A stretch of DNA of 64,000 nucleotides. It comes from Mobula hypostoma (taxonomy: Eukaryota). The stretch spans positions 89,778,001 to 89,842,000 of the forward strand of contig NC_086108.1 in the NCBI RefSeq assembly GCF_963921235.1, written 5' to 3'. Below the pieces are notes generated by a model. The model was given only the letters and a program-made list of their open reading frames with translations. It was not told where the DNA came from and searched no databases. The first letter of the stretch is position 1, and every line of letters begins with the position of its first letter. Positions 1-64,000 of the stretch are shown in pieces. The position numbers and the translations under genes are program-made.

Positions 1-210
1 CAAACTCCCTTTCTTGGGGTCCAGTACCAACCTAATTCTTCCAGTCTACCTGCATGTTGAAATCCCCCATAACAACTGTAGCATTACCTTTGCTACATGC
101 CAATTTCAACTCTTGATTCAACTTACACCCTACATCCAGACTACTGTTTGGGGGCCTGCAAATAACTCCCATTAGGGTCTTTCTAACCTTAGAATTTCTC
201 AGTTCTATCC
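1..210 (-). mobile_element. CR1 LINE fragment, endonuclease region
   Basis: Minus strand encodes VVMGDFNMQVDW, an APE endonuclease motif. Confidence 0.7.
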
Positions 211-589
211 ACGATAGAAAAATGGAAAGCTATGTAGGAGCGAAGGGTTAAATTAATCTTAGAGTCGGTTAAAAGATCAGCTCAACATTGTGGGCCGAAG
301 GGTCTGTACTGTGCAGTGATATTCTAATTTCTATGTTCTACTAAACTGCAATAGAAGAACTTGATATTCAGTTCCGAAGGCTGTAATGTGTAATTCTGAA
401 GATGAAGTGCTAATCCATGAGCATATGTTGAGCTCCGTCTGGAGTTTTGTCCAAAATCTAGCTGCTTGCACATTCACTGAATGGATGTCAGCCATTTTAG
501 ATCAGATGACTGAAGTTATCAAGTATGGCTGGAGTCAAAGTCGAAGCCATGCCTAAACTATTTCAACTGCCTATGCCCAAAGACCTGCA

Positions 590-2370
590 CCGGGACCAGA
601 GCCCTCCATGGACCACCTATCCAAACTTCTCTTAGAAGTTGAAATTGAGCTCCCATGCATCACTTGTGCTCACAGCTTGTTCAAAAATCACGACCTTCTG
701 AGTGAAGTTTCCTCTCAAGTTCCTCTGAAACTTTTCACTTTTCACCCTTAAGCCATGACCTCTGGTTGCAGACCCACCCAACTTCAGTGGAAAAAGCCTG
801 CTTGCATTTACCCCATCTACACCCCTCATAATATTGAATATCTCTATCAAATCTCCTCTCAATCTTCTATGTTCAAAAGAATGCAGTCCTATTCAATCTT
901 TCCTTATAATTCAGGTCCTCGTAACTTCTGCTGCACTCTTTCAACCTTGTTTACATCTTTCCTGTAGGTAGGTGACCAAAACTGCACCCAATACTCCAAA
1001 TTAGGCCTCACCAACGTCTTATACAATCTCAACATAACACCCCATCTTCTTTATTCAATACATTGATTTATGAAGGCCAATGTGCCAAATCTTTCTTTAC
1101 AAACCTGTCTTCATGTGATTCTTCCAACAAATTCTGTATCTATATTCCTAGATCACTTTGTTCTACCACACTCCTCAGTACCCTACCATTCACTATGTAA
1201 GACCTACTCTGATTGGTCTACCAAAGTGCAAAACCTCGCACTTTTCTGCATTAAATTCCATCTGCCATTTTTCCAGCTTATCAGATCCCTCTGCAAGCCA
1301 TGATAGCCTTCCTCACTGTCCACCGCACCCCCAATCTTAATGTCATCCACAAATTTGCTGATTCAGTTCACTACTTTATCATCCAAATCATTGATATAGA
1401 TGACAAAGGACATAGCTCCGATCCCTGCAACACACCACTAGTCACAGACCTCCAGTCAGAGAGGCAACCATCCAGAACCACTCTCTTGCTTCTCCCAGAA
1501 TTTACTATCTCATTCTGGATGTTAAGTGACTGAACCTTCTTGACCAGCAAACCATGCAGGACCTTGTCAAATGCCTCACTAAAGTCCTCACAGACAACAC
1601 CCACTGCCTTGCCTTCATCCACTTTCCCGGTAACTTGCTCGAAAAAAATCTGTAAGATCAGTTAGACATGATCTACCACACATGAACCCATGCTGACTAT
1701 CCTTAATCAGTCCATGCCTATCCAAATATTTATATATCCGGTCCGTAAGAATGCCTTCTCATGACTTTCCCACAACTGATGACAGTCTCACTAGCCTAAA
1801 ATTTCCTGGTTTCTGTTTAGAGCCTTTTTTAAACAGTGAAACAATATTTGCTATCTTCCAATCCTCTGCTGCCTCTCCTGTTGCCATAGATGATATAAAT
1901 ATCTCTGCTAGGGCCCCGGCAATTTCTGCACTTCCCTCCCGTAGGGTCACGGGAACACCTTGTCAGGCACTAGGAATTTATCCACCCTGATTTACCTCAG
2001 GGTAGCTAACACCTTCTGCTCTGTAATCTGGACAGGGTCCATGAAGTTGACGCTGCTTCGCATCACTTCTATAGACTCTGTGACAATCTCCTGGGTAAAT
2101 ACAGAGGCAAAAATGCAATTAAGATCTCCATCTCTTTTGGCTCCACACATGGATTATCATTCTGATTTTATACAGGACCAGTTTTGTCCCGAACAATCCT
2201 TTTGGTCTTAACATAACTGTAGAATCGTTTAGCATTCTTCTTCACCTTGTTTGCTAAAGCAACTTCATGCCTACTTCTAGCCTTCCTGATTTCTTTCTTA
2301 TGCGTTTGCTTGCATTTCTTGCACACCATAACCACCTCATTTGTTCCTACTCATCTATACTTACTGCTAA
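590..2370 (-). mobile_element. Degraded CR1 LINE ORF2 (RT and C-terminus)
   Basis: Broken ORFs 1759..1950 (EDWKIANIVSLFKKG...PGNFR), 1371..1622 (DFSEAFDKV...VTSGVLQGS) and 632..862 (RGDLIEIF...TRGHGL). Confidence 0.85.
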
Positions 2371-2372
2371 GC

Positions 2373-2550
2373 AATAGACAATAGGTGCAGGAGTAGGCCA
2401 TTCGGCCCTTCGAGCCCATACCACCATTCACTGTGATCATGGCTGATCATCCACAATCAGTACCCCATTCCTGCCTTCTCCCCATATCCCTTGACTCAGC
2501 TATCTTTAAGAGCTCTATCTAACCCTTTCTTGAAAGCATCCAGAGAATTA
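2373..2550 (-). mobile_element. CR1 3' end fragment, same subfamily as 62283-64000
   Basis: Near-identical to 62283-62460 (AATAGACAATAGGTGCAGGAGTAGGCCATTC...). Confidence 0.8.
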
Positions 2551-2963
2551 AGCAGGGCCTCAATAAAAGACCATAAGATACAGGAGAAGAATTAGGCCAT
2601 TCAGCCCGAGTTTGTTCTGTCATTTCATCATGGCTGAACTCGGATCCCATTCAACTCCATACACCTGCCATCTCACTACATCCCTTGATGCCCTGACCAG
2701 TCAGGAATCTATCAACTTTTGCTTTAAATATGCCCACAGACTTGGCCTCCACCGCAGTCTGTGGCAGAGCATTCCACAGATTCACCATTCTGGCTAAAAA
2801 ACATCTCTCCCCATTTCTGTTCTAAAAGTTTAAGGCTGTGCCTCTATTTCTGGATACCCTCACCCAAGGGAACATCCTCTCCACATCCACCTTAACTAAT
2901 CCTTTCAACATTCAAAGTTGCTGGTGAACGCAGCAGGCCAAGCAGCATCTGTAGGAAGAGGTG

Positions 2964-3001
2964 CAGTTGACGTTTCAGGCCGAGACCCTTCGTCAGGACT
3001 A
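2964..3001 (-). ncRNA. Hammerhead motif in the left pLTR (stem I mismatch)
   Basis: AGTC-CTGACGA-AGGGTCTCGGCCT-GAAA-CGTC^AACT; G>A at the first base after the cleavage site. Confidence 0.7.
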
Positions 3002-5403
3002 ACTGAAGGAAGAGTGAGTAAGGGATTTGAAAGTTGGAGGGGGAGGGGGAGATCCAAAATGATAGGAGAAGACAGGAGAGGGAGGGATAGAGCCAAGAGC
3101 TGGACAGGTGATAGGCAAAAGAGGACACGAGAGGATCATGGGACAGGAGGTCCGGGAAGAAAGACAAGCGGGGGGGACCTAGAGGATGGGCAAGAGGTAT
3201 ATTCAGAGGGACAGAGGGAGAAAAAGGAGAGTGATAGAAAGAATGTGTGCATAAAAATAAGTAACAGATGGGGTACGAGGGGGAGGTGGGACCTAGCGGA
3301 AGTTAGAGAAGTCGATGTTCATGCTATCAGGTTGGAGGCTACCCAGACAGAATATAAGGTGTTGTTCCTCCAGACTGAGTGTGGCTTCATCTTTACAGTA
3401 GGGGAGGCCGTGGATAGACATGTCAGAATGGGAATGGGATGTGGAATTAAAATGTGTGGCCACTGGGAGATCCTGCTTTCTCTGGTGGACAGAGCGTAGA
3501 TGTTCAGCAAAGCGGTCTCCCAGTCTGCGTCGGGTCTCGCCAATATATAAAAGGCCACATCGGGAGCACTGGACGCAGTATATCACCCCAGTCGACTCAC
3601 AGGTGAAGTGTTGCCTCACCTGGAAGGACTGTTTGGGGCCCTGAATGGTGGTAAGGGAGGAAGTGTAAGGGCATGTGTAGCACTTGTTCCGCTTACACGG
3701 ATAAGTGCCAGGAGGGAGATCAGTGGGGAGGGATGAGGGGGGACGAATGGACAAGGGAGTTGTGTAGGGAGCGATCCCTGCGGAATGCAGAGAGGGGGGG
3801 GAGGGAAAGATGTGCTTAGTGGTGGGATCCCGTTGGAGGTGGCGGAAGTTACGGAGAATAATATGTTGGACCCAGAGGCTGGTGGGGTGGTAGGTGAGGA
3901 CCCTATTCCTAGTAGGGTGGCGGGAGGATGGAGAGCAGATGTACGTGAAATGGGGGAGATGGGTTTAAGAGGAGAGTTGATAGTGGAGGAAGGGAAGCCC
4001 CTTTCTTTAAAAAAGGAAGACATCTCCCTCGTCCTAGAATGAAAAGCCTCATCCTGAGAGCAGATGCGGCGGAGACGGAGGAATTGTGAGAAGGGGATGG
4101 CATTTTTGCAAGAGACAGGGTGAGAAGAGGAATAGTCCAGATAGCTGTGAGAGTCAGTAGGCTTATAGTAGACATCAGTGGATAAGCTGTCTCCAGAGAC
4201 AGAGACAGAAAGATCTAGAAAGGGGAGGGAGGTGTCGGAAATGGACCAGGTAAACTTGAGGGCAGGGTGAAAGTTGGAGGCAAAGTTAATAAAGTCAACG
4301 AGTTCTGCATGCGTGCAGGAAGCAGCGCCAATGCAGTCGTCAATGTAGCGAAGGAAAAGTGGGGGACAGATACCAGAATAGGCACGGAACATAGATTGTT
4401 CTACAAACCCAACAAAAAGGCAGGCATAGCTAGGACCCATACGGGTGCCCATAGCTACACCTTTAGTTTGGAGGAAGTGGGAGGAGCCAAAGGAGAAATT
4501 ATTAAGAGTAAGGACTAATTCCGCTAGACGGAGCAGAGTGGTGGTAGAGGGGAACTGATTAGGACTGGACATCATTTAAGTTCCCTGGCCCCCACCGCTT
4601 TATTTTCACCATGGATGTCCAGTCCTTATATACTTCCATCCCCCATCAGGAAGGTCTTAAAGCTCTATGCTTCTTTTTGGATTCCAGACCTAATCAGTTC
4701 CCCTCTACCACCACTCTGCTCCGTCTAGCTACACATACCTTTACACTTCCTCCCTCACCACCATTCAGGGCCCCAAACAGTCCTTCCAGGTGAGGCAACA
4801 CTTCACCTGTGAGTCGACTGGGGTGATATACTGCGTCCGGTGTTCCCGATGTGGCCTTTTATATATTGGCGAGACCCGACGTATACTGGGAGACCGCTTT
4901 GCTGAACATCTACGCTCTGTCCGCCAGAGAAAGCAGGATCTCCCAGTGGCCACACATTTTAATTCCACATGCCATTCTGACATGTCTATCCACGGCCTCC
5001 TCTACTGTAAAGATGAAGCCACACTCAGGTTGGAGGAACAACACCTTATATTCTGTCTGGGTAGTCTCCAACCTGATGGCATGAACATCGACTTCTCTAA
5101 CTTCCGCTAGGCACCACCTCCCCCTCGTACCCCATCTGTTACTCATTTTTATGCACACATTCTTTCTCTCACTTTCCTTATTCTCCCTCTGTCCCTCTGA
5201 ATATACCTCTTGCCCATCCTCTGGGTCTCCCCCCCCCCCGTCTTTCTTCCTGGACCTCCTGTCCCATGATCCTCTCGTATCCCCTTTTGCCTATCACCTG
5301 TCCAGCTCTTGGCTCTATCCCTCCCCCTCCTGTCTTCTCCTATCATTTTGGATCTCCCCCTCCTCCTCCAACTTTCAAATTCCTTACTCACTCTTCCTTC
5401 AGT

Positions 5404-5441
5404 TAGTCCTGACGAAGGGTCTCGGCCTGAAACGTCGACTG
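5404..5441 (+). ncRNA. Minimal type I hammerhead ribozyme motif in Penelope pLTR (core intact)
   Basis: AGTC-CTGACGA-AGGGTCTCGGCCT-GAAA-CGTC^GACT: stem I AGTC/GACT, CUGANGA and GAAA boxes, stem II, palindromic ACGT stem III, GUC cleavage triplet. Confidence 0.85.
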
Positions 5442-6110
5442 CACCTCTTCCTACAGATGCTGCTTGGCCTGCTGCATTCACCAGCAACTTTGATGTGTGT
5501 TGCTTGAATTTCCAGCATCTGCAGAATTCCTGTTGTTTGCCTTTCAACATTCGGTAGGTTTCAATGAGAACCCCCCGCATTCATCTAAATTCTAGTGAGT
5601 ACAGGCCCAAAGCTGCCAAACACTCCTCATATGTTAACCCCTTCATTCCCAAAATAATCCTTGCGAATCTCCTTTGGACTCTCTCCAATGACATTACATC
5701 CTTTCTGAGTTAAGGGGCCCATAATTGTTGACAATGCTCCGTGCGGCCTGATTAGTGTCTTATAAAGCTTCAGCATTATCTCCTTGTTTTTATCTTCTAT
5801 TCCCTTTGAAATAAGTGCCAACGTTGCATTTGCCTTCTTTACCACAGACTCAACCTGTGAATTAACCTTCTGGGAGTCTTGCACAAGAACTCTCAAGTCC
5901 CTCTCAACTCTGATGCTTGAATTTTCTCCCCATTTAGATAATAGTCTGCACCATTGTTCCTTTTACCAAAATGGATTATCATACATTTTCCAATATCTCT
6001 TGAAAACCAAGGTTGCCTACACTTGTTGTCTTTACCTTTTGTTCTGACAGGCATATACATGCTTTGTATTCTCAAAATTTCACTTTTGAAGACCTCCCAC
6101 TTACCAAGTA

Positions 6111-7710
6111 CAAACCCCATTTCCAGGAAAGTTGGGATATTTTCCAAAATGCAATAAAAACAAAAATCTGTGATATGTTAATTCACGTGAACCTTTATTT
6201 AACTGACAAAAGTACAAAGAAAAGATTTTCAATCGTTTTACTGACCAACTTAATTGTATTTTGTAAACATACACAAGTTTAGAATTTGATGGCTGCAACA
6301 CACTCAACAAAAGTTGGGACAGAGTTAAAATAAGATTGAAAAGTGCACAGAATATTCAAGTAACACCAGTTTGGAAGACTCCACATTAAGCAGGCTAATT
6401 GGCAGCAGGTGAGGTATCATGACCGGGTATAAAAGTAGCGTCCAACAAAGGCTCAGTCTTTGCAAGCAAGGATGAGTCGTGGCTCACCCCATTGTGCCAA
6501 AATTCATGAGAGAATTGTTAGTCAGTTCAAAAGGAACATTTTTCAATGCAAGATTGCAGAGAATTTAGGTCTTTCAATATCTACAGTACATAATATTGTG
6601 AAAAGATTCAGAGAATTCAGAGACATCTCAGTGCGTAAAGGGCAAGGTCGGAAACCACTGTTGAATGCGCGTGATCTTCGAGCCCTCAGGCGGCACTGCC
6701 TAAGAAACTGTCATGCTACTGTGACAATCATATCCTGGGCTCGGGAGTACTTCGGAAAACCATTGTGACTCAACACAGTCCGTTGCTACATCCAGAAATG
6801 CAACTTGAAACTGCATTACACAAGGAGGAAGCCATACATCAACTCTGTGCAGAAACGCAGGCGAGTTCTCTGGGCCCGAGCTCATCTCAGATGGACCAAG
6901 AGACTGTGGAACCGTGTGCTGTGGTCAGATGAGTCCACATTTCAGCTAGTTTTCGGAAAAAACGGGCGTCGAGTTCTCCGTGCCAAAGATGAAAACGACC
7001 ATTCAGATTGTTATCAGCGAAAGATGCAAAAGCCAGCATCTGTGATGGTATGGGGGTGCATCAATGCCCAAAGCATGCGTGAGTTGCATGTATGTGAAGG
7101 TACCATTGACTCTGAGGCATATATTAGGATTTTAGAGAGAGAGATATATTGCCATCAAGGCGACGTCTCTTCCTGGGCTGTCCATGCTTATTGCAGCAGG
7201 ACAATGCCAGACCACATTCTGCGTGGGCTACAACAGCGTGGCTTTGTAGACACAGAGTGCGTGTGCTTGACTGGCCTGCTGCCAGTCCAGATCTATCTCC
7301 TATTGAAAATGTATGGCGCATCATGAAGAGGAGAATCAGACAACGGAGACCACGGACCATTCAGCAGCTGAAGTCTTATATCAAGCAAGAATGGACAAAA
7401 TTTCCAATTGCAAATCTACAATTAGTATCCTCAGTTCCAAAACGATTAAAAAGTGTTATTAAAAGGAAAGGTGATGTAACACAATGGTAAACATGCCTCT
7501 GTCCCAACTTTTGTTGAGTGTGTTGCAGCCATCAAATTCTAAATTTGTGTATGTTTACAAAATACAATTAAGTTGATCAGTAAAACTATTGAAAATCTTT
7601 TCTTTGTACTTCCGTCAGTTAAATAAAGGTTCACGTGAATTAACATATTACAGATTTTTGTTTTTATTGCATTTTGGAAAATATCCCAACTTTTTTGGAA
7701 ATGGGGTTTG
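6111..7710 (+). mobile_element. Tc1 DNA transposon (DD34E), full length, transposase pseudogene ~6472-7490
   Basis: TA duplication at 6109-6110 and 7711-7712. TIRs of ~210 bp start CAAACCCCATTTCC with internal AAAGTTGGGA direct repeats. Motifs WSDES, QQDNARPH and SPDLSPIE with 34 residues between D and E. Stop at 6766-6768 and frameshift near 7140. Confidence 0.96.
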
Positions 7711-8487
7711 TACACCTTTGCTAGAAGACAGCCTGTCCCAATCCACAATTGCCAAATCATTTCTGATACCATCAAAATTGGCTTTTCTCCAATTTAGAAT
7801 CTCAAACTGCAGACCAAAGCTATTTCTTTGCTTATTCATTTTGAAACTAACGGCATTTTTGTCACTGGATGCAAAGTGTTCCCCATACACAAACTTCTGT
7901 CACCTGCCCTGTCTCATTCTCTAATAGTAGATCCAGCATCACACACTCTCTCATTGGGACTTGTACGTACTGATGAAGGAAACTTTCCTGAACACATTTG
8001 ACAAACTCTATCCTATCTAGTTCTTTTACAGCATGGGATTCCCAGTCACTATGTGGGAAGTTAAAACCATCTACTGTAACAAACTTCTTTCTTGCAACAG
8101 ACTGTGATCTCTCAACAAATTTATTCCTCTAAATCCCTAGGTTTGTTGGGTGATCTGTAATATAGCCATTAACGATGTCATACCTTTCTTATTCCTCAAT
8201 TTCACCCGTAATACCTCACTAGTTGAGTTCTCTAGTCTGTCTGAAGCACTGCCATGACATTTTCCCTGACCAGTAATACCACACCTTCTCCTTTAATTCC
8301 TCCTGCTCTGTCACATCTAAAGCAACAGAACCCTGAAACACTGAGCTGCCTGTCCTGCAAGCAAGTCTCACTAATGACTACCATGTAATAATTCAAGGTG
8401 TTGATTCATGCCCTGAGCTCACCTGCCTCTCCATCATACTACTTGCATTGAAATATACGCAGCTCCGGACTAGTTGTATCATGCTCC

Positions 8488-8794
8488 GGGGTAGTGGAGG
8501 TATAATTTATCCATCTGTGCTGATCACCACATCCTTGACTTAGCTGTTCCACCGTGAACACGATCTGTTATGAGTCAACATGATGCTTTCAGATCAGGTC
8601 ACGCATAGCACATACCTCCGCCACACTGCTCAGTTGTGTTTCTGGGGTACAAGGGCTAGCGACTCTTGTGCCTGTTATCACTGAGCAGCAGTGAACCATC
8701 TGATTGGCCTATCAGAGTTCTCTTTGAGAACTAGCTGACTTGATCAGCATTTCTGATCTGGCTATTGTTAACAATTGCACTTAATAAAAAAGAA
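8488..8794 (+). other. Unidentified structured, A-tailed insertion in CR1
   Basis: Flanked by GCTCC (8483-8487 and 8795-8799); ends AATAAAAAAAGAA; several long hairpins; CR1 sequence resumes on both sides. Confidence 0.6.
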
Positions 8795-11193
8795 GCTCCA
8801 CTTTTGATTCCTGACTTTGTGTGAGGTCTTACCAGCATGTCACTCCACACCCTCTCCACCAACTGTTTTGGCACTCTGGTTCCCATCTCTCTGCAACTCT
8901 ACTTTAAATTCGACCATGCAGTATTAACAAACCTTTCCAGTAAGATATTAGTCCCCTCCAATTCAGGTGCAAATTATTCCTTCTGTACAGGTCCCACCTT
9001 CCCTGGAAGATAGCTCAATCATTCAAAAATCTTATGCCCTCCCTCCTACACCATCTCCTTAGCCACTGTATAATCCTCTTAGTTCTGGCCTCACTAGCAT
9101 GTGACATGAGATCACAACCCTGGAGGTTCTGCCCTTTAACTTTGCACCCAACTCCCTGAAATCCCAATGCAGAACCTCATCACTCGTCCTACCCATGTCA
9201 TTGGTACCTACATGGACCACAAACTCTGGCTGTCTCCCCACCCCCACAGAACCTCCTGTCCATTCCCCTGTCACTACAGTGTGCCTCTTCTCCCCCTTCC
9301 CTTCTGAGTTACACAGCTAGACTCAGTGCCAGAGACCTGACCACTGTGACTATCCTCCGTTAGGTCACCCTTCGGCAGTATCCAAAGTGATGTACCTGTT
9401 GTTGGGGGGGCGGCGGGGTGAAGGCCACAGAGGTACTCTGCAGTGGCTCCTTATCCCCTTTTCCTTTCCTGTCACCCAGCTTCCTGTGTCCTGCACTTTG
9501 GGTGTAATTACCTCTCTACTTGTCCATCTATCACCCCTTCAGCCTCACAATTGAACTGCAGTTCACCCAGTTCCAGCTCCACCACCTTAACACAGATTGT
9601 TAGATGTACTTTTTGCAGTTGTAGTCATTAAGGACACTGGAGGGCTCCCTGCCTTCTCACATCCCGCAAGAAACACATTCCACTATCCTCCCTGGCATCT
9701 CCACTGTCCGACCTGAGCAGATATAAAGGAAGGAAAAGTAAACAACCTAGAACTTTTCTTTGCTTTCTCTGACTGAAGCCTTGAAGAGGTAAATCCTCAA
9801 GATCACCACTCTGACTCTGTCCACTCAGATGATGGCTGCTGCACTTTAATTTGCTCTTGCTAATCAATCTCAAAAGGGGTTTGGTCGCTGGTCAGAGCTC
9901 TATTATGTGCCCATGACCTACTACTACCTTTTCCTACTCGGGCAGTGGACCTGAGTGAAATCCCCCTCTCTCAAAACTTCCAATGTCCAGATTGGTCGCT
10001 GGTCAAAGCTCCAGGCTAGGGGAAAGCAGGAGCATAACAAATGTATGAAAATTAAGGTCAAGCACGACATAGCACTTCCTTACTAATGTATTAGTTATCC
10101 ATTAGTTATCAATGGCAACACTCACTCTAGATGGTAACTTGTGAGATTGCCTACACCAAAAGGCAGTAGCAGCAGGTATTAAAAGATTGTTGTTAGCTAT
10201 CTAGTGGCGTGGGTGGGAAACCGAAGAGAAACAGAAAGAGAATTATCAGATAGGCGAGATGGAGGATTAGTAGGAAGGGGAGAAGCTGGTTATAATAATG
10301 GCAGAATATCATTCAAAGTAAGCATTAAGCATGGGGGAAAGCAGCAGACTGATCAGTGGTTAGCTTCTCAGCCCCGGAAAAAAGGTAGTGCTCTAAAGGC
10401 ATTGTTACATTTCCCTAAACCCTGCAAAACTCAAGTGGAGGCGTTGTTCAAAAGACTGAAGATATGGGTTAAGGAAATTGAAGTTATTTAGCCTCATGAT
10501 AAGATTAAAGATACAGCTTATGCTTGAAGAGGGCATGAAGGAGCAGGGCATCCTGCACTCTGTGTATAAACAGTGGCTCTGCTTCTCCTGGAAGATCAAC
10601 AATCTCCCTCAATATTAGAATGCTGACTACAGTCCAACATTAGTATAGATGACAGTTCAAGGCAAAATGCTGCAAAGGCACAAAACCTGAAATAAAAGAT
10701 GCTGACAAGATTCTACAGGTCAGTCATATTCTGAGGATAGAGAAACATGAAACATTTGAAGTCAATGAACTTCCTTCCACCCCATACTCAAAGTCTAATC
10801 AATTAACCAAACATGGTTTCTCTTTCAAATTTAGGTTCTCTGCTCATTACTTTTTTCTAAATGCCATTATTACATTCTTCGTTCAATTCCAATATTAATC
10901 CTGGAACAAATTCCACTTAAGTCTGGGTGGTCAACTAAGCTTTCTGAAACTTGCCTGTAATCATCAACAAGTCATACAGCATCTTTGCGACGAGTTGTTA
11001 ATGCTCATGCAATAACTTTTTCTTGGAACCTACCATCTGATTGAGAGTTAGTGGCAAATGACCATAATTTGGAGACCATAATTAAAGTGCAGATGTGTTA
11101 CTTTTAAAGAGCTTTGTATTTAAGTAAATAGGGTTCCAGTTATTTAACAAAAAATCTTCACAAGCAGCAGGAGCTAAATGATCAGACAAGCAG

Positions 11194-11338
11194 CAACACA
11201 CACAAAATGCTGGAGGAACTCATCAAGCCAGGCAGCTATTGGGAGGAAAGCGTTAGATGCTGCCTGACTTGCTGAGTTCCTCCAGCATTTTGTCTGTGTT
11301 GCTCAAGATTTCCAGCATCTGCAGAATCTCTTGTGTTT
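11194..11338. mobile_element. Miniature fold-back Penelope pLTR insertion (no ribozyme core retained)
   Basis: CAACACACACAAAATGCTGGAGGAACTCA... and its inverted copy, followed by the tail ...CAGCATCTGCAGAATCTCTTGTGTTT. TSD ATGATCAGACAAGCAG at 11178-11193 and 11339-11354. Confidence 0.85.
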
Positions 11339-11625
11339 ATGATCAGACAAGCAGTTTCTGATAGCAAGGAAAAAAAGTGGTATGGGATTTGCTAAGCAAA
11401 TGGCAAGGATTCAAAACTGACTTAGAGGACAACAGTACTGCCAATTTAATATTACTTCGGCAGAGTTTATATTTCAGTGCTTAAACCCAACAAAGAATCT
11501 AAAGAATGTCACCAACTCAAGTGAGGACACAATACTCTGCAAGGGGTTTCAGTACTGCTTTTAAGTGGTGTCCAACCTCCTTACTTCTGTATTCTAGCAC
11601 AGCACTTACACCATATAGACATTTC

Positions 11626-11985
11626 AAACATAGAACAGTAAAGCATGGTACAGGCCCTTCAGCCCACGATGTTATGCCAATCTTTTCACCTTCTCCAAGA
11701 TCAATTGAACACTTTCCTCTCACATAGCCCTTCAATTCTCTTTTATCCATGTGCCATCCTCACAATTTCTTAAGTGTCCCAAGTATATCTGATTCTACCA
11801 CCACCCTTGGAAGCACATTCTGCACACCCATCATGCTAATAAAATCCCCACCCCTAACCCTTCCCTTATACTTTCTTCCAATCACCTTAAAATTACGCCC
11901 TCTTGTATCAGCTATTTCTATCCTGGGGAAAAGGCACTGGCTGTCCACTATCTGCTTCATCAGCTCGTACATCTCTATCAAGACT
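11626..11985 (-). mobile_element. CR1 3' fragment
   Basis: ORF 11760..11981 (IEMYELMKQIVDSQCLFPR...TRGRNFKV) plus CR1 3' UTR. Confidence 0.75.
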
Positions 11986-12399
11986 TTTCCAAATCATGCA
12001 CTTGGACACCTTCAGTAGATCTGTCTACATCTGAGCTTTTCAGTTTCTATTCAAATAGCTTTTCTTGCTAAAGTGGAGACTCCCCAAATTATACTGTGAG
12101 TGATCATACCCCAATTTCAAACTAATTATATTACCTGACAGTCTCTTGATGTCCTCTTCAAAATTTACTTTCTTACCTTCTTTTATCGTCAAATTTAGCC
12201 ATTATTCCTTTAATTTAATCGTTTAAAGATTTGTCATTGGCACCAGAACCAATCCATGGAGCACACTTCTGGTTACAGTTCGCCAGCTAGAAAAATACCC
12301 AATTATGCCTATCCTTTCCTGTGATTATAATCATAAATTCTGCTAAAGGTCAAGCGGAAGCCCATTGAGTGCTTTAGACTCTCTCACTACCCTCTTTTG

Positions 12400-14240
12400 A
12401 TGTCAGTACTGCTAAAAGAGGCACAGTCTGTTTATAATTCTAAAACATGTAACAGTGAAATAATTAAGAACATTTTGACTACCTTACTGTACATCTTTGT
12501 CAGTTACTATTTTTCTACATTATAAACTGTATCTTTCATGTTTAAATTACTAAAAGAGGCTTTCAACAGAATTAAACACTTTACTTCAAAAGTCATTAAA
12601 ATACATTGAGTCATGTACTTACCTTGTGAATGTTTGAATCCAAATTAACAATTTGCATATCTCACTGGAAAAAGTTTATATTTTATAACTTAAGTAATAA
12701 ATATACATTACCAATTTCTACATAAATAAATCTCTCATTAAGGCATTATAGGTTTAATACTTTGCAAAGTAATTTAAAATGTTTTGGAGATCATTTTTAA
12801 AAACATTTAGCTATGGACCATAAAAGCAACTTGCAATTCATTTTGATGTTTATTTAGGCTAGTATATTTCAGTTTTGTACATTTTGTTCTAGCTTATTCG
12901 AAAACACCTACAGTACAGAACAAAATAGTTTCATTTCTAAGAAACATTGTACAAGATGCACACTTAGTCCAAATTTTCATTATAAACTATGGAGTAACGT
13001 TCTTCAAAAGTTATACTTTCTAATCAATGGCTTAAATATGAAAAAATTAATACATGATCAGATAATAGATATAATCTTTAAAGACACATTCTGTCACTGA
13101 TAAAGCTAGGATAAAATAGAATTTCTTTTAACAACCTTAAATATATAGCTTTCAGAAAAGTTTTATTTGCATAACGTGTGGATTTTCAAACTATTGTACA
13201 TTTGATAGAGTACAAATAGAACATAGCTTTTAATGATATGGTAAATAATCATATAGGTCTTAAAATAATAAGCAAAGGCAGGAATATCTTATTTTATAAT
13301 AAAATAGCACAGGCAAACTTTAATGGATTACAATAGTGAAATCTCATGAGACAAGAAAATTATTACTTTGATTTTAACATGTTCATGATGTTAAGGACCA
13401 TAAGGACAAACTTCCATGGGGTGTCAGCATGAGGGCAAGACCATCGTAATGCCCAAACTCATGATCATATTTGAAGTAAGAATGCCTCTATTTTAATTGC
13501 TTGCAACATCAATCTTGCTGCGTCCCAACAAGAGTAAGACTGGGCTGTAACAAGACAGCTCCAAAACTAGGGAACACTACCACTTCAGGAAAAAAAAAAG
13601 TTCTTCATCATTCTTAAAATATAGTTGAAGGTAACAGGGGTAGCAGGTAAGGGGTTGTGGGGAATGTAAAATGGGTCAGGTTTAAAACATCTACCACTTA
13701 GACCCTGCTTTGTGCTATCAGATCAAATTCATCCCATATATGACCCAGCAATAGAACATTAATAAAATAATACGCCTTAAGCTAGAATTTATTGACATGT
13801 TAATGCACTGACGTGAAAACCAGCTACGAGTATCCAAAATCATTCACAGAATTCCACAACCAGAAAAAGGATGGAAGAAAATGCATTGTGATCGTAATTT
13901 TACTAAGACCTGATTCACTTAAGGCAGTTAATTTTAGAAAACAGTTTCCATTTTGCAGCGATTGATCACAAAAGCATCCATTGGCGTGGAGAGCTAATTT
14001 TGCAAAGGCATTAACTGAGCATGACCTGAGGTTTAAATTTAATAATTTCATTGATCTGCTCAATCCTTGGGGCTGCAGAATGTTCAAGTCATCAAAACAA
14101 TTAAATATCGCAAACTGAGTAATGTTCTTGCATTGGAAGGTTAAAAGGATCCAACTGGACCGCAGTATATATCTAAAATACGAACAGCACATTTGGTCAG
14201 AGAAAGTAATAAGTGCATGAAACAAAATCCAGCTTTGCTT
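12400..14240 (-). other. Probable SNX7 3' UTR with candidate AATAAA signals
   Basis: AT-rich stretch with no repeats I recognise, directly after the stop. Minus-strand AATAAA (plus TTTATT) at 13788-13793, 13162-13167 and 12849-12854. The true end is not determinable. Confidence 0.5.
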
Positions 14241-14321
14241 CTATCCGCTGTTTTTATTATTCTCATCCATCTTGATTTCAGTCTGTTGCATGGAAAGAAA
14301 AGACTCCCATGTAGCTAAACA
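14241..14321 (-). CDS. SNX7: SNX7 last coding exon (CLATWESFLSMQQTEIKMDENNKNSG*)
   Basis: Polypyrimidine tract plus TTTCAG acceptor; CLATWESFL is the SNX7 C-terminal motif; TAG stop at 14241-14243. Confidence 0.93.
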   Translation of the reverse strand, partial: CLATWESFLSMQQTEIKMDENNKNSG

Positions 14322-15209
14322 CTGAAAGACAAAAAAAAAGCCAATAGAAAATTGATAACCTCAAATATAGCTACTGCTAGTACAAAAAAAAATCCAAAAA
14401 GCGGGACATACTTTAGGTCCTTCAAAATCTGTGAAGAGATCCAGTAAGTTAATATTCCAAATGAGAATTATCAACATAACTGTATTTTTTTTCCTTTTCA
14501 GACCTACTAAATCAAGTATAATCAGTTTTTGAATTACACAGCTAAGAAAATGGCTTCAAAATGAGGAAAATAATGGTCAAGATCAGTGGTTGAACTTCTG
14601 AAGAGAAGGGCTAATCTGACCACTTTGCTCAAGTAAAGCAGCTCCATCACCAGAAAACAAATTATATCAATGTAATTGGCCTCTGATAATATACACCTAT
14701 TCCATTTAAGTTTACCCAAGATTACTAGTTACTGAAGGAAGAAAACAATTATTGTTTTCTTCTATAAATTTTTTTTGAGACTAGAGAATAGGTATGTAGA
14801 ATAGAAACATTGTGCAATTACTATTTTATAGAGTCATGAATTCAAATTCAGACAGCTCAAAAATGGGCCCTTCAACCAATATGTCCACAGTGATCATTTT
14901 GTCCAATACTAATCCCGCTACACCTGTATCCTTCCATACTTACCCATTCCAGAGCCTGTCAACATGCTCTAATGTAGTCATTGTATCTCCGCCTCCGCTG
15001 GAGAGTGCTCTCCTGACGTCAACCATTTTATGTGAAATAAACTTCCCCCACAGACTTCTTTCCAATATCCTGTCACTTTAAACATGTGCACTTCTTGTTC
15101 TTATTATCCCTCCCAGGGGAAAAATATTCTTGCTGTCTACCCTACAGCTCTCAATCATGTAAGCTTTCATCCCATCTTTTCCCGTCTTTCTCCCCATATC
15201 CAAAGATCT

Positions 15210-15643
15210 CAAATGGAATGAAAGGATTACCGTATGAGGAACATTTGGCAGCTCTTAGACTGTATTCCCTGAATTTCAGAATGAGGGGGGATCTCATAGA
15301 AATATTCCGAATGTTAGAAGGCCTGAACAGATTACAGTCCAAGACAAGAAGGCATGACTTCAGGATCGAAGGACATCCACTTAGAACAGAGATGCGGAGA
15401 AATTACTTTAGTCAGAGGGTGGTAAATCTGTGGAATTTGTTGCTATGAGCGGCTGTGGAGGCCAAGTCATTAGGTGCATTTAAGGCAGAGATAGATAGAT
15501 TCTTGATTAGCCAGGCCATCAAAGGCAGGGGAGAAGGCCGGGGAGTGGGGATGACTGTAAGAATTGGATCAGCCCATGAATGAATGGCGGAGCAGACTTG
15601 ATTGGCCAAATAGCCTACTTCTGCTCCTATATCTTATGGTCTA
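15210..15643 (+). mobile_element. CR1 3' fragment in the last SNX7 intron
   Basis: GMKGLPYEEHL...RGDLIEIF...FSQRVVNLWN, ending in CTTATGGTCT. Confidence 0.85.
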
Positions 15644-16723
15644 AATCCACGCATCTGGTGAATTTCCTCTGCATTTTCTTCAGCACAACCACACCCTTTC
15701 TATTGTTTGGTAAGCAGAGATGCATACAGTACTGAAAAACACTGATCAGACACACTTGGAAAGTCGCAACCAAAAATTCCAAGTTTTGTTTCAAGGGCCT
15801 GACCTACAAAGGGAGGTATGCTACGTGCCTTATTTATCACTCTGATCAAACAGTAGTAAGTGAATGCTATCCAATACCAGAGTTGCAAGGGACTCCACTT
15901 TCTCTATGTCAAATAGGTGTATGGAAGCAGCACTGTGTGGTATACTGTGCGTTCATAGCTGAATACTGACTGCGCACACAAGCCTTGAGATAAGTATGCA
16001 TATGATGAAAAAAGTAATTGATAGATGACATCTGAACTTGGATTCAGCAACTCTGTGTGATATTATTAAATATTGTAGAAAATGCATTTAGATCTTCCAC
16101 GTGGACGCCTGGTATTGTCATAGCTATCTATTTCCACTGCTTTGTCAGTTGGTTTGGGGAACCTCCTCCAGATAGTGGATGCACTTCACTTCCAAATCTA
16201 TATCTCCAGAGCAGTGAGGATAATTTAGCACTTGTCTGCTTTGCTCATTCTTTTATCTTTCCCAGGTTAGATTTCACTCACAGGCTCCGCTCAGACTGAG
16301 GTAAATGATCTATCATCATCTTAGACATCATCCATTATGAAAAATAACAAATTAATAGACAATATAATAACATTCGCTACTCAAAATTAAAAAGGGTGAT
16401 ATGTCAAATTTAAGCTTAGTTCAGTAAACTACAGCCCTTGTTTCAAATAGGCTGTAAGATTAAATAGGCTAAACACGAGAAAGGTGAAATGGCTTCAAAA
16501 TTCTGTAGAGAAAACTTAAAGAAAACTATGAAAGCAGTCTCAAAAAAAGGAAAATATAGTCCACAATCAATGCATTATTTAATATGTCCACCAAATGAAG
16601 CTTGATAACACTTTGCTACAAAGGATTGAAAAATTAAAACTTAATGGTTTGAAGTTTATTGATAACCTGATATGGTGGCAGCTAATCTTGTAGAGTTAAA
16701 TTTATTCAAGAAGCTTAAATATC

Positions 16724-17975
16724 AATCTGTTGGAGTTTTTCGAGGAGGTTACCAGGAAAGTGGATGAAGGGAAGGTAGTGGATATTGTCTACATGGACTT
16801 CAGTAAGGCCTTTGACAAGGTCCCGCATGGGAGGTTAGTTAGGAAAATTCAGTCGCTAGGTATACATGGAGAGGTGGTAAATTGGATTAGACATTGGCTC
16901 GATGGAAGAAGCCAGAGAGTGGTGGTAGAAAATTGCTTCTCTGAGTGGAGGCCTGTGACTAGTGGTGTGCCACAGGGATCAGTGCTGGGTCCGTTGTTAT
17001 TTATCATCTATATCAACGATCTGGATGATAATCTGGTAAATTGGATCAGCAAGTTTGCTGATGATACAAAGATTGGAGGTGTAGTAGACAGTGAGGAAGG
17101 TTTTCAGAGCCTGCAGAGGGACTTGGACCAGCTGGAAAAATGGGCTGAAAAATGGCAGATGGAGCTTAATACTGACAAGTGTGAGGTATTGCACGTTGGA
17201 AGGACAAACCAACGTAGAACATACAGGGTTAATGGTAAGGCACTGACGAGTGCAGTGGAACAGAGGGATCTGGGAATACAGATACAAAATTCCCTAAAAG
17301 TGTCGTCACAGGTAGATAAGGTTGTAAAGAGAGCTTTTGGTACATTGGCCTTTATTAATCGAAGTTTTGAGTATAAGAGCTGGAATGTTATGATGAGGTT
17401 GTATAAGGCATTGGTGAGGCCGAATCTGGAGTATTGTGTTCAGTTTTGGTCACCAAATTACAGGAAGGATATAAATAAGGTTGAAAGAGTGCAGAGAAGG
17501 TTTACAAGGATGCTGCCGGGACTTGAGAAACTCAGTTACAGAGAAAGGTTGAATAGGTTAGGACTTTATTCCCTGAGCGTAGAAGAATGAGGGGAGATTT
17601 GATAGAGGTATATAAAATTATGATGGGTATAGATAGAGTGAATGCAAGCAGGCTTTTTCCACTGAGGCAAGGGGAGAAAAAAACCAGAGGACATGGGTTA
17701 AGGGTGAGGGGGGAAAAGTTTAAAGGGAACATTAGGGGGGGCTTCTTCACACAGAGAGTGGTGGGAGTATGGAATGAGCTGCCAGACGAGGTGGTAAATG
17801 CGGGTTCTTTTTTAACATTTAAGAATAAATTGGACAGATACATGGATGGGAGGTGTATGGAGGGATATGGTCCGTGTGCAGGTCAGTAGGACTAGGCAGA
17901 AAATGGTTCGGCACAGCCAAGAAGGGCCAAAGGGCCTGTTTTCTGTGCTGTAGTTTCTATGGTCCTATGGTTCTA
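16724..17975 (+). mobile_element. Young 5'-truncated CR1 LINE with near-intact RT
   Basis: ORF 16730..17590 (MDFSKAFDKVPH, SGVPQGSVLGP, KFADD) joins ORF 17587..17889 by one frameshift. TTCTATGG-type tail; possible TSD TATCAA at 16720-16725 and 17974-17979. Confidence 0.95.
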
Positions 17976-18484
17976 TCAAATAGAGCATTTCTGGGCACAT
18001 CCTTAACATTCAACTGACCCCACATTAGCTTCAGGTAGAACAGGCATCTACCACTGGTGAAAGCAAAAAGGAGGAGAGCAGAGACACAAAGCACTCCCCC
18101 ACAGGTTGAGTGAAAAAGGTATCATCTGTCAATAATAAACAGCAGATCCTGAATGAATACAAGGCAGGCAACATCAAGTTTATTTTCTTAACAATCAAAT
18201 TGACCAGATCTATTGTTATACCTTTGGGTTTACATTTATAAATGCAATGGCAGTAAGTTTTGCACTTCATTGAGCAAAAATTGAATAAGAACACATTGAT
18301 GTGCACAGTGACAAATCAGAATTAAGAAATTATGAAACCAAAACGAAAAAGAACTGAGAATCTTATTTTTGTTTTAAATCAGACTTTCACATCTCAGGTC
18401 TGAGTCACAGGACAGACCATTTTAATCTTGTTTATTAATAATAATGGTTAGAATGAGCTGTTTCCTGTATTTTAAACACAATAA

Positions 18485-18545
18485 CACAGCCAAGAAGGGC
18501 CAAAAGGCCTGTTTCTGTGCTGTAGTTTCTATGGTTTCTATGGTT
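18485..18545 (+). mobile_element. ~60-bp extreme 3' fragment of the same CR1 subfamily
   Basis: CACAGCCAAGAAGGGCCAAAAGGCCTGTTTCTGTGCTGTAGTTTCTATGG is nearly identical to 17912-17970. Confidence 0.85.
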
Positions 18546-18782
18546 TAATAGTACCCTCATTAGATCACAGAAATACCTACAAATTATTCTGCATTGGAAC
18601 AGTAATTTTTGAAGTATTTGTTCAATCCAGCATTTTCTGTACAAATATCTTTCATTATAAGATTACAGAGATAATATACAAGTTCAGCTGATCCACATAA
18701 TATTTCAAGTACCTAAATCAGGCACACTTATATGCATTAACAAAGGTATTTAATGATTATAGTATTTTTTAACCTTTCTTAC

Positions 18783-18935
18783 CTCTTCAAAATAATGAAT
18801 ATTATTTTCAGCCATGTTGCAAAGAGCTGATTTCATATCACTTCGCATGTTCAAACACCACCTCTTCCAATCTGCTTTCAAATTGTTATTGGCATGTTCT
18901 ACTTCATCCTCAAGACGGGCAATATCTGTCTGTAG
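18783..18935 (-). CDS. SNX7: SNX7 penultimate coding exon (LQTDIARLEDEVEHANNNLKADWKRW...MAENNIHYFEE)
   Basis: 153 nt, TTTATTTTAG acceptor, GAG|GTAAGA donor. Contains the SNX7/30 LKADWxRW motif. Confidence 0.94.
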
Positions 18936-20143
18936 CTAAAATAAAGTTATTCACACTAAAATGCAATTAAGTTATTTTTATATAATATAAATTGAAAAAA
19001 GTTAAGAAATGTACACATTACTTGTGCAGAATTATATTTTTCATCCACTATCAACTGGCAAGGTTAAAAAGATTGGAAGTTATGGCTATAAAAAACATAG
19101 TAAGACAGCACTATAAGAATGTACTGATCAAGAGCAAGATGCACAGTACAATTTCCAATATTATAATAACTATTATTCAAAATAATATCTATAACAGAAG
19201 AGCTCCAGTGAAGTAATCAAAATCTAAAATCCAATACTAAAAACACAAGGGTTTCTTCAGAGCAAAACACACAAAATGCTGGAGGAACTCAGCAGGCCAG
19301 GCAACATCTATAGAAAAAAGTACAGTTGACGTTTCGGGCCAAAACCTCTTGGCAGGACTGTAGCAAAAAAGTGCTGAGAAGTATATTTGAAAGATCGGGG
19401 GTGGGGGTGATGGAAGACAGAAATGCCAGGTGATAGGTGAAACTTGGAGGTGGAGGGATGAAGCAAAGAGCTAGGTTGAATGGTGGAAGAGACAGAAGGC
19501 CATGGAAGAAGTGGGGGGGGGGGGGAGAGAGAAGGAGCACCAGAGGGAGGTGATGAGTGGGCAAGGAGATAACATAAGAGGGGGAAGGGGGAGGGTAAGG
19601 ATGGAAGGATTACTGAAAGTTTGAGAAATTGATGTTCATGCCATCAGGCTGGAGGCTACCCAAGCAAAATATAAGGTGTTGCTCCTCCAACCTAAGTGTG
19701 GCCTTATCCCGACAGTGGAGGAGACCATGGATGGATATATCGGAATGGGAATTAAAATGGGTAGCCACTGGGAGATACCGTTTGTTCTGGCAGACAGAGC
19801 ATAGATGCTAGGCAAAGTGGTTTCCCAATCTACATTAGGTCTCACCAATACACAAGAGACCACACCAGGAGCACCAGACACAGTATATGACCCCAACAGA
19901 CTCACAAGGTGAAGTGTTGCCTCACCTGGAAGGACTGTTTGGGGCCCTGAATGGTAGTGAGGGAGGAGGTGCAGGGGCAGGTGAAGCACTTGTTCCGCTT
20001 GCAAGGCTAAGTGCCAGGAGGGAGATCAGTGGGGAGGGACGAATGGACAAGGAAGTTGTGTAGCAAGCGATCCCTGCGGAAAGCAGAAGTGAGGGGGGAG
20101 AGAGGGAAAGTTGTGTTTGGTGGTAGGAATCAGTTGGAGATGG

Positions 20144-22190
20144 CCATAAGGCCACAAGATATTGGAGCAGAAGTAGGCCATTTGGCCCATCAAGTCTGCT
20201 CCGCCAATCGTGGGCTGATCCAATTCTTCTTACACATACACCTCTGCCTGAAATGCGCCTAATGACTTGGCCTACACAGCCACTCGTGGCAACAAATTCC
20301 ACAGTTTTACTACCCTCTGACTTAAGTAATTTCTCCGCATCTCTGTTCTAAATGGACTAAATCGATTATTGAAAGATCATTGTCAATGCCTCCGCAATCT
20401 CTCCAGCTACTTCCTTCAGAACCTGAGGGTACATTCCATCAGGTCCAGGAGATTTATTCACCCTCAGACCATTCAGCTTCCTGACCACCTTCTCAGTCCT
20501 AATTTTCACTGCACAAACTTCACTTCCCCGACACTCTTGAATATCTGGTATACTGCAGGTGACTTTCACTGTGAAGACTGATGCAAAATACGCATTCAGT
20601 TCCTCTGCCACCTCTGCATCTCTCATTACAATATCTTCAGAATCATTTTCTATTGGTCTACCCTCAAATCTCTTTTACCCTTAATATACTTAAAAAAAGC
20701 TTTTAGTATCTTTGATATTAGTTGCCAGCTTCCTTTCATAATTCATCTTTTCCTTCCTTTTTTTGGCGTGTGTGTGCATGCGTGTGCGATGTTGGTGGGA
20801 CGATGTCTTTTATCATGTCTTTACAAGGTGCGGAGCAAGAGAGAGAGAGACTGTGGTGTGCCACTCCTCACACAGACACTTCGCATTATTTTTCCCTTTA
20901 TCTTACGAGGTTGAGTTGCGATCTCGACACTCAACCCGGCACGGATGGGAAGTGTACTCCAGAGCGGACCCGACTGGGTTTGAACCCGGGAACCTCCATT
21001 CCGGAGTCCGGCCGCTGATGTCATTGCGCCACCAGCCGGCCCTCATCTTTTCCTTCCTAAAGACCTTCTTAGTTTCCTTCTGCGTATTTTTAAAACCTTC
21101 CTAATCCTCTATCTTCCCACTAACTTTGGCTTCCTTGTATGCCCTCTCTTTTGCTTTTCTTTAGCTCGGATTTCACTTGGTAGTGTCCTTCTTCCATTCG
21201 AAAATTCCTTATTTGGAATATATTTGTCTTGCACTTCCCTCGTTTTTTGTAGAAATTCCAGCCATTGCTGCTCTGCTGTCCTTCCTGCTGGTGTCCCTTT
21301 CCAGTCAACTTTGGCCAGTTCCCCTCTCATGCCATTGTAATTTCCTGTATTTCACTGAAATAGCGACACTTTGGAATTTAGTTTCTCCTTCTCAAGTTTC
21401 AAAGTGAACTCGATCATATTGTGATCACTGTTCCCCAAGGATTCCTTAATCTTAAACTCCCTATCACCTCCGGATCACCGCACAACACCCAATCCAGCAC
21501 AGCCGATCCCCTAGTGGGATCAACAAGCTGTTCTAAAAAGCCATCCCTTAGACATTCTACAAATTTTCTCTCGAGGTCCAGTATTGGTCTGGCTTTCCCA
21601 ATCCGCTTTCATGTTAAAATCCCCAATGATTAACATGACATATGGCCCTTCTGACACGCCTTTTCTATCTCCTGCTGTAATTTGTAATCCACATCCTGGC
21701 TCCTGTTTGAGGCCTGTATACAACTGCCATTAGGGTCCTTTTACCCTTGCCATTTCTTAACTCAACCCTTAGAGACTCTACACCTTCTGAACCTATGTCA
21801 TCCCTTTCTAATGATTTAATATTATTTCTTGTACAAAGGGCCACACCACCCCCTCTGCCTACTAACCTATCTTTCCAATACATCATATATCCTTGGACAT
21901 TCAGCTCCCAATGGCAGCCATCCTTTAGCCAAGTTTCAGAGATGGCCACAATGTCATACTTGCCAATCTGTATCTGAATTTCAAGATCATCCATTATATT
22001 TCTTACGCTGCGTGCATTCAAATATAACATTTTCAGTCCAGTATTTGTTGCTTTGTTTTAACTGCACCATGCCTCTATTGCCCTGTAACTCATCCCACTA
22101 GTTGTGATTTTGCCTCATCTCCTGCCTGTCCTTTCTATCATCTCTGTTGCACACCTTCTTTGATTTATTTCTGTTTTCCCCTTCCTCAGC
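20144..22190 (-). mobile_element. Internally deleted CR1 LINE nested in Penelope
   Basis: Endonuclease start YLNARSVRN...ISETWL (ORF 21665..22030), linker KSPGPDG (ORF 20366..20626), then an abrupt jump near 20357 to the 3' UTR. Confidence 0.85.
20759..21042 (-). mobile_element. tRNA-derived SINE nested in CR1
   Basis: Minus strand starts GGGCCGGCTGGTGGCGCAATG (A box) with GGTTCAAACCC (B box) and ends in a short A tail. TSD TCATCTTTTCCTTCCT at 20743-20758 and 21043-21058. Confidence 0.88.
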
Positions 22191-24104
22191 CCTGGTGGAA
22201 GTTTCAGAGAATTGTGTGCTGGACATGGAGGCTGGTGGGGTGGTAGGCGAGGACAAGAGCAACCCTATCCCTGGTAGCGTGGGGGGAGGATGAGGTAAGA
22301 GCAGACATGTGTAAAATGGAAGAGACGTAGTCAAGGGCAGTGTTGATGGTGGAGGAAGGGAAGTCCCTTTGTTTGAAAGAAGAGGACATCTTCATTCTAG
22401 AATGAAAAGCCTCATCCTGAGAGCAGATGCGGCAGAGATGGAGGAATTGAGAGAAGGGGATGGCGTTTTTACAAGCAGCAGGGTGGAACAAAGTACAGTC
22501 CAGGTAGCTGTAAGAGTCTGTTGGTTTATAATAGACATCAGTGGATAAACTGTCTCTGGAGATAGAGACAGTGAGACAGAGAAAGGGAACGGAATGGTCA
22601 GAAATGGACCAAGTGAATTTGAGGGCAAGGTGGAAATTGGAGGTAAAGTGGATGAAATCAACAAATTCAGTACGGGTGCAGCAAACAGCACCAATGCAGT
22701 CGTAGATGTAGCGTAGGAAAAGTGCGGGACGGTCACCAGTGTAGGCTTGCAATATAGACTGTTCCTTGTAGCCAACAAACAGGCAGGCATAGCTGGGACT
22801 CATGCGAATGCCCATGGCTACCCCTTTTGTTTGAAGGAAGTGGGAGGACCCAAAGGAGAAATTATTTACAGTGAGGTCAAGTTCCGCTAGACAGAGGAGA
22901 GTGGTGGTGGGGGGGAATTGGCTGGGTCTGGTGTCCAGAAAGAAACTAAGAGCTTTGAGGCCTTCCTGGTGGGAGACGCTTCTTCAGATGTTGGAAATCT
23001 TGAGCAACACACACAAAACGCTGCAAGTCAGGCAGCATTTCTAAAGGAGAATAAACAGTTACTGTTTCGGGCCAAACTCCTCCATCGGGACTGGAATGGA
23101 AAGGGGCAGAAGCTAGAATAAAGCGGAGGAGTACAAGCTGGAGGGTGATAGATGAAACCAGGTGGGCGGGGGGGGGGGAAGGATTATGAAGTAAGAAACT
23201 ATGAGGGGACGTTTTGGCCTCATGACCACAGCTATTATCAAAGCAGTTTAAAATTATTGCATAACCAAATATCAAGACAAAGTAGCATTTTATCATTTTA
23301 ATAATACAATTTTCTACTTGTAATCTAATTTGTTCATCAAAATTTTTGGATGTTTTATTGGGAACATTTAAAGTGTCACAAGTATTAGATTTGAAGCACA
23401 ATCCTTGACTCTCAGAACAAATATTAAGTATCATCTAAGATTTCATCTAAGTTCTTTAGCAAGATTTGCAGCAAAACATCGGTGAACTGAGTAAATTCAT
23501 GAATTCTATCCCCTCCGTTCACATCTTATTTCTCTCAGGTAGTGCTGAATGAAGTTCAACCTGGGTTAAATGTGGGTAGATAGAGCAATAAGGAATGTAC
23601 ACATTTGCTGTGCTATTGTGCCACCCAACCTGCAGGTTCCCCTATTTCCACACTGCAAGCTCTATCCTCAAATCTCAAATTTGTCAAAAATTTACCCTTT
23701 TCATTTCACCCGTGCTGACAGGTGCATGATCTTATTTTCTAAGTGTCCTGCTTCCACTGTATTTGCCTCGGCAAACCAGGGGGAGAGGAAAACACTCACA
23801 TCTATTTTAGGCACTCTTCCAAAAGTGCACCACTGGGGTAACTTCACCCAGAAACACTGAAAACACAAGTTATGTTCAGTGAACAGAGCAGTGGAAGATT
23901 AAAGTACTGTTCAAGGCGCAACTTGGTAGGCTGGAAAAACCAAATCACCCGACATCAGAGTAATCATAAAGTCTTTCTCGCATACTTTTTAAGTTCAGAC
24001 ATGTTCAGAAAACTGAAAATCTTAACAATTCAGAATTAAAACTGAAAATGTAATTGAGGAAATATGGTATGTCACCATCATCCTCAGAGCACTCTAACTG
24101 GTTA

Positions 24105-24530
24105 AATCACTGATATTGGTGGGGATCACCACACAGAATCGAAAACAGCTGCAGAAGATGGCAAACTCAGCCAGCTCCATCGTTGGCACTAGTCTCCCTA
24201 GCAACAAGAACATCTTCAAAAGGTGATGCCTCAAAAAAATGGTATCCATCATTAAGGACCCAGGATATGCCCTCTTCTCGTTGCTACCATCAAGGAGAAG
24301 GAACAGCAGCCGTTTTAGGAACAGCTTCTTCCCCTCCACAATCAGATTTCTGAACGGACAATGAATGAACCATGAACACCATCTTACTACTTTTGCTCTC
24401 TTTTTGCATTACTTTTTACTTTTCAAATATATTTCTTATTGTAATTTAAATTATATATTGCACTGTACTGCTGCCGCAAACAACAAATTTCATGACATAT
24501 GAGAGTGATATTAAACCTGATTCTGATTCT
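24105..24530 (+). mobile_element. Rex1/Babar-type LINE 3' fragment
   Basis: Similar to 47700-48153 (TCCATCATTAAGGACC...AACAGCTTCTTCCCCTC); tail ATTAAACCTGATTCTGATTCT. Confidence 0.7.
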
Positions 24531-26367
24531 AGCTCAAATTCTGTAAGTACCTAGTATGGAAGGTAAAATTGCATTTTTATCTTTCTTCTGGCCAATTTCT
24601 ACTGCTAGGTGTGTCACTTTGTCAGAAAGATATTTTATTATGAATTCCAAGTACACAGTATGAGTAAATAAAAGAGACAAATTGCAAACGAGTACTGAAA
24701 CCATTTTAGTTCTCACTGTTAGATGGGAATTACTGCAGTGCACGATGAGATAGAGAAATTATGACCCATTGCTGTTTTTGCACTGCTTGCTACTAATATG
24801 ATGTGGTGATTATATTGGACAGCCCAGCTCAGGCATCTTGTTCAGTTTCTCTGATACATTAAGAACTTAATGCAATTTTGAAATAGCAATGGTCTGATCC
24901 TGCACAGCATTTGCCAACTAGTAATTAGTATGAAGCATGACCAGCATTTCTAAAATGGAACTGCTGAGGTCAGTTTTTAAAAAAGGCTTGCTGATGATTT
25001 TCATGGAGTTAAATACAGCATTTAATATTGAGTTTACTCATTATAAATGCTTCCCATATTGTAACAGTGACTGGAGTTCAAAAATCATTAGCAGTAAAAT
25101 ATTTTGTGCTGAAGTCAAAGCTACCGGTCTTTTTATATTTCAAAAGAGGTTTTGGGCAAGTTTCCATTGAATAAATCACAGGTTCAATTTGCTTATCTTT
25201 CATCCATTGAAGAGAAATGGATATACGAATTTTTATCAAGGTTTTAAAAATCTGTTAATTCACCAAGAGTCAACCAGAGTTAATAATGCAACATATTCTA
25301 AAGTGTGAAACAACTATACACAGGTAAACAATATGTACAACAAAGAAATGGAACATTAACAAGTAACTCATCTGCACTGGTGAATTCAATCATTCAATCC
25401 CATGGGGATAATGAATTCACGCCATATGCATTCCAGTTAAAAAACAAGAAACAAAATCCCAGAGCAATAAGCTATGTTGTCTCTAAGCTCTTAATCAAAT
25501 CAATGAATGGCAAAGAGATTCACCTCTACATCTTGCATGTTGGGCAGGAAACCCAACTTTAACTAAGAGAGGAAACATTATCTGGAAATGTGGCCCTTTT
25601 CAAAAGACATGCATATTGTAATAAATTTATATCCTCATTTTTCCCTCTGAAATCTAGTATTTGACATTTTGCTTAGAGTGCCATCTATTGATAGTAGTAG
25701 TTTAGAGATGCTGCTAAAACTGTCAATCAGAAAGCAAACCATTGTTATTTAAGAGAACAGCACAGGAAAGGATCCTCAGTCCAGTATGTCTTCGCTGACC
25801 ACAAAACCATTTTAAACTGCACATGCCTGTACGTGGTCTATATCACTCACGTATTTGTCTAAATACTCCTTAAACATTTCTATTGTAACTGCCTCCACCA
25901 CTTTCCCTGACAATACATTCTGCTGGGACCTTTGTGAAAACCCCAAACAATTTTTGTCATTTTCAAGCTTATTAATCAGGTCACTTACAATTTTGTCCAA
26001 ACCTTTTAAATGCATTACAAAGGCCCCAGCAGAAATCCTGGCAGAACACCAGTGGACAAAGGGCCAGTCAGAATTAAATCTCTCCAACTACCACCCTCTC
26101 TCTTACATCTAAACAAATTTTAAAAGTTACTGTATCTCCATGGATCCCATGAGCCTTAATCTTCTGGTTTTGCTTACCACAAGGAACCAAGTTGAATGCT
26201 TTACAAAAGACCACGTATATAACATCCACTGTCCCAGTCTCAATTAATCTTCTTCATCATCTCCTCAAAAAAAACTCAATTATGTTAGCAAGTATTGATC
26301 TTTCCCTGCACAAAGCCATGCTGACTGTTCCTGGTAAGACAAAGTTTTTCCAGTAAATCCTACTAAG

Positions 26368-27345
26368 GAGACTGAGGCGTAGTTAAGATGGCGAGCGCTA
26401 AATGGCGACTCCTTTGCTTACATCTTCAGAATCAGCTCTATTTCCATCTTTAATATCTTTATTTTTCTCTATCACGGTTCTTTTGAAGACCCTGACCTGG
26501 AGTTACTTGCTCACTTTGGTTCTTTGCGGGAATGGGACCCATTCTCTGGGTTTCAAGACTGGTCAACGTTCGGCATGCCAAGGGGTTGGCCTGAGATGCG
26601 GCCTGGTGTTTGGAAGCCTAAGATCTCAGGGCTCTGGAGACAGGTGGACCGAGGGTCAGTGTAATGGCAGGAGACTTATGTGTCGTCGGGGAGGCCAGAA
26701 AATCTTTCGCTGCGGGCCTGAAGACCCGAGATCTTTGCGATCTTCAGGCACAGAGCTCATAAAAAGCGATGAAACGGACTTTTTAACCGTAAACCAGCGT
26801 GTTAGTCATAGTCATAGTCATATTTTATTGATCCCAGGGGAAATTGCTTTTTGTTACAGTTGCACCATAAATAATTAAATAGTAATAAAACCATAAATAG
26901 TTAAATAGTAATATGTAAATTATGCCAGGAAATAAGTCCAGGACCAGCCTATTGGTTATGTCTTCTGCTCGCTGTGAAAATGAGGGACACCTCCCTCTCC
27001 CTTATTAGGGAGAGAGAGAACCTGTGGGTTGCCGAATGCCGGATGAATTGCGGTAAGTCTTTGGGGTAACTGCTGCGAGGTCTGTGTCTTTGCTATCGCT
27101 GAGGTCATGCTTGTGCTCAGTAGCAGGTGTGCTTTTTGTTTTCCCTGAGGGGGATTGTTGATCGCCACTGCTTACGCACAGGAGTGGGGAGCTGGGGGGG
27201 AGGGGGGACTTTGGGGTTCTCATATTTAACTGTCGTTCATTCTTTGGGGCACTTCTCTGTTTTCGTAGATGTTTTGCGAAGAAAAAGCATTTCAGGATGT
27301 ATATTGTATACATTTTTCTGACATTAAATTGAACCTCTGAATCTT
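26368..27345 (+). mobile_element. Non-coding retroposed repeat (probable non-autonomous LINE derivative) with a nested Rex-type tail at ~26805-26955
   Basis: Starts with AAGATGGCG (26385-26393), is CpG-rich, and ends CTGACATTAAATTGAACCTCTGAA. A partial inverted copy lies at 55929-56271; the nested piece matches 58080-58230. Confidence 0.6.
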
Positions 27346-27739
27346 AGAAGAATCTTCTCTATTAGCTTCCCACTCATAGAAGCAAGGCCTGTAGCTATAA
27401 TCTTCTGGATTATCCCCATTGGTCTTAATATGAGACCTCGACTGTTGCTAAAGTGGATGCAAAGATCTTTGTCAAGGTTGCAGTAATCTCCTAACTCTCA
27501 CAACAAACATCAGGACACAACCCTTTTACCACACCAACATATTATCCCAATCCCACATGTTCTAATGATATTAATTACCTTCCACAAACCCCAAGTACAC
27601 ATCAACTAGTTCACTCCGACTGGTTCAATACCACCTCAAGATTCCAACAAAATTGTCAAACAGTTTTCCTTTCCTAAATCTATTCTAACTTTATCCAATC
27701 ATATTTTCTAGATGACCTGTTACTGCTTCCTTAATAAAA

Positions 27740-29430
27740 ATCAGGAGGGTAAAAAGAGGTCAAGAAATAGCTTAGGCAGATAAATAAAGGAGAATCCTAA
27801 AAGATTCAATAAATATATAAAGAGCAAAACAGTAACCAGGTAGAGAATAGGTCCTCTTAATGAGCAATGTGATCATTTATGTGCAGAGCTACAGGAGAGG
27901 GGCGAAGTCCTAAGTTATCATTTCTTAGGTACTTATGGAAGGAATTCAGGAAAGGGATAGTGATGCCTTGTTCACAGTGCAAAAGAGCTGATGGCAGTCT
28001 TAAGGTACGTAAGATTGGAGAAATCCTTAGGGCCTGACTGTATCCTACAGCACCTTAGGAAGCCAGAAAAGAAATTGCTGGGGCCCTGGTAGATATCACT
28101 GTTAGCCACAGGTGCTGGAAGAATGCAGGGCAGTTAATATTGTATCTTTATTTCAGAAGGGCTTGAAAGACGCGCCAGGAACTAGAAGCTGGTGAGTATA
28201 ACTTCAGTGGTGGAAAAGATCCCAGAGATTGAGAGACAGGATCAATTTGCACTTAAGGCAAGGACTGATGAGAAAATTAGCACAGCTTTGTGCATGGAAA
28301 TAGTGTCTGACAAAAATTTGATTTTTTTTTTTAATAAGTTACCAAGATGATTGATGAGGCCAGTGTTTTACATGTAGTCAAAATGGACTTTAGCAAGGCT
28401 TTTGACAAGCCCTGCATGGCAGGCTGGTCCAAGTGGTTAGCTCACATGGTATCTAGGATGAGTGAGTCAATTGTTCATAAAACAGGCTTGATGGTGAGAG
28501 TCCAACGTGGAGATGTTTTTCAGATTGGAGACCACGAGCTCAATGCTGGGTCCCCTGTTGTTCATCTTAACAATTTGGATGAGAATATAGTTGGCACAGT
28601 TAATAAGAATGCAGATTTGCCACAACTGGTGATATGGTGGATAGTGAAGACAGCTATGCAAGATTACAAGAGGATTTAGATCAATGGGAAGGTGGATTAA
28701 GGAACAGCAGAAGGAATTTAATTCAGCTGGGGATGAAAATGTTGCATTTTGGGAAGTTAAATCAAGGCAGAACTTACATAGTAAATGGCAGGACCCTAAA
28801 GTGTGTTGCAGAACAGAGATGTCGAGAGACATAAGTACATGGCTCCATGAAAGTGATGACACAGTGAGGCAGGGTAATGAAGGTAATATTTGGCACACTT
28901 CATCATTCAGGATAATGAATACAGGAGTTGGGATGTATGCCACAGCTGTACAAGACAGTGCACTTAAGTATATGTACAGATTTGGTCACTACGTTATGGA
29001 AGGATGTCATTAAGATGGAAACAATACAGAAAAGATTCACAAGGATGTTGCCACGACTGGAGGGCTTGAGTTACAAAGAGAGGCTGGGACATTTTTTTTT
29101 AAATCCTGAAGCATTGCAGATTGAGGTATGACCTTAACAACAGGAATTCTGCAGATGCTGGAAATTCAAGCAACACACATAAAAGTTGCTGGTGAACGCA
29201 GCAGGCCAGGCAGCATCTCTAGGAAGAGGTGCAGTAGACGTTTCAGGCCGAGACCCTTCGTCAGGACAGGTATGACTTTGTTCAGGTTTATAAAATCATA
29301 AGGGGTGTAGATAAGGTGACTGGTCAGTTTTTTGTCACAGGGCAGGGAAATCTAAAACTAAGGCAGAGATAGAAAAGGGGAAAGATTTAGGAGAGACTCA
29401 AGAGGCAACTTTTTACAGGCAGAGTGGCTG
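27740..29430 (+). mobile_element. Highly degraded CR1 ORF2
   Basis: MDFSKAFDK (ORF 28347..28679) and QKRFTRMLPRLEGLSYKERL (ORF 28928..29131). Confidence 0.8.
29136..29267 (-). mobile_element. Solo 132-bp Penelope pLTR fragment beginning at the hammerhead motif
   Basis: Minus strand reads GTC-CTGACGA-AGGGTCTCGGCCT-GAAA-CGTC^TACT...GAATTCCTGTTGTT. TSD AGGTATGAC(C/T)TT at 29124-29135 and 29268-29279. Confidence 0.88.
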
Positions 29431-29537
29431 GCTGTACATTTGTAAACTATAACCAAGGAAAATTCTCTATAGTGAATAAAATGCTGATACTTCAGAGTAA
29501 AATGACTGCAGGTTAGCTAAGATATATCTCGTCATAC

Positions 29538-29642
29538 CTCTTCAATTTCACGGTCAATTTTCTGCTGCTTCTGTTGTTTCATTTCCTCCATGCTTTTACC
29601 CAGAAGGGCACCAAACTTAAAGCTTAGATCAGAGTCATCCAG
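29538..29642 (-). CDS. SNX7: Additional in-frame SNX7 exon (LDDSDLSFKFGALLGKSMEEMKQQKQQKIDREIEE)
   Basis: 105 nt, open frame, TTTTAATCAG acceptor and GAG|GTATGA donor, phase 0-0. Non-repetitive island between repeats, with coiled-coil-like composition. Confidence 0.75.
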
Positions 29643-29784
29643 CTGATTAAAATGAATTTAAATAAACTTAAATCAAAAGATCATATCAAGGGACAGAATA
29701 CAATAGTTTACTGACACATAAATATATCATGTATCAAGACTATCAAGCAACTGATATGTGCATATTTCTCAGAAATAAAACTTA

Positions 29785-31374
29785 GAAACCCCATTTCCAG
29801 AAAAGTTGGGATATTTTCCAAAATACAATAAAAACAAAAATCTGTGATATGTTAATTCACGTGAACTTTATTTAACTGACAAAGTACAAAGAAAAGATTT
29901 TCAATAGTTTTACTGACCAACTTAATTGTATTTTGTAAACATACACAAATTTAGAATTTGATGGCTGCAACACACTCAACAAAAGTTGGGACAGAGGCAT
30001 GTTTACCATTGTGTTACATCACCTTTCCTTTTAATAACACTTTTTAATCGTTTTGGAACTGAGGATACTAATTGTAGATTTGCAATTGGAAACTTTGTCC
30101 ATTCTTGCTTGATATAAGACTTCAGCTGCTGAATGGTCCGTGGTCTCCGTTGTCTGATTCTCCTCTTCATGATGCGCCATACATTTTCAATAGGAGATAG
30201 ATCTGGACTGGCAGCAGGCCAGTCAAGCACACGCACTCTGTGTCTACAAAGCCACGCTGTTGTAGCCCACGCAGAATGTGGTCTGGCATTGTCCTGCTGA
30301 AATAAGCATGGACAGCCCAGGAAGAGACGTCGCCTTGATGGCAATATATCTCTCTCTCTAAAATCCTAATATATGCCTCAGAGTCAATGGTACCTTCACA
30401 CACTCACCCATGCCGTGGGCACTGATGCACCCCCATACCATCACAGATGCTGGCTTTTGCACCTTTCGCTGATAACAATCTGAATGGTCGTTTTCATCTT
30501 TGGCACGGAGAACTCGACGCCCATTTTTTCCGAAAACTAGCTGAAATGTGGACTCGTCTGACCACAGCACACGGTTCCACAGTCTCTTGGTCCATCTGAG
30601 ATGAGCTCGGGCCCAGAGAACTCGCCGGCGTTTCTGCATAGAGTTGATGTATGGCTTCCTCCTTGCATAATACAGTTTCAAGTTGCATTTCTGGATGCAG
30701 CGACAGACTGTGTTGAGTGACAATGGTTTTCCGAAGTACTCCCGAGCCCAGGTGGCTATAACTGTCACAGTAGCATGACGCTTTCTTAGGCAGTGCCGCC
30801 TGAGGGCTCGAAGATCACGCGCATTCAACAGTGGTTTCCGACCTTGCCCTTTACGCACTGAGACGTCTCTGAATTCTCTGAATCTTTTCACAATATTATG
30901 TACTGTAGATATTGAAAGAGCTAAATTCTCTGCAATCTTGCCTTGAGAAATGTTCCTTTTGAACTAACAATTCTCTCACGAATTTTGGCACAAAGGGGTG
31001 AGCCACGACTCATCCTTGCTTGCAAAGACTGAGCCTTTGATGGACCCTATTTTTATATCCAGTCATGATACCTCACCTGCCATCAATTAGCCTGCTTAAT
31101 ATGGAGTCTTCCAAACTGGTGTTACTTGAATATTCTGTGCACTTTTCAATCTTATTTTAACTCTGTCCCAACTTTTGTTGAGTGTGTTGCAGCCGTCAAA
31201 TTCTAAATTTGTGTATGTTTACAAAATACAATTAAGTTGGTCAGTAAAACTATTGAAAATCTTTTCTTTGTACTTTCGTCAGTTAAATAAAGGTTCACGT
31301 GAATTAACATATCACTGATTTTTGTTTTTATTGCATTTTGGAAAATATCCCAACTTTTCTGGAAATGGAGTTTG
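29785..31374 (-). mobile_element. Second Tc1 (DD34E) copy, same family as 6111-7710
   Basis: TA at 29783-29784 and 31375-31376; same TIRs; ORFs 30358..30891 and 30003..30344 are nearly identical to copy 1. Confidence 0.96.
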
Positions 31375-31470
31375 TACATTTATTCAGTTGGTCTACCTGA
31401 AATCACGTTGTATTCATGCAAATATAAGCTAACTTCCCAATCTAAAAGAAACAGAAAATCTGATACTCAC

Positions 31471-31557
31471 CATATCTTTTTCAGCTTTTTTATTAGTCAA
31501 AGCATCAATTTGAGAATCATAATCTGTCTGAATTAAATCCCTCCTCTTCAATACTGA
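31471..31557 (-). CDS. SNX7: SNX7 exon 7 (SVLKRRDLIQTDYDSQIDALTNKKAEKDM)
   Basis: 87 nt, TTTTCTTCTTAG acceptor, ATG|GTGAGT donor. Matches the SNX7 KRRDxIQ...KKA segment. Confidence 0.92.
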
Positions 31558-32146
31558 CTAAGAAGAAAAACATGAGCATAAATCTATTCAGAATATAACT
31601 ACCACAAATATTTAACTTGGTTCACAATCTGAAGTGCATAATAAATACAACTTAAAATTGTTGTAACTTGACAACTTAAACAAAGCCATATTATTAACAT
31701 TTGTATCCAGTCCAGATTTATACAGAATTTTTTTAACCATTTACAGCCACGTTATAAAATCTCTGAAGTATTAAATTCATTTACCACACTGAAATACTCT
31801 TATTCTTAAGTATATTATATTGCATTACAGTGTTGAATATGACAATACAAGGGCAATATTTATAACAAAAGTTTGCACATAAACTTTCATGTTACCTAAT
31901 TACAAACTTCTCCTCGAGGTAATAATGAACTGAGACAACTTACTTTATATAATTTGTACAGATGCAAAATTCAAGTTTTTGTTACATTTGTACAAATGAG
32001 ACGGTCCATTCTTGCAGTAACCCAATTTGCCATTGTTCTAAAATGTTAAAGATGCTCTAGCTTCAACTTTTGACTCAAATAAAACTTAGTGAACTTAATT
32101 TCAGCCACAGCTTTCCCCACCAATTTCTCCTATTTTAAAAACTCAC

Positions 32147-32346
32147 CTTCAGAGTTTCATCACATAAAATATATTCATGCACAGCAGGAAGAAAATTCTC
32201 TGAGATGCCCACAGTCAGGCCATCAGTGGCCTTGCAACAGCTGTCAATGGAACTGGCTATTCCAGTCAGGGGCTCAGCCAGCTCCTTTTCATATCCGGAC
32301 CACAGAGTATACACTGGACTATATTCTTTCATCGCACCTGAATATT
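32147..32346 (-). CDS. SNX7: SNX7 exon 6 (EYSGAMKEYSPVYTLWSGYEKEL...PAVHEYILCDETLK), BAR domain
   Basis: 200 nt within ORF 32135..32374. AAG acceptor, AAG|GTGAGT donor; phase 1-0 complements exon 5. Confidence 0.9.
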
Positions 32347-32527
32347 CTTTACATCCAATAAAATTAGAAAGCAATTGTTAGTTCAATCTTATATTTCATC
32401 TGACATGATTATCATATGCACGCAGAAATAAATATGCAAAATCAAAATTACATTAGTCAGAAGATTGAGGAACAAAAACAACTAATAATTCAATGATACC
32501 GCTGGCAGTTAAAATAGTTTACAGGTA

Positions 32528-33872
32528 CAAGTGGCCCCCGTTTTCCGAACATTCGCTTTACGACACCTCGTTGTTACGAAAGTCCTACATTAGTTACCTG
32601 TTTTCGCTAACGGGTGTTTTCACTGTTACGAAAAAAGGCAGCGTGCCCCCGAACAGCCAAGCTCCTCCCCCAGAATGGCATTCTAGCCGCCATTGCTTAA
32701 ACACGTGCTTTATCTCGATTTATTTTGTGCATCTGTTACCAAGAGGAGTTCTAAGGTGTAGGAAAAGCCTAAACGAGCTCGTAAGGGTGTTACACTTAGC
32801 ATAAAACTAGACATAATTAAGTGCTTCGATCGTGGTGAACGAAGTAAGGACATTGTCGGCACGTTGAACTTGCCTGCATCCACCATTTGCACTATTTAAA
32901 CGCAGAGAGAAAGAATTTTGAAAGCTGCCGATGTTACTGTTCCTTCTGCTCGTAGCAAAGTGGTCTCTCTTAGTCGGCATCCAATAATGGATAAAATGGA
33001 AAGTCTATTGCTTGAGTGGATTGATGGGTGTACAAAGCATGGTGTTCCATTAAGTTTTCTTATACTTAAGGAGAAATCAGTCAGTCTTTTTAATAAGCTG
33101 AAACAGAAAGCACTGGACGATGGTGATGAAAGTGTTGTGAAAGTGGAATTTAAAGGCAGTCATGGGTGGTTTGATCGGTTTCTGAGGAGAGGGCAGTTTC
33201 ATAGTTTAAGCAGTGGTCCCCAACCTCCGGGCCGCGGTCCGATACATTGCTGCGAAGAATGCAGCGGTACAGCAGTAGTCAGAACGCAGCCAGCACATCT
33301 TTAAGAAAAGAGCTGAAATAAACAGGCTAATTAATTAGGTGCCACCCAGCACGTAAATGTCAGCCCAGATCAGAGGCGATTGTCGATTGCGTCAGATGGT
33401 TATTTGTATAAATGTTCAACTGTGACGAAACTGCAATTTATTGGAGTCTTCCCGATTCCGGTAAATGAAACTACACTGTACATACATAATTTCTACTTTA
33501 TATAGGCTGTGTATTTTTATGTGTTATTTGGTATGATTCGGCAGCTTCATACCTTAAAGGTTACTGGGGAGAGTGTTTTTACCGAGAGCGCTTCCACGAG
33601 ATTTTCGCTGCGCTAGACAGTGCTGCAGAAAAGTATTTCTACTTTATATAGGCTGTGTATTTATCATACCATTCCTGCTTTTACTATATGTTACTGTTAT
33701 TTTAGGTTTTATGTGTTATTTGGCATAATTTTATAGGTTATTTTTTGGGTCTGGGAACGCTCAGAAATTTTTCCTATATTAATAAATGGTAATTGCTTAT
33801 TCACTTTATGACATTCCGGCTTACGAACTATTTCATAGGAACGCTCTACATTCGGATGGCGGAGAAAACCTG
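32528..33872 (+). mobile_element. Tigger/pogo deletion derivative retaining the HTH/CENP-B DNA-binding region
   Basis: TA-flanked imperfect TIRs (CAAGTGGCCCCCG.../...GGAGAAAACCTG). Encodes RKGVTLSIKLDIIK, MESLLLEWID and FKGSHGWFDRF; no DDE domain seen. Confidence 0.85.
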
Positions 33873-33949
33873 TAAATGTGTCAATTTGGCATTTGATTTA
33901 GAAACTCGTCATCTTTCCATTCACCATTGATTTAAAAAAACCCAGACAG

Positions 33950-35745
33950 ATCATTCCATAGACTAACGCAGAAATCCATGCTACTATCCCTAATCAGTCC
34001 CTGTCTATCATACTTATAATCCAAATACCAACTCTAACTGGTCACTTGGAATAGCTTCCAATAACTTTCCCCCTACTGATGTCAGGCTCATCAGCTTATT
34101 CTTAGAGCCTTTCTTAAACAACAGAATAACATTAGCTATCCTCCAATTCTCCAGCACCTCATCTATAGCTAAGGATGTTTTACAAACGTTTGTAAATATC
34201 TCTGCTAGGGTCCCTGAAACTTCTGCACTAGCCTCCCATAGGTTCTGAGGGAACATCTTGCAAGAGCCTGGAGATCTATCACAACAGCAAACACCTCCTC
34301 CTCTGTAATCTGTATAGAGTTTATGAACTTGCTGTAGAAGCCCTTAGGATTCTCTTTTACCTTGTCTGCCAGAGTAACCCTGTGTCTTCTTTTTTTTCCC
34401 TCCAGATTTGTTTCTTAAGGGTTCTCTTGTATTTCTTATACTCAAGTATGTCATTTATTCCACCTGCCTATACTTGCTATGCACCTCTTTTTTTTCCAAC
34501 CAGGGCTTCGATACCTCTCAAAAACCAACGTTGCCTAAGCCTGTTATCCTTGCTTTTTTATTCTGAGAGGAACATGCAAACTCCGTAATCTCAAAATTTC
34601 ACCTCTGAAGGCCTCCCACTTATCAAGTAAACTTTTGCCAGAAAACAACCTGTCCCAATCCACACTTGCAGATCCTTTCTGATACCATCAAAATTGGCCT
34701 TTCTCCAATTTAGAAACTGAACCCGAGTACCAGACCCACCCTTTTACCTTGAAACTAATGGCACCTTGATCACCAGAGGCAAACTGTTCCCCTACGCAAC
34801 CTTCTGTCACCTGCCCTGATAGGAGGTCCGGAGTCACATTCTCTCAAGTTGGGACTTCTGGGCATTGATTAAGGAAACTTTCCTGACACATTTGACAAAC
34901 CCTTGCCCATTCGACCTTTTTACGGTATGGTAGTCTCAGTCAATATGTTGAAAGTAAAAATCACCTACAACAGAAGCTTAAGTTTCTTGCAATAGTCTGT
35001 GATCTCTCTACAAATTTGCGCCTCTAAATCATGCAGACTGTTGGGTGGTCTATAATATAATCCCATTAATGTGGCCATACCTCTCTTATTCCTCAGTTCC
35101 CCCCAAAAAGCCTTACTAGATAAGCTCTCCAGTCTGAGCACTGCAGTGACATTTTCCAAGACTAGCAATGCCACCACTCCCTCTCTAATCCCTGCCACTG
35201 TCATGCCAAAAACAATGGACCCCCCACCCCACCCCCAGAACATTGAGCTACCAGTCCTGCCATTACTGCAACCAAGTCTCACTAATGGCTACAGTCATAA
35301 TTCCATGTGCTGATCCATGTCCTAAGCTCATCCAACTTTCCTACAATGCTCTTTGCATTAAAATGCACACAATTCAGAACATTAACCCCATCGTGCTAAG
35401 CCTTTTGGTTCCTGACCTTGTAAGTAGGCGTGACAAAATCTTTCTCCACAACTATTCCACTATCTGTCCCGGCACTCTGGTTCCCATCCCCCTGCTACTC
35501 TAGTTTAAATCTCTCTCTGCAGTCCCCCTCCAGTTCAGGTGCAAACTGTCCTTTCTGTACAGGTGCACCTTCCCTGTAATGATCCAAAAATCTGAAGCCC
35601 TCTCTCCTACATCAAATGCTTAGCCATGTGTTAAACTGTATGATTTTCCTGTTTCTGGCCTCACTAGCACGTGGCAGAGATAGCAATCCTGAGATCACAA
35701 TTCTGGAGGTCTTGTCCTTTAACTTATCACCTAACTACCTTTAAA
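33950..35745 (-). mobile_element. Degraded CR1 (ORF1 end, endonuclease, linker)
   Basis: ORF 34965..35282 (LMGLYYRPPNS) and ORF 34014..34256 (ENWRIANVILLFKKG). Confidence 0.8.
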
Positions 35746-35873
35746 TTCCTTAGCGACATGAGGGTTACCAGGGGATCGGAGAAATTGTTATTCAACTATT
35801 TAAAAAAGGTTCTAAACAGAAACCAGAAAGTTATAGGCTAGTGAGTCTGACATCAGTTGTGGGAAAGTTATTA

Positions 35874-36735
35874 CACAAAATACTCTGCAGATGCTGGGGT
35901 CAAAGCAACACACACAACATGCTGGAGGAACTTAGCAGGTCGGGCAGCATCCGTGGAAACCAACAGTCAACGTTTTGGGCTGAGACCCGTCGTCAGGACT
36001 GAAGAGGGAGGGTGCAGAGGCCCTATAAAGAAGATGGGGGGAGGGTGGGAAGGAGAAGGCTGGTTGGTGCCAGGTGAAAAACCAGTAAGGGGACAGATCA
36101 AGGGAAGCAGGGAGGGGTTAGGCAGGAAAGGTGAAGGAGGAATAGGGGAAAGCACAATGGGCAGTAGGAGGCGGAACCATGAGGGAGGTGATAGGCAGCT
36201 GGAGGAGGGGGCAAAGTGAAACTGGGATGGGGGAAGGGAGTTGGAGGGAATTACCAGAAGTTGGAGAATTCAATGTTCATGCCAAGGGGCTGGAGACTAC
36301 CCAGACCGTATATGAGGTGTTGTTCCTCCAACCTGAGTTTGGCCTCATTATGGCAGTAGAGGCCATGTATGGACATATCCGAATGGGAATGTGAAGCAGA
36401 ACTGAAGTGGGTGGCAACCGGGAGATTCTGTCTGTTGTGGCGGACGGAGCAGAGGTGCTCGATGAAGTGGTCCCCTTTCTACTAGCCATCGTACTTTCCC
36501 CTATTCCTTCTTCACCTTTCCTGCCTATCCCCCCCGCCCCACCCCCTGATCTTTCCCCTTACTGGTTTTTCACCTGGCACCTACCAGCCTTCTCCTTCCC
36601 ACCCTCCCCCCACCTTCTTTACAGGGCCCCTGCCCCCTCCCTCTTCAGTCCTGACGAAGGGTCTCGGCCCGAAACATTGACTGTTCATTTCCACAGATGC
36701 TGCCCGACCTGCTGAGTTCCTCCAGCTTGCTGTGC
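35874..36735. mobile_element. Penelope insertion (second subfamily) with inverted pLTRs and GIY-YIG C-terminus
   Basis: TSD GTGGGAAAGTTATT at 35860-35873 and 36736-36749. Hammerhead motifs at 35964-36001 (minus, GAAA>AAAA) and 36646-36683 (plus). Confidence 0.9.
36646..36683 (+). ncRNA. Hammerhead motif (second Penelope subfamily)
   Basis: CAGTC-CTGACGA-AGGGTCTCGGCCC-GAAA-CATT^GACTG; stem I is 5 bp; the stem III palindrome has decayed (ACGT>ACAT). Confidence 0.7.
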
Positions 36736-37974
36736 GTGGGAAAGTTATTGGAAAGTATTCTTTCAGACCTGAAATATAAGTATTTGGGTAGACAGGAACT
36801 GTTGTCTACATGGACTTTAGTAAGGAATTTGACAAGGTCCCACATGGGAGGCTGGTCAAGAAAGTTCAGTCGCTCTGCATTCAGGATGGTGTATTAAATT
36901 GGATTAGATACAAGCTTTGTGGGAGTAGTCAGAGTGTGGTAGTGGAAGGTTGTCTTTCTGACTGGAGGCATCTGACTAGTGGTATGCCGCAGGAATTGGT
37001 GCTGTGTCCTTTGTTGTTTGTCATCTATATCAATGATCCGGGTGGTAACATGATTAACTGGATCAGCAAACTTGCGGATGATACCAAAATTGAGGGTGTA
37101 GTGGACAGTGACGAAGGCAACTATGACTTGCAGAGGGATTTCCATCAGCAGGAAACATGGCAGAATTTAACGCCCACAAGTGCAAGGGTTTGCACTTCGG
37201 TAGGATCAACCAGGGTAGGTCTTGCACAGTGATCGGTAGGGCACTAAGGAGAACAAAGGGATCTAGGAATACACGTACAGAATTCGTTGAAATTGGTGTC
37301 ACATGTAGATCAGTTCATAAAGAAAGCTTTTGGCACATTGGCCTTCATAAGTCAATGTACTGAGTACAGGAGATGGGATGTTATGTTGAAGTTATACAAG
37401 ATGTTGGTGAGGCCTAATTTGCAGTATTGTGTGCAGTTTTGGTCATCTACCTACAGGAAAGATGTAAACAAGGTTGAAAGAGTACAAAGAAAATTTTCAA
37501 GGATGTTGCCGGGTTGGAGGACCCGAGTTATGACGAAAGATTGAATAGGATACGGCTGTATAGTTTAAAATGTAGAAGATTGAGAGGGAAGTTGTTAAGG
37601 TATACAAAATTTATGAAGGGTATAGATAGGGTAAATGCAAACAGGCTTTTTCCACTGGGGTGGGTGGGACTACCAGAGGTCATGGCTTACAGGTGAAAGG
37701 TGAGAAGTTTAAGGGAAGTATGAGGGGGAACTTCTTCACTCAGAGGGTTGCGAGAGTGTGGAATGAGCTGCCAGCACAAGTGCTGCATACGAGCTCAATT
37801 TTAACATATGTTTGGATAGGTACATGGATAGTAGAGGTATAGAGGGCTATGGTCCCAGAGCAAGTCAAAGGGTGTAGGCAGATTAAATGGTTTTGACATT
37901 GACTAGATGCGCCCGTAGGCCTGTTTCTGTGCTGTACCTCTCTATGACTCACTATGCACAACCTTGTCACTAAT

Positions 37975-38570
37975 TCTACACGTCACTGGACCACGAACTT
38001 TCCCTCACATTTAAAAATGCTGTGGACTTGATCTGAGACGTCCCTGACCCTGGCTCCGGATAGGCAAAAAACCATCTGGGAATCTTGTTCTCATTCACAG
38101 ACCTTCTTTCTGATCCCCTTACCAATGAATCGCCTATCACTGCAACTCGCTTCCTCTCCCTCCTTCCCTTCTGAGCCAAAGCCTGGCTCAGTGCCAGAGA
38201 CCTGCTCGCTGCTGCTTCTCCCTGGTAAGCTGTCCTTCCCAACAGCATCCAAAGCAGTACACTTATTATTGAGGGGAATGGCCATAGGGGTACTCTGTAC
38301 TAGCTGCCTATTCCCCTTCCCTCTCCTGACGGTCACCAGGGCACCTGCCTCCTACAACTTTAGGGTACCTACGCTCCACCTATCATCTCCACATTCCCCA
38401 GGATGAGCCAAAGCTCATCGTACTGCAGCTCCAGTTTCTTAATATGGCCTCTAAGGAGCTGCAGCTTGGTGCACTTCGTGCAGAGACTGGATGCCTCCCA
38501 AAGTTCCCACATCTCACACAAAGAACACAGCACTAATTCTGCACCTATTCTCAGTGCACCAGCTATGTAA
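37975..38570 (-). mobile_element. CR1 ORF1 fragment (Cys motif, coiled coil, SGNH esterase start)
   Basis: CSLCEMWE...CTKCTKLQLL (ORF 38369..38602) and VAVIGDSLVRG (ORF 37976..38248). Confidence 0.8.
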
Positions 38571-38824
38571 CAACGGAAAAAAACACTTATTAGAAACTGC
38601 ATCTAGACACTAGAATACCACAGCACAGTACAGGCCCTTCAGCCCTCGATGTTGTGCCGACCCATATATTCCTTAAATATATTCCATGCCAAGACCACTG
38701 CCCCACTCTGCTTCCACCTCCTTTCTTTTTATTGGCTCAATGACTCACTCCTGACAAGACTTGCAGGTTTCAAATGGCTTCCACCCTGCACGATCTCACT
38801 CTTACTCGCTACTTCAAACAATGG

Positions 38825-39155
38825 AGAAGATGTTGCCTATAGTGGGCCAGTCTTGGGACCAGAGGATGCAGCCTCAGAGGAGAGGGACATCCATTTAGAA
38901 CAGAGATGAAGAGGAATTTCTTTTGACAGAGGGTAGAGATTCAATGGAAGTTATTGCCATAGAGAGTTGCGGAGGCAAGTATTAATTATATAAAGTGGAG
39001 GTTGATAGGTTCTTGATTAGTCAGAGCGTCAAAGGTTACAGGGAGAAGGCGGGAGAATGGAATTGAGAGGAATAATAAATTAGCCATGATGGAATGGCAC
39101 AGCAGACTTGATAGGCCAAATGGTCTAATTATGCTGCTACATCTTAAGGTTTTAT
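38825..39155 (+). mobile_element. CR1 3' fragment
   Basis: Similar to 15340-15643 and 60690-61017. Confidence 0.75.
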
Positions 39156-39364
39156 AGCAGTGAGCCAAATGCAATGACTTCAGAAAAACACTCCACTCAG
39201 AAAACAAAAGGGGATAAAATAAGTTAATATTTCAATAAGAGGGCAATAAATGATTAGGAACACATACAAAATGCTTGTGTAACTCAGCAAGTCAAGGTAG
39301 CGTCATGGAGAGCTGAAGTTTCGTGTTGAGACCCTTCACCAGTTCTGGAAAGGAAAGGGGCACC

Positions 39365-40400
39365 TAGATCTTATACTTCCTGACCAACAAACTGCAATCA
39401 GTAAGGATGGGCAGCAACACATCCACTGTGATTATTTTCAGCATTGGTGCCCCACAACACTGTGTTCTCAGCTCCCTATACATTCATGACTTTGTGGCCA
39501 AATTCTGCTCTAACTCCATCTACAGTTTGCAGATGGTACCACCACAGTGGACTGTATTTCAAATAATGAGTCAATAGCATAGGTAAAAGACAGAGAGAAA
39601 GTGACATGGTGTCATAGAAACCACTTTTCCTTCAAAGTCAGCAAAACAAGAGTTGGTCATTGACTTCAGGAAGGGGGCATTACAAATGCTCCAGTCTATA
39701 TCAATATTACTGAGGCTGAGAGCTTCAACTTCCTCGGAATGATTACCAATTAGTGCCCTAGACCATGTCGTCACCCATGGCCAAGGATGTTAATCAGCAT
39801 CACGACCTCCTCAGGAGACTAAAGGAACTTAGCACATCCCCTCTGACATTCACCAATTTGTAATCAATGCACCATAGAAAGCATTCTGTTTGGTTGCATC
39901 ACAGTTTGGTATGGCAAATGCTCTGTCCATGACCACAATAAACTGTGAAGAGTTGTGGACACAACTCAACACAATCAGAGAAACTAGCATATCTTCCATG
40001 AACTCTGTCTACACTTCTCATTGCCTTAGAAAAGCAACCAGCAATCAAAGAATCCAACAACCCTGGATATTCCCTCTTCTCCCCCTCTCATTAGGCAGAA
40101 GATACAAGCACCTGAAAACACAGCACCAGGTTCAAGGACAGCTTCTTATAACAAGATCCTGCTGTTATGAGACTATCAAATGGTTTCCTAGTATGATAGA
40201 AATGGAGTGTTGACCCCAATCTTTGTTGTGACCTTGTACCTTATTGTAAATCCCCACTGCCTTTCTCTGTCACTGTCATACTTTATTCTGCTGTTTTCAT
40301 TTGAATTACCTCAATGCACTGTTGTAATGAATTGCTCTGTATAAATGATATGCAAGATTTTCACTGTACCTTGACACCTGTGACAATAATAAATCAATTT
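39365..40400 (+). mobile_element. Degraded Rex1/Babar-type LINE 3' half
   Basis: GGTGCCCCACAA...TGTGTTCTCAGC and TTTGCAGATG RT remnants, ACCATAGAAAGCATTCTG, tail GTGACAATAATAAA. Confidence 0.65.
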
Positions 40401-40707
40401 ACACCCAAGACCTGTGGATTGATAATTTAATTGTCCATTGAAACTGCATCTGATACATAGCAGGTCAGTGTAATTTAAGGGGAGTTAATGGGAATGGGAG
40501 AAGAACAAAAGTGGTATTAGTGTAAATGGGTGCTTGATAGTTCATTTGGGCTGATCATGCAAAAATGTAACGTGCATGGAAAAGTACGTAGCCAACCTGA
40601 TCTATGCAGGTGATTATGTCATACTAACAAGGAGGAAGTATTAAATTTTTGTGATATATTTAACTTAATTTTCTTCGTTTAATTTCCAGAAAAGACAATG
40701 AACTTAC

Positions 40708-40906
40708 CTTTCAATTCCTTTACAATTCTTTGGTTGATTCTATCCAATCTTCCTATTTTCTGATGGAAAGTGTCAGCATACTCATTCATTGCAGTGAATT
40801 CATCAGGTCTATTCTTAACACTCTTAACTGAGCTGGCAACAGCCCGAAATGTTTCTTCCATTTTACTGATGAATGCTGAACCAATCTTCTTTTGAGGGGC
40901 CAGGTC
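40708..40906 (-). CDS. SNX7: SNX7 exon 5 (DLAPQKKIGSAFISKMEETFRAVASSVKSVKNRPDEF...RIVKELK), linker and BAR start
   Basis: 199 nt within ORF 40679..40966. T-rich tract plus TGCAG acceptor, G|GTAAGT donor, ends in phase 1. Confidence 0.93.
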
Positions 40907-41769
40907 CTGCATTAAAAAAAATAAAAACAATTGAACAAACCAACAGGAAATAATTATATACTCCATACATAGAGAATAAATAAAGCAACAGAAAAATTAA
41001 GGGCACCGGAATCAGGTAGGATATTAAACTATAATGAAATCATTTTACCATTTTTGACCATGCAGAAGAACTTTGGCCTTAGAGTAATGTGTTTTGTTTT
41101 ACTCCCTCAGATGACAACTGTGGCATTTGAAAGGATCAACAGAAAGGAAGGCCAGAAATGAATTCTACTTAATACATCTAAGTTACTGAAATAGGTCCAA
41201 AGGAGAAAATCCAGGCAGAATTCTGAAGTGTTCCTGTACCCACAGTTGTGCATGTGGAAGACAGGTACACTGATTATATAGTGAACTCTGACTTCCAAAT
41301 ACCTTCTATGAAAGCAGAAACAATTCCCGAGTATGGCAGAATCACTTGGGATGAAAGTGGCAGAGTGTATTTCTAAACAGCATTGTCGCGATTTTCTGAA
41401 CTATTTAAGAATTCACAGGGATCAGAAAAATTTCCAAGTTTTAGATTCATTTTCTAGGTTGTGTTGTTGGTATAACTGGACATCTTACTAACCCAAAAAC
41501 TATTAACATTTCATTGAAGAGAAATTCATTGCAGAAGAGAAGTTTATGAATTCCAAACAGACCTCAAAAATAAACCAATGATTTTTAGAAACAATTGCAT
41601 TTGGTAGGTTATAATTCAAATATATGTCAAAATACACTATGAAAAAGTGCCCTTAACTGCACATTATTTATAATAACTGATAAAAATCTACATCCGTAAA
41701 TAAATCTGTTGAAGCACACAGGACAGTTCCCAGTTTTGTTATTATAATGGATAACTGAATAGATTTTAC

Positions 41770-41934
41770 ACCTGCCTGAACAGTTAGAAATAATTTGAAG
41801 TCTTCATTAAAAGACAGTGTAGGATGGTCAGCAATTCTGTTTAAAAATTTATGTAGTGCCTTCCGGCGCATTTCTATGAAATCTTCATTAAATCGTTCCA
41901 CTATCCCCCTTACTGCAAATTTCTCTGGCAACGT
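41770..41934 (-). CDS. SNX7: SNX7 exon 4 ([55 protein letters not shown])
   Basis: 165 nt within ORF 41668..41931. ACGTAG acceptor; the donor GGT|GTAAAA is required to keep phase 0 with the next exon. Confidence 0.93.
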
Positions 41935-43421
41935 CTACGTAAAAAGAGAAAATTAAAAATGGTTAGATTAGCGTAACAGTACCCAACAAAAATAAATTGC
42001 TACACCGTAAGGGTCCTATTTTAACACTTAATTCCATACTAATATAATAATTTCGAGGCAAACCTTACAGCTAAAAGCACCTTCTGTAAATGATTTTAAT
42101 TTATGGAAATGACTGCTATCTTAATAATAAAAAGAGCTGAAGTACAGTATATTTACTACAGAAAAGCTCTAAAATTAATAACTGGACATTCTTTTATTCA
42201 TTTTATATTTGCAATGATCTCAAATCCAATTTCAAATAGCATACTGATAATGACTGCCAAGGCACAAATGAATGATGGCCGCTTTCACCCATTGAACCAT
42301 TCTCTATAAACCACAACCAGCTAATTCTATGCCCTGAAAGTGAGAATTCGGGTACATTTTCTGAAAAGCTATCTGCCATACACATGCCAATAGATTTTTA
42401 TCATTATTATTATTATTATTATAGCAATCATGATCATGAAATGAGCAAACTCCAAGAATAACCAAAGGGTTATGCTTGATTGAAAGGCATAAAAATTGTA
42501 CAATTATACTTTTCATAGTTAAGAACTGTTATTTGTGATGGATTCCACCACAGTAAGGAGTGCAAATGACACATGACTCAAACAGTGAAGCAACTAGAGT
42601 AGAAATAAAGTTCATGCTCTACACAATAAAACTGACATGCTAAGCACTTTTTCTAACAACAAACCTGCTGGGCACTTCCATTGATGACAACTGTGGTATT
42701 AAGCTGGCTTTCCACTTCAGAATTCCTGCTTGTATTCAAGTATCACAAAACATTTCAATGTCAAAAAGATAAATACAGAGCAAATATGCAAAGAGCCTTA
42801 TACTTCTGACAAAACAGAACAAGGATTAAGGACCATGCTCCAAAAACTGCACATTCTATAATTTTTATTCTCGCACATTTTATTATCAAAAACCAAAAGC
42901 TCAACAGACAATTCTATTGTGCACAGACATAATAATCCACAAAATATTCTATATTTATCTGCTGCAGAAAACATGAAATGTAATGCTAATGCAGAAATAT
43001 CAAAATTAATATAGCAACCAAGGCTCCGTGTACTTCAGAGCTATGAGAAAAGTAATGCTCTGGAGAAATTGTGTGCATCTCTACTTACTTAGTGCTTTAT
43101 TGGTTCCATGACCATATGCCAAAGAATTTGTATAGATCAAATCTGACACCAGAGATTTAATTCTAGGACATAACCATAACAAAGCAGATCTACTGTAAAT
43201 ATGGAAGTGACCCCGTGGACCTGATTGAAGAAACTAGGCTGTTAAATCAATCCGATTGCTCTCATGTTCAAGAATACACATAGCTCAACTAGGATAGACA
43301 AAAGATAAACCATACCAACATGTGATCAAAGATGAGATTTTAATATCAAGGAAATATTTAGGAAGACATTTAAATATAGACTTAAATACAGCAGAAAAGT
43401 TCTCAAAAATGATTCACTTAC

Positions 43422-43532
43422 AGGAAGAATCAAAGTAGAATGTGCTTGCTCAAGTTGGTCTTTTAGCCAAAAGAAATCTTGATAACGTCTACGAACTTCA
43501 TACTCACTGGAGTCAAATTCACTGCGTGTAGT
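43422..43532 (-). CDS. SNX7: SNX7 exon 3 (TTRSEFDSSEYEVRRRYQDFFWLKDQLEQAHSTLILP), PX domain
   Basis: 111 nt, TTTATAG acceptor and GTAAGT donor. Contains the PX RRYxDF motif. Translated by hand; too short for the ORF track. Confidence 0.95.
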
Positions 43533-45349
43533 CTATAAACAAACAGGGTTAAATACATAGAGCATCAGTACAGGTCATCTTGAAGCAGTAAAATACAAAC
43601 ACTATACATTGTAGAATATAATTGTTAGGTGACATAACGGATATCCACATTTGCTTTTGTTTTAACAGCTGCATCTATTATGAAGGGACAGTCATGGTTT
43701 ACGATAATAACATCATGCCTATCAAAATGCCAAGCACCCAAATATGAATGATAAATTAGGAAATTCCATTAAAATTGCTTTAGCTTAGAACTGTACTGAC
43801 TCAAATTTGTTATACTGTACATTTCATTTTAGATACATGATATATAATACATGACTAGGATTCTTGTTAATACTAATGAGATAATGTCTACTGGTGTCAT
43901 TAAATTAATGAACCAGATGAAGAGTAAGATAAAATTTAAGGATGTGGACCAATCTCACTCAGAACCTTAAGAATAGGAAAATAAATGATTCACACCAGGT
44001 GCATTTTTTTAAGGATAAATGGTGGAACTGACTTCCTAAAAGTGACGGCAATAAATGCAAACATTTATTGACATTCTCTGCCTTGGCATAGATACTCCAT
44101 TCATTCAACATGCTAATAGAATCAAGGAAGATGGCAATAGTGCTGAAGTGGATGACCAACCAAAATCTTCATGAACTGGCTGGCCCATTCCTGTTGTTTT
44201 TGTAGGTTGTACCCATTATAGAGAAGAGTTTAAAGTATCCTGTAAAATGTAATGTAAATTAAGCATGTGCATGGAATTCAGTATGAATTCCAGTTGGGAT
44301 TTAAGATACTAAGATAAATACCATGTTGGAGGATAAGATTTTAAGGTGGATAGATGCTTAGTTAACAGGAAACTGAAAGTAAACATTAATGAATTTATTT
44401 TCTGGTTGACAAGATTTAATGAAGGGTATGTGTGTGGTGTCAGTATTGGCAGAATTAAAGGTATTTGCTGATTACAACGTTTGTAGCCTTTTTATATATT
44501 CACAACTTATTTTCTACCAAATATATGGATAGGTTAAACTGGCCAAAAAAAAAAGTAAAATTGCCCATCTTGGCAGAAAATTTAAAATACATTATTCTAA
44601 TGGCGAGAGATTGCTGAGCCTAGAAATGGAACAAGACCTGTGCCCCTACTACTTAATTTGTAAAAGGTTAGTGTCCAGGCAAAACAATTAAGAAAGCTAA
44701 CAATATAGTTATTTATTGCTAGAGGAAATGAACAGATATATTCAATTGTACAAAGCATTAGTGAGATTACTTATACTTATTAGTTTCCCTCAGTAAAGGG
44801 ATACCATCTTTGCTGCATCTACCATGTTAAGGCCTTTAAAATTTTCAGTGAGAACTCTTCTAATTCTTTTCAACTCTTTGGAATGCAGATCGAGTCTATT
44901 CATTCTTTGCTCATGTGTGGCTAGTACCTAGCTAAAGAATCTTCATTACGGTGCCTCTACTGGAATTATATCCTTCCTTAACTAAGAGGCCAAACTGTGC
45001 ACAATACTATATCACAACAAGGACCTATAAAGATGTCTCATTTGAGGGCTTTACTCCTGTAATCAGACCCGCAAACAATCTATGACAGCCAATCTGTGCA
45101 TATGTGCTTTATCTTACAACTAGATTCCGAAGAGACCAAGCTTTTCTTCTCACTTTCTCTCTGCAAAGCAGATATTAAGAAATCACTTCTGGGTGATTCC
45201 AGAAAATCCTACTACTTCCAGGAGCACCTTGGGAACAGTGACCTTGAGCAGTGCAGCTCAGTGGATACGATTAAATACTCCTGGTTCCTCCTGATAAAGC
45301 TGAGAAGTACATCTGCTTCCAAGGTCTGTACAAGTAACAAAAATGTCTT

Positions 45350-48153
45350 TATGCAACTGAACAATGTATTGCTATTTAAAACCGACAGAAACAATGTCGA
45401 ATGTGGCCATATTCCTCATCAGAATCCTCGGAGAAAACGTGGCTGCCGATCAGGGATACAGGTGCGTTTTCAACTTGAATACTGACTACCTTACTAAGAA
45501 ACATACAGTCTCCAGTAAATAAAATTGAAGACCTCAGAGCTAGGGTGTGCTGTATCAGAGGGACTTGTGTCCTTTGTTTCACAGAATCCTGGTTAACCAC
45601 TTCTATACCAAACACAACAATTCAGATTCACATGTTTACTATACACCATCAGGATAAGACAGTCGAGTCTCTCGAAAGCAGAGGTGGAGGTATATGCCTC
45701 AAGATGAACTCGTCTTGGTGCACTAATATATCAGAGACACCCCACTTCTGCTCACCAGACCTGGAACATCTCGCAATTAAGTACCGCCTATTTTACCTGC
45801 CGCGGGAGATTTCTATGATCATTTTGGTAGCGGTGTTCATTCCACCTCAGGCCAATGTCATACAGGCTCTGGATGATCTAAGCAATAGGATCAACATGCA
45901 CGAAGCAGCACAACCTGACGCCTTCACCATCGATTTTGGAGGGGGGGTTACCCAGTCCAGTTTGAAAAGGTCACTAAATAATTACTATCAACAAATCACT
46001 TGTAGTACCAGAGGGAACAACACACTGGACTGCTACACTAAGATTAACAGTGCTTACCATGCTATTTCATGCCCACATTTCGCAAAGTCTGATATCCTGG
46101 CTGTAGTACTACTCTCCGAGTACAGGCAGAGACTGAAAACCGCCGCATCAGTAGTGAGGAACAAGGAGGTATGGACAAGGGAAGTACTGGTGCGCTTACA
46201 GGACTGCTTTGAATCGGTGAACTGGACTGTGTTCGGGAATTCATCTTCAAATCTGGATGAGTATGCCACAGTTACTACCAACTTCATTAAAATCTGTGTG
46301 GATGAGTATTTGCCTACGAAATCTTGCTGTACATTCCCAAACCAAAAGCTGTGGATGAACAAGGAAGTTCGTCATCTGCTGAGGGCTAGATCTGTGGCAC
46401 TTAAGTCTGGTGACCCAGGTCTACACAAGAAAAACAGGTATGACTCGGAAGGCTATTTCAACAGCGAGGAAGCAATACCAAGTGAGGTTGGAGGTGACAT
46501 CGGATGCACGGTAGGGTTTGCAGGCCATTACTTTCTATAAAGCTAAACCCATTAGCATGAATGGCAGAGATGCTTCCCTACCAGATGAGTTGAATGCCTT
46601 CTAAGCCCACTTTGAAAGAGAAAAAATAACTACAGCTCCGAAGATCCCTGCTGTTCCCAGTGACCCTGTGATCTCTATCTCGGAGGCCGATGTCAGGCTG
46701 TCTTTAAGGAGGATAAACCCTCGCAAGGCGGGAGGTCTCGATGGAGTACCTGGTAAGGCTTCAAAATCTTGTGCCAACCAACTGGCAGGAGTATTCAAGC
46801 ATATTTTCAACTGCTAACTGCTACGGTCAGAAGTTCCCACCTGGTTCAAAAAGACAACAATTATCCCAGTACCTTAACGACCATCGCTCAGTAGCACTCA
46901 TATCTATGGTGATGAAATGATTTGAGAGGTTGGTCATGGCTAGAATTAACTCTTGCCTCAGCAAGGACCTGGATCCACTGCAATTTGCCTACTGCTACAA
47001 TACAAACACCTATGTCAGGATGCTGGTCATAGCTAGTGTTTAACACAATCATTCTCACAGTCCTAACTGATAAACTACAGAACCTGGGCTTCTGTGCCAC
47101 CCTCTGCAATTGGATCCTCAACTTCCTAACCAGAAGACCACAATCTGTGCAGATTGCTGATATCTCCTCGCTGACTCTAGCACACCTCAGGGGGGTGTGC
47201 TTAGCCAACTGCTCTCCTCCCTCTATACCCATAACTGTGTGGCTCGGTATAGCTTAAATACCATCACTAAATTTGCCGATGATACAACCATTGCTGGTAG
47301 GATCTCAGCTGAAGATGAGAAAGCGTACAGGAACTAATACTAGTGTACCAGCTAGTTGAGCGGTGTCGCAGCAACAACCTTGTATTCAATGACAGCAAGA
47401 CAAAAGAGCTGACTGTAGACTTCATGGAAGGTAAAACGACAGAACATGAACTAATTCTCAGAGCGATCAGGAGTGCAGTGAGTGAGCAATTTCAGGATCC
47501 TGGGTATCAAGATCTCTGAGGATCTAATATGGTTCCAACAAATTGATGCAGCCATACAGAAATCAAGACAGAGGCTATACCTCATTAGGAGTTTGTGGAG
47601 ATTTGGTTTGTCAACTAAAACATTTGAAAACTTCTATAGATGTAACTTGGAGCATTCTGACAGGCTGCATCACTGTCTGATATGGGGGTGGGGGGATACA
47701 GCACAGGACTGAAAGAAGCTACAGGAAGTTGTAAAGTGAATCAGCTCCATCTTGAGTACTAGCCTCAGCAGTATCCAAGACATCTTCAAGGAGTGGTGCC
47801 TGAGAAAGGCAGCATCCATTATTAAAGACCTCCATTACGCAGGACATGCCCCTTTCTCATTGTTAACGTCAGGAAGGAAGTACAGAAACCTGAAAGCACA
47901 CACTCAACGATTGAGGACAGCTTCTTCCCCTCTGCCACATGATTCCTAAATGGATATTGAACCCATGAACACTACCTCACTATTTAAAAAAATATATTAT
48001 TTCATTTTGTACTATTTTTAATATACATATATACTTAATGAAATTGATTAACTTACTTACTTTTTCATTTCTATATTATCATGTATTGCATTATACTGCT
48101 GCTAAGTTAAGAAATTTCATGACACATGCAGGTGATAATAAATCTGATTCTGA
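45350..48153 (+). mobile_element. Near full-length but degraded Rex1/Babar LINE
   Basis: PRRKRGCRSG N-terminal motif; endonuclease ORF 45545..46540 (LCFTESWL, RGGGICL, TRGNNTLD); RT remnants (LDPLQFAY, KFADDT); tail AATAAATCTGATTCTGAT. Confidence 0.88.
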
Positions 48154-48697
48154 TCAAATTGAAATTTATTGTCATTTCAACTGCATACATGTATACTGCC
48201 AAATGAAACAAGATTTCTCCAGATTAAGGTGCACAACACAGTATGCGTAACTCACACAACCCAAAGTAATATTACAAATAAATTAATAATAGATGTATTT
48301 ACATCACAAGTTAAGAAGTGAACAGTATAATACTACTGGCGCTTCATATGTGGTGAAAAGTAGTACTCTCACACCTCTTCATTAAGAACTCAGACATTTA
48401 TCAATCGCGTATCCTTTCAGAATTCAATTATCAACACATTTTGCACATTGTCAACAACCCTAAGCTCTCAAACTGATAAATGCAAAAACTTGTATCCATT
48501 TGTTGTTTTTTTTTTAATTACAGCTCTAAATTGCTGATCCTTTTTTTTGGACCAAAGCCCAATCCCAGACCTGAGATACATCACCTCAGAGTCTACCCTG
48601 AGAAACGCTATCAGTATTTCTATGCTTCAATATGACCGCTCATTCTTCCAAACTCTAAAAAGCTCTAGACACAACCTGTTTAATCTCTCCACCAGGA

Positions 48698-49608
48698 CAG
48701 GAGTGGCAAGCCTATGACACCCACAAAAAATTTTGTTGGCACACAGCAGGCTGTACTGCCTCTCGATCCTTTCGCCCTTAAAATTATGTAATGATTATGT
48801 TTACTACCAAATGAAGCAGCAAATGATTCTTTAAAACAACCCAAGAGCAGTGAGATGTTTTCACAGGAAGTACCTCATGCTGGCTTATCAACAGCTAGAC
48901 AGTTGCAATAACACATAACATTAGATGGTATGTTGTGAAATCCTCAGTGCTGGCATACAGCATCGGTATTTTGATAGAAAACAGTCGGGCCAGTTGGCAT
49001 TGGCTTCACTCTGCTTATACTTTTTCTTGTTGTTTGTGAGTGAACACTGGATATTCAGTGATAATAACAGTAAATACCGTATGCAGTAGAGCTCCTCTAT
49101 GAATATTCACGTCAGTCATTGTTTTCAGTGATGAACTTGGTCAAGTCTAATTATAGGAGTAGACTTACCAATGAAATGCGCATTACTCTCATTCAAACAC
49201 AAGCCAGATACAAAATATTTGTCATCGTTAGTGCAACAACATCACTAAGAGCAAAGTGTTTATTTACCTTACCCTGATCTTTCATAAATATGCACCAAAC
49301 ATTGATATTTCAAATATTATGAGGTACATTAAGATACTATTTATGTAATGATGTTACCTTCAATTGGCTTTTCAAAAGATTAATAACCTTCTTTGGACAG
49401 GATTTCTAAAATGCTTCATTTATTTCAATGTCTGTTACACATAAATAAGTAACAGGACTCAACCTTTTCTTTCATAAGTTCATAATTATTGTTACTAATT
49501 TATTAATTAATGATAATCTCTGTTCAAAATTACGAAGGCCGTAAGAGAATGTTTCAGAAAGTCATTGCCAATTAGGACACCCACTTTCAAAAAAGGTCGG
49601 CACTCCTG
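48698..49608. mobile_element. Non-autonomous hAT-like DNA transposon
   Basis: Ends CAGGAGTGGCAAGCCT and AGGTCGGCACTCCTG form an imperfect TIR. The 8-bp flanks CACCAGGA and TCCCAGGA match at 6 of 8 positions. Confidence 0.6.
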
Positions 49609-51132
49609 TCCCAGGATAATCAACAAACATTTCATTCCATCCCAGGAAACAAACTGGTGAACCTTCACTGAAATCATTTTATTATGTATACTCTTAATTT
49701 CAACTGCAGGCCCTTTATTACTGTTTTTCTAGATCTCTGTACAAGAATCTAATTATGAATTGAGTAGCACAATCTAGGTGACTCAGATGAATTTAATATT
49801 TCTCAAACAATCCTTCAATTCAAAATGATTAATATAATCCGTAATTTGTTACAATGAAGATTCTCAGAATATTCTTGCACTTGTTACCCAAGTAATCTAG
49901 ACTAATAAAAAAATCATCCTCAGCACCTCCATTCACTCCGTCATTAAGGCTGAAATTTGAACTTTGAAACTGTATTTGGAAGTTGTTGATAGTCACTGTT
50001 TCTTGAACAGCTAGAGTCCATGAACATATTGCTATGCTCTAAATTCCATTACAGGCTGACTCATTACTCCAGCATCTAGATCAACAGCACCAGATTACCT
50101 CATCTTTATTCAGCAATAGAAAATTAAACTATTTGCATTTATCTTCATTCTTCCAACTTATTCCCATTTTTGATCAAAATTTCTAGTTGGCATATCTCAA
50201 TGACAGCTTTTTATTTTGTCTACTTTGCCTACTGTTTTGACAGTTCTATCCTATAAATTAGGGGGGAAAAAAATCAATATTAAAATTCCATTGTTTTACT
50301 CAACCAGATTGCACAATTCATTTTTATTCCACAATCAGATTCTGAAAATAAATTTCAATTGCAGATTTTCACTATAAAGGCAATGCTCTGGGTTGCTCAG
50401 GACAAATTGGCCAAAAATTTAAATCATAAATACTCTCCCCATTTTGATATGCAACAAAATCATTTACCTAGATTAACTATTTTATTTGGCAATTCTTTCC
50501 CAGAGTTTGATTTCAGTATTTGCACAACACCTTACTAGCAATTTTCAAACTATTTTAATATTTACATGTAACAGCTTTTAATTGCTTTCAGAAGTCTCAA
50601 CTGTAATGCAGTTGGTTCATGTTCTTTATCAAGCGGAAAATATCTACTTTTGAGAATACAGAATTTTCATGATGATTCGGTATCAGTGGCGTAGATTAAG
50701 TGGACAGCTAGAGACTTTTGCCTAGGGCAGAAATGGCTCATATAAGAGGCCATAATTTTAAGGTGATTGGAAGAAAGTATAGGGGAATGTCAGATGCAAG
50801 TTCTTCACACAGAGGTGAGTGTGCAGAATGCCCTGCCAGCAGTGGTGGTAGTAGCAGATACATTAGGGGCATTTAAGAAACTCTTAGATAGGCACATGAA
50901 TTATAGAAAAATAGAGGGCTACATAGGAGGGAAGAGTTCGACTGATCATGGCGTAGGCTGATCGCACAACATTGTGGGCCAAAGACCTGTAGTGTTCTAT
51001 AATGATTTATATTCTATATTTCCAAAACAGTAGGAGTTACTGCGCATCTTTTCAGGTCCTGACATAAGGCATTTTTCAAAGTTTGTCAACCTTCAGTAGA
51101 AATAATTAAAACTTAAGTTTTACTCACATAAA

Positions 51133-51695
51133 GTATTGTGTGCAGTTTTGGTCCCCTAATCTGAGGAAAGACATCTTTGCCATAGAGGGAGTACAAAGAA
51201 GGTTCACCAGATTGATTCCTGGGATGGCAGGTCTTTCATATGAAGAAAGACTGGATGAACTGGGCTTGTACTCGTTGGAATTTAGAAGATTGAGGGGGGA
51301 TCTGATTGAAACGTATAAGATCCTAAAGGGATTGGACAGGCTAGATGCAGGAAGATTGTTCCCGATGTTGGGGAGGTCTAGAACGAGGGGTCACAGTTTG
51401 AGGATAGAGGGGAAGCCTTTTAGGACCGAGGTTAGGAAAAACTTCTTCACACAGAGAGTGGTGAATCTGTGGAATTCTCTGCCACAGCAAACTGTTGAGG
51501 CCAGTTCATTAGCTATGTTTAAAAGGAAGTTAGATATGGCCCTTGTGGCTACAGGGGTCAGGGGGTATGGAGGGAAGGCTGGGTTCTGAGTTGGATGATC
51601 AGCCATGATCATAATAAATGGCGGTGCAGGCTCGAAGGGCCGAATGGCCTACTCCTGCACCTATTTTCTATGTTTCTATGTTTCTATGTTTCTAT
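51133..51695 (+). mobile_element. Young CR1 3' fragment
   Basis: Uninterrupted ORF 51140..51589 (QFWSPNLRKDI...FFTQRVVNLWNSLP); (TTTCTATG)n tail. Confidence 0.93.
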
Positions 51696-51761
51696 AAACT
51701 TGCAATGATAATTGTACACATTTTCATTTAGCCAAAGTTCAAAGTAAAGTTATTATCAAAG

Positions 51762-51770
<9 letters not shown>

Positions 51771-51804
<34 letters not shown>
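51771..51804. repeat. (CA)n microsatellite
   Basis: Directly visible run of about 17 CA units. Confidence 0.95.
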
Positions 51805-51807
<3 letters not shown>

Positions 51808-53120
51808 GTGCCTAAGATTTCTGCACTGTTCTTTAGTAATTTTATGTATTGCAGTATAATTGTGGACTGAGAGTAAGAAGGAGGTAGGGAGAGGGGATCA
51901 TGGTTGGAAAAAGGGAAAGGCGGGGGGGGGATAGGAAGCATCAGAGAGACATTCTGTAATGAACAATAAACCAAATGTTTGAAATCAAATGACCTTGCCC
52001 TGTGTCTCAGGACTAGGTATGTCTGCATCCACACCATCTTGGCAAATCTTCCTTTGCCACCTGTCCCATACCCCTCCTGCACTCCACCCTCACCATTCCC
52101 AACATCCTTGGATCTCCCTGATTTACAAATTTGCTCTCCACTCCATGTTGACAAACATAGTACTGTGTAAAAGTCTCAGGCACCTTAGCTATATATATAT
52201 ATATGCGCCCAAGACTTTTGCACAGGATTGTACATGTCACCACACACAACCCTGAGATTCACTTTCTTGAGGGCATACTCAGTAAATCCACAAAACATTA
52301 CAGAATCACTGAAAAACTGCACCCATCGGGTGGACAAGCAACCAATGGGCAAAAGACAAGTCGTGCAAGTACAAAAGAGAAAAAAATCATGAATAAGCAA
52401 TAAATATCAAGAACATGAGATGAAGAGTCCTTGAAAGTGAATCTATAGGTTGTGGGAACAGTTCATTGATGGAGCAAGTGCAGTTATTTATTTATTTTAG
52501 ATACAGCGTGGACAGGCCCTTCTGACCTTCCAAACCGCGCCATGCAGCAACCCCCTATTTAACCCACGCCTAATCATGGGACAAGTTACAATGACCAATT
52601 ATCCTACCACCCGGTATAGAATGATGTTATCCCTACTGGTTCACAGTCCTGAGGCTCCTGTACCTTCTCTCTGAGCAGCGAAAAGACAGCATGGCCTGGA
52701 TGGTGGAGGTATATGCTCAACCTGGTAAAAATTTGTTCTTTAGGTTCTAATTTCAAATTCGCCCTCACAAGGCATCTGAAAACCCTGACTGCTTACTAAT
52801 AACCAAAAATAAAACATCAGGTGCTTTTGGATATGGGAGAGATCAGATACACCAGAGTAAAAGCAATGCACAAACTCCATACAAACAGAACAAAGCAGTA
52901 CTTAGGACAGGAACTGAATGGAAGAACCTGAGCCAGTGACTCTGTTAGCTGCACTTCTAATTCCTGAGCAGCCATAAGTTACTGCAGATGAAACCAGCAA
53001 GTCTTTAACCAAACGCTTAAAGAATTTGATAGTAGCCATATCAGAAGTAACTGTACCCCTTCCTAACATTATTATTTATTCTAAAGACGTTATTGCCTCA
53101 AATCAGATACTGATTTCTAT

Positions 53121-53345
53121 CAAAGTTGCTGGTGAACGCAGCAGGCCAAGCAGCATCTATAGGAAGAGGCGCAGTCGACGTTTCAGGCCGAGACCCTTCG
53201 TCAGGACTAACGGTCAGGACGAAGGGTCTCGGCCTGAAACGTCGACTGCGCCTCTTCCTATAGATGCTGCTTGGCCTGCTGCGTTCACCAGCAACTTTGA
53301 TGTATGTTGCTTGAATTTCCAGCATCTGCAGAATTCCTGTTGTTT
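53121..53345. mobile_element. Miniature fold-back Penelope pLTR insertion in SNX7 intron 2
   Basis: Perfect 84-bp inverted repeat (53119-53202 and 53218-53301) plus tail. TSD TACTGATTTCTAT at 53108-53120 and 53345-53357. Confidence 0.93.
53172..53209 (-). ncRNA. Intact minimal hammerhead motif, sense to the SNX7 pre-mRNA
   Basis: Minus strand reads TAGTC-CTGACGA-AGGGTCTCGGCCT-GAAA-CGTC^GACTG; predicted cut between 53177 and 53176. Confidence 0.85.
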
Positions 53346-55928
53346 ACTGATTTCTATACTGGCTTTAAAAGTACAAATTCATACATTCACCAAACAAGTT
53401 CATTTATAAACTGTATTTAAGACAAACTTTTTATCAGAATGATAATTCAAAAATAGATAATTCAAAATTGCTCATAAATGAGTATATGGAAATAGAGAGT
53501 AAAATGAATGTTAATATGAAATACCAGACAAACTTAATATTTAAATTGTGTATGAAATTCAGATCTAAGGAAATGGTAATACACGTGTAAAATTAAGTTT
53601 TCCAGGACAGAGAGAATTGTAGAAATGTCATGGCATAGGACATCAAGTCTATTTTAACGTCTTGCAGCCCATTCTTCCTTCACTATTTAAAATGTTTATC
53701 CAATTCCCTCTTGAAAGCTTGTTGACTGTTTTTGGAGTTGACTTATAGCAAACTTCAGAGCAACTTTAAGCATAATAAGCATCTCTCCTTACTCCCCATT
53801 CTACCCACCCCCGTTCTGTTTTTGAACTATGTTCCATCCTTTGCATTATTTCTGTGCCTCTGATCAACTTTAAATTGATAGGTCATCTGAAATCCTTCTT
53901 CTTTACTTCCACCCAACCAACACACCAAGTTCTCAATACAATTTCCTCTCAGATTTTGTTCCAAGATCTCTGCAGTAACTTGTATCCTTGGTTAATTTCA
54001 ACTGGTGTTCGTGTTCTCCCTCTCCCTCAGCAGTTCCTCCCTAACCTCACACTACATATGAAGTCTATCCATGTTCAAAGCCAACATTCTGATCTCAACA
54101 CTCCACACGGGCTTGCTATTTTCATTACTGAATAATTTTCTTTTCATTCTTTTACACCACCCATAGTCATCGCCAAAATTTATTTCTTCCAACCAGTCTA
54201 CTTCTGGATATTAAAAAAAACTATCTGTAATTCTTTCAAATTCCCATTTAGAATAAAGCCAGAAAATGTTAGAAACAGGTTCTGCTGAGGGGTACTCTGC
54301 AACATTAAATTGTTCTTCCTGCCAGTGCTGCCCGACCTCCTGAGTAGGTGTCAATTTTTGCTTTTCTTTCAAAAATTCAGCATTGAGTAGCTCCCCATCT
54401 ACTTAGATCTGGCTCGATCATCATGTCAGCAACCTTTCTCTCAATTCCCAGAGAACATCAAGCATTGATTATGGCATTAAAATCCAGTTACATTTCATGT
54501 AACAAAGCATAACATTTTCAGGGATTGTACTTCAGAAACAGTGAATTATTTTGTAAATACCTCAGGTTCTCCTCAGTTCACTGATTCCTGCAAATTTCAA
54601 GAGGTGATTGCAACAGCATACCTTGCAAAGCAGGAAACCATCAACAGCAACCCAATACTTACATTTTAGCTGTATGAGTGCATATACCAGAAGATGCTGC
54701 CAGATGTCTTCCATTATAAAAAGAAAAGTACCAATAGCCTCAATAGAATTGCAAATTGCATGAAAAGTTCTTATAATACAGGAAAGAATATGTTACTTGT
54801 GCAAAACCGTCTTCTTCATTATGATTAATAACACTGATATCAGAAACCAAATAGAGCAGCCTGTTGCTCAATTTTCATCAAGACTCAACTAGACAAAATT
54901 TAGAGTTTTATTATTCTGAATCTTTTAGCAGTTAAAAGGGAGCAAGGAATTTAATTTGCAAATTGAATGTGTATAATGGAGTCATTACATAAATTCCTAT
55001 AAATCAAACACATCTAAGATATTCTATTTGACAAGAAAAAAAAAATTGAAATAGGACTGGAGTCATAAAAGTAATAAACTTCCATCAGATTGTGAACCAA
55101 ATTTGCTTAAATTATTTCTACCATTCAAGGCGAAGCTAGATGCATTGGTATATTTAGTTGACTATTCCTACCCCATAGCAAAAAGTATATCAAAGTACAT
55201 GCTACACAAAAATCTCATCTGAAATTTCATTAGATTAAGTTAATTTCAAAAGTTGAAAAAATATTAATTTAGCTTTTAGATTAAATATTACTAATTTTAA
55301 TATTTACAAATGATATAATTTTTAAATAAAATTGCACATTAGTACAATTTATTTATTGAGATACAGCATGTAGTTGTCCCTTCTAGCCGCACCATTCAAC
55401 AATCCCCCAATTTAATCCTAACCTAATCATGGGAAAATTTACAATGACCAATTAACCAACATTCTTAAATGTACAATTTTATGATACCATTTCACCTAAA
55501 TGAAGCACATTTTACACTTCATTTACCTGCACTGCATTTTTCATTCCGCATTGTTATTGGTAACCTAGAGATTTTACACATACAATATCTACAAAAGTTT
55601 TGTACCTAATAGGCCAATTATACTGATGAATAGCGTTAAGTTATAACAACTTAATGACTAACCTGGGTTATAGCAAAAGCATGCTAAAAAAAAGTCCTGA
55701 TTACGATCACTAATAACTAGCTGTTATGAAAATTGCCCAACACATCCCATGACAAAAATTATGAAGAATTAAAATCTGACTAAGAGAATTTATGTTTGGT
55801 TGTGGTACATCCCTGAACAAAAACACCATGGAATATTTAAACATGTGCTGAGCTTTAGAACTGTATGTTTTCTCTTTATAAGGTATCACCTTATTCAACA
55901 TATTGCTCACAAATTACTTACTTCAACG

Positions 55929-56271
55929 GTTTCAAAGTTTCAAAGGTACATTTAACGTCAGAGAAATGTTAACAATATTCATCCTGAAATGTTTTTTCTT
56001 TGCAACCATCCACAAAAACAGAGTGCCCCAGAATTATGAATGACAGTTAAGTGTTAGAACCCCAAAGTCCCCCTCCAGCTCCCCTCCCGCCCGCACGTAT
56101 GTGGCAGCAAGCAAAGATCCCCCCTGCCCCCACCAGCAAAAAAAAAGCATCAGCACCCACCACCAAGCACTCAAGTGTGAGCAAAGCATCAGCAAAGACA
56201 CAGACTTGCAGTATCCAAAAGACTACGCATTCACCCAGTATTTGACATACCACAGATTCTCTCTCTCCCTT
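55929..56271 (-). repeat. 3' part of the repeat family seen at 26368-27345
   Basis: Reverse complement aligns by eye to ~27005-27340. Confidence 0.65.
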
Positions 56272-56391
56272 GCATCTTCATTTTAGAACAAGATGTTAAC
56301 ATGAGTAAATTGTCAGTTTACAAAATTCAATACTGGAACCACAAACACCAAGCAGAAGCAGAAGAAACGAGTAATTAGCTTTATCTTTTAC

Positions 56392-56574
56392 CTTCGTAAT
56401 AACTCTGTAAGTATAAAAGTTATCAAATGGAGTGGCATGAATCTCTGGATCATCAACTGTGACAAAAAGATCTTTGTTGTCTGGTTCATCTTCCAAAGTG
56501 TGCTGATTAATCATGGAGGAAGGTGAAGTGGGCATGGAGATATTGAGAGAACTGGAATCACTGAAAGTAGGATC
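56392..56574 (-). CDS. SNX7: SNX7 coding exon 2 (DPTFSDSSSLNISMPTSP...DLFVTVDDPE...YTYRVITK), start of the PX domain
   Basis: 183 nt, CAACAG acceptor and AAG|GTAAAA donor, phase 0-0. The translation matches vertebrate SNX7 (MPTSPxSMINQxxxEDEPDxKDLFxTVD). Confidence 0.93.
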
Positions 56575-57999
56575 CTGTTGGAAGACAAATCACAATAGTT
56601 ACTGCATTTTCAAAAGACTCATTGCCGTGAAATAGCATAAGCAACTTTTACATGGACCAAGCCACACGCAGAATTGTTTTCAATCCAGTCATATCTTATC
56701 CAATATTATTCTTCAACATTCATATAATAAGCTATTTTTGGTTATGCATCTTGAATTTAGTTTTACAAACCGAAACTTTTCTTTTTAATTATTATTCAAT
56801 GCAGTTTCTCCTGTCTTGAGAAGTTATATATGTTGTGGGAGGGATACTTATTCCAATTATACTCAGAAGAACGAATTCATCTTAGTACTTGATTTTCACA
56901 GTAGACTGTGATCATGGCCCCCTATCCTCTAACAGATTCTTCATTTAGCCCTCTGCCTTCCCATCCTATAACCTCACAGCTTCTCACATTATTCCCCTCC
57001 CTCCCAGAACCCTCACACATTTCTGTATGCCCTCTTCTCACCTGATTTCACCTGTCAATTACCAGCTCTTGCTTTTCCCCCCTACTCTTTTATTCTGCCC
57101 AAAATATCATCTGGCCATTTCCTTCACAGATGCTACCTGACCTGCTAAGTTCTGCCAGCATTTTGTGTATATGGATAATGAGGAAACAGATAGGCTGCAG
57201 AAGGACTTAGACAAATTAGGAGAATGGGCAAGGGAGTGGCAAATGAAGTATAGGTTTCCCCTGCCATCCGAAGGTAGAGCGTTCCTATAAAACAGTTCAT
57301 AAGCCGGAATGTCGTAAAGTGAAGAAGCAATTACCATTTATTTATATGGGAAAAATTTGTGAGCGTTCGCAGACCCAACAAATAACCTACCAAATCATGC
57401 CAAATAACACATAAAGCCTAAAATAACAGTCACATATAGTAAAAGCAGGAATGATATGATAAATACACAGCCTTTATAAAGTAGAAATACTTTTGTACAA
57501 TCATTGCCGCACTGTCCACCATAGCGAAAATCTCACGCAAGTGCTCTCAGCAGAAACACTCTCTCCAGTAACCTTTAAACTATGAAGCTGTCAAATCATA
57601 CCAAATAACACATAAAAATACACAGCCTATAGAAAGTAGAAATAATGTATGTACAGCGTAGTATCACTTACCGGAATCCAGAAGACAGCACTGAGCACAC
57701 TGATAATGGTGTGTTAGGCTGAGTTGGAGGTTGGGGTGGTGCAGTGGTCCCCAGCCTCCAGGCTGAGGACTGATACTGATCTGCGAAGCATGCAGTGGTG
57801 CAGTGGTAGCCGGGACACACCCAGCACACCTTTAAGAAAAAAGCCGAAATAAACAAGCTAATTAATTAGGTGCCAGCCGGCATGTAAATGTCGGCCCAGA
57901 CCAGAGGCGACGCAACCGGCAATCACCTCTGATCTGGGCCGACATTTACATGCCGGGCGGCACCTATCTAATTAGCATGTTTATTTCGGCTTTTTTCTT

Positions 58000-59297
58000 T
58001 CATTTTCAGTTTTAAAATCTTTTTATTGATATATAATCTTCTACAGCTATAAAATACAGAAGTTCAGCAAATAGTATAGTATAGTCAGACTTTATTGATC
58101 CTGGGGGAAATTGGTTTTCATTACACTTGCACCATAAATAATAAATAGTAATAGAACTATAAGTAGTTAAATAGTAATGTGTAAATTATGCCAGTAATTT
58201 ATGAAATAAATCCAGGACCAGCCTATTGGCTCAGGGTGTCTGACCCTCCAAGGGAGGAGTTGTAAAGTTTGATGGCCACAGGCAGGAATGACTTCCTATG
58301 ACGCTCTGTGCTGCATCTCAGTGGAATGAGTCTCTGGCTGAATGTACTCCTGTGCCCACCCAGTACATTATGTAGTGGATGGGAGACATTGACCAAGATG
58401 GCATGCAACTTAGACAGCATCCTCTTTTCAGACACCACCGTGAGAGAGTCCAGTTCCATCCCCACAACATCACTGGCCTTACGAATGAGTTTGTTGATTC
58501 TGTTGGTGCCTGCTGCCCCAGCACACAACAGCAAACATGATAGCACTGGCCACCACAGACACCACAGAAATTAGTATATAATTAATAAAGCTGAAGAAAA
58601 AAAATTATATATGCTAACGAAAAAAATATATATAAAAGAAGAAAAAGAAAACAACAATCGCCAAATCACATTTATATAACATAAAATTGGAAGGAAACCA
58701 TATAAATTAATTCAAATTTAATGATAATATTTGGCAAAAGAGCCCCACCTTCTCTCAAAATCTAATCGGGGATCAGAAGTTCTACTTCTAATTTTTCCCA
58801 AACTAAGACATAACATTACTTGGGAAAACCATTGAATTAGTGTAGGAGCAAAGGTATCTTTCCATTTCAATAAAATAGCCCTTCTTGCCAACAATGTAAC
58901 GAATGCAATTACATGTTAGTTTGAAAATGAAATACCCTGAATATGATGCGGAACTATTCCAAATAGAACAGTCAATATATTAGGTTGTAAATTAATTTTC
59001 AAAGCTTTAGAAATTGTAGAAAATAAAGATTTGCAAAAAGATTTCAATGAGGGACATGACCAGAACATATGTGACAAAGTAGCTACTTCATTTTTGCACC
59101 TATCACAATAATTATCTATATGAGGAAATATTTTGGATAGCCTCTCCTTTGTTAAATAATAACGGTGAACAATTTTAAATTGAATTAAACAATGTTGGCA
59201 CATATCGAAGACGAATTAACCATTTTCAGAACTCGCAACCAATCTTCATTAACAAAAGTCATATTAAGTTCTCTCTCCCAATCTTGTTTAATCTTTA
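58000..59297 (-). mobile_element. L1/Tx1-clade LINE 3' fragment nested in Tigger
   Basis: ORF 58916..59203 has QFKIVHRYYLT...CDRC...HMFWSC (C-terminal zinc knuckle). TSD GCTTTTTTCTT at 57989-57999 and 59298-59308. Confidence 0.85.
58071..58560 (-). mobile_element. Rex1/Babar-type 3' fragment nested in the L1/Tx1 fragment
   Basis: ORF 58223..58546 (RINKLIRKAS...SHPLH...SFLPVAIKLYN); (TAGTA)n tail on plus. Confidence 0.8.
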
Positions 59298-61265
59298 GCT
59301 TTTTTCTTAAAGATGTGTTGGGTGCGTCCCAGCTACTGCTGCATTCTCCGCGGCAATGTATTGGTCCGCGGCCCGGGGGTTGGGGTGGTGGGACACTGGG
59401 GTGTCATCTCATCATCGTCTGTTTCCATCAGGGCAGGCAGGTCACCTTCTTCTATGTCTGCCTGCCTCGATGTCGAAGGTCGAGGTTCGTCGTCTGCTGT
59501 GGCTGATGTGGAAGGCTTGAAAAACGACAGTATGCTTGACTACTTAGCCTCGTGCATTTTTCTATCATACAGTTCTTTGTAAGCACTCAAACCATCTTGC
59601 AAATAGGCCCTAAACCTATGTACCCTTTCAAAATTAAAGTCGTACTTTTCTGCAATCATTGCAGCGAAAATCGCATGCAGTTGCTTCACGTTCAGTTCCT
59701 GGACGACTTCACTTTCAGTCCATTTGCTACTGCATTCGGTTTCAATTGTTATCCTTTCCTCTTCCAATTGCATCAGCTCTTCATCTATCAGTTCTTGGTC
59801 ATGGGATGCCAAAACCTCTTCAACATCATCTTTGTCAACTTCCACAAGCCAAATTCACTTTGTCCTTACTTCGTTCACCACAATCGAAACGCTTAATTAT
59901 GTCTAGTTTTACGCTAAGTTTAACACCCTTACGAGCTCTTTTAGACTTTTCCGATATCTCAGAACTCATCTTGCTAACGGCTGCTCACAGGCACATGTTT
60001 AAGCAATGCCGGCTAGAATGCAGTTCCGGAGGAGGAGCTTGGCTGCTCGGGGCGTGCACTGCCTTTTATCGCGTGCTGCTTTTTTCGTACGCTGCCTTTT
60101 TTCCTAACAGTGAAAAAACCTGTTAGTGAAAACAGGTAACTAATGGAGGTCTTTCGTAACAGCGAGGTTTCATAAAGCGAACGTTCGAAAAGCGGGGGAA
60201 CCCTGTACAATGTTGGAAAATGCATAGTCATGCACTTTGGTAGTAGAAATGAATGTGTAGACTATTTTCTAAATGGGGAGAAAATCCAAAAATCTGAAAT
60301 GCAAAGGGACTTGGGAGTCCTTGTGCAGAACACCCTAAAGGTTAACTTGCAGGTAGAGTCAGTGGTGAGGAAGGCAAATGCAATATTAGCATTTATTTCA
60401 AGAGGTCTTGAATACAGAGCAGAGGTGTGATGCTGAGGCTTTAGAGGGCACTGGTGAGGTCTCACCTTGAGTATTGTGAACAGTTTTGGTCTCTTCATCA
60501 AAGAAAAGATGTGCTGGCATTGGAGAGGGTTCAGAGGACGTTCACAAGGATGATTCCAGGAATAAAAGGGTTATCATACGAGGAACGTTTAAAGGCGCTG
60601 GGTCTGTCCTCGCTGAAATTTAGAAGGATGAGGGGGGATCTCATTGAAACCTTTTGAATGTTGAAAGGCCTGGGCAGAGCAGATGTGGAAAGGATGTTTG
60701 CCATGGTGGGGAGTCTACGACAAGGCACAGCCTCAGGATAAAGGGGCATCCATTTAAAACATAGAAGCAGAGAAATTCCTTGAGCCAGAGTGTAGTGAAT
60801 TTGTGGAATTTATTACCACAGGCAGCTGTGGAGGCCAGGTCATTGGGTGCATTTAAGGCAAAGCTTGATCGGTCCTTGATTGGACATGGCATCAAAGGTT
60901 ATAGTGTGAAGACTGGAGAGTGGGGCTGAGGGGGGAAGAAAATGATCAGCCATGACTGAATGGCGGAGTAGACTTGATGAGCCAAAAAGCCTAATCCTGC
61001 TCCCATATCTTATGGACTTTTTAGTAATTTGTCCGAAATTGCTGTACACAAACTGTTATGTGCTCGTTACAATAATGCTACATTTCAAAAGCAGTTCATT
61101 AACTATTAAGTGAGAAAACTTGGGAAAACGTGAGAATTATAAATGCAATAATTTGCTCCTTCTTGAAACCCTTGCAGCAACATCTTCTCCTTTCCCATTC
61201 ACAATGATAAAATAAAGTTGCTTTATCACATTCAGCTTGAAAAAGATGTAATTTGGGAACATAAC

Positions 61266-61520
61266 GCCATTGCAGCATAGCGGTAAGCTCAAAGTTATTA
61301 CCGCTAAGGGTGAAGTTCAGAGTTCAATTCTGGTGTCGCCTGTGACCTTATGACTTTCTCCCCGTGACCATGTCGTTTTCTTCCTATAGTCCAAAGACGT
61401 ACCAGTTAGTAGGTTAATTGATCATTATAAACTGTCTGGTGATTAGACTAGGGTTAAATAAGTGGGTTGCTGGGTGACATGTGCTTGTTGGGCCAGAAGG
61501 GTCTGTTCTGTACTATACCT
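61266..61520 (+). mobile_element. Degraded V-SINE/HE1-like tRNA-derived SINE
   Basis: tRNA-like head (GAGTTCAATTC B box), central TCCAAAGACGTACC...GGTTAATTG, CR1-like tail. Related fragments at ~52490-52615 and ~55350-55460 (minus). Confidence 0.6.
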
Positions 61521-62282
61521 TTGAATAGATAAAACAAAAAGCATTGGAGGACATCAGTGCACTGCAGATTATGCAAAAGCCTAAAGATGGAAGGAAATAT
61601 CAAATTTGCCCACCTCTGCAGAACAATACTATTTGTCAAGGTGTTAACAGTACACGTCAAAGTTTAAAAAAACATTTTCTTGTAGTATAGTTTTGAAATT
61701 CTTGGTTTGTTTTATTACCCATTTTATTCCTGCCCAATTCTTTGCTTACTTGTAATAACATATGTAACAACATATGACTATTCTGATTCATCCTGATAAC
61801 TTGGCTTTTCCGAAACTCTAAGTTTCAATTGAAACTATTATTTTTATTTGAATCGTTAAAAACTGCAGAATAAATCACCTCACTAAACATTTGGATGCAC
61901 ACACATCACTATTACAGTTGAAGAAAGTAGGCATACGGCAGTTGATTTTTTAGTAACAGTCCACATCAGTGAAAAATTCCAAGAATTTGGTTACTTAAAT
62001 CTCACGTCTCAGGAGTTCCACGATTTATTCACCCAGCATGTATTGAATTGCAGTGAACATGCAAACTTGCAGTGCTTGTGATATAAAAAAAAGGAATTCT
62101 TAAAAGTCTGAAAAACTTATTAAATTTTTTAAAAGCAAAGATCATATTTACTGGTCCTCACCAACCACCTTCTGCTTGAAATATGTATCAAATAAATATG
62201 AATATCTCAACTTATAAATGGCTGCACCTGGCACATTTCATTACAAAAAGATGGCTCAATGCAAAGAAATCCTTGTTTCTGA

Positions 62283-64000
62283 AATAGACAATAGGTGCAG
62301 GAGTAGGCCATTCAGCCCTTCGAGCCAGCACCACCATTCACTGTGATCATGGCTGATCATCCACAATCAGTACCCTTTTCTGCCTTCTCCAATATCCCTT
62401 CACTCCGCTATCTTTAAGAGCTCTACCTAACTCTTTCTTGAAAGAATCCAGAGAATTGGCCTCCACTGCCTTCTGAGGCAGAGCACTCCACAGAACCACA
62501 ATCCTCTGTGTGAAAAAGTTTTTCCTCAACTCTGTTCTAAATTGTCTACTCCTTATTCCTAAACTGTGACCTCTGGTTCTGGACTCCTCCAACATCGGGA
62601 ACACATTTCCTGCCTCTAGCGTGTCCAATCCCTTAATAATCTTATATGTTTCAATCAGATCCCCTCTCATCCTTCTAAATTCCAGTGTATACAATCCCAG
62701 TCGCTCCAATCTTTCAACATATGACAGTCCCTCCATCCCGGGAATTAACCTTGTGAACCTACGCTGCACTCCCTCAATAGCTAGAATGTCCTTCCTCAAA
62801 TTTGGAGACCAACCACAATATTCCACATGTGGTCTCACCAGGGCCCTATACAACTGCAGAAGGACCTCTTTGCTCCTATACTCAACTCCCCTCGTTATGA
62901 AGGCCATCATGCTATTAGCTTTCTTCACTGCCTGCTATACCTGCATGCTTACTTTCAGTGACTGATGAACAAGGACACCTAGATCTCGTTGTACTTCCCC
63001 TTTTCCTAACTTGACACCATTCAGATAGTAATCTGCCTTCCTGTTCTTGCCACCAAAGTGGATAACCTCACATTTATCCACATTAAACTGCATCTGCCCA
63101 CTCACCCAACCTGTCCAAGTCACCCTGCATTCTCATAACATCCTCCTCACATTTCACACTGCCTCCCAGCTTTGTGTCATCGACAAATTTGCTAATGTTA
63201 CTTTTAATCCCTTCATCTAAATCATTAATGTATATTATACATAGCTGCGGTCCCAGCACCGAGCCTTGCGGTACCCCACTAGTCACCATCTGCCATTCTG
63301 AAAGGGACCCATTAATCCCTACTCTTTGTTTCCTGTCTGCCAATCAATTTTCTATCCATGTCAGTACCCTACCCCCAATACCGTTTGCTCTAATTTTGCA
63401 CACTAACCTCCCATGTGGGACCTTATCAAAAGGCTTTCTGAAAGTCCAGGTACACTACATCCACTGGCTTTCCCACGTCCATTTTCATAGTTACATTCTC
63501 AAAAAATTCCAGAAGATTAGTCAAGCATGATTTCCCCTTCGTAAATCCATGCTGACTCTTTCCTATTCTGCCACTGCTATCCAAATATGCCGCTATTACA
63601 TCTTTTATAATTGATTCCAGCATCTTCCCCACCACTAATGTCAGACTAACTGGTCTATAATTGCCTGTTTTCTCTCTCCCTCCTTTCTTAAAAAGTGGGA
63701 TAACATTAACTACCCTCCAATCCGCAGGAACTGATCCTGAATCTATAGAACATTGGAAAATGATTACCAATGCATCCACGATTTCTAGAGCCACCTCCTT
63801 AAATGGCTGGGACCGCAGCTATTTAGAGACCATCAGGCCCTGGGGATTTATCAACCTTCAGTCCCATCTGTTTACCCAACACCATTTTGTGCCTAATGCG
63901 AATTTCCTTCAGTTCCTCTGTTACCCTTGGTCCTCTGGCCACTATTACATCTGGGAGATTGTTTGTGTCTTCCCTAGTGAAGACAGATCCAAAGTAGCTG
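62283..64000 (-). mobile_element. CR1 LINE ORF2 (RT and 3' UTR), running off the window
   Basis: ORFs 63426..63794, 63083..63343, 62935..63123 and 62347..62928 give consecutive RT motifs separated by frameshifts. Confidence 0.94.

Follow-up and report, generated by a model that had tools for sequence, protein, structure and literature searches.

The hammerhead motifs scattered over this part of the genome of the ray Mobula hypostoma are, very probably, minimal hammerheads of type I, carried in the terminal repeat of a Penelope-like retrotransposon that is very abundant and encodes a reverse transcriptase (RT) and a GIY-YIG endonuclease (EN); within this reading, the short units are likely dead-on-arrival copies of the 3' end, and the ribozymes are likely inert for the host. 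The anatomy of the motif, its link to RT and EN frames, target-site duplications (TSDs), head-to-head arms, two preferred 3' ends and the placement of copies in introns of SNX7 are read directly from the window, by which we mean the whole analysed stretch of 64,000 nucleotides (Table 1). A hammerhead at the end of a Penelope-like element is an arrangement already known, and the family may already be listed in the supplements of PMC4209133 (consensus families per species) or of a 2026 preprint (chondrichthyan families). A literature search with most subscription journals outside its coverage found no work on Penelope elements in Mobula or on truncation breakpoints at Penelope-like hammerheads.

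Motif inventory, anatomy and decay

All six motifs of the original prediction are present where it placed them, at 5404-5441 and 36646-36683 on the plus strand and at 2964-3001, 29233-29267, 35964-36001 and 53172-53209 on the minus strand, and its three decayed traces (19323-19360, 23056-23093 and that from 39310) were confirmed, all on the minus strand. A tenth copy, unnoticed earlier, lies at 53211-53248(+) with C3 and U4 altered at an inversion junction, and an additional decayed half copy starts at 57094(+). The strict pattern of helix I 5' strand, core, helix II and GAAACGT has three exact matches in the window against 0.00 expected, a number reached by none of 100 shuffles.

The motif has a CUGANGA plus GAAA core with a UH cleavage site, a short helix I that closes both ends, a helix II with an extra base after A9, and a palindromic 15.2-16.2 (ACGU) without loop III in 7 of the 10 copies. 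The minimal hammerheads of metazoan Penelope-like elements, including Xena, Poseidon and Neptune of fish, are likewise of type I, without loop III, palindromic at 15.2-16.2, with an extra nucleotide between 9 and 10.1 and a short helix I; they are also mostly single motifs from truncated elements, with opposite-strand pairs that lie 100-700 bp apart (Cervera and de la Pena 2014, PMC4209133). Together with the RT and EN frames described below, this anatomy bears out the proposed identity, minimal Penelope hammerheads of type I in which stem III is ACGU. In contrast to the published examples, helix II has 4 bp instead of 7-8, the young subfamily carries G.U for G10.1-C11.1 (among 8 distinct rows, G-C in four and G.U in three), and the density of 10 motifs in 64 kb compares with genome totals of about 4,000 in coelacanth and 9,000 in Xenopus.

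Only two of the ten copies, 5404+ and 53172-, are fully intact in core, palindromic stem III and both helices, and four keep the core with ACGU-C. Copies 2964- and 29233- keep the core and have lost the pair adjoining the cleavage site (1.1-2.1, broken in 2964- by CpG decay), 35964- has G12>A, 36646+ a non-palindromic stem III, and 19323-, 23056- and 39310- show core changes. This decay is CpG-biased: CpG transitions make up 21 of the 45 differences among nine motifs, at 10 of 38 columns.

Helix pairing holds in 83% of 72 cells versus 17-39% in a slid alignment. The original prediction had been tied to conservation or covariation of the stems relative to the flanking repeat, and the first of these stood, with 74-84% motif identity between subfamilies versus 55-58% for the upstream repeat; the second did not, as none of nine pairs is altered on both sides in the 8 distinct rows, which are few and closely related. 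The proposed Rfam check did not return the motif either, none of the seven matches (E up to 1) being to a hammerhead model. The best two of these matches, to miRNA models, are artefacts of the palindrome 53168-53252, with scores under the gathering threshold. Beyond the window, a metagenome scan gave one locus (L001), whose hammerhead-like motif shares the helix II type but has unrelated flanks and is not part of this element; viral contigs gave no match in one scan and in a second a single chance match in coding DNA (L002), and prokaryote genomes gave no motif matches.

The parent element

RT and EN frames lie directly upstream of the motifs, and the hammerheads sit in the element's terminal repeat. 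The frames are partial and frameshifted in the window, where no full-length copy is present, and their order, RT followed by a C-terminal GIY-YIG domain, is that of EN+ Penelope-like elements. Relatives of the RT frame are about 890-955 aa long and carry RVT_1 and GIY-YIG. The EN frame aligns with the C-terminus of P0010 at 40% identity over 215 aa (E=3e-43), and its GIY-YIG Pfam match (E=0.0012) is below the curated cut-off. The C-x4-C-x2-C linker between RT and EN fits the CX2-5CxxC pattern common to Neptune and Nematis (Craig et al. 2021, PMC8557442). Judged by its sequence, the element is an RT plus GIY-YIG Penelope-like element of a ray, with a linker of Neptune type. It shares with the canonical elements of that paper 5' truncation, an inverted 5' copy and a tail at one end, and differs in the length of the tail, about 46 nt in the young subfamily versus 30-40 nt there.

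The very high abundance that had been proposed is borne out, since in run X1 235,615 of 29,819,287 contigs fall on a 971-nt stretch of the element at at least 85% identity, which is not a copy number. In the raw-read run X21, none of 10,085,944 reads aligned. In runs X13 and X15, whose RNA label is a guess, there was no A>G excess (13 and 10 places versus 13 in DNA).

Table 1. Features of the window (TSD, target-site duplication; reference, position in the direct arm of insertion A).
Feature	Coordinates	Strand	Evidence
Insertion A, head-to-head Penelope-like inside CR1 fragment	2914..5539	.	13-bp TSD 2901-2913 / 5540-5552
Minimal hammerhead	2964..3001	-	core intact; pair 1.1-2.1 broken by CpG decay
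Linker with C-x4-C-x2-C and C-terminal GIY-YIG endonuclease frame	3293..3964	-	Pfam and P0010 matches
Partial Penelope-type reverse transcriptase frame	3616..4575	-	73% and 69% identity to Chiloscyllium punctatum proteins P0002, P0003
Minimal hammerhead, reference copy	5404..5441	+	fully intact
Sequence 3' of hammerhead	5442..5539	+	copies end near 5491-5504 or near 5526-5539
Insertion B, 145-bp palindromic mini-insertion without hammerhead core	11194..11338	.	16-bp TSD 11178-11193 / 11339-11354
SNX7 (sorting nexin 7)	14244..56586	-	PX-domain matches; PDB SNX7 match; tblastn of Mobula hypostoma P0123
Old interrupted element in SNX7 intron	19256..23172	-	sequence alignment to element; no convincing TSD
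Insertion D, solitary 132-bp unit, sense in SNX7 intron	29136..29267	-	12-bp TSD, 1 mismatch, 29124-29135 / 29268-29279
Insertion E, head-to-head, second subfamily, inside CR1 fragment	35873..36735	.	14-bp TSD 35859-35872 / 36736-36749
Decayed hammerhead-bearing end, older subfamily	39256..39347	-	sequence alignment
Insertion G, 224-bp palindrome in SNX7 intron	53121..53344	.	13-bp TSD 53108-53120 / 53345-53357
Old fragment starting inside helix II (reference 5422)	57094..57168	+	sequence alignment

Insertions and their 3' ends

The six motifs represent four insertions, not six independent events, each flanked by a TSD of 12-14 bp. Altogether, TSDs of 12-16 bp were found at 5 of 9 boundary pairs tested, versus 2 of 300 random pairs reaching 12; a sixth repeat near the 23 kb unit (13 nt, one mismatch) was left out of the count because it does not adjoin the ends of that unit, and for the copies at 19-23, 39 and 57 kb, all of them old, no convincing TSD was found.

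Reference positions are those of the direct (+) arm of insertion A, which bears the 5404-5441 copy and a tail and has an internal deletion of about 840 nt; the long inverted arm comprises RT, EN and terminal repeat without tail, and the arms are 94.8% identical over 772 nt. The deletion is unlikely to mark a deleted family, as contig depth dips at 4707-4739 and in X1, X13 and X15 the loose ends ahead of 4742 run on into ordinary linker sequence. Insertion E carries the 35964- and 36646+ hammerheads, one in each orientation, and in insertion G both arms start at the hammerhead 5' edge, with 53172- intact and 53211+ altered. The arms of insertion B align from reference 5448 and 5455. Unit D begins inside helix I at reference 5406, with core intact and helix I broken, and is identical to the reference end at 127 of 132 positions. 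The old interrupted element consists of a hammerhead-tail unit (23056-23093), an RT piece (22193-22983), about 2 kb of other sequence, and then EN, terminal repeat and a decayed hammerhead (19323-19360).

Inverted arms stop at reference 5491-5504 and their partner arms at 5525-5539, and these two alternative ends define a tail of about 35-46 nt; loose contig ends lie behind 5538 (27 contigs, X15) and 5540 (50 contigs, X13). Insertions A, B, E and G show direct or inverted pseudo-LTRs with the tail at one end, a signature described in PMC8557442 and PMC11167929. The Anolis Poseidon element PAc (Frangieh et al. 2024, PMC11167929) likewise ends at two alternative positions downstream of the hammerhead, in agreement with two internal priming sites, and extension from both target strands as described for it would explain the head-to-head arms; PAc differs in that its ORF begins within stem II, the start of the ray element's ORF being outside the window. 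By analogy with the biochemistry in PMC11167929, the Penelope protein would nick both target strands and reverse transcription would be primed at two internal sites about 40 nt apart, so that one cDNA would yield a solitary unit and two cDNAs joined by their 3' ends a palindrome with the tail on one arm only.

Short units

Units of roughly 130-225 bp had been proposed to spread the motif as a non-coding family. Such units do exist (132, 145 and 224 bp, all TSD-flanked), and over 88 nt the young pair matches the end of the long element at 94-97% identity. As a spreading family they did not hold up: the three units have three layouts, one of them lacks the hammerhead, and none of the five tandem arrays in the window (period up to 500) contains the motif. 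It is quite improbable that they form a SINE-like or retrozyme-like non-autonomous family, itself transcribed and re-inserted by the Penelope protein. Three of them in 64 kb, a common start near reference 5402-5411 and the derivation of non-LTR retrozymes from Penelope terminal repeats proposed in bioRxiv 10.64898/2026.07.22.740005 speak for such a family, as does a step in summed contig depth from bin 5367-5399 to bin 5400-5432 (3.6-fold in X1, 5.4-fold in X13, 5.1-fold in X15), although such a step would equally arise from other subfamilies, whose match is confined to the conserved motif. Against it stand the differing layouts and arrays, and private changes shared against the long element are not evident by eye. 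Non-LTR retrozymes (same preprint; PMC7229834) are also short non-coding hammerhead units related to Penelope terminal repeats, and are reported from one chondrichthyan as well, but their defining feature is an array of direct tandem repeats, each unit bearing a hammerhead, while the units here are solitary or inverted. Truncated one-off copies thus remain the more likely reading.

5' ends at the hammerhead edge

The 5' ends are unevenly spread: three arms of two young insertions begin at reference 5402-5411, and 20 contigs of run X15 have dissimilar, AT-rich sequence ahead of 5406. Such clustering is not what plain random truncation would give, and it counts against our main explanation. Short cDNAs would stop in or near the hammerhead; a start of the template RNA at that point or drop-off of the reverse transcriptase is the most plausible cause. 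Snap-back of the cDNA at the motif was rejected as a cause, the cDNA hairpin having only -2.8 kcal/mol (z 0.35).

Of the 7 copies with upstream sequence, 6 have an initiator-like motif (BBCABW) located 4-9 nt ahead of C3, and the start of the young mini-insertions beside it may reflect a discrete RNA 5' end. More specifically, and rather doubtfully, the 5' edge of the hammerhead would be the start of the element RNA, and cDNAs primed internally at the first tail copy would run off there to give a discrete class of hammerhead-headed micro-copies of 90-135 nt. If so, units from about 5402-5406 would record uncleaved RNA and units from 5437 cleaved RNA, and the genomic ends, in their hundreds of thousands, would preserve a fossil measure of how frequently the Penelope hammerhead cuts in the germ line.

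Somewhat better placed, though still on the unlikely side, is chance combined with short microhomology, an 8-nt quasi-palindrome (5406-5413) annealing two cDNA ends: the window holds only two independent events, the junction of insertion G repeats the quasi-palindrome, and other arms begin at 5422, 5448, 5455 or far upstream, but the solitary unit D also begins at 5406, as do the 20 X15 contigs. There is only a slight chance that a spliceosomal intron ends at helix I and that the mini-units stem from spliced RNA. In Drosophila virilis Penelope an intron does end at the 5' end of helix I (PMC4209133), all 7 copies keeping upstream sequence show a pyrimidine run plus CAG no more than 4 nt from the edge of helix I, and 2 of 4 copies have a GTAAT donor-like site at the ORF stop. 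Yet the whole repeat is 79-81% pyrimidine and the AG belongs to helix I, the 15 joints listed (487 others) include no GT..AG joint leading onto the motif, unit D abuts its TSD without a leader, and loose ends before 5406 agree only 0.4. PMC8557442 and PMC11167929 leave the in vivo role of the Penelope hammerhead as an open question. Dated insertions are very numerous in this genome, and a purely computational survey of their 5' ends could test cleavage and RNA starts.

Folding, self-cleavage and SNX7

Nine coding exons of SNX7 were placed (residues 37-465), the first exon not being located. The expected intronic position was found for four of the six motifs, three of them in sense. Among all hammerhead-bearing copies inside the SNX7 span, six of nine are in sense, so that no depletion of sense copies is visible in this small number. 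That introns are thereby seeded with usable cleavage sites was not upheld: one of the six sense intronic copies, 53172-, is intact, and in the nascent SNX7 strand it is predicted to pair with its antisense arm. Both intact copies lie in inverted arms.

In a lone motif, GACG is predicted to pair with CGUC of the same core (probability 0.98-0.99), giving an inactive rod, and the double-hammerhead fold is predicted at -11.5 kcal/mol versus -22.0 for two monomers. Insertion G folds at -201 kcal/mol over 266 nt, with a probability of 0.0 for helices I and II; in a head-to-head insertion the antisense arm would be transcribed first on either strand and capture the sense motif. These calculations covered single motifs, dimers and insertion G and are indicative only, because ViennaRNA ignores hammerhead tertiary contacts and proteins.

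On these predictions, self-cleavage of the intronic copies is unlikely. With 8 of 10 copies mutated, and a hairpin predicted to trap the only intact SNX7 copy, the motifs are probably inert remnants. It is very hard to credit that sense copies cleave SNX7 pre-mRNA, by long-range dimers or in trans, and so affect host expression. Six sense copies do lie in introns, with 53172- intact and the core of 29233- kept, and protein-aided cleavage by a Penelope hammerhead is shown in PMC11167929; but the intact copy is predicted to be fully paired, and a sense partner whose core is intact lies no closer than 24 kb. Published results point the same way, with no monomer cleavage and low dimer cleavage (PMC4209133), no RNA-seq ends at the cleavage site (PMC11167929) and cleavage by one of nine Xenopus dimers (bioRxiv 10.64898/2026.07.22.740005); dimer cleavage was also treated by Lunse et al., as cited in PMC6765202. 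The ribozyme of our element would be functional only as a dimer in the parent's tandem RNA, probably with protein help. CpG decay, the self-paired monomer and an inverted layout predicted to silence both strands would explain how a huge intronic load of motifs can be tolerated. Back-jump joints in run X1 (among the joints listed, 5495 to 5409 and 5442 to 5406) may represent short direct tandems elsewhere in such genomes, able to form dimers.

Hammerhead motifs and their decay

All six hammerhead motifs of the original prediction lie where it had placed them, and its three decayed traces are real, each a minus-strand copy; searching with a profile of the element's end brought up two others, one at 53211-53248(+) and a half copy that begins at 57094(+). 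The motif consists, in order, of helix I (5 bp), CUGACGA, a single extra base, helix II (4 bp, closed by a 4-nt loop), GAA, ACGU, C17 and the 3' strand of helix I, and a strict pattern gave three exact matches in the window versus 0.00 expected (100 shuffles). An Rfam 15 search of the window returned no hammerhead match. The motif is real and correctly named, and it belongs to an already described class, notable here for abundance. Penelope pieces make up ~9.5% of the window, and at least half of the element's words occurred in 15 of the 24 sequencing runs listed. A 971-nt element stretch matched 235,615 of 29,819,287 contigs in X1 (possibly the window's own sample), 15,845 of 1,736,423 in X13 and 10,416 of 1,264,532 in X15, which are not copy numbers.

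Only two of ten motif copies are fully intact (5404+, 53172-); two more keep the core and have lost the pair adjacent to the cleavage site, and in six the core or stem III is altered. CpG transitions account for 21 of 45 differences among nine aligned motifs, CpG columns for 10 of 38, an excess that fits neutral decay after insertion. In eight distinct motif rows, few and closely related, none of nine helix pairs was altered on both sides. Between subfamilies the motif is 74-84% identical versus 55-58% for the repeat upstream, and this higher conservation points to selection on active parent elements. An unrelated metagenome locus (L001:1-50) carries a hammerhead-like motif, cut by the contig end, in which helix II is similar, helix I differs and stem III is an 8-nt palindrome.

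Carrier element and insertions

We take the element to be probably a Neptune, judging by host range rather than by a tree. The nearest named relatives of its reverse transcriptase (RT) are bamboo shark proteins (73% and 69% identity); full-length relatives of about 890-955 aa contain both RVT_1 and GIY-YIG, and the window's endonuclease frame is 40% identical to them over 215 aa. The linker carries C-x4-C-x2-C, a type that PMC8557442 gives as a mark of Neptune and Nematis.

Penelope features of the window (TSD, target-site duplication)
Feature	Position	Strand or layout	TSD	Remark
RT frames	3616-4575, 22204-22983	-		upstream of motifs
GIY-YIG frames	3293-3964 (-), 4694-5110 (+)			upstream of motifs
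Insertion A	2914-5539	head-to-head	13 bp	
Insertion B	11194-11338	head-to-head	16 bp	
Insertion D	29136-29267		12 bp	
Insertion E	35873-36735	head-to-head	14 bp	
Insertion G	53121-53344	head-to-head	13 bp	

Since the insertions are TSD-bounded (12 bp was reached by 2 of 300 random boundary pairs), the six predicted motifs represent four events; four further boundary pairs tested in old copies lacked a convincing TSD. Each of A, B, E and G has an arm that ends near reference 5491-5504 (window positions in the direct arm of A) and a partner that ends near 5525-5539, the arrangement of inverted copy plus tail on a single side that PMC8557442 describes for Penelope-like elements. For the Anolis element, PMC11167929 places the tail between two internal priming sites and has the protein extending both target strands. 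The palindromic insertions probably arose when two cDNAs were joined 3' end to 3' end.

A spreading miniature family, as had been proposed, finds no support in the tests made on the window: the short units (132, 145 and 224 bp) have three different layouts, and over 88 nt D matches the long element at 94% identity and G at 97%. None of the window's five tandem arrays contains the motif, so that the units, unlike non-LTR retrozymes, lack the arrays by which retrozymes are defined.

Within the element, the sequence 3' of the motif (5442-5540) begins at a conserved YAG-ATG and holds a stem kept across subfamilies (cDNA fold -17.1 kcal/mol, z -2.4), a candidate protein-binding or priming element. 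The direct arm of A begins near RT motif A and then jumps ~840 nt to the endonuclease linker (4575-4730), a deletion that public contigs suggest is uncommon. At 22980-23172 the hammerhead-tail unit of one subfamily directly abuts the RT of an element whose own end (19256-19360) resembles a different subfamily; either one copy inserted into an earlier one here, or the two form a chimeric tandem.

The 5' edge at the hammerhead

The arms of young units start at the motif, D at reference 5406 and G at 5402 and 5406 or 5411; older arms begin at 5422, 5448, 5455 or far upstream. In X15, at least 20 contigs among the loose ends listed have unlike, AT-rich sequence ahead of 5406, with an agreement of 0.4. 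At the bin holding the motif's 5' end, contig depth is 3.6- to 5.4-fold higher than in the bin before it, an increase to which diverged subfamilies contribute by matching in this part alone. BBCABW, which we take to be an initiator consensus, lies 4-9 nt before C3 in six of seven copies with upstream sequence (background 0.017 per position; the copies are related). The letters also form a CAG resembling a splice acceptor and contribute to helix I. For D. virilis Penelope, PMC2377424 and PMC4209133 describe an internal promoter as well as an intron whose end falls at helix I; among 15 joints listed from contigs, none was a splice joint onto the motif. cDNA snap-back as the cause of the edge was unsupported by a fold test. 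We prefer a discrete RNA start, and our literature search found nothing on a 5' edge at the Penelope hammerhead. The fuller scenario, in which RNA starts at this edge, internal priming runs off to yield hammerhead-headed micro-copies of 90-135 nt and genomic ends record cleavage, we consider rather unlikely.

Host gene and intronic motifs

Outside self-repeats, a scan of the 277 stop-free frames gave two PX matches, both of which also matched SNX7. Mobula hypostoma SNX7 maps to nine minus-strand exons (56586 to 14244), 93-100% identical where cleanly aligned, which marks the host as a close relative of that ray. Its introns hold four of the six predicted motifs, three in sense, and six of nine copies within its span are in sense; motifs 2964 and 5404 lie 9-11 kb past the stop codon. 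The suggested seeding of introns with cleavage sites holds for placement, but usable cleavage finds no support in the tests made: in the nascent strand, the sole intact copy in the SNX7 span (53172-) comes a few bases after its antisense arm, with which it is predicted to pair fully (helix probabilities 0.0), and the same prediction holds for both E motifs. By geometry, any head-to-head insertion has its antisense arm transcribed first, whichever strand is read. In a lone motif, stem III is predicted to pair with the core (probability 0.98-0.99), and folding two motifs as a double hammerhead scores 10.5 kcal/mol worse than leaving them as monomers, all in a model without tertiary contacts or proteins. 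Published cleavage tests agree in direction: minimal hammerhead monomers were inactive and dimers of low activity (PMC4209133), the Anolis hammerhead cleaved only when protein was present and showed no RNA ends at its cleavage position (PMC11167929), and dimers were active in 1 of 9 cases in a 2026 preprint (bioRxiv 10.64898/2026.07.22.740005).

Across introns, 53218-53344(+) and 29136-29262(-) are 95% complementary over 127 nt and flank six SNX7 exons, a pair that could favor back-splicing or editing. A weak intronic Pfam NAD4L match (42801-43034(-), E=0.0014, under cut-off) is probably chance.

Other repeats

CR1-type endonuclease and RT fragments lie at 21665-22057 and 16700-17590, and insertions A and E each sit within a CR1 fragment of their own location. 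Tc1/mariner-type copies at 6108-7713 and 29783-31378, identified by DDE_3 and HTH_Tnp_Tc3_2 matches, are 95-99% identical in opposite orientation, one in an SNX7 intron and the other beyond the stop codon. A Pogo/Tc5-like DNA-binding frame lies at 32900-33304, and a 353-aa frame without Pfam match (45479-46540) looks LINE-endonuclease-like by eye.
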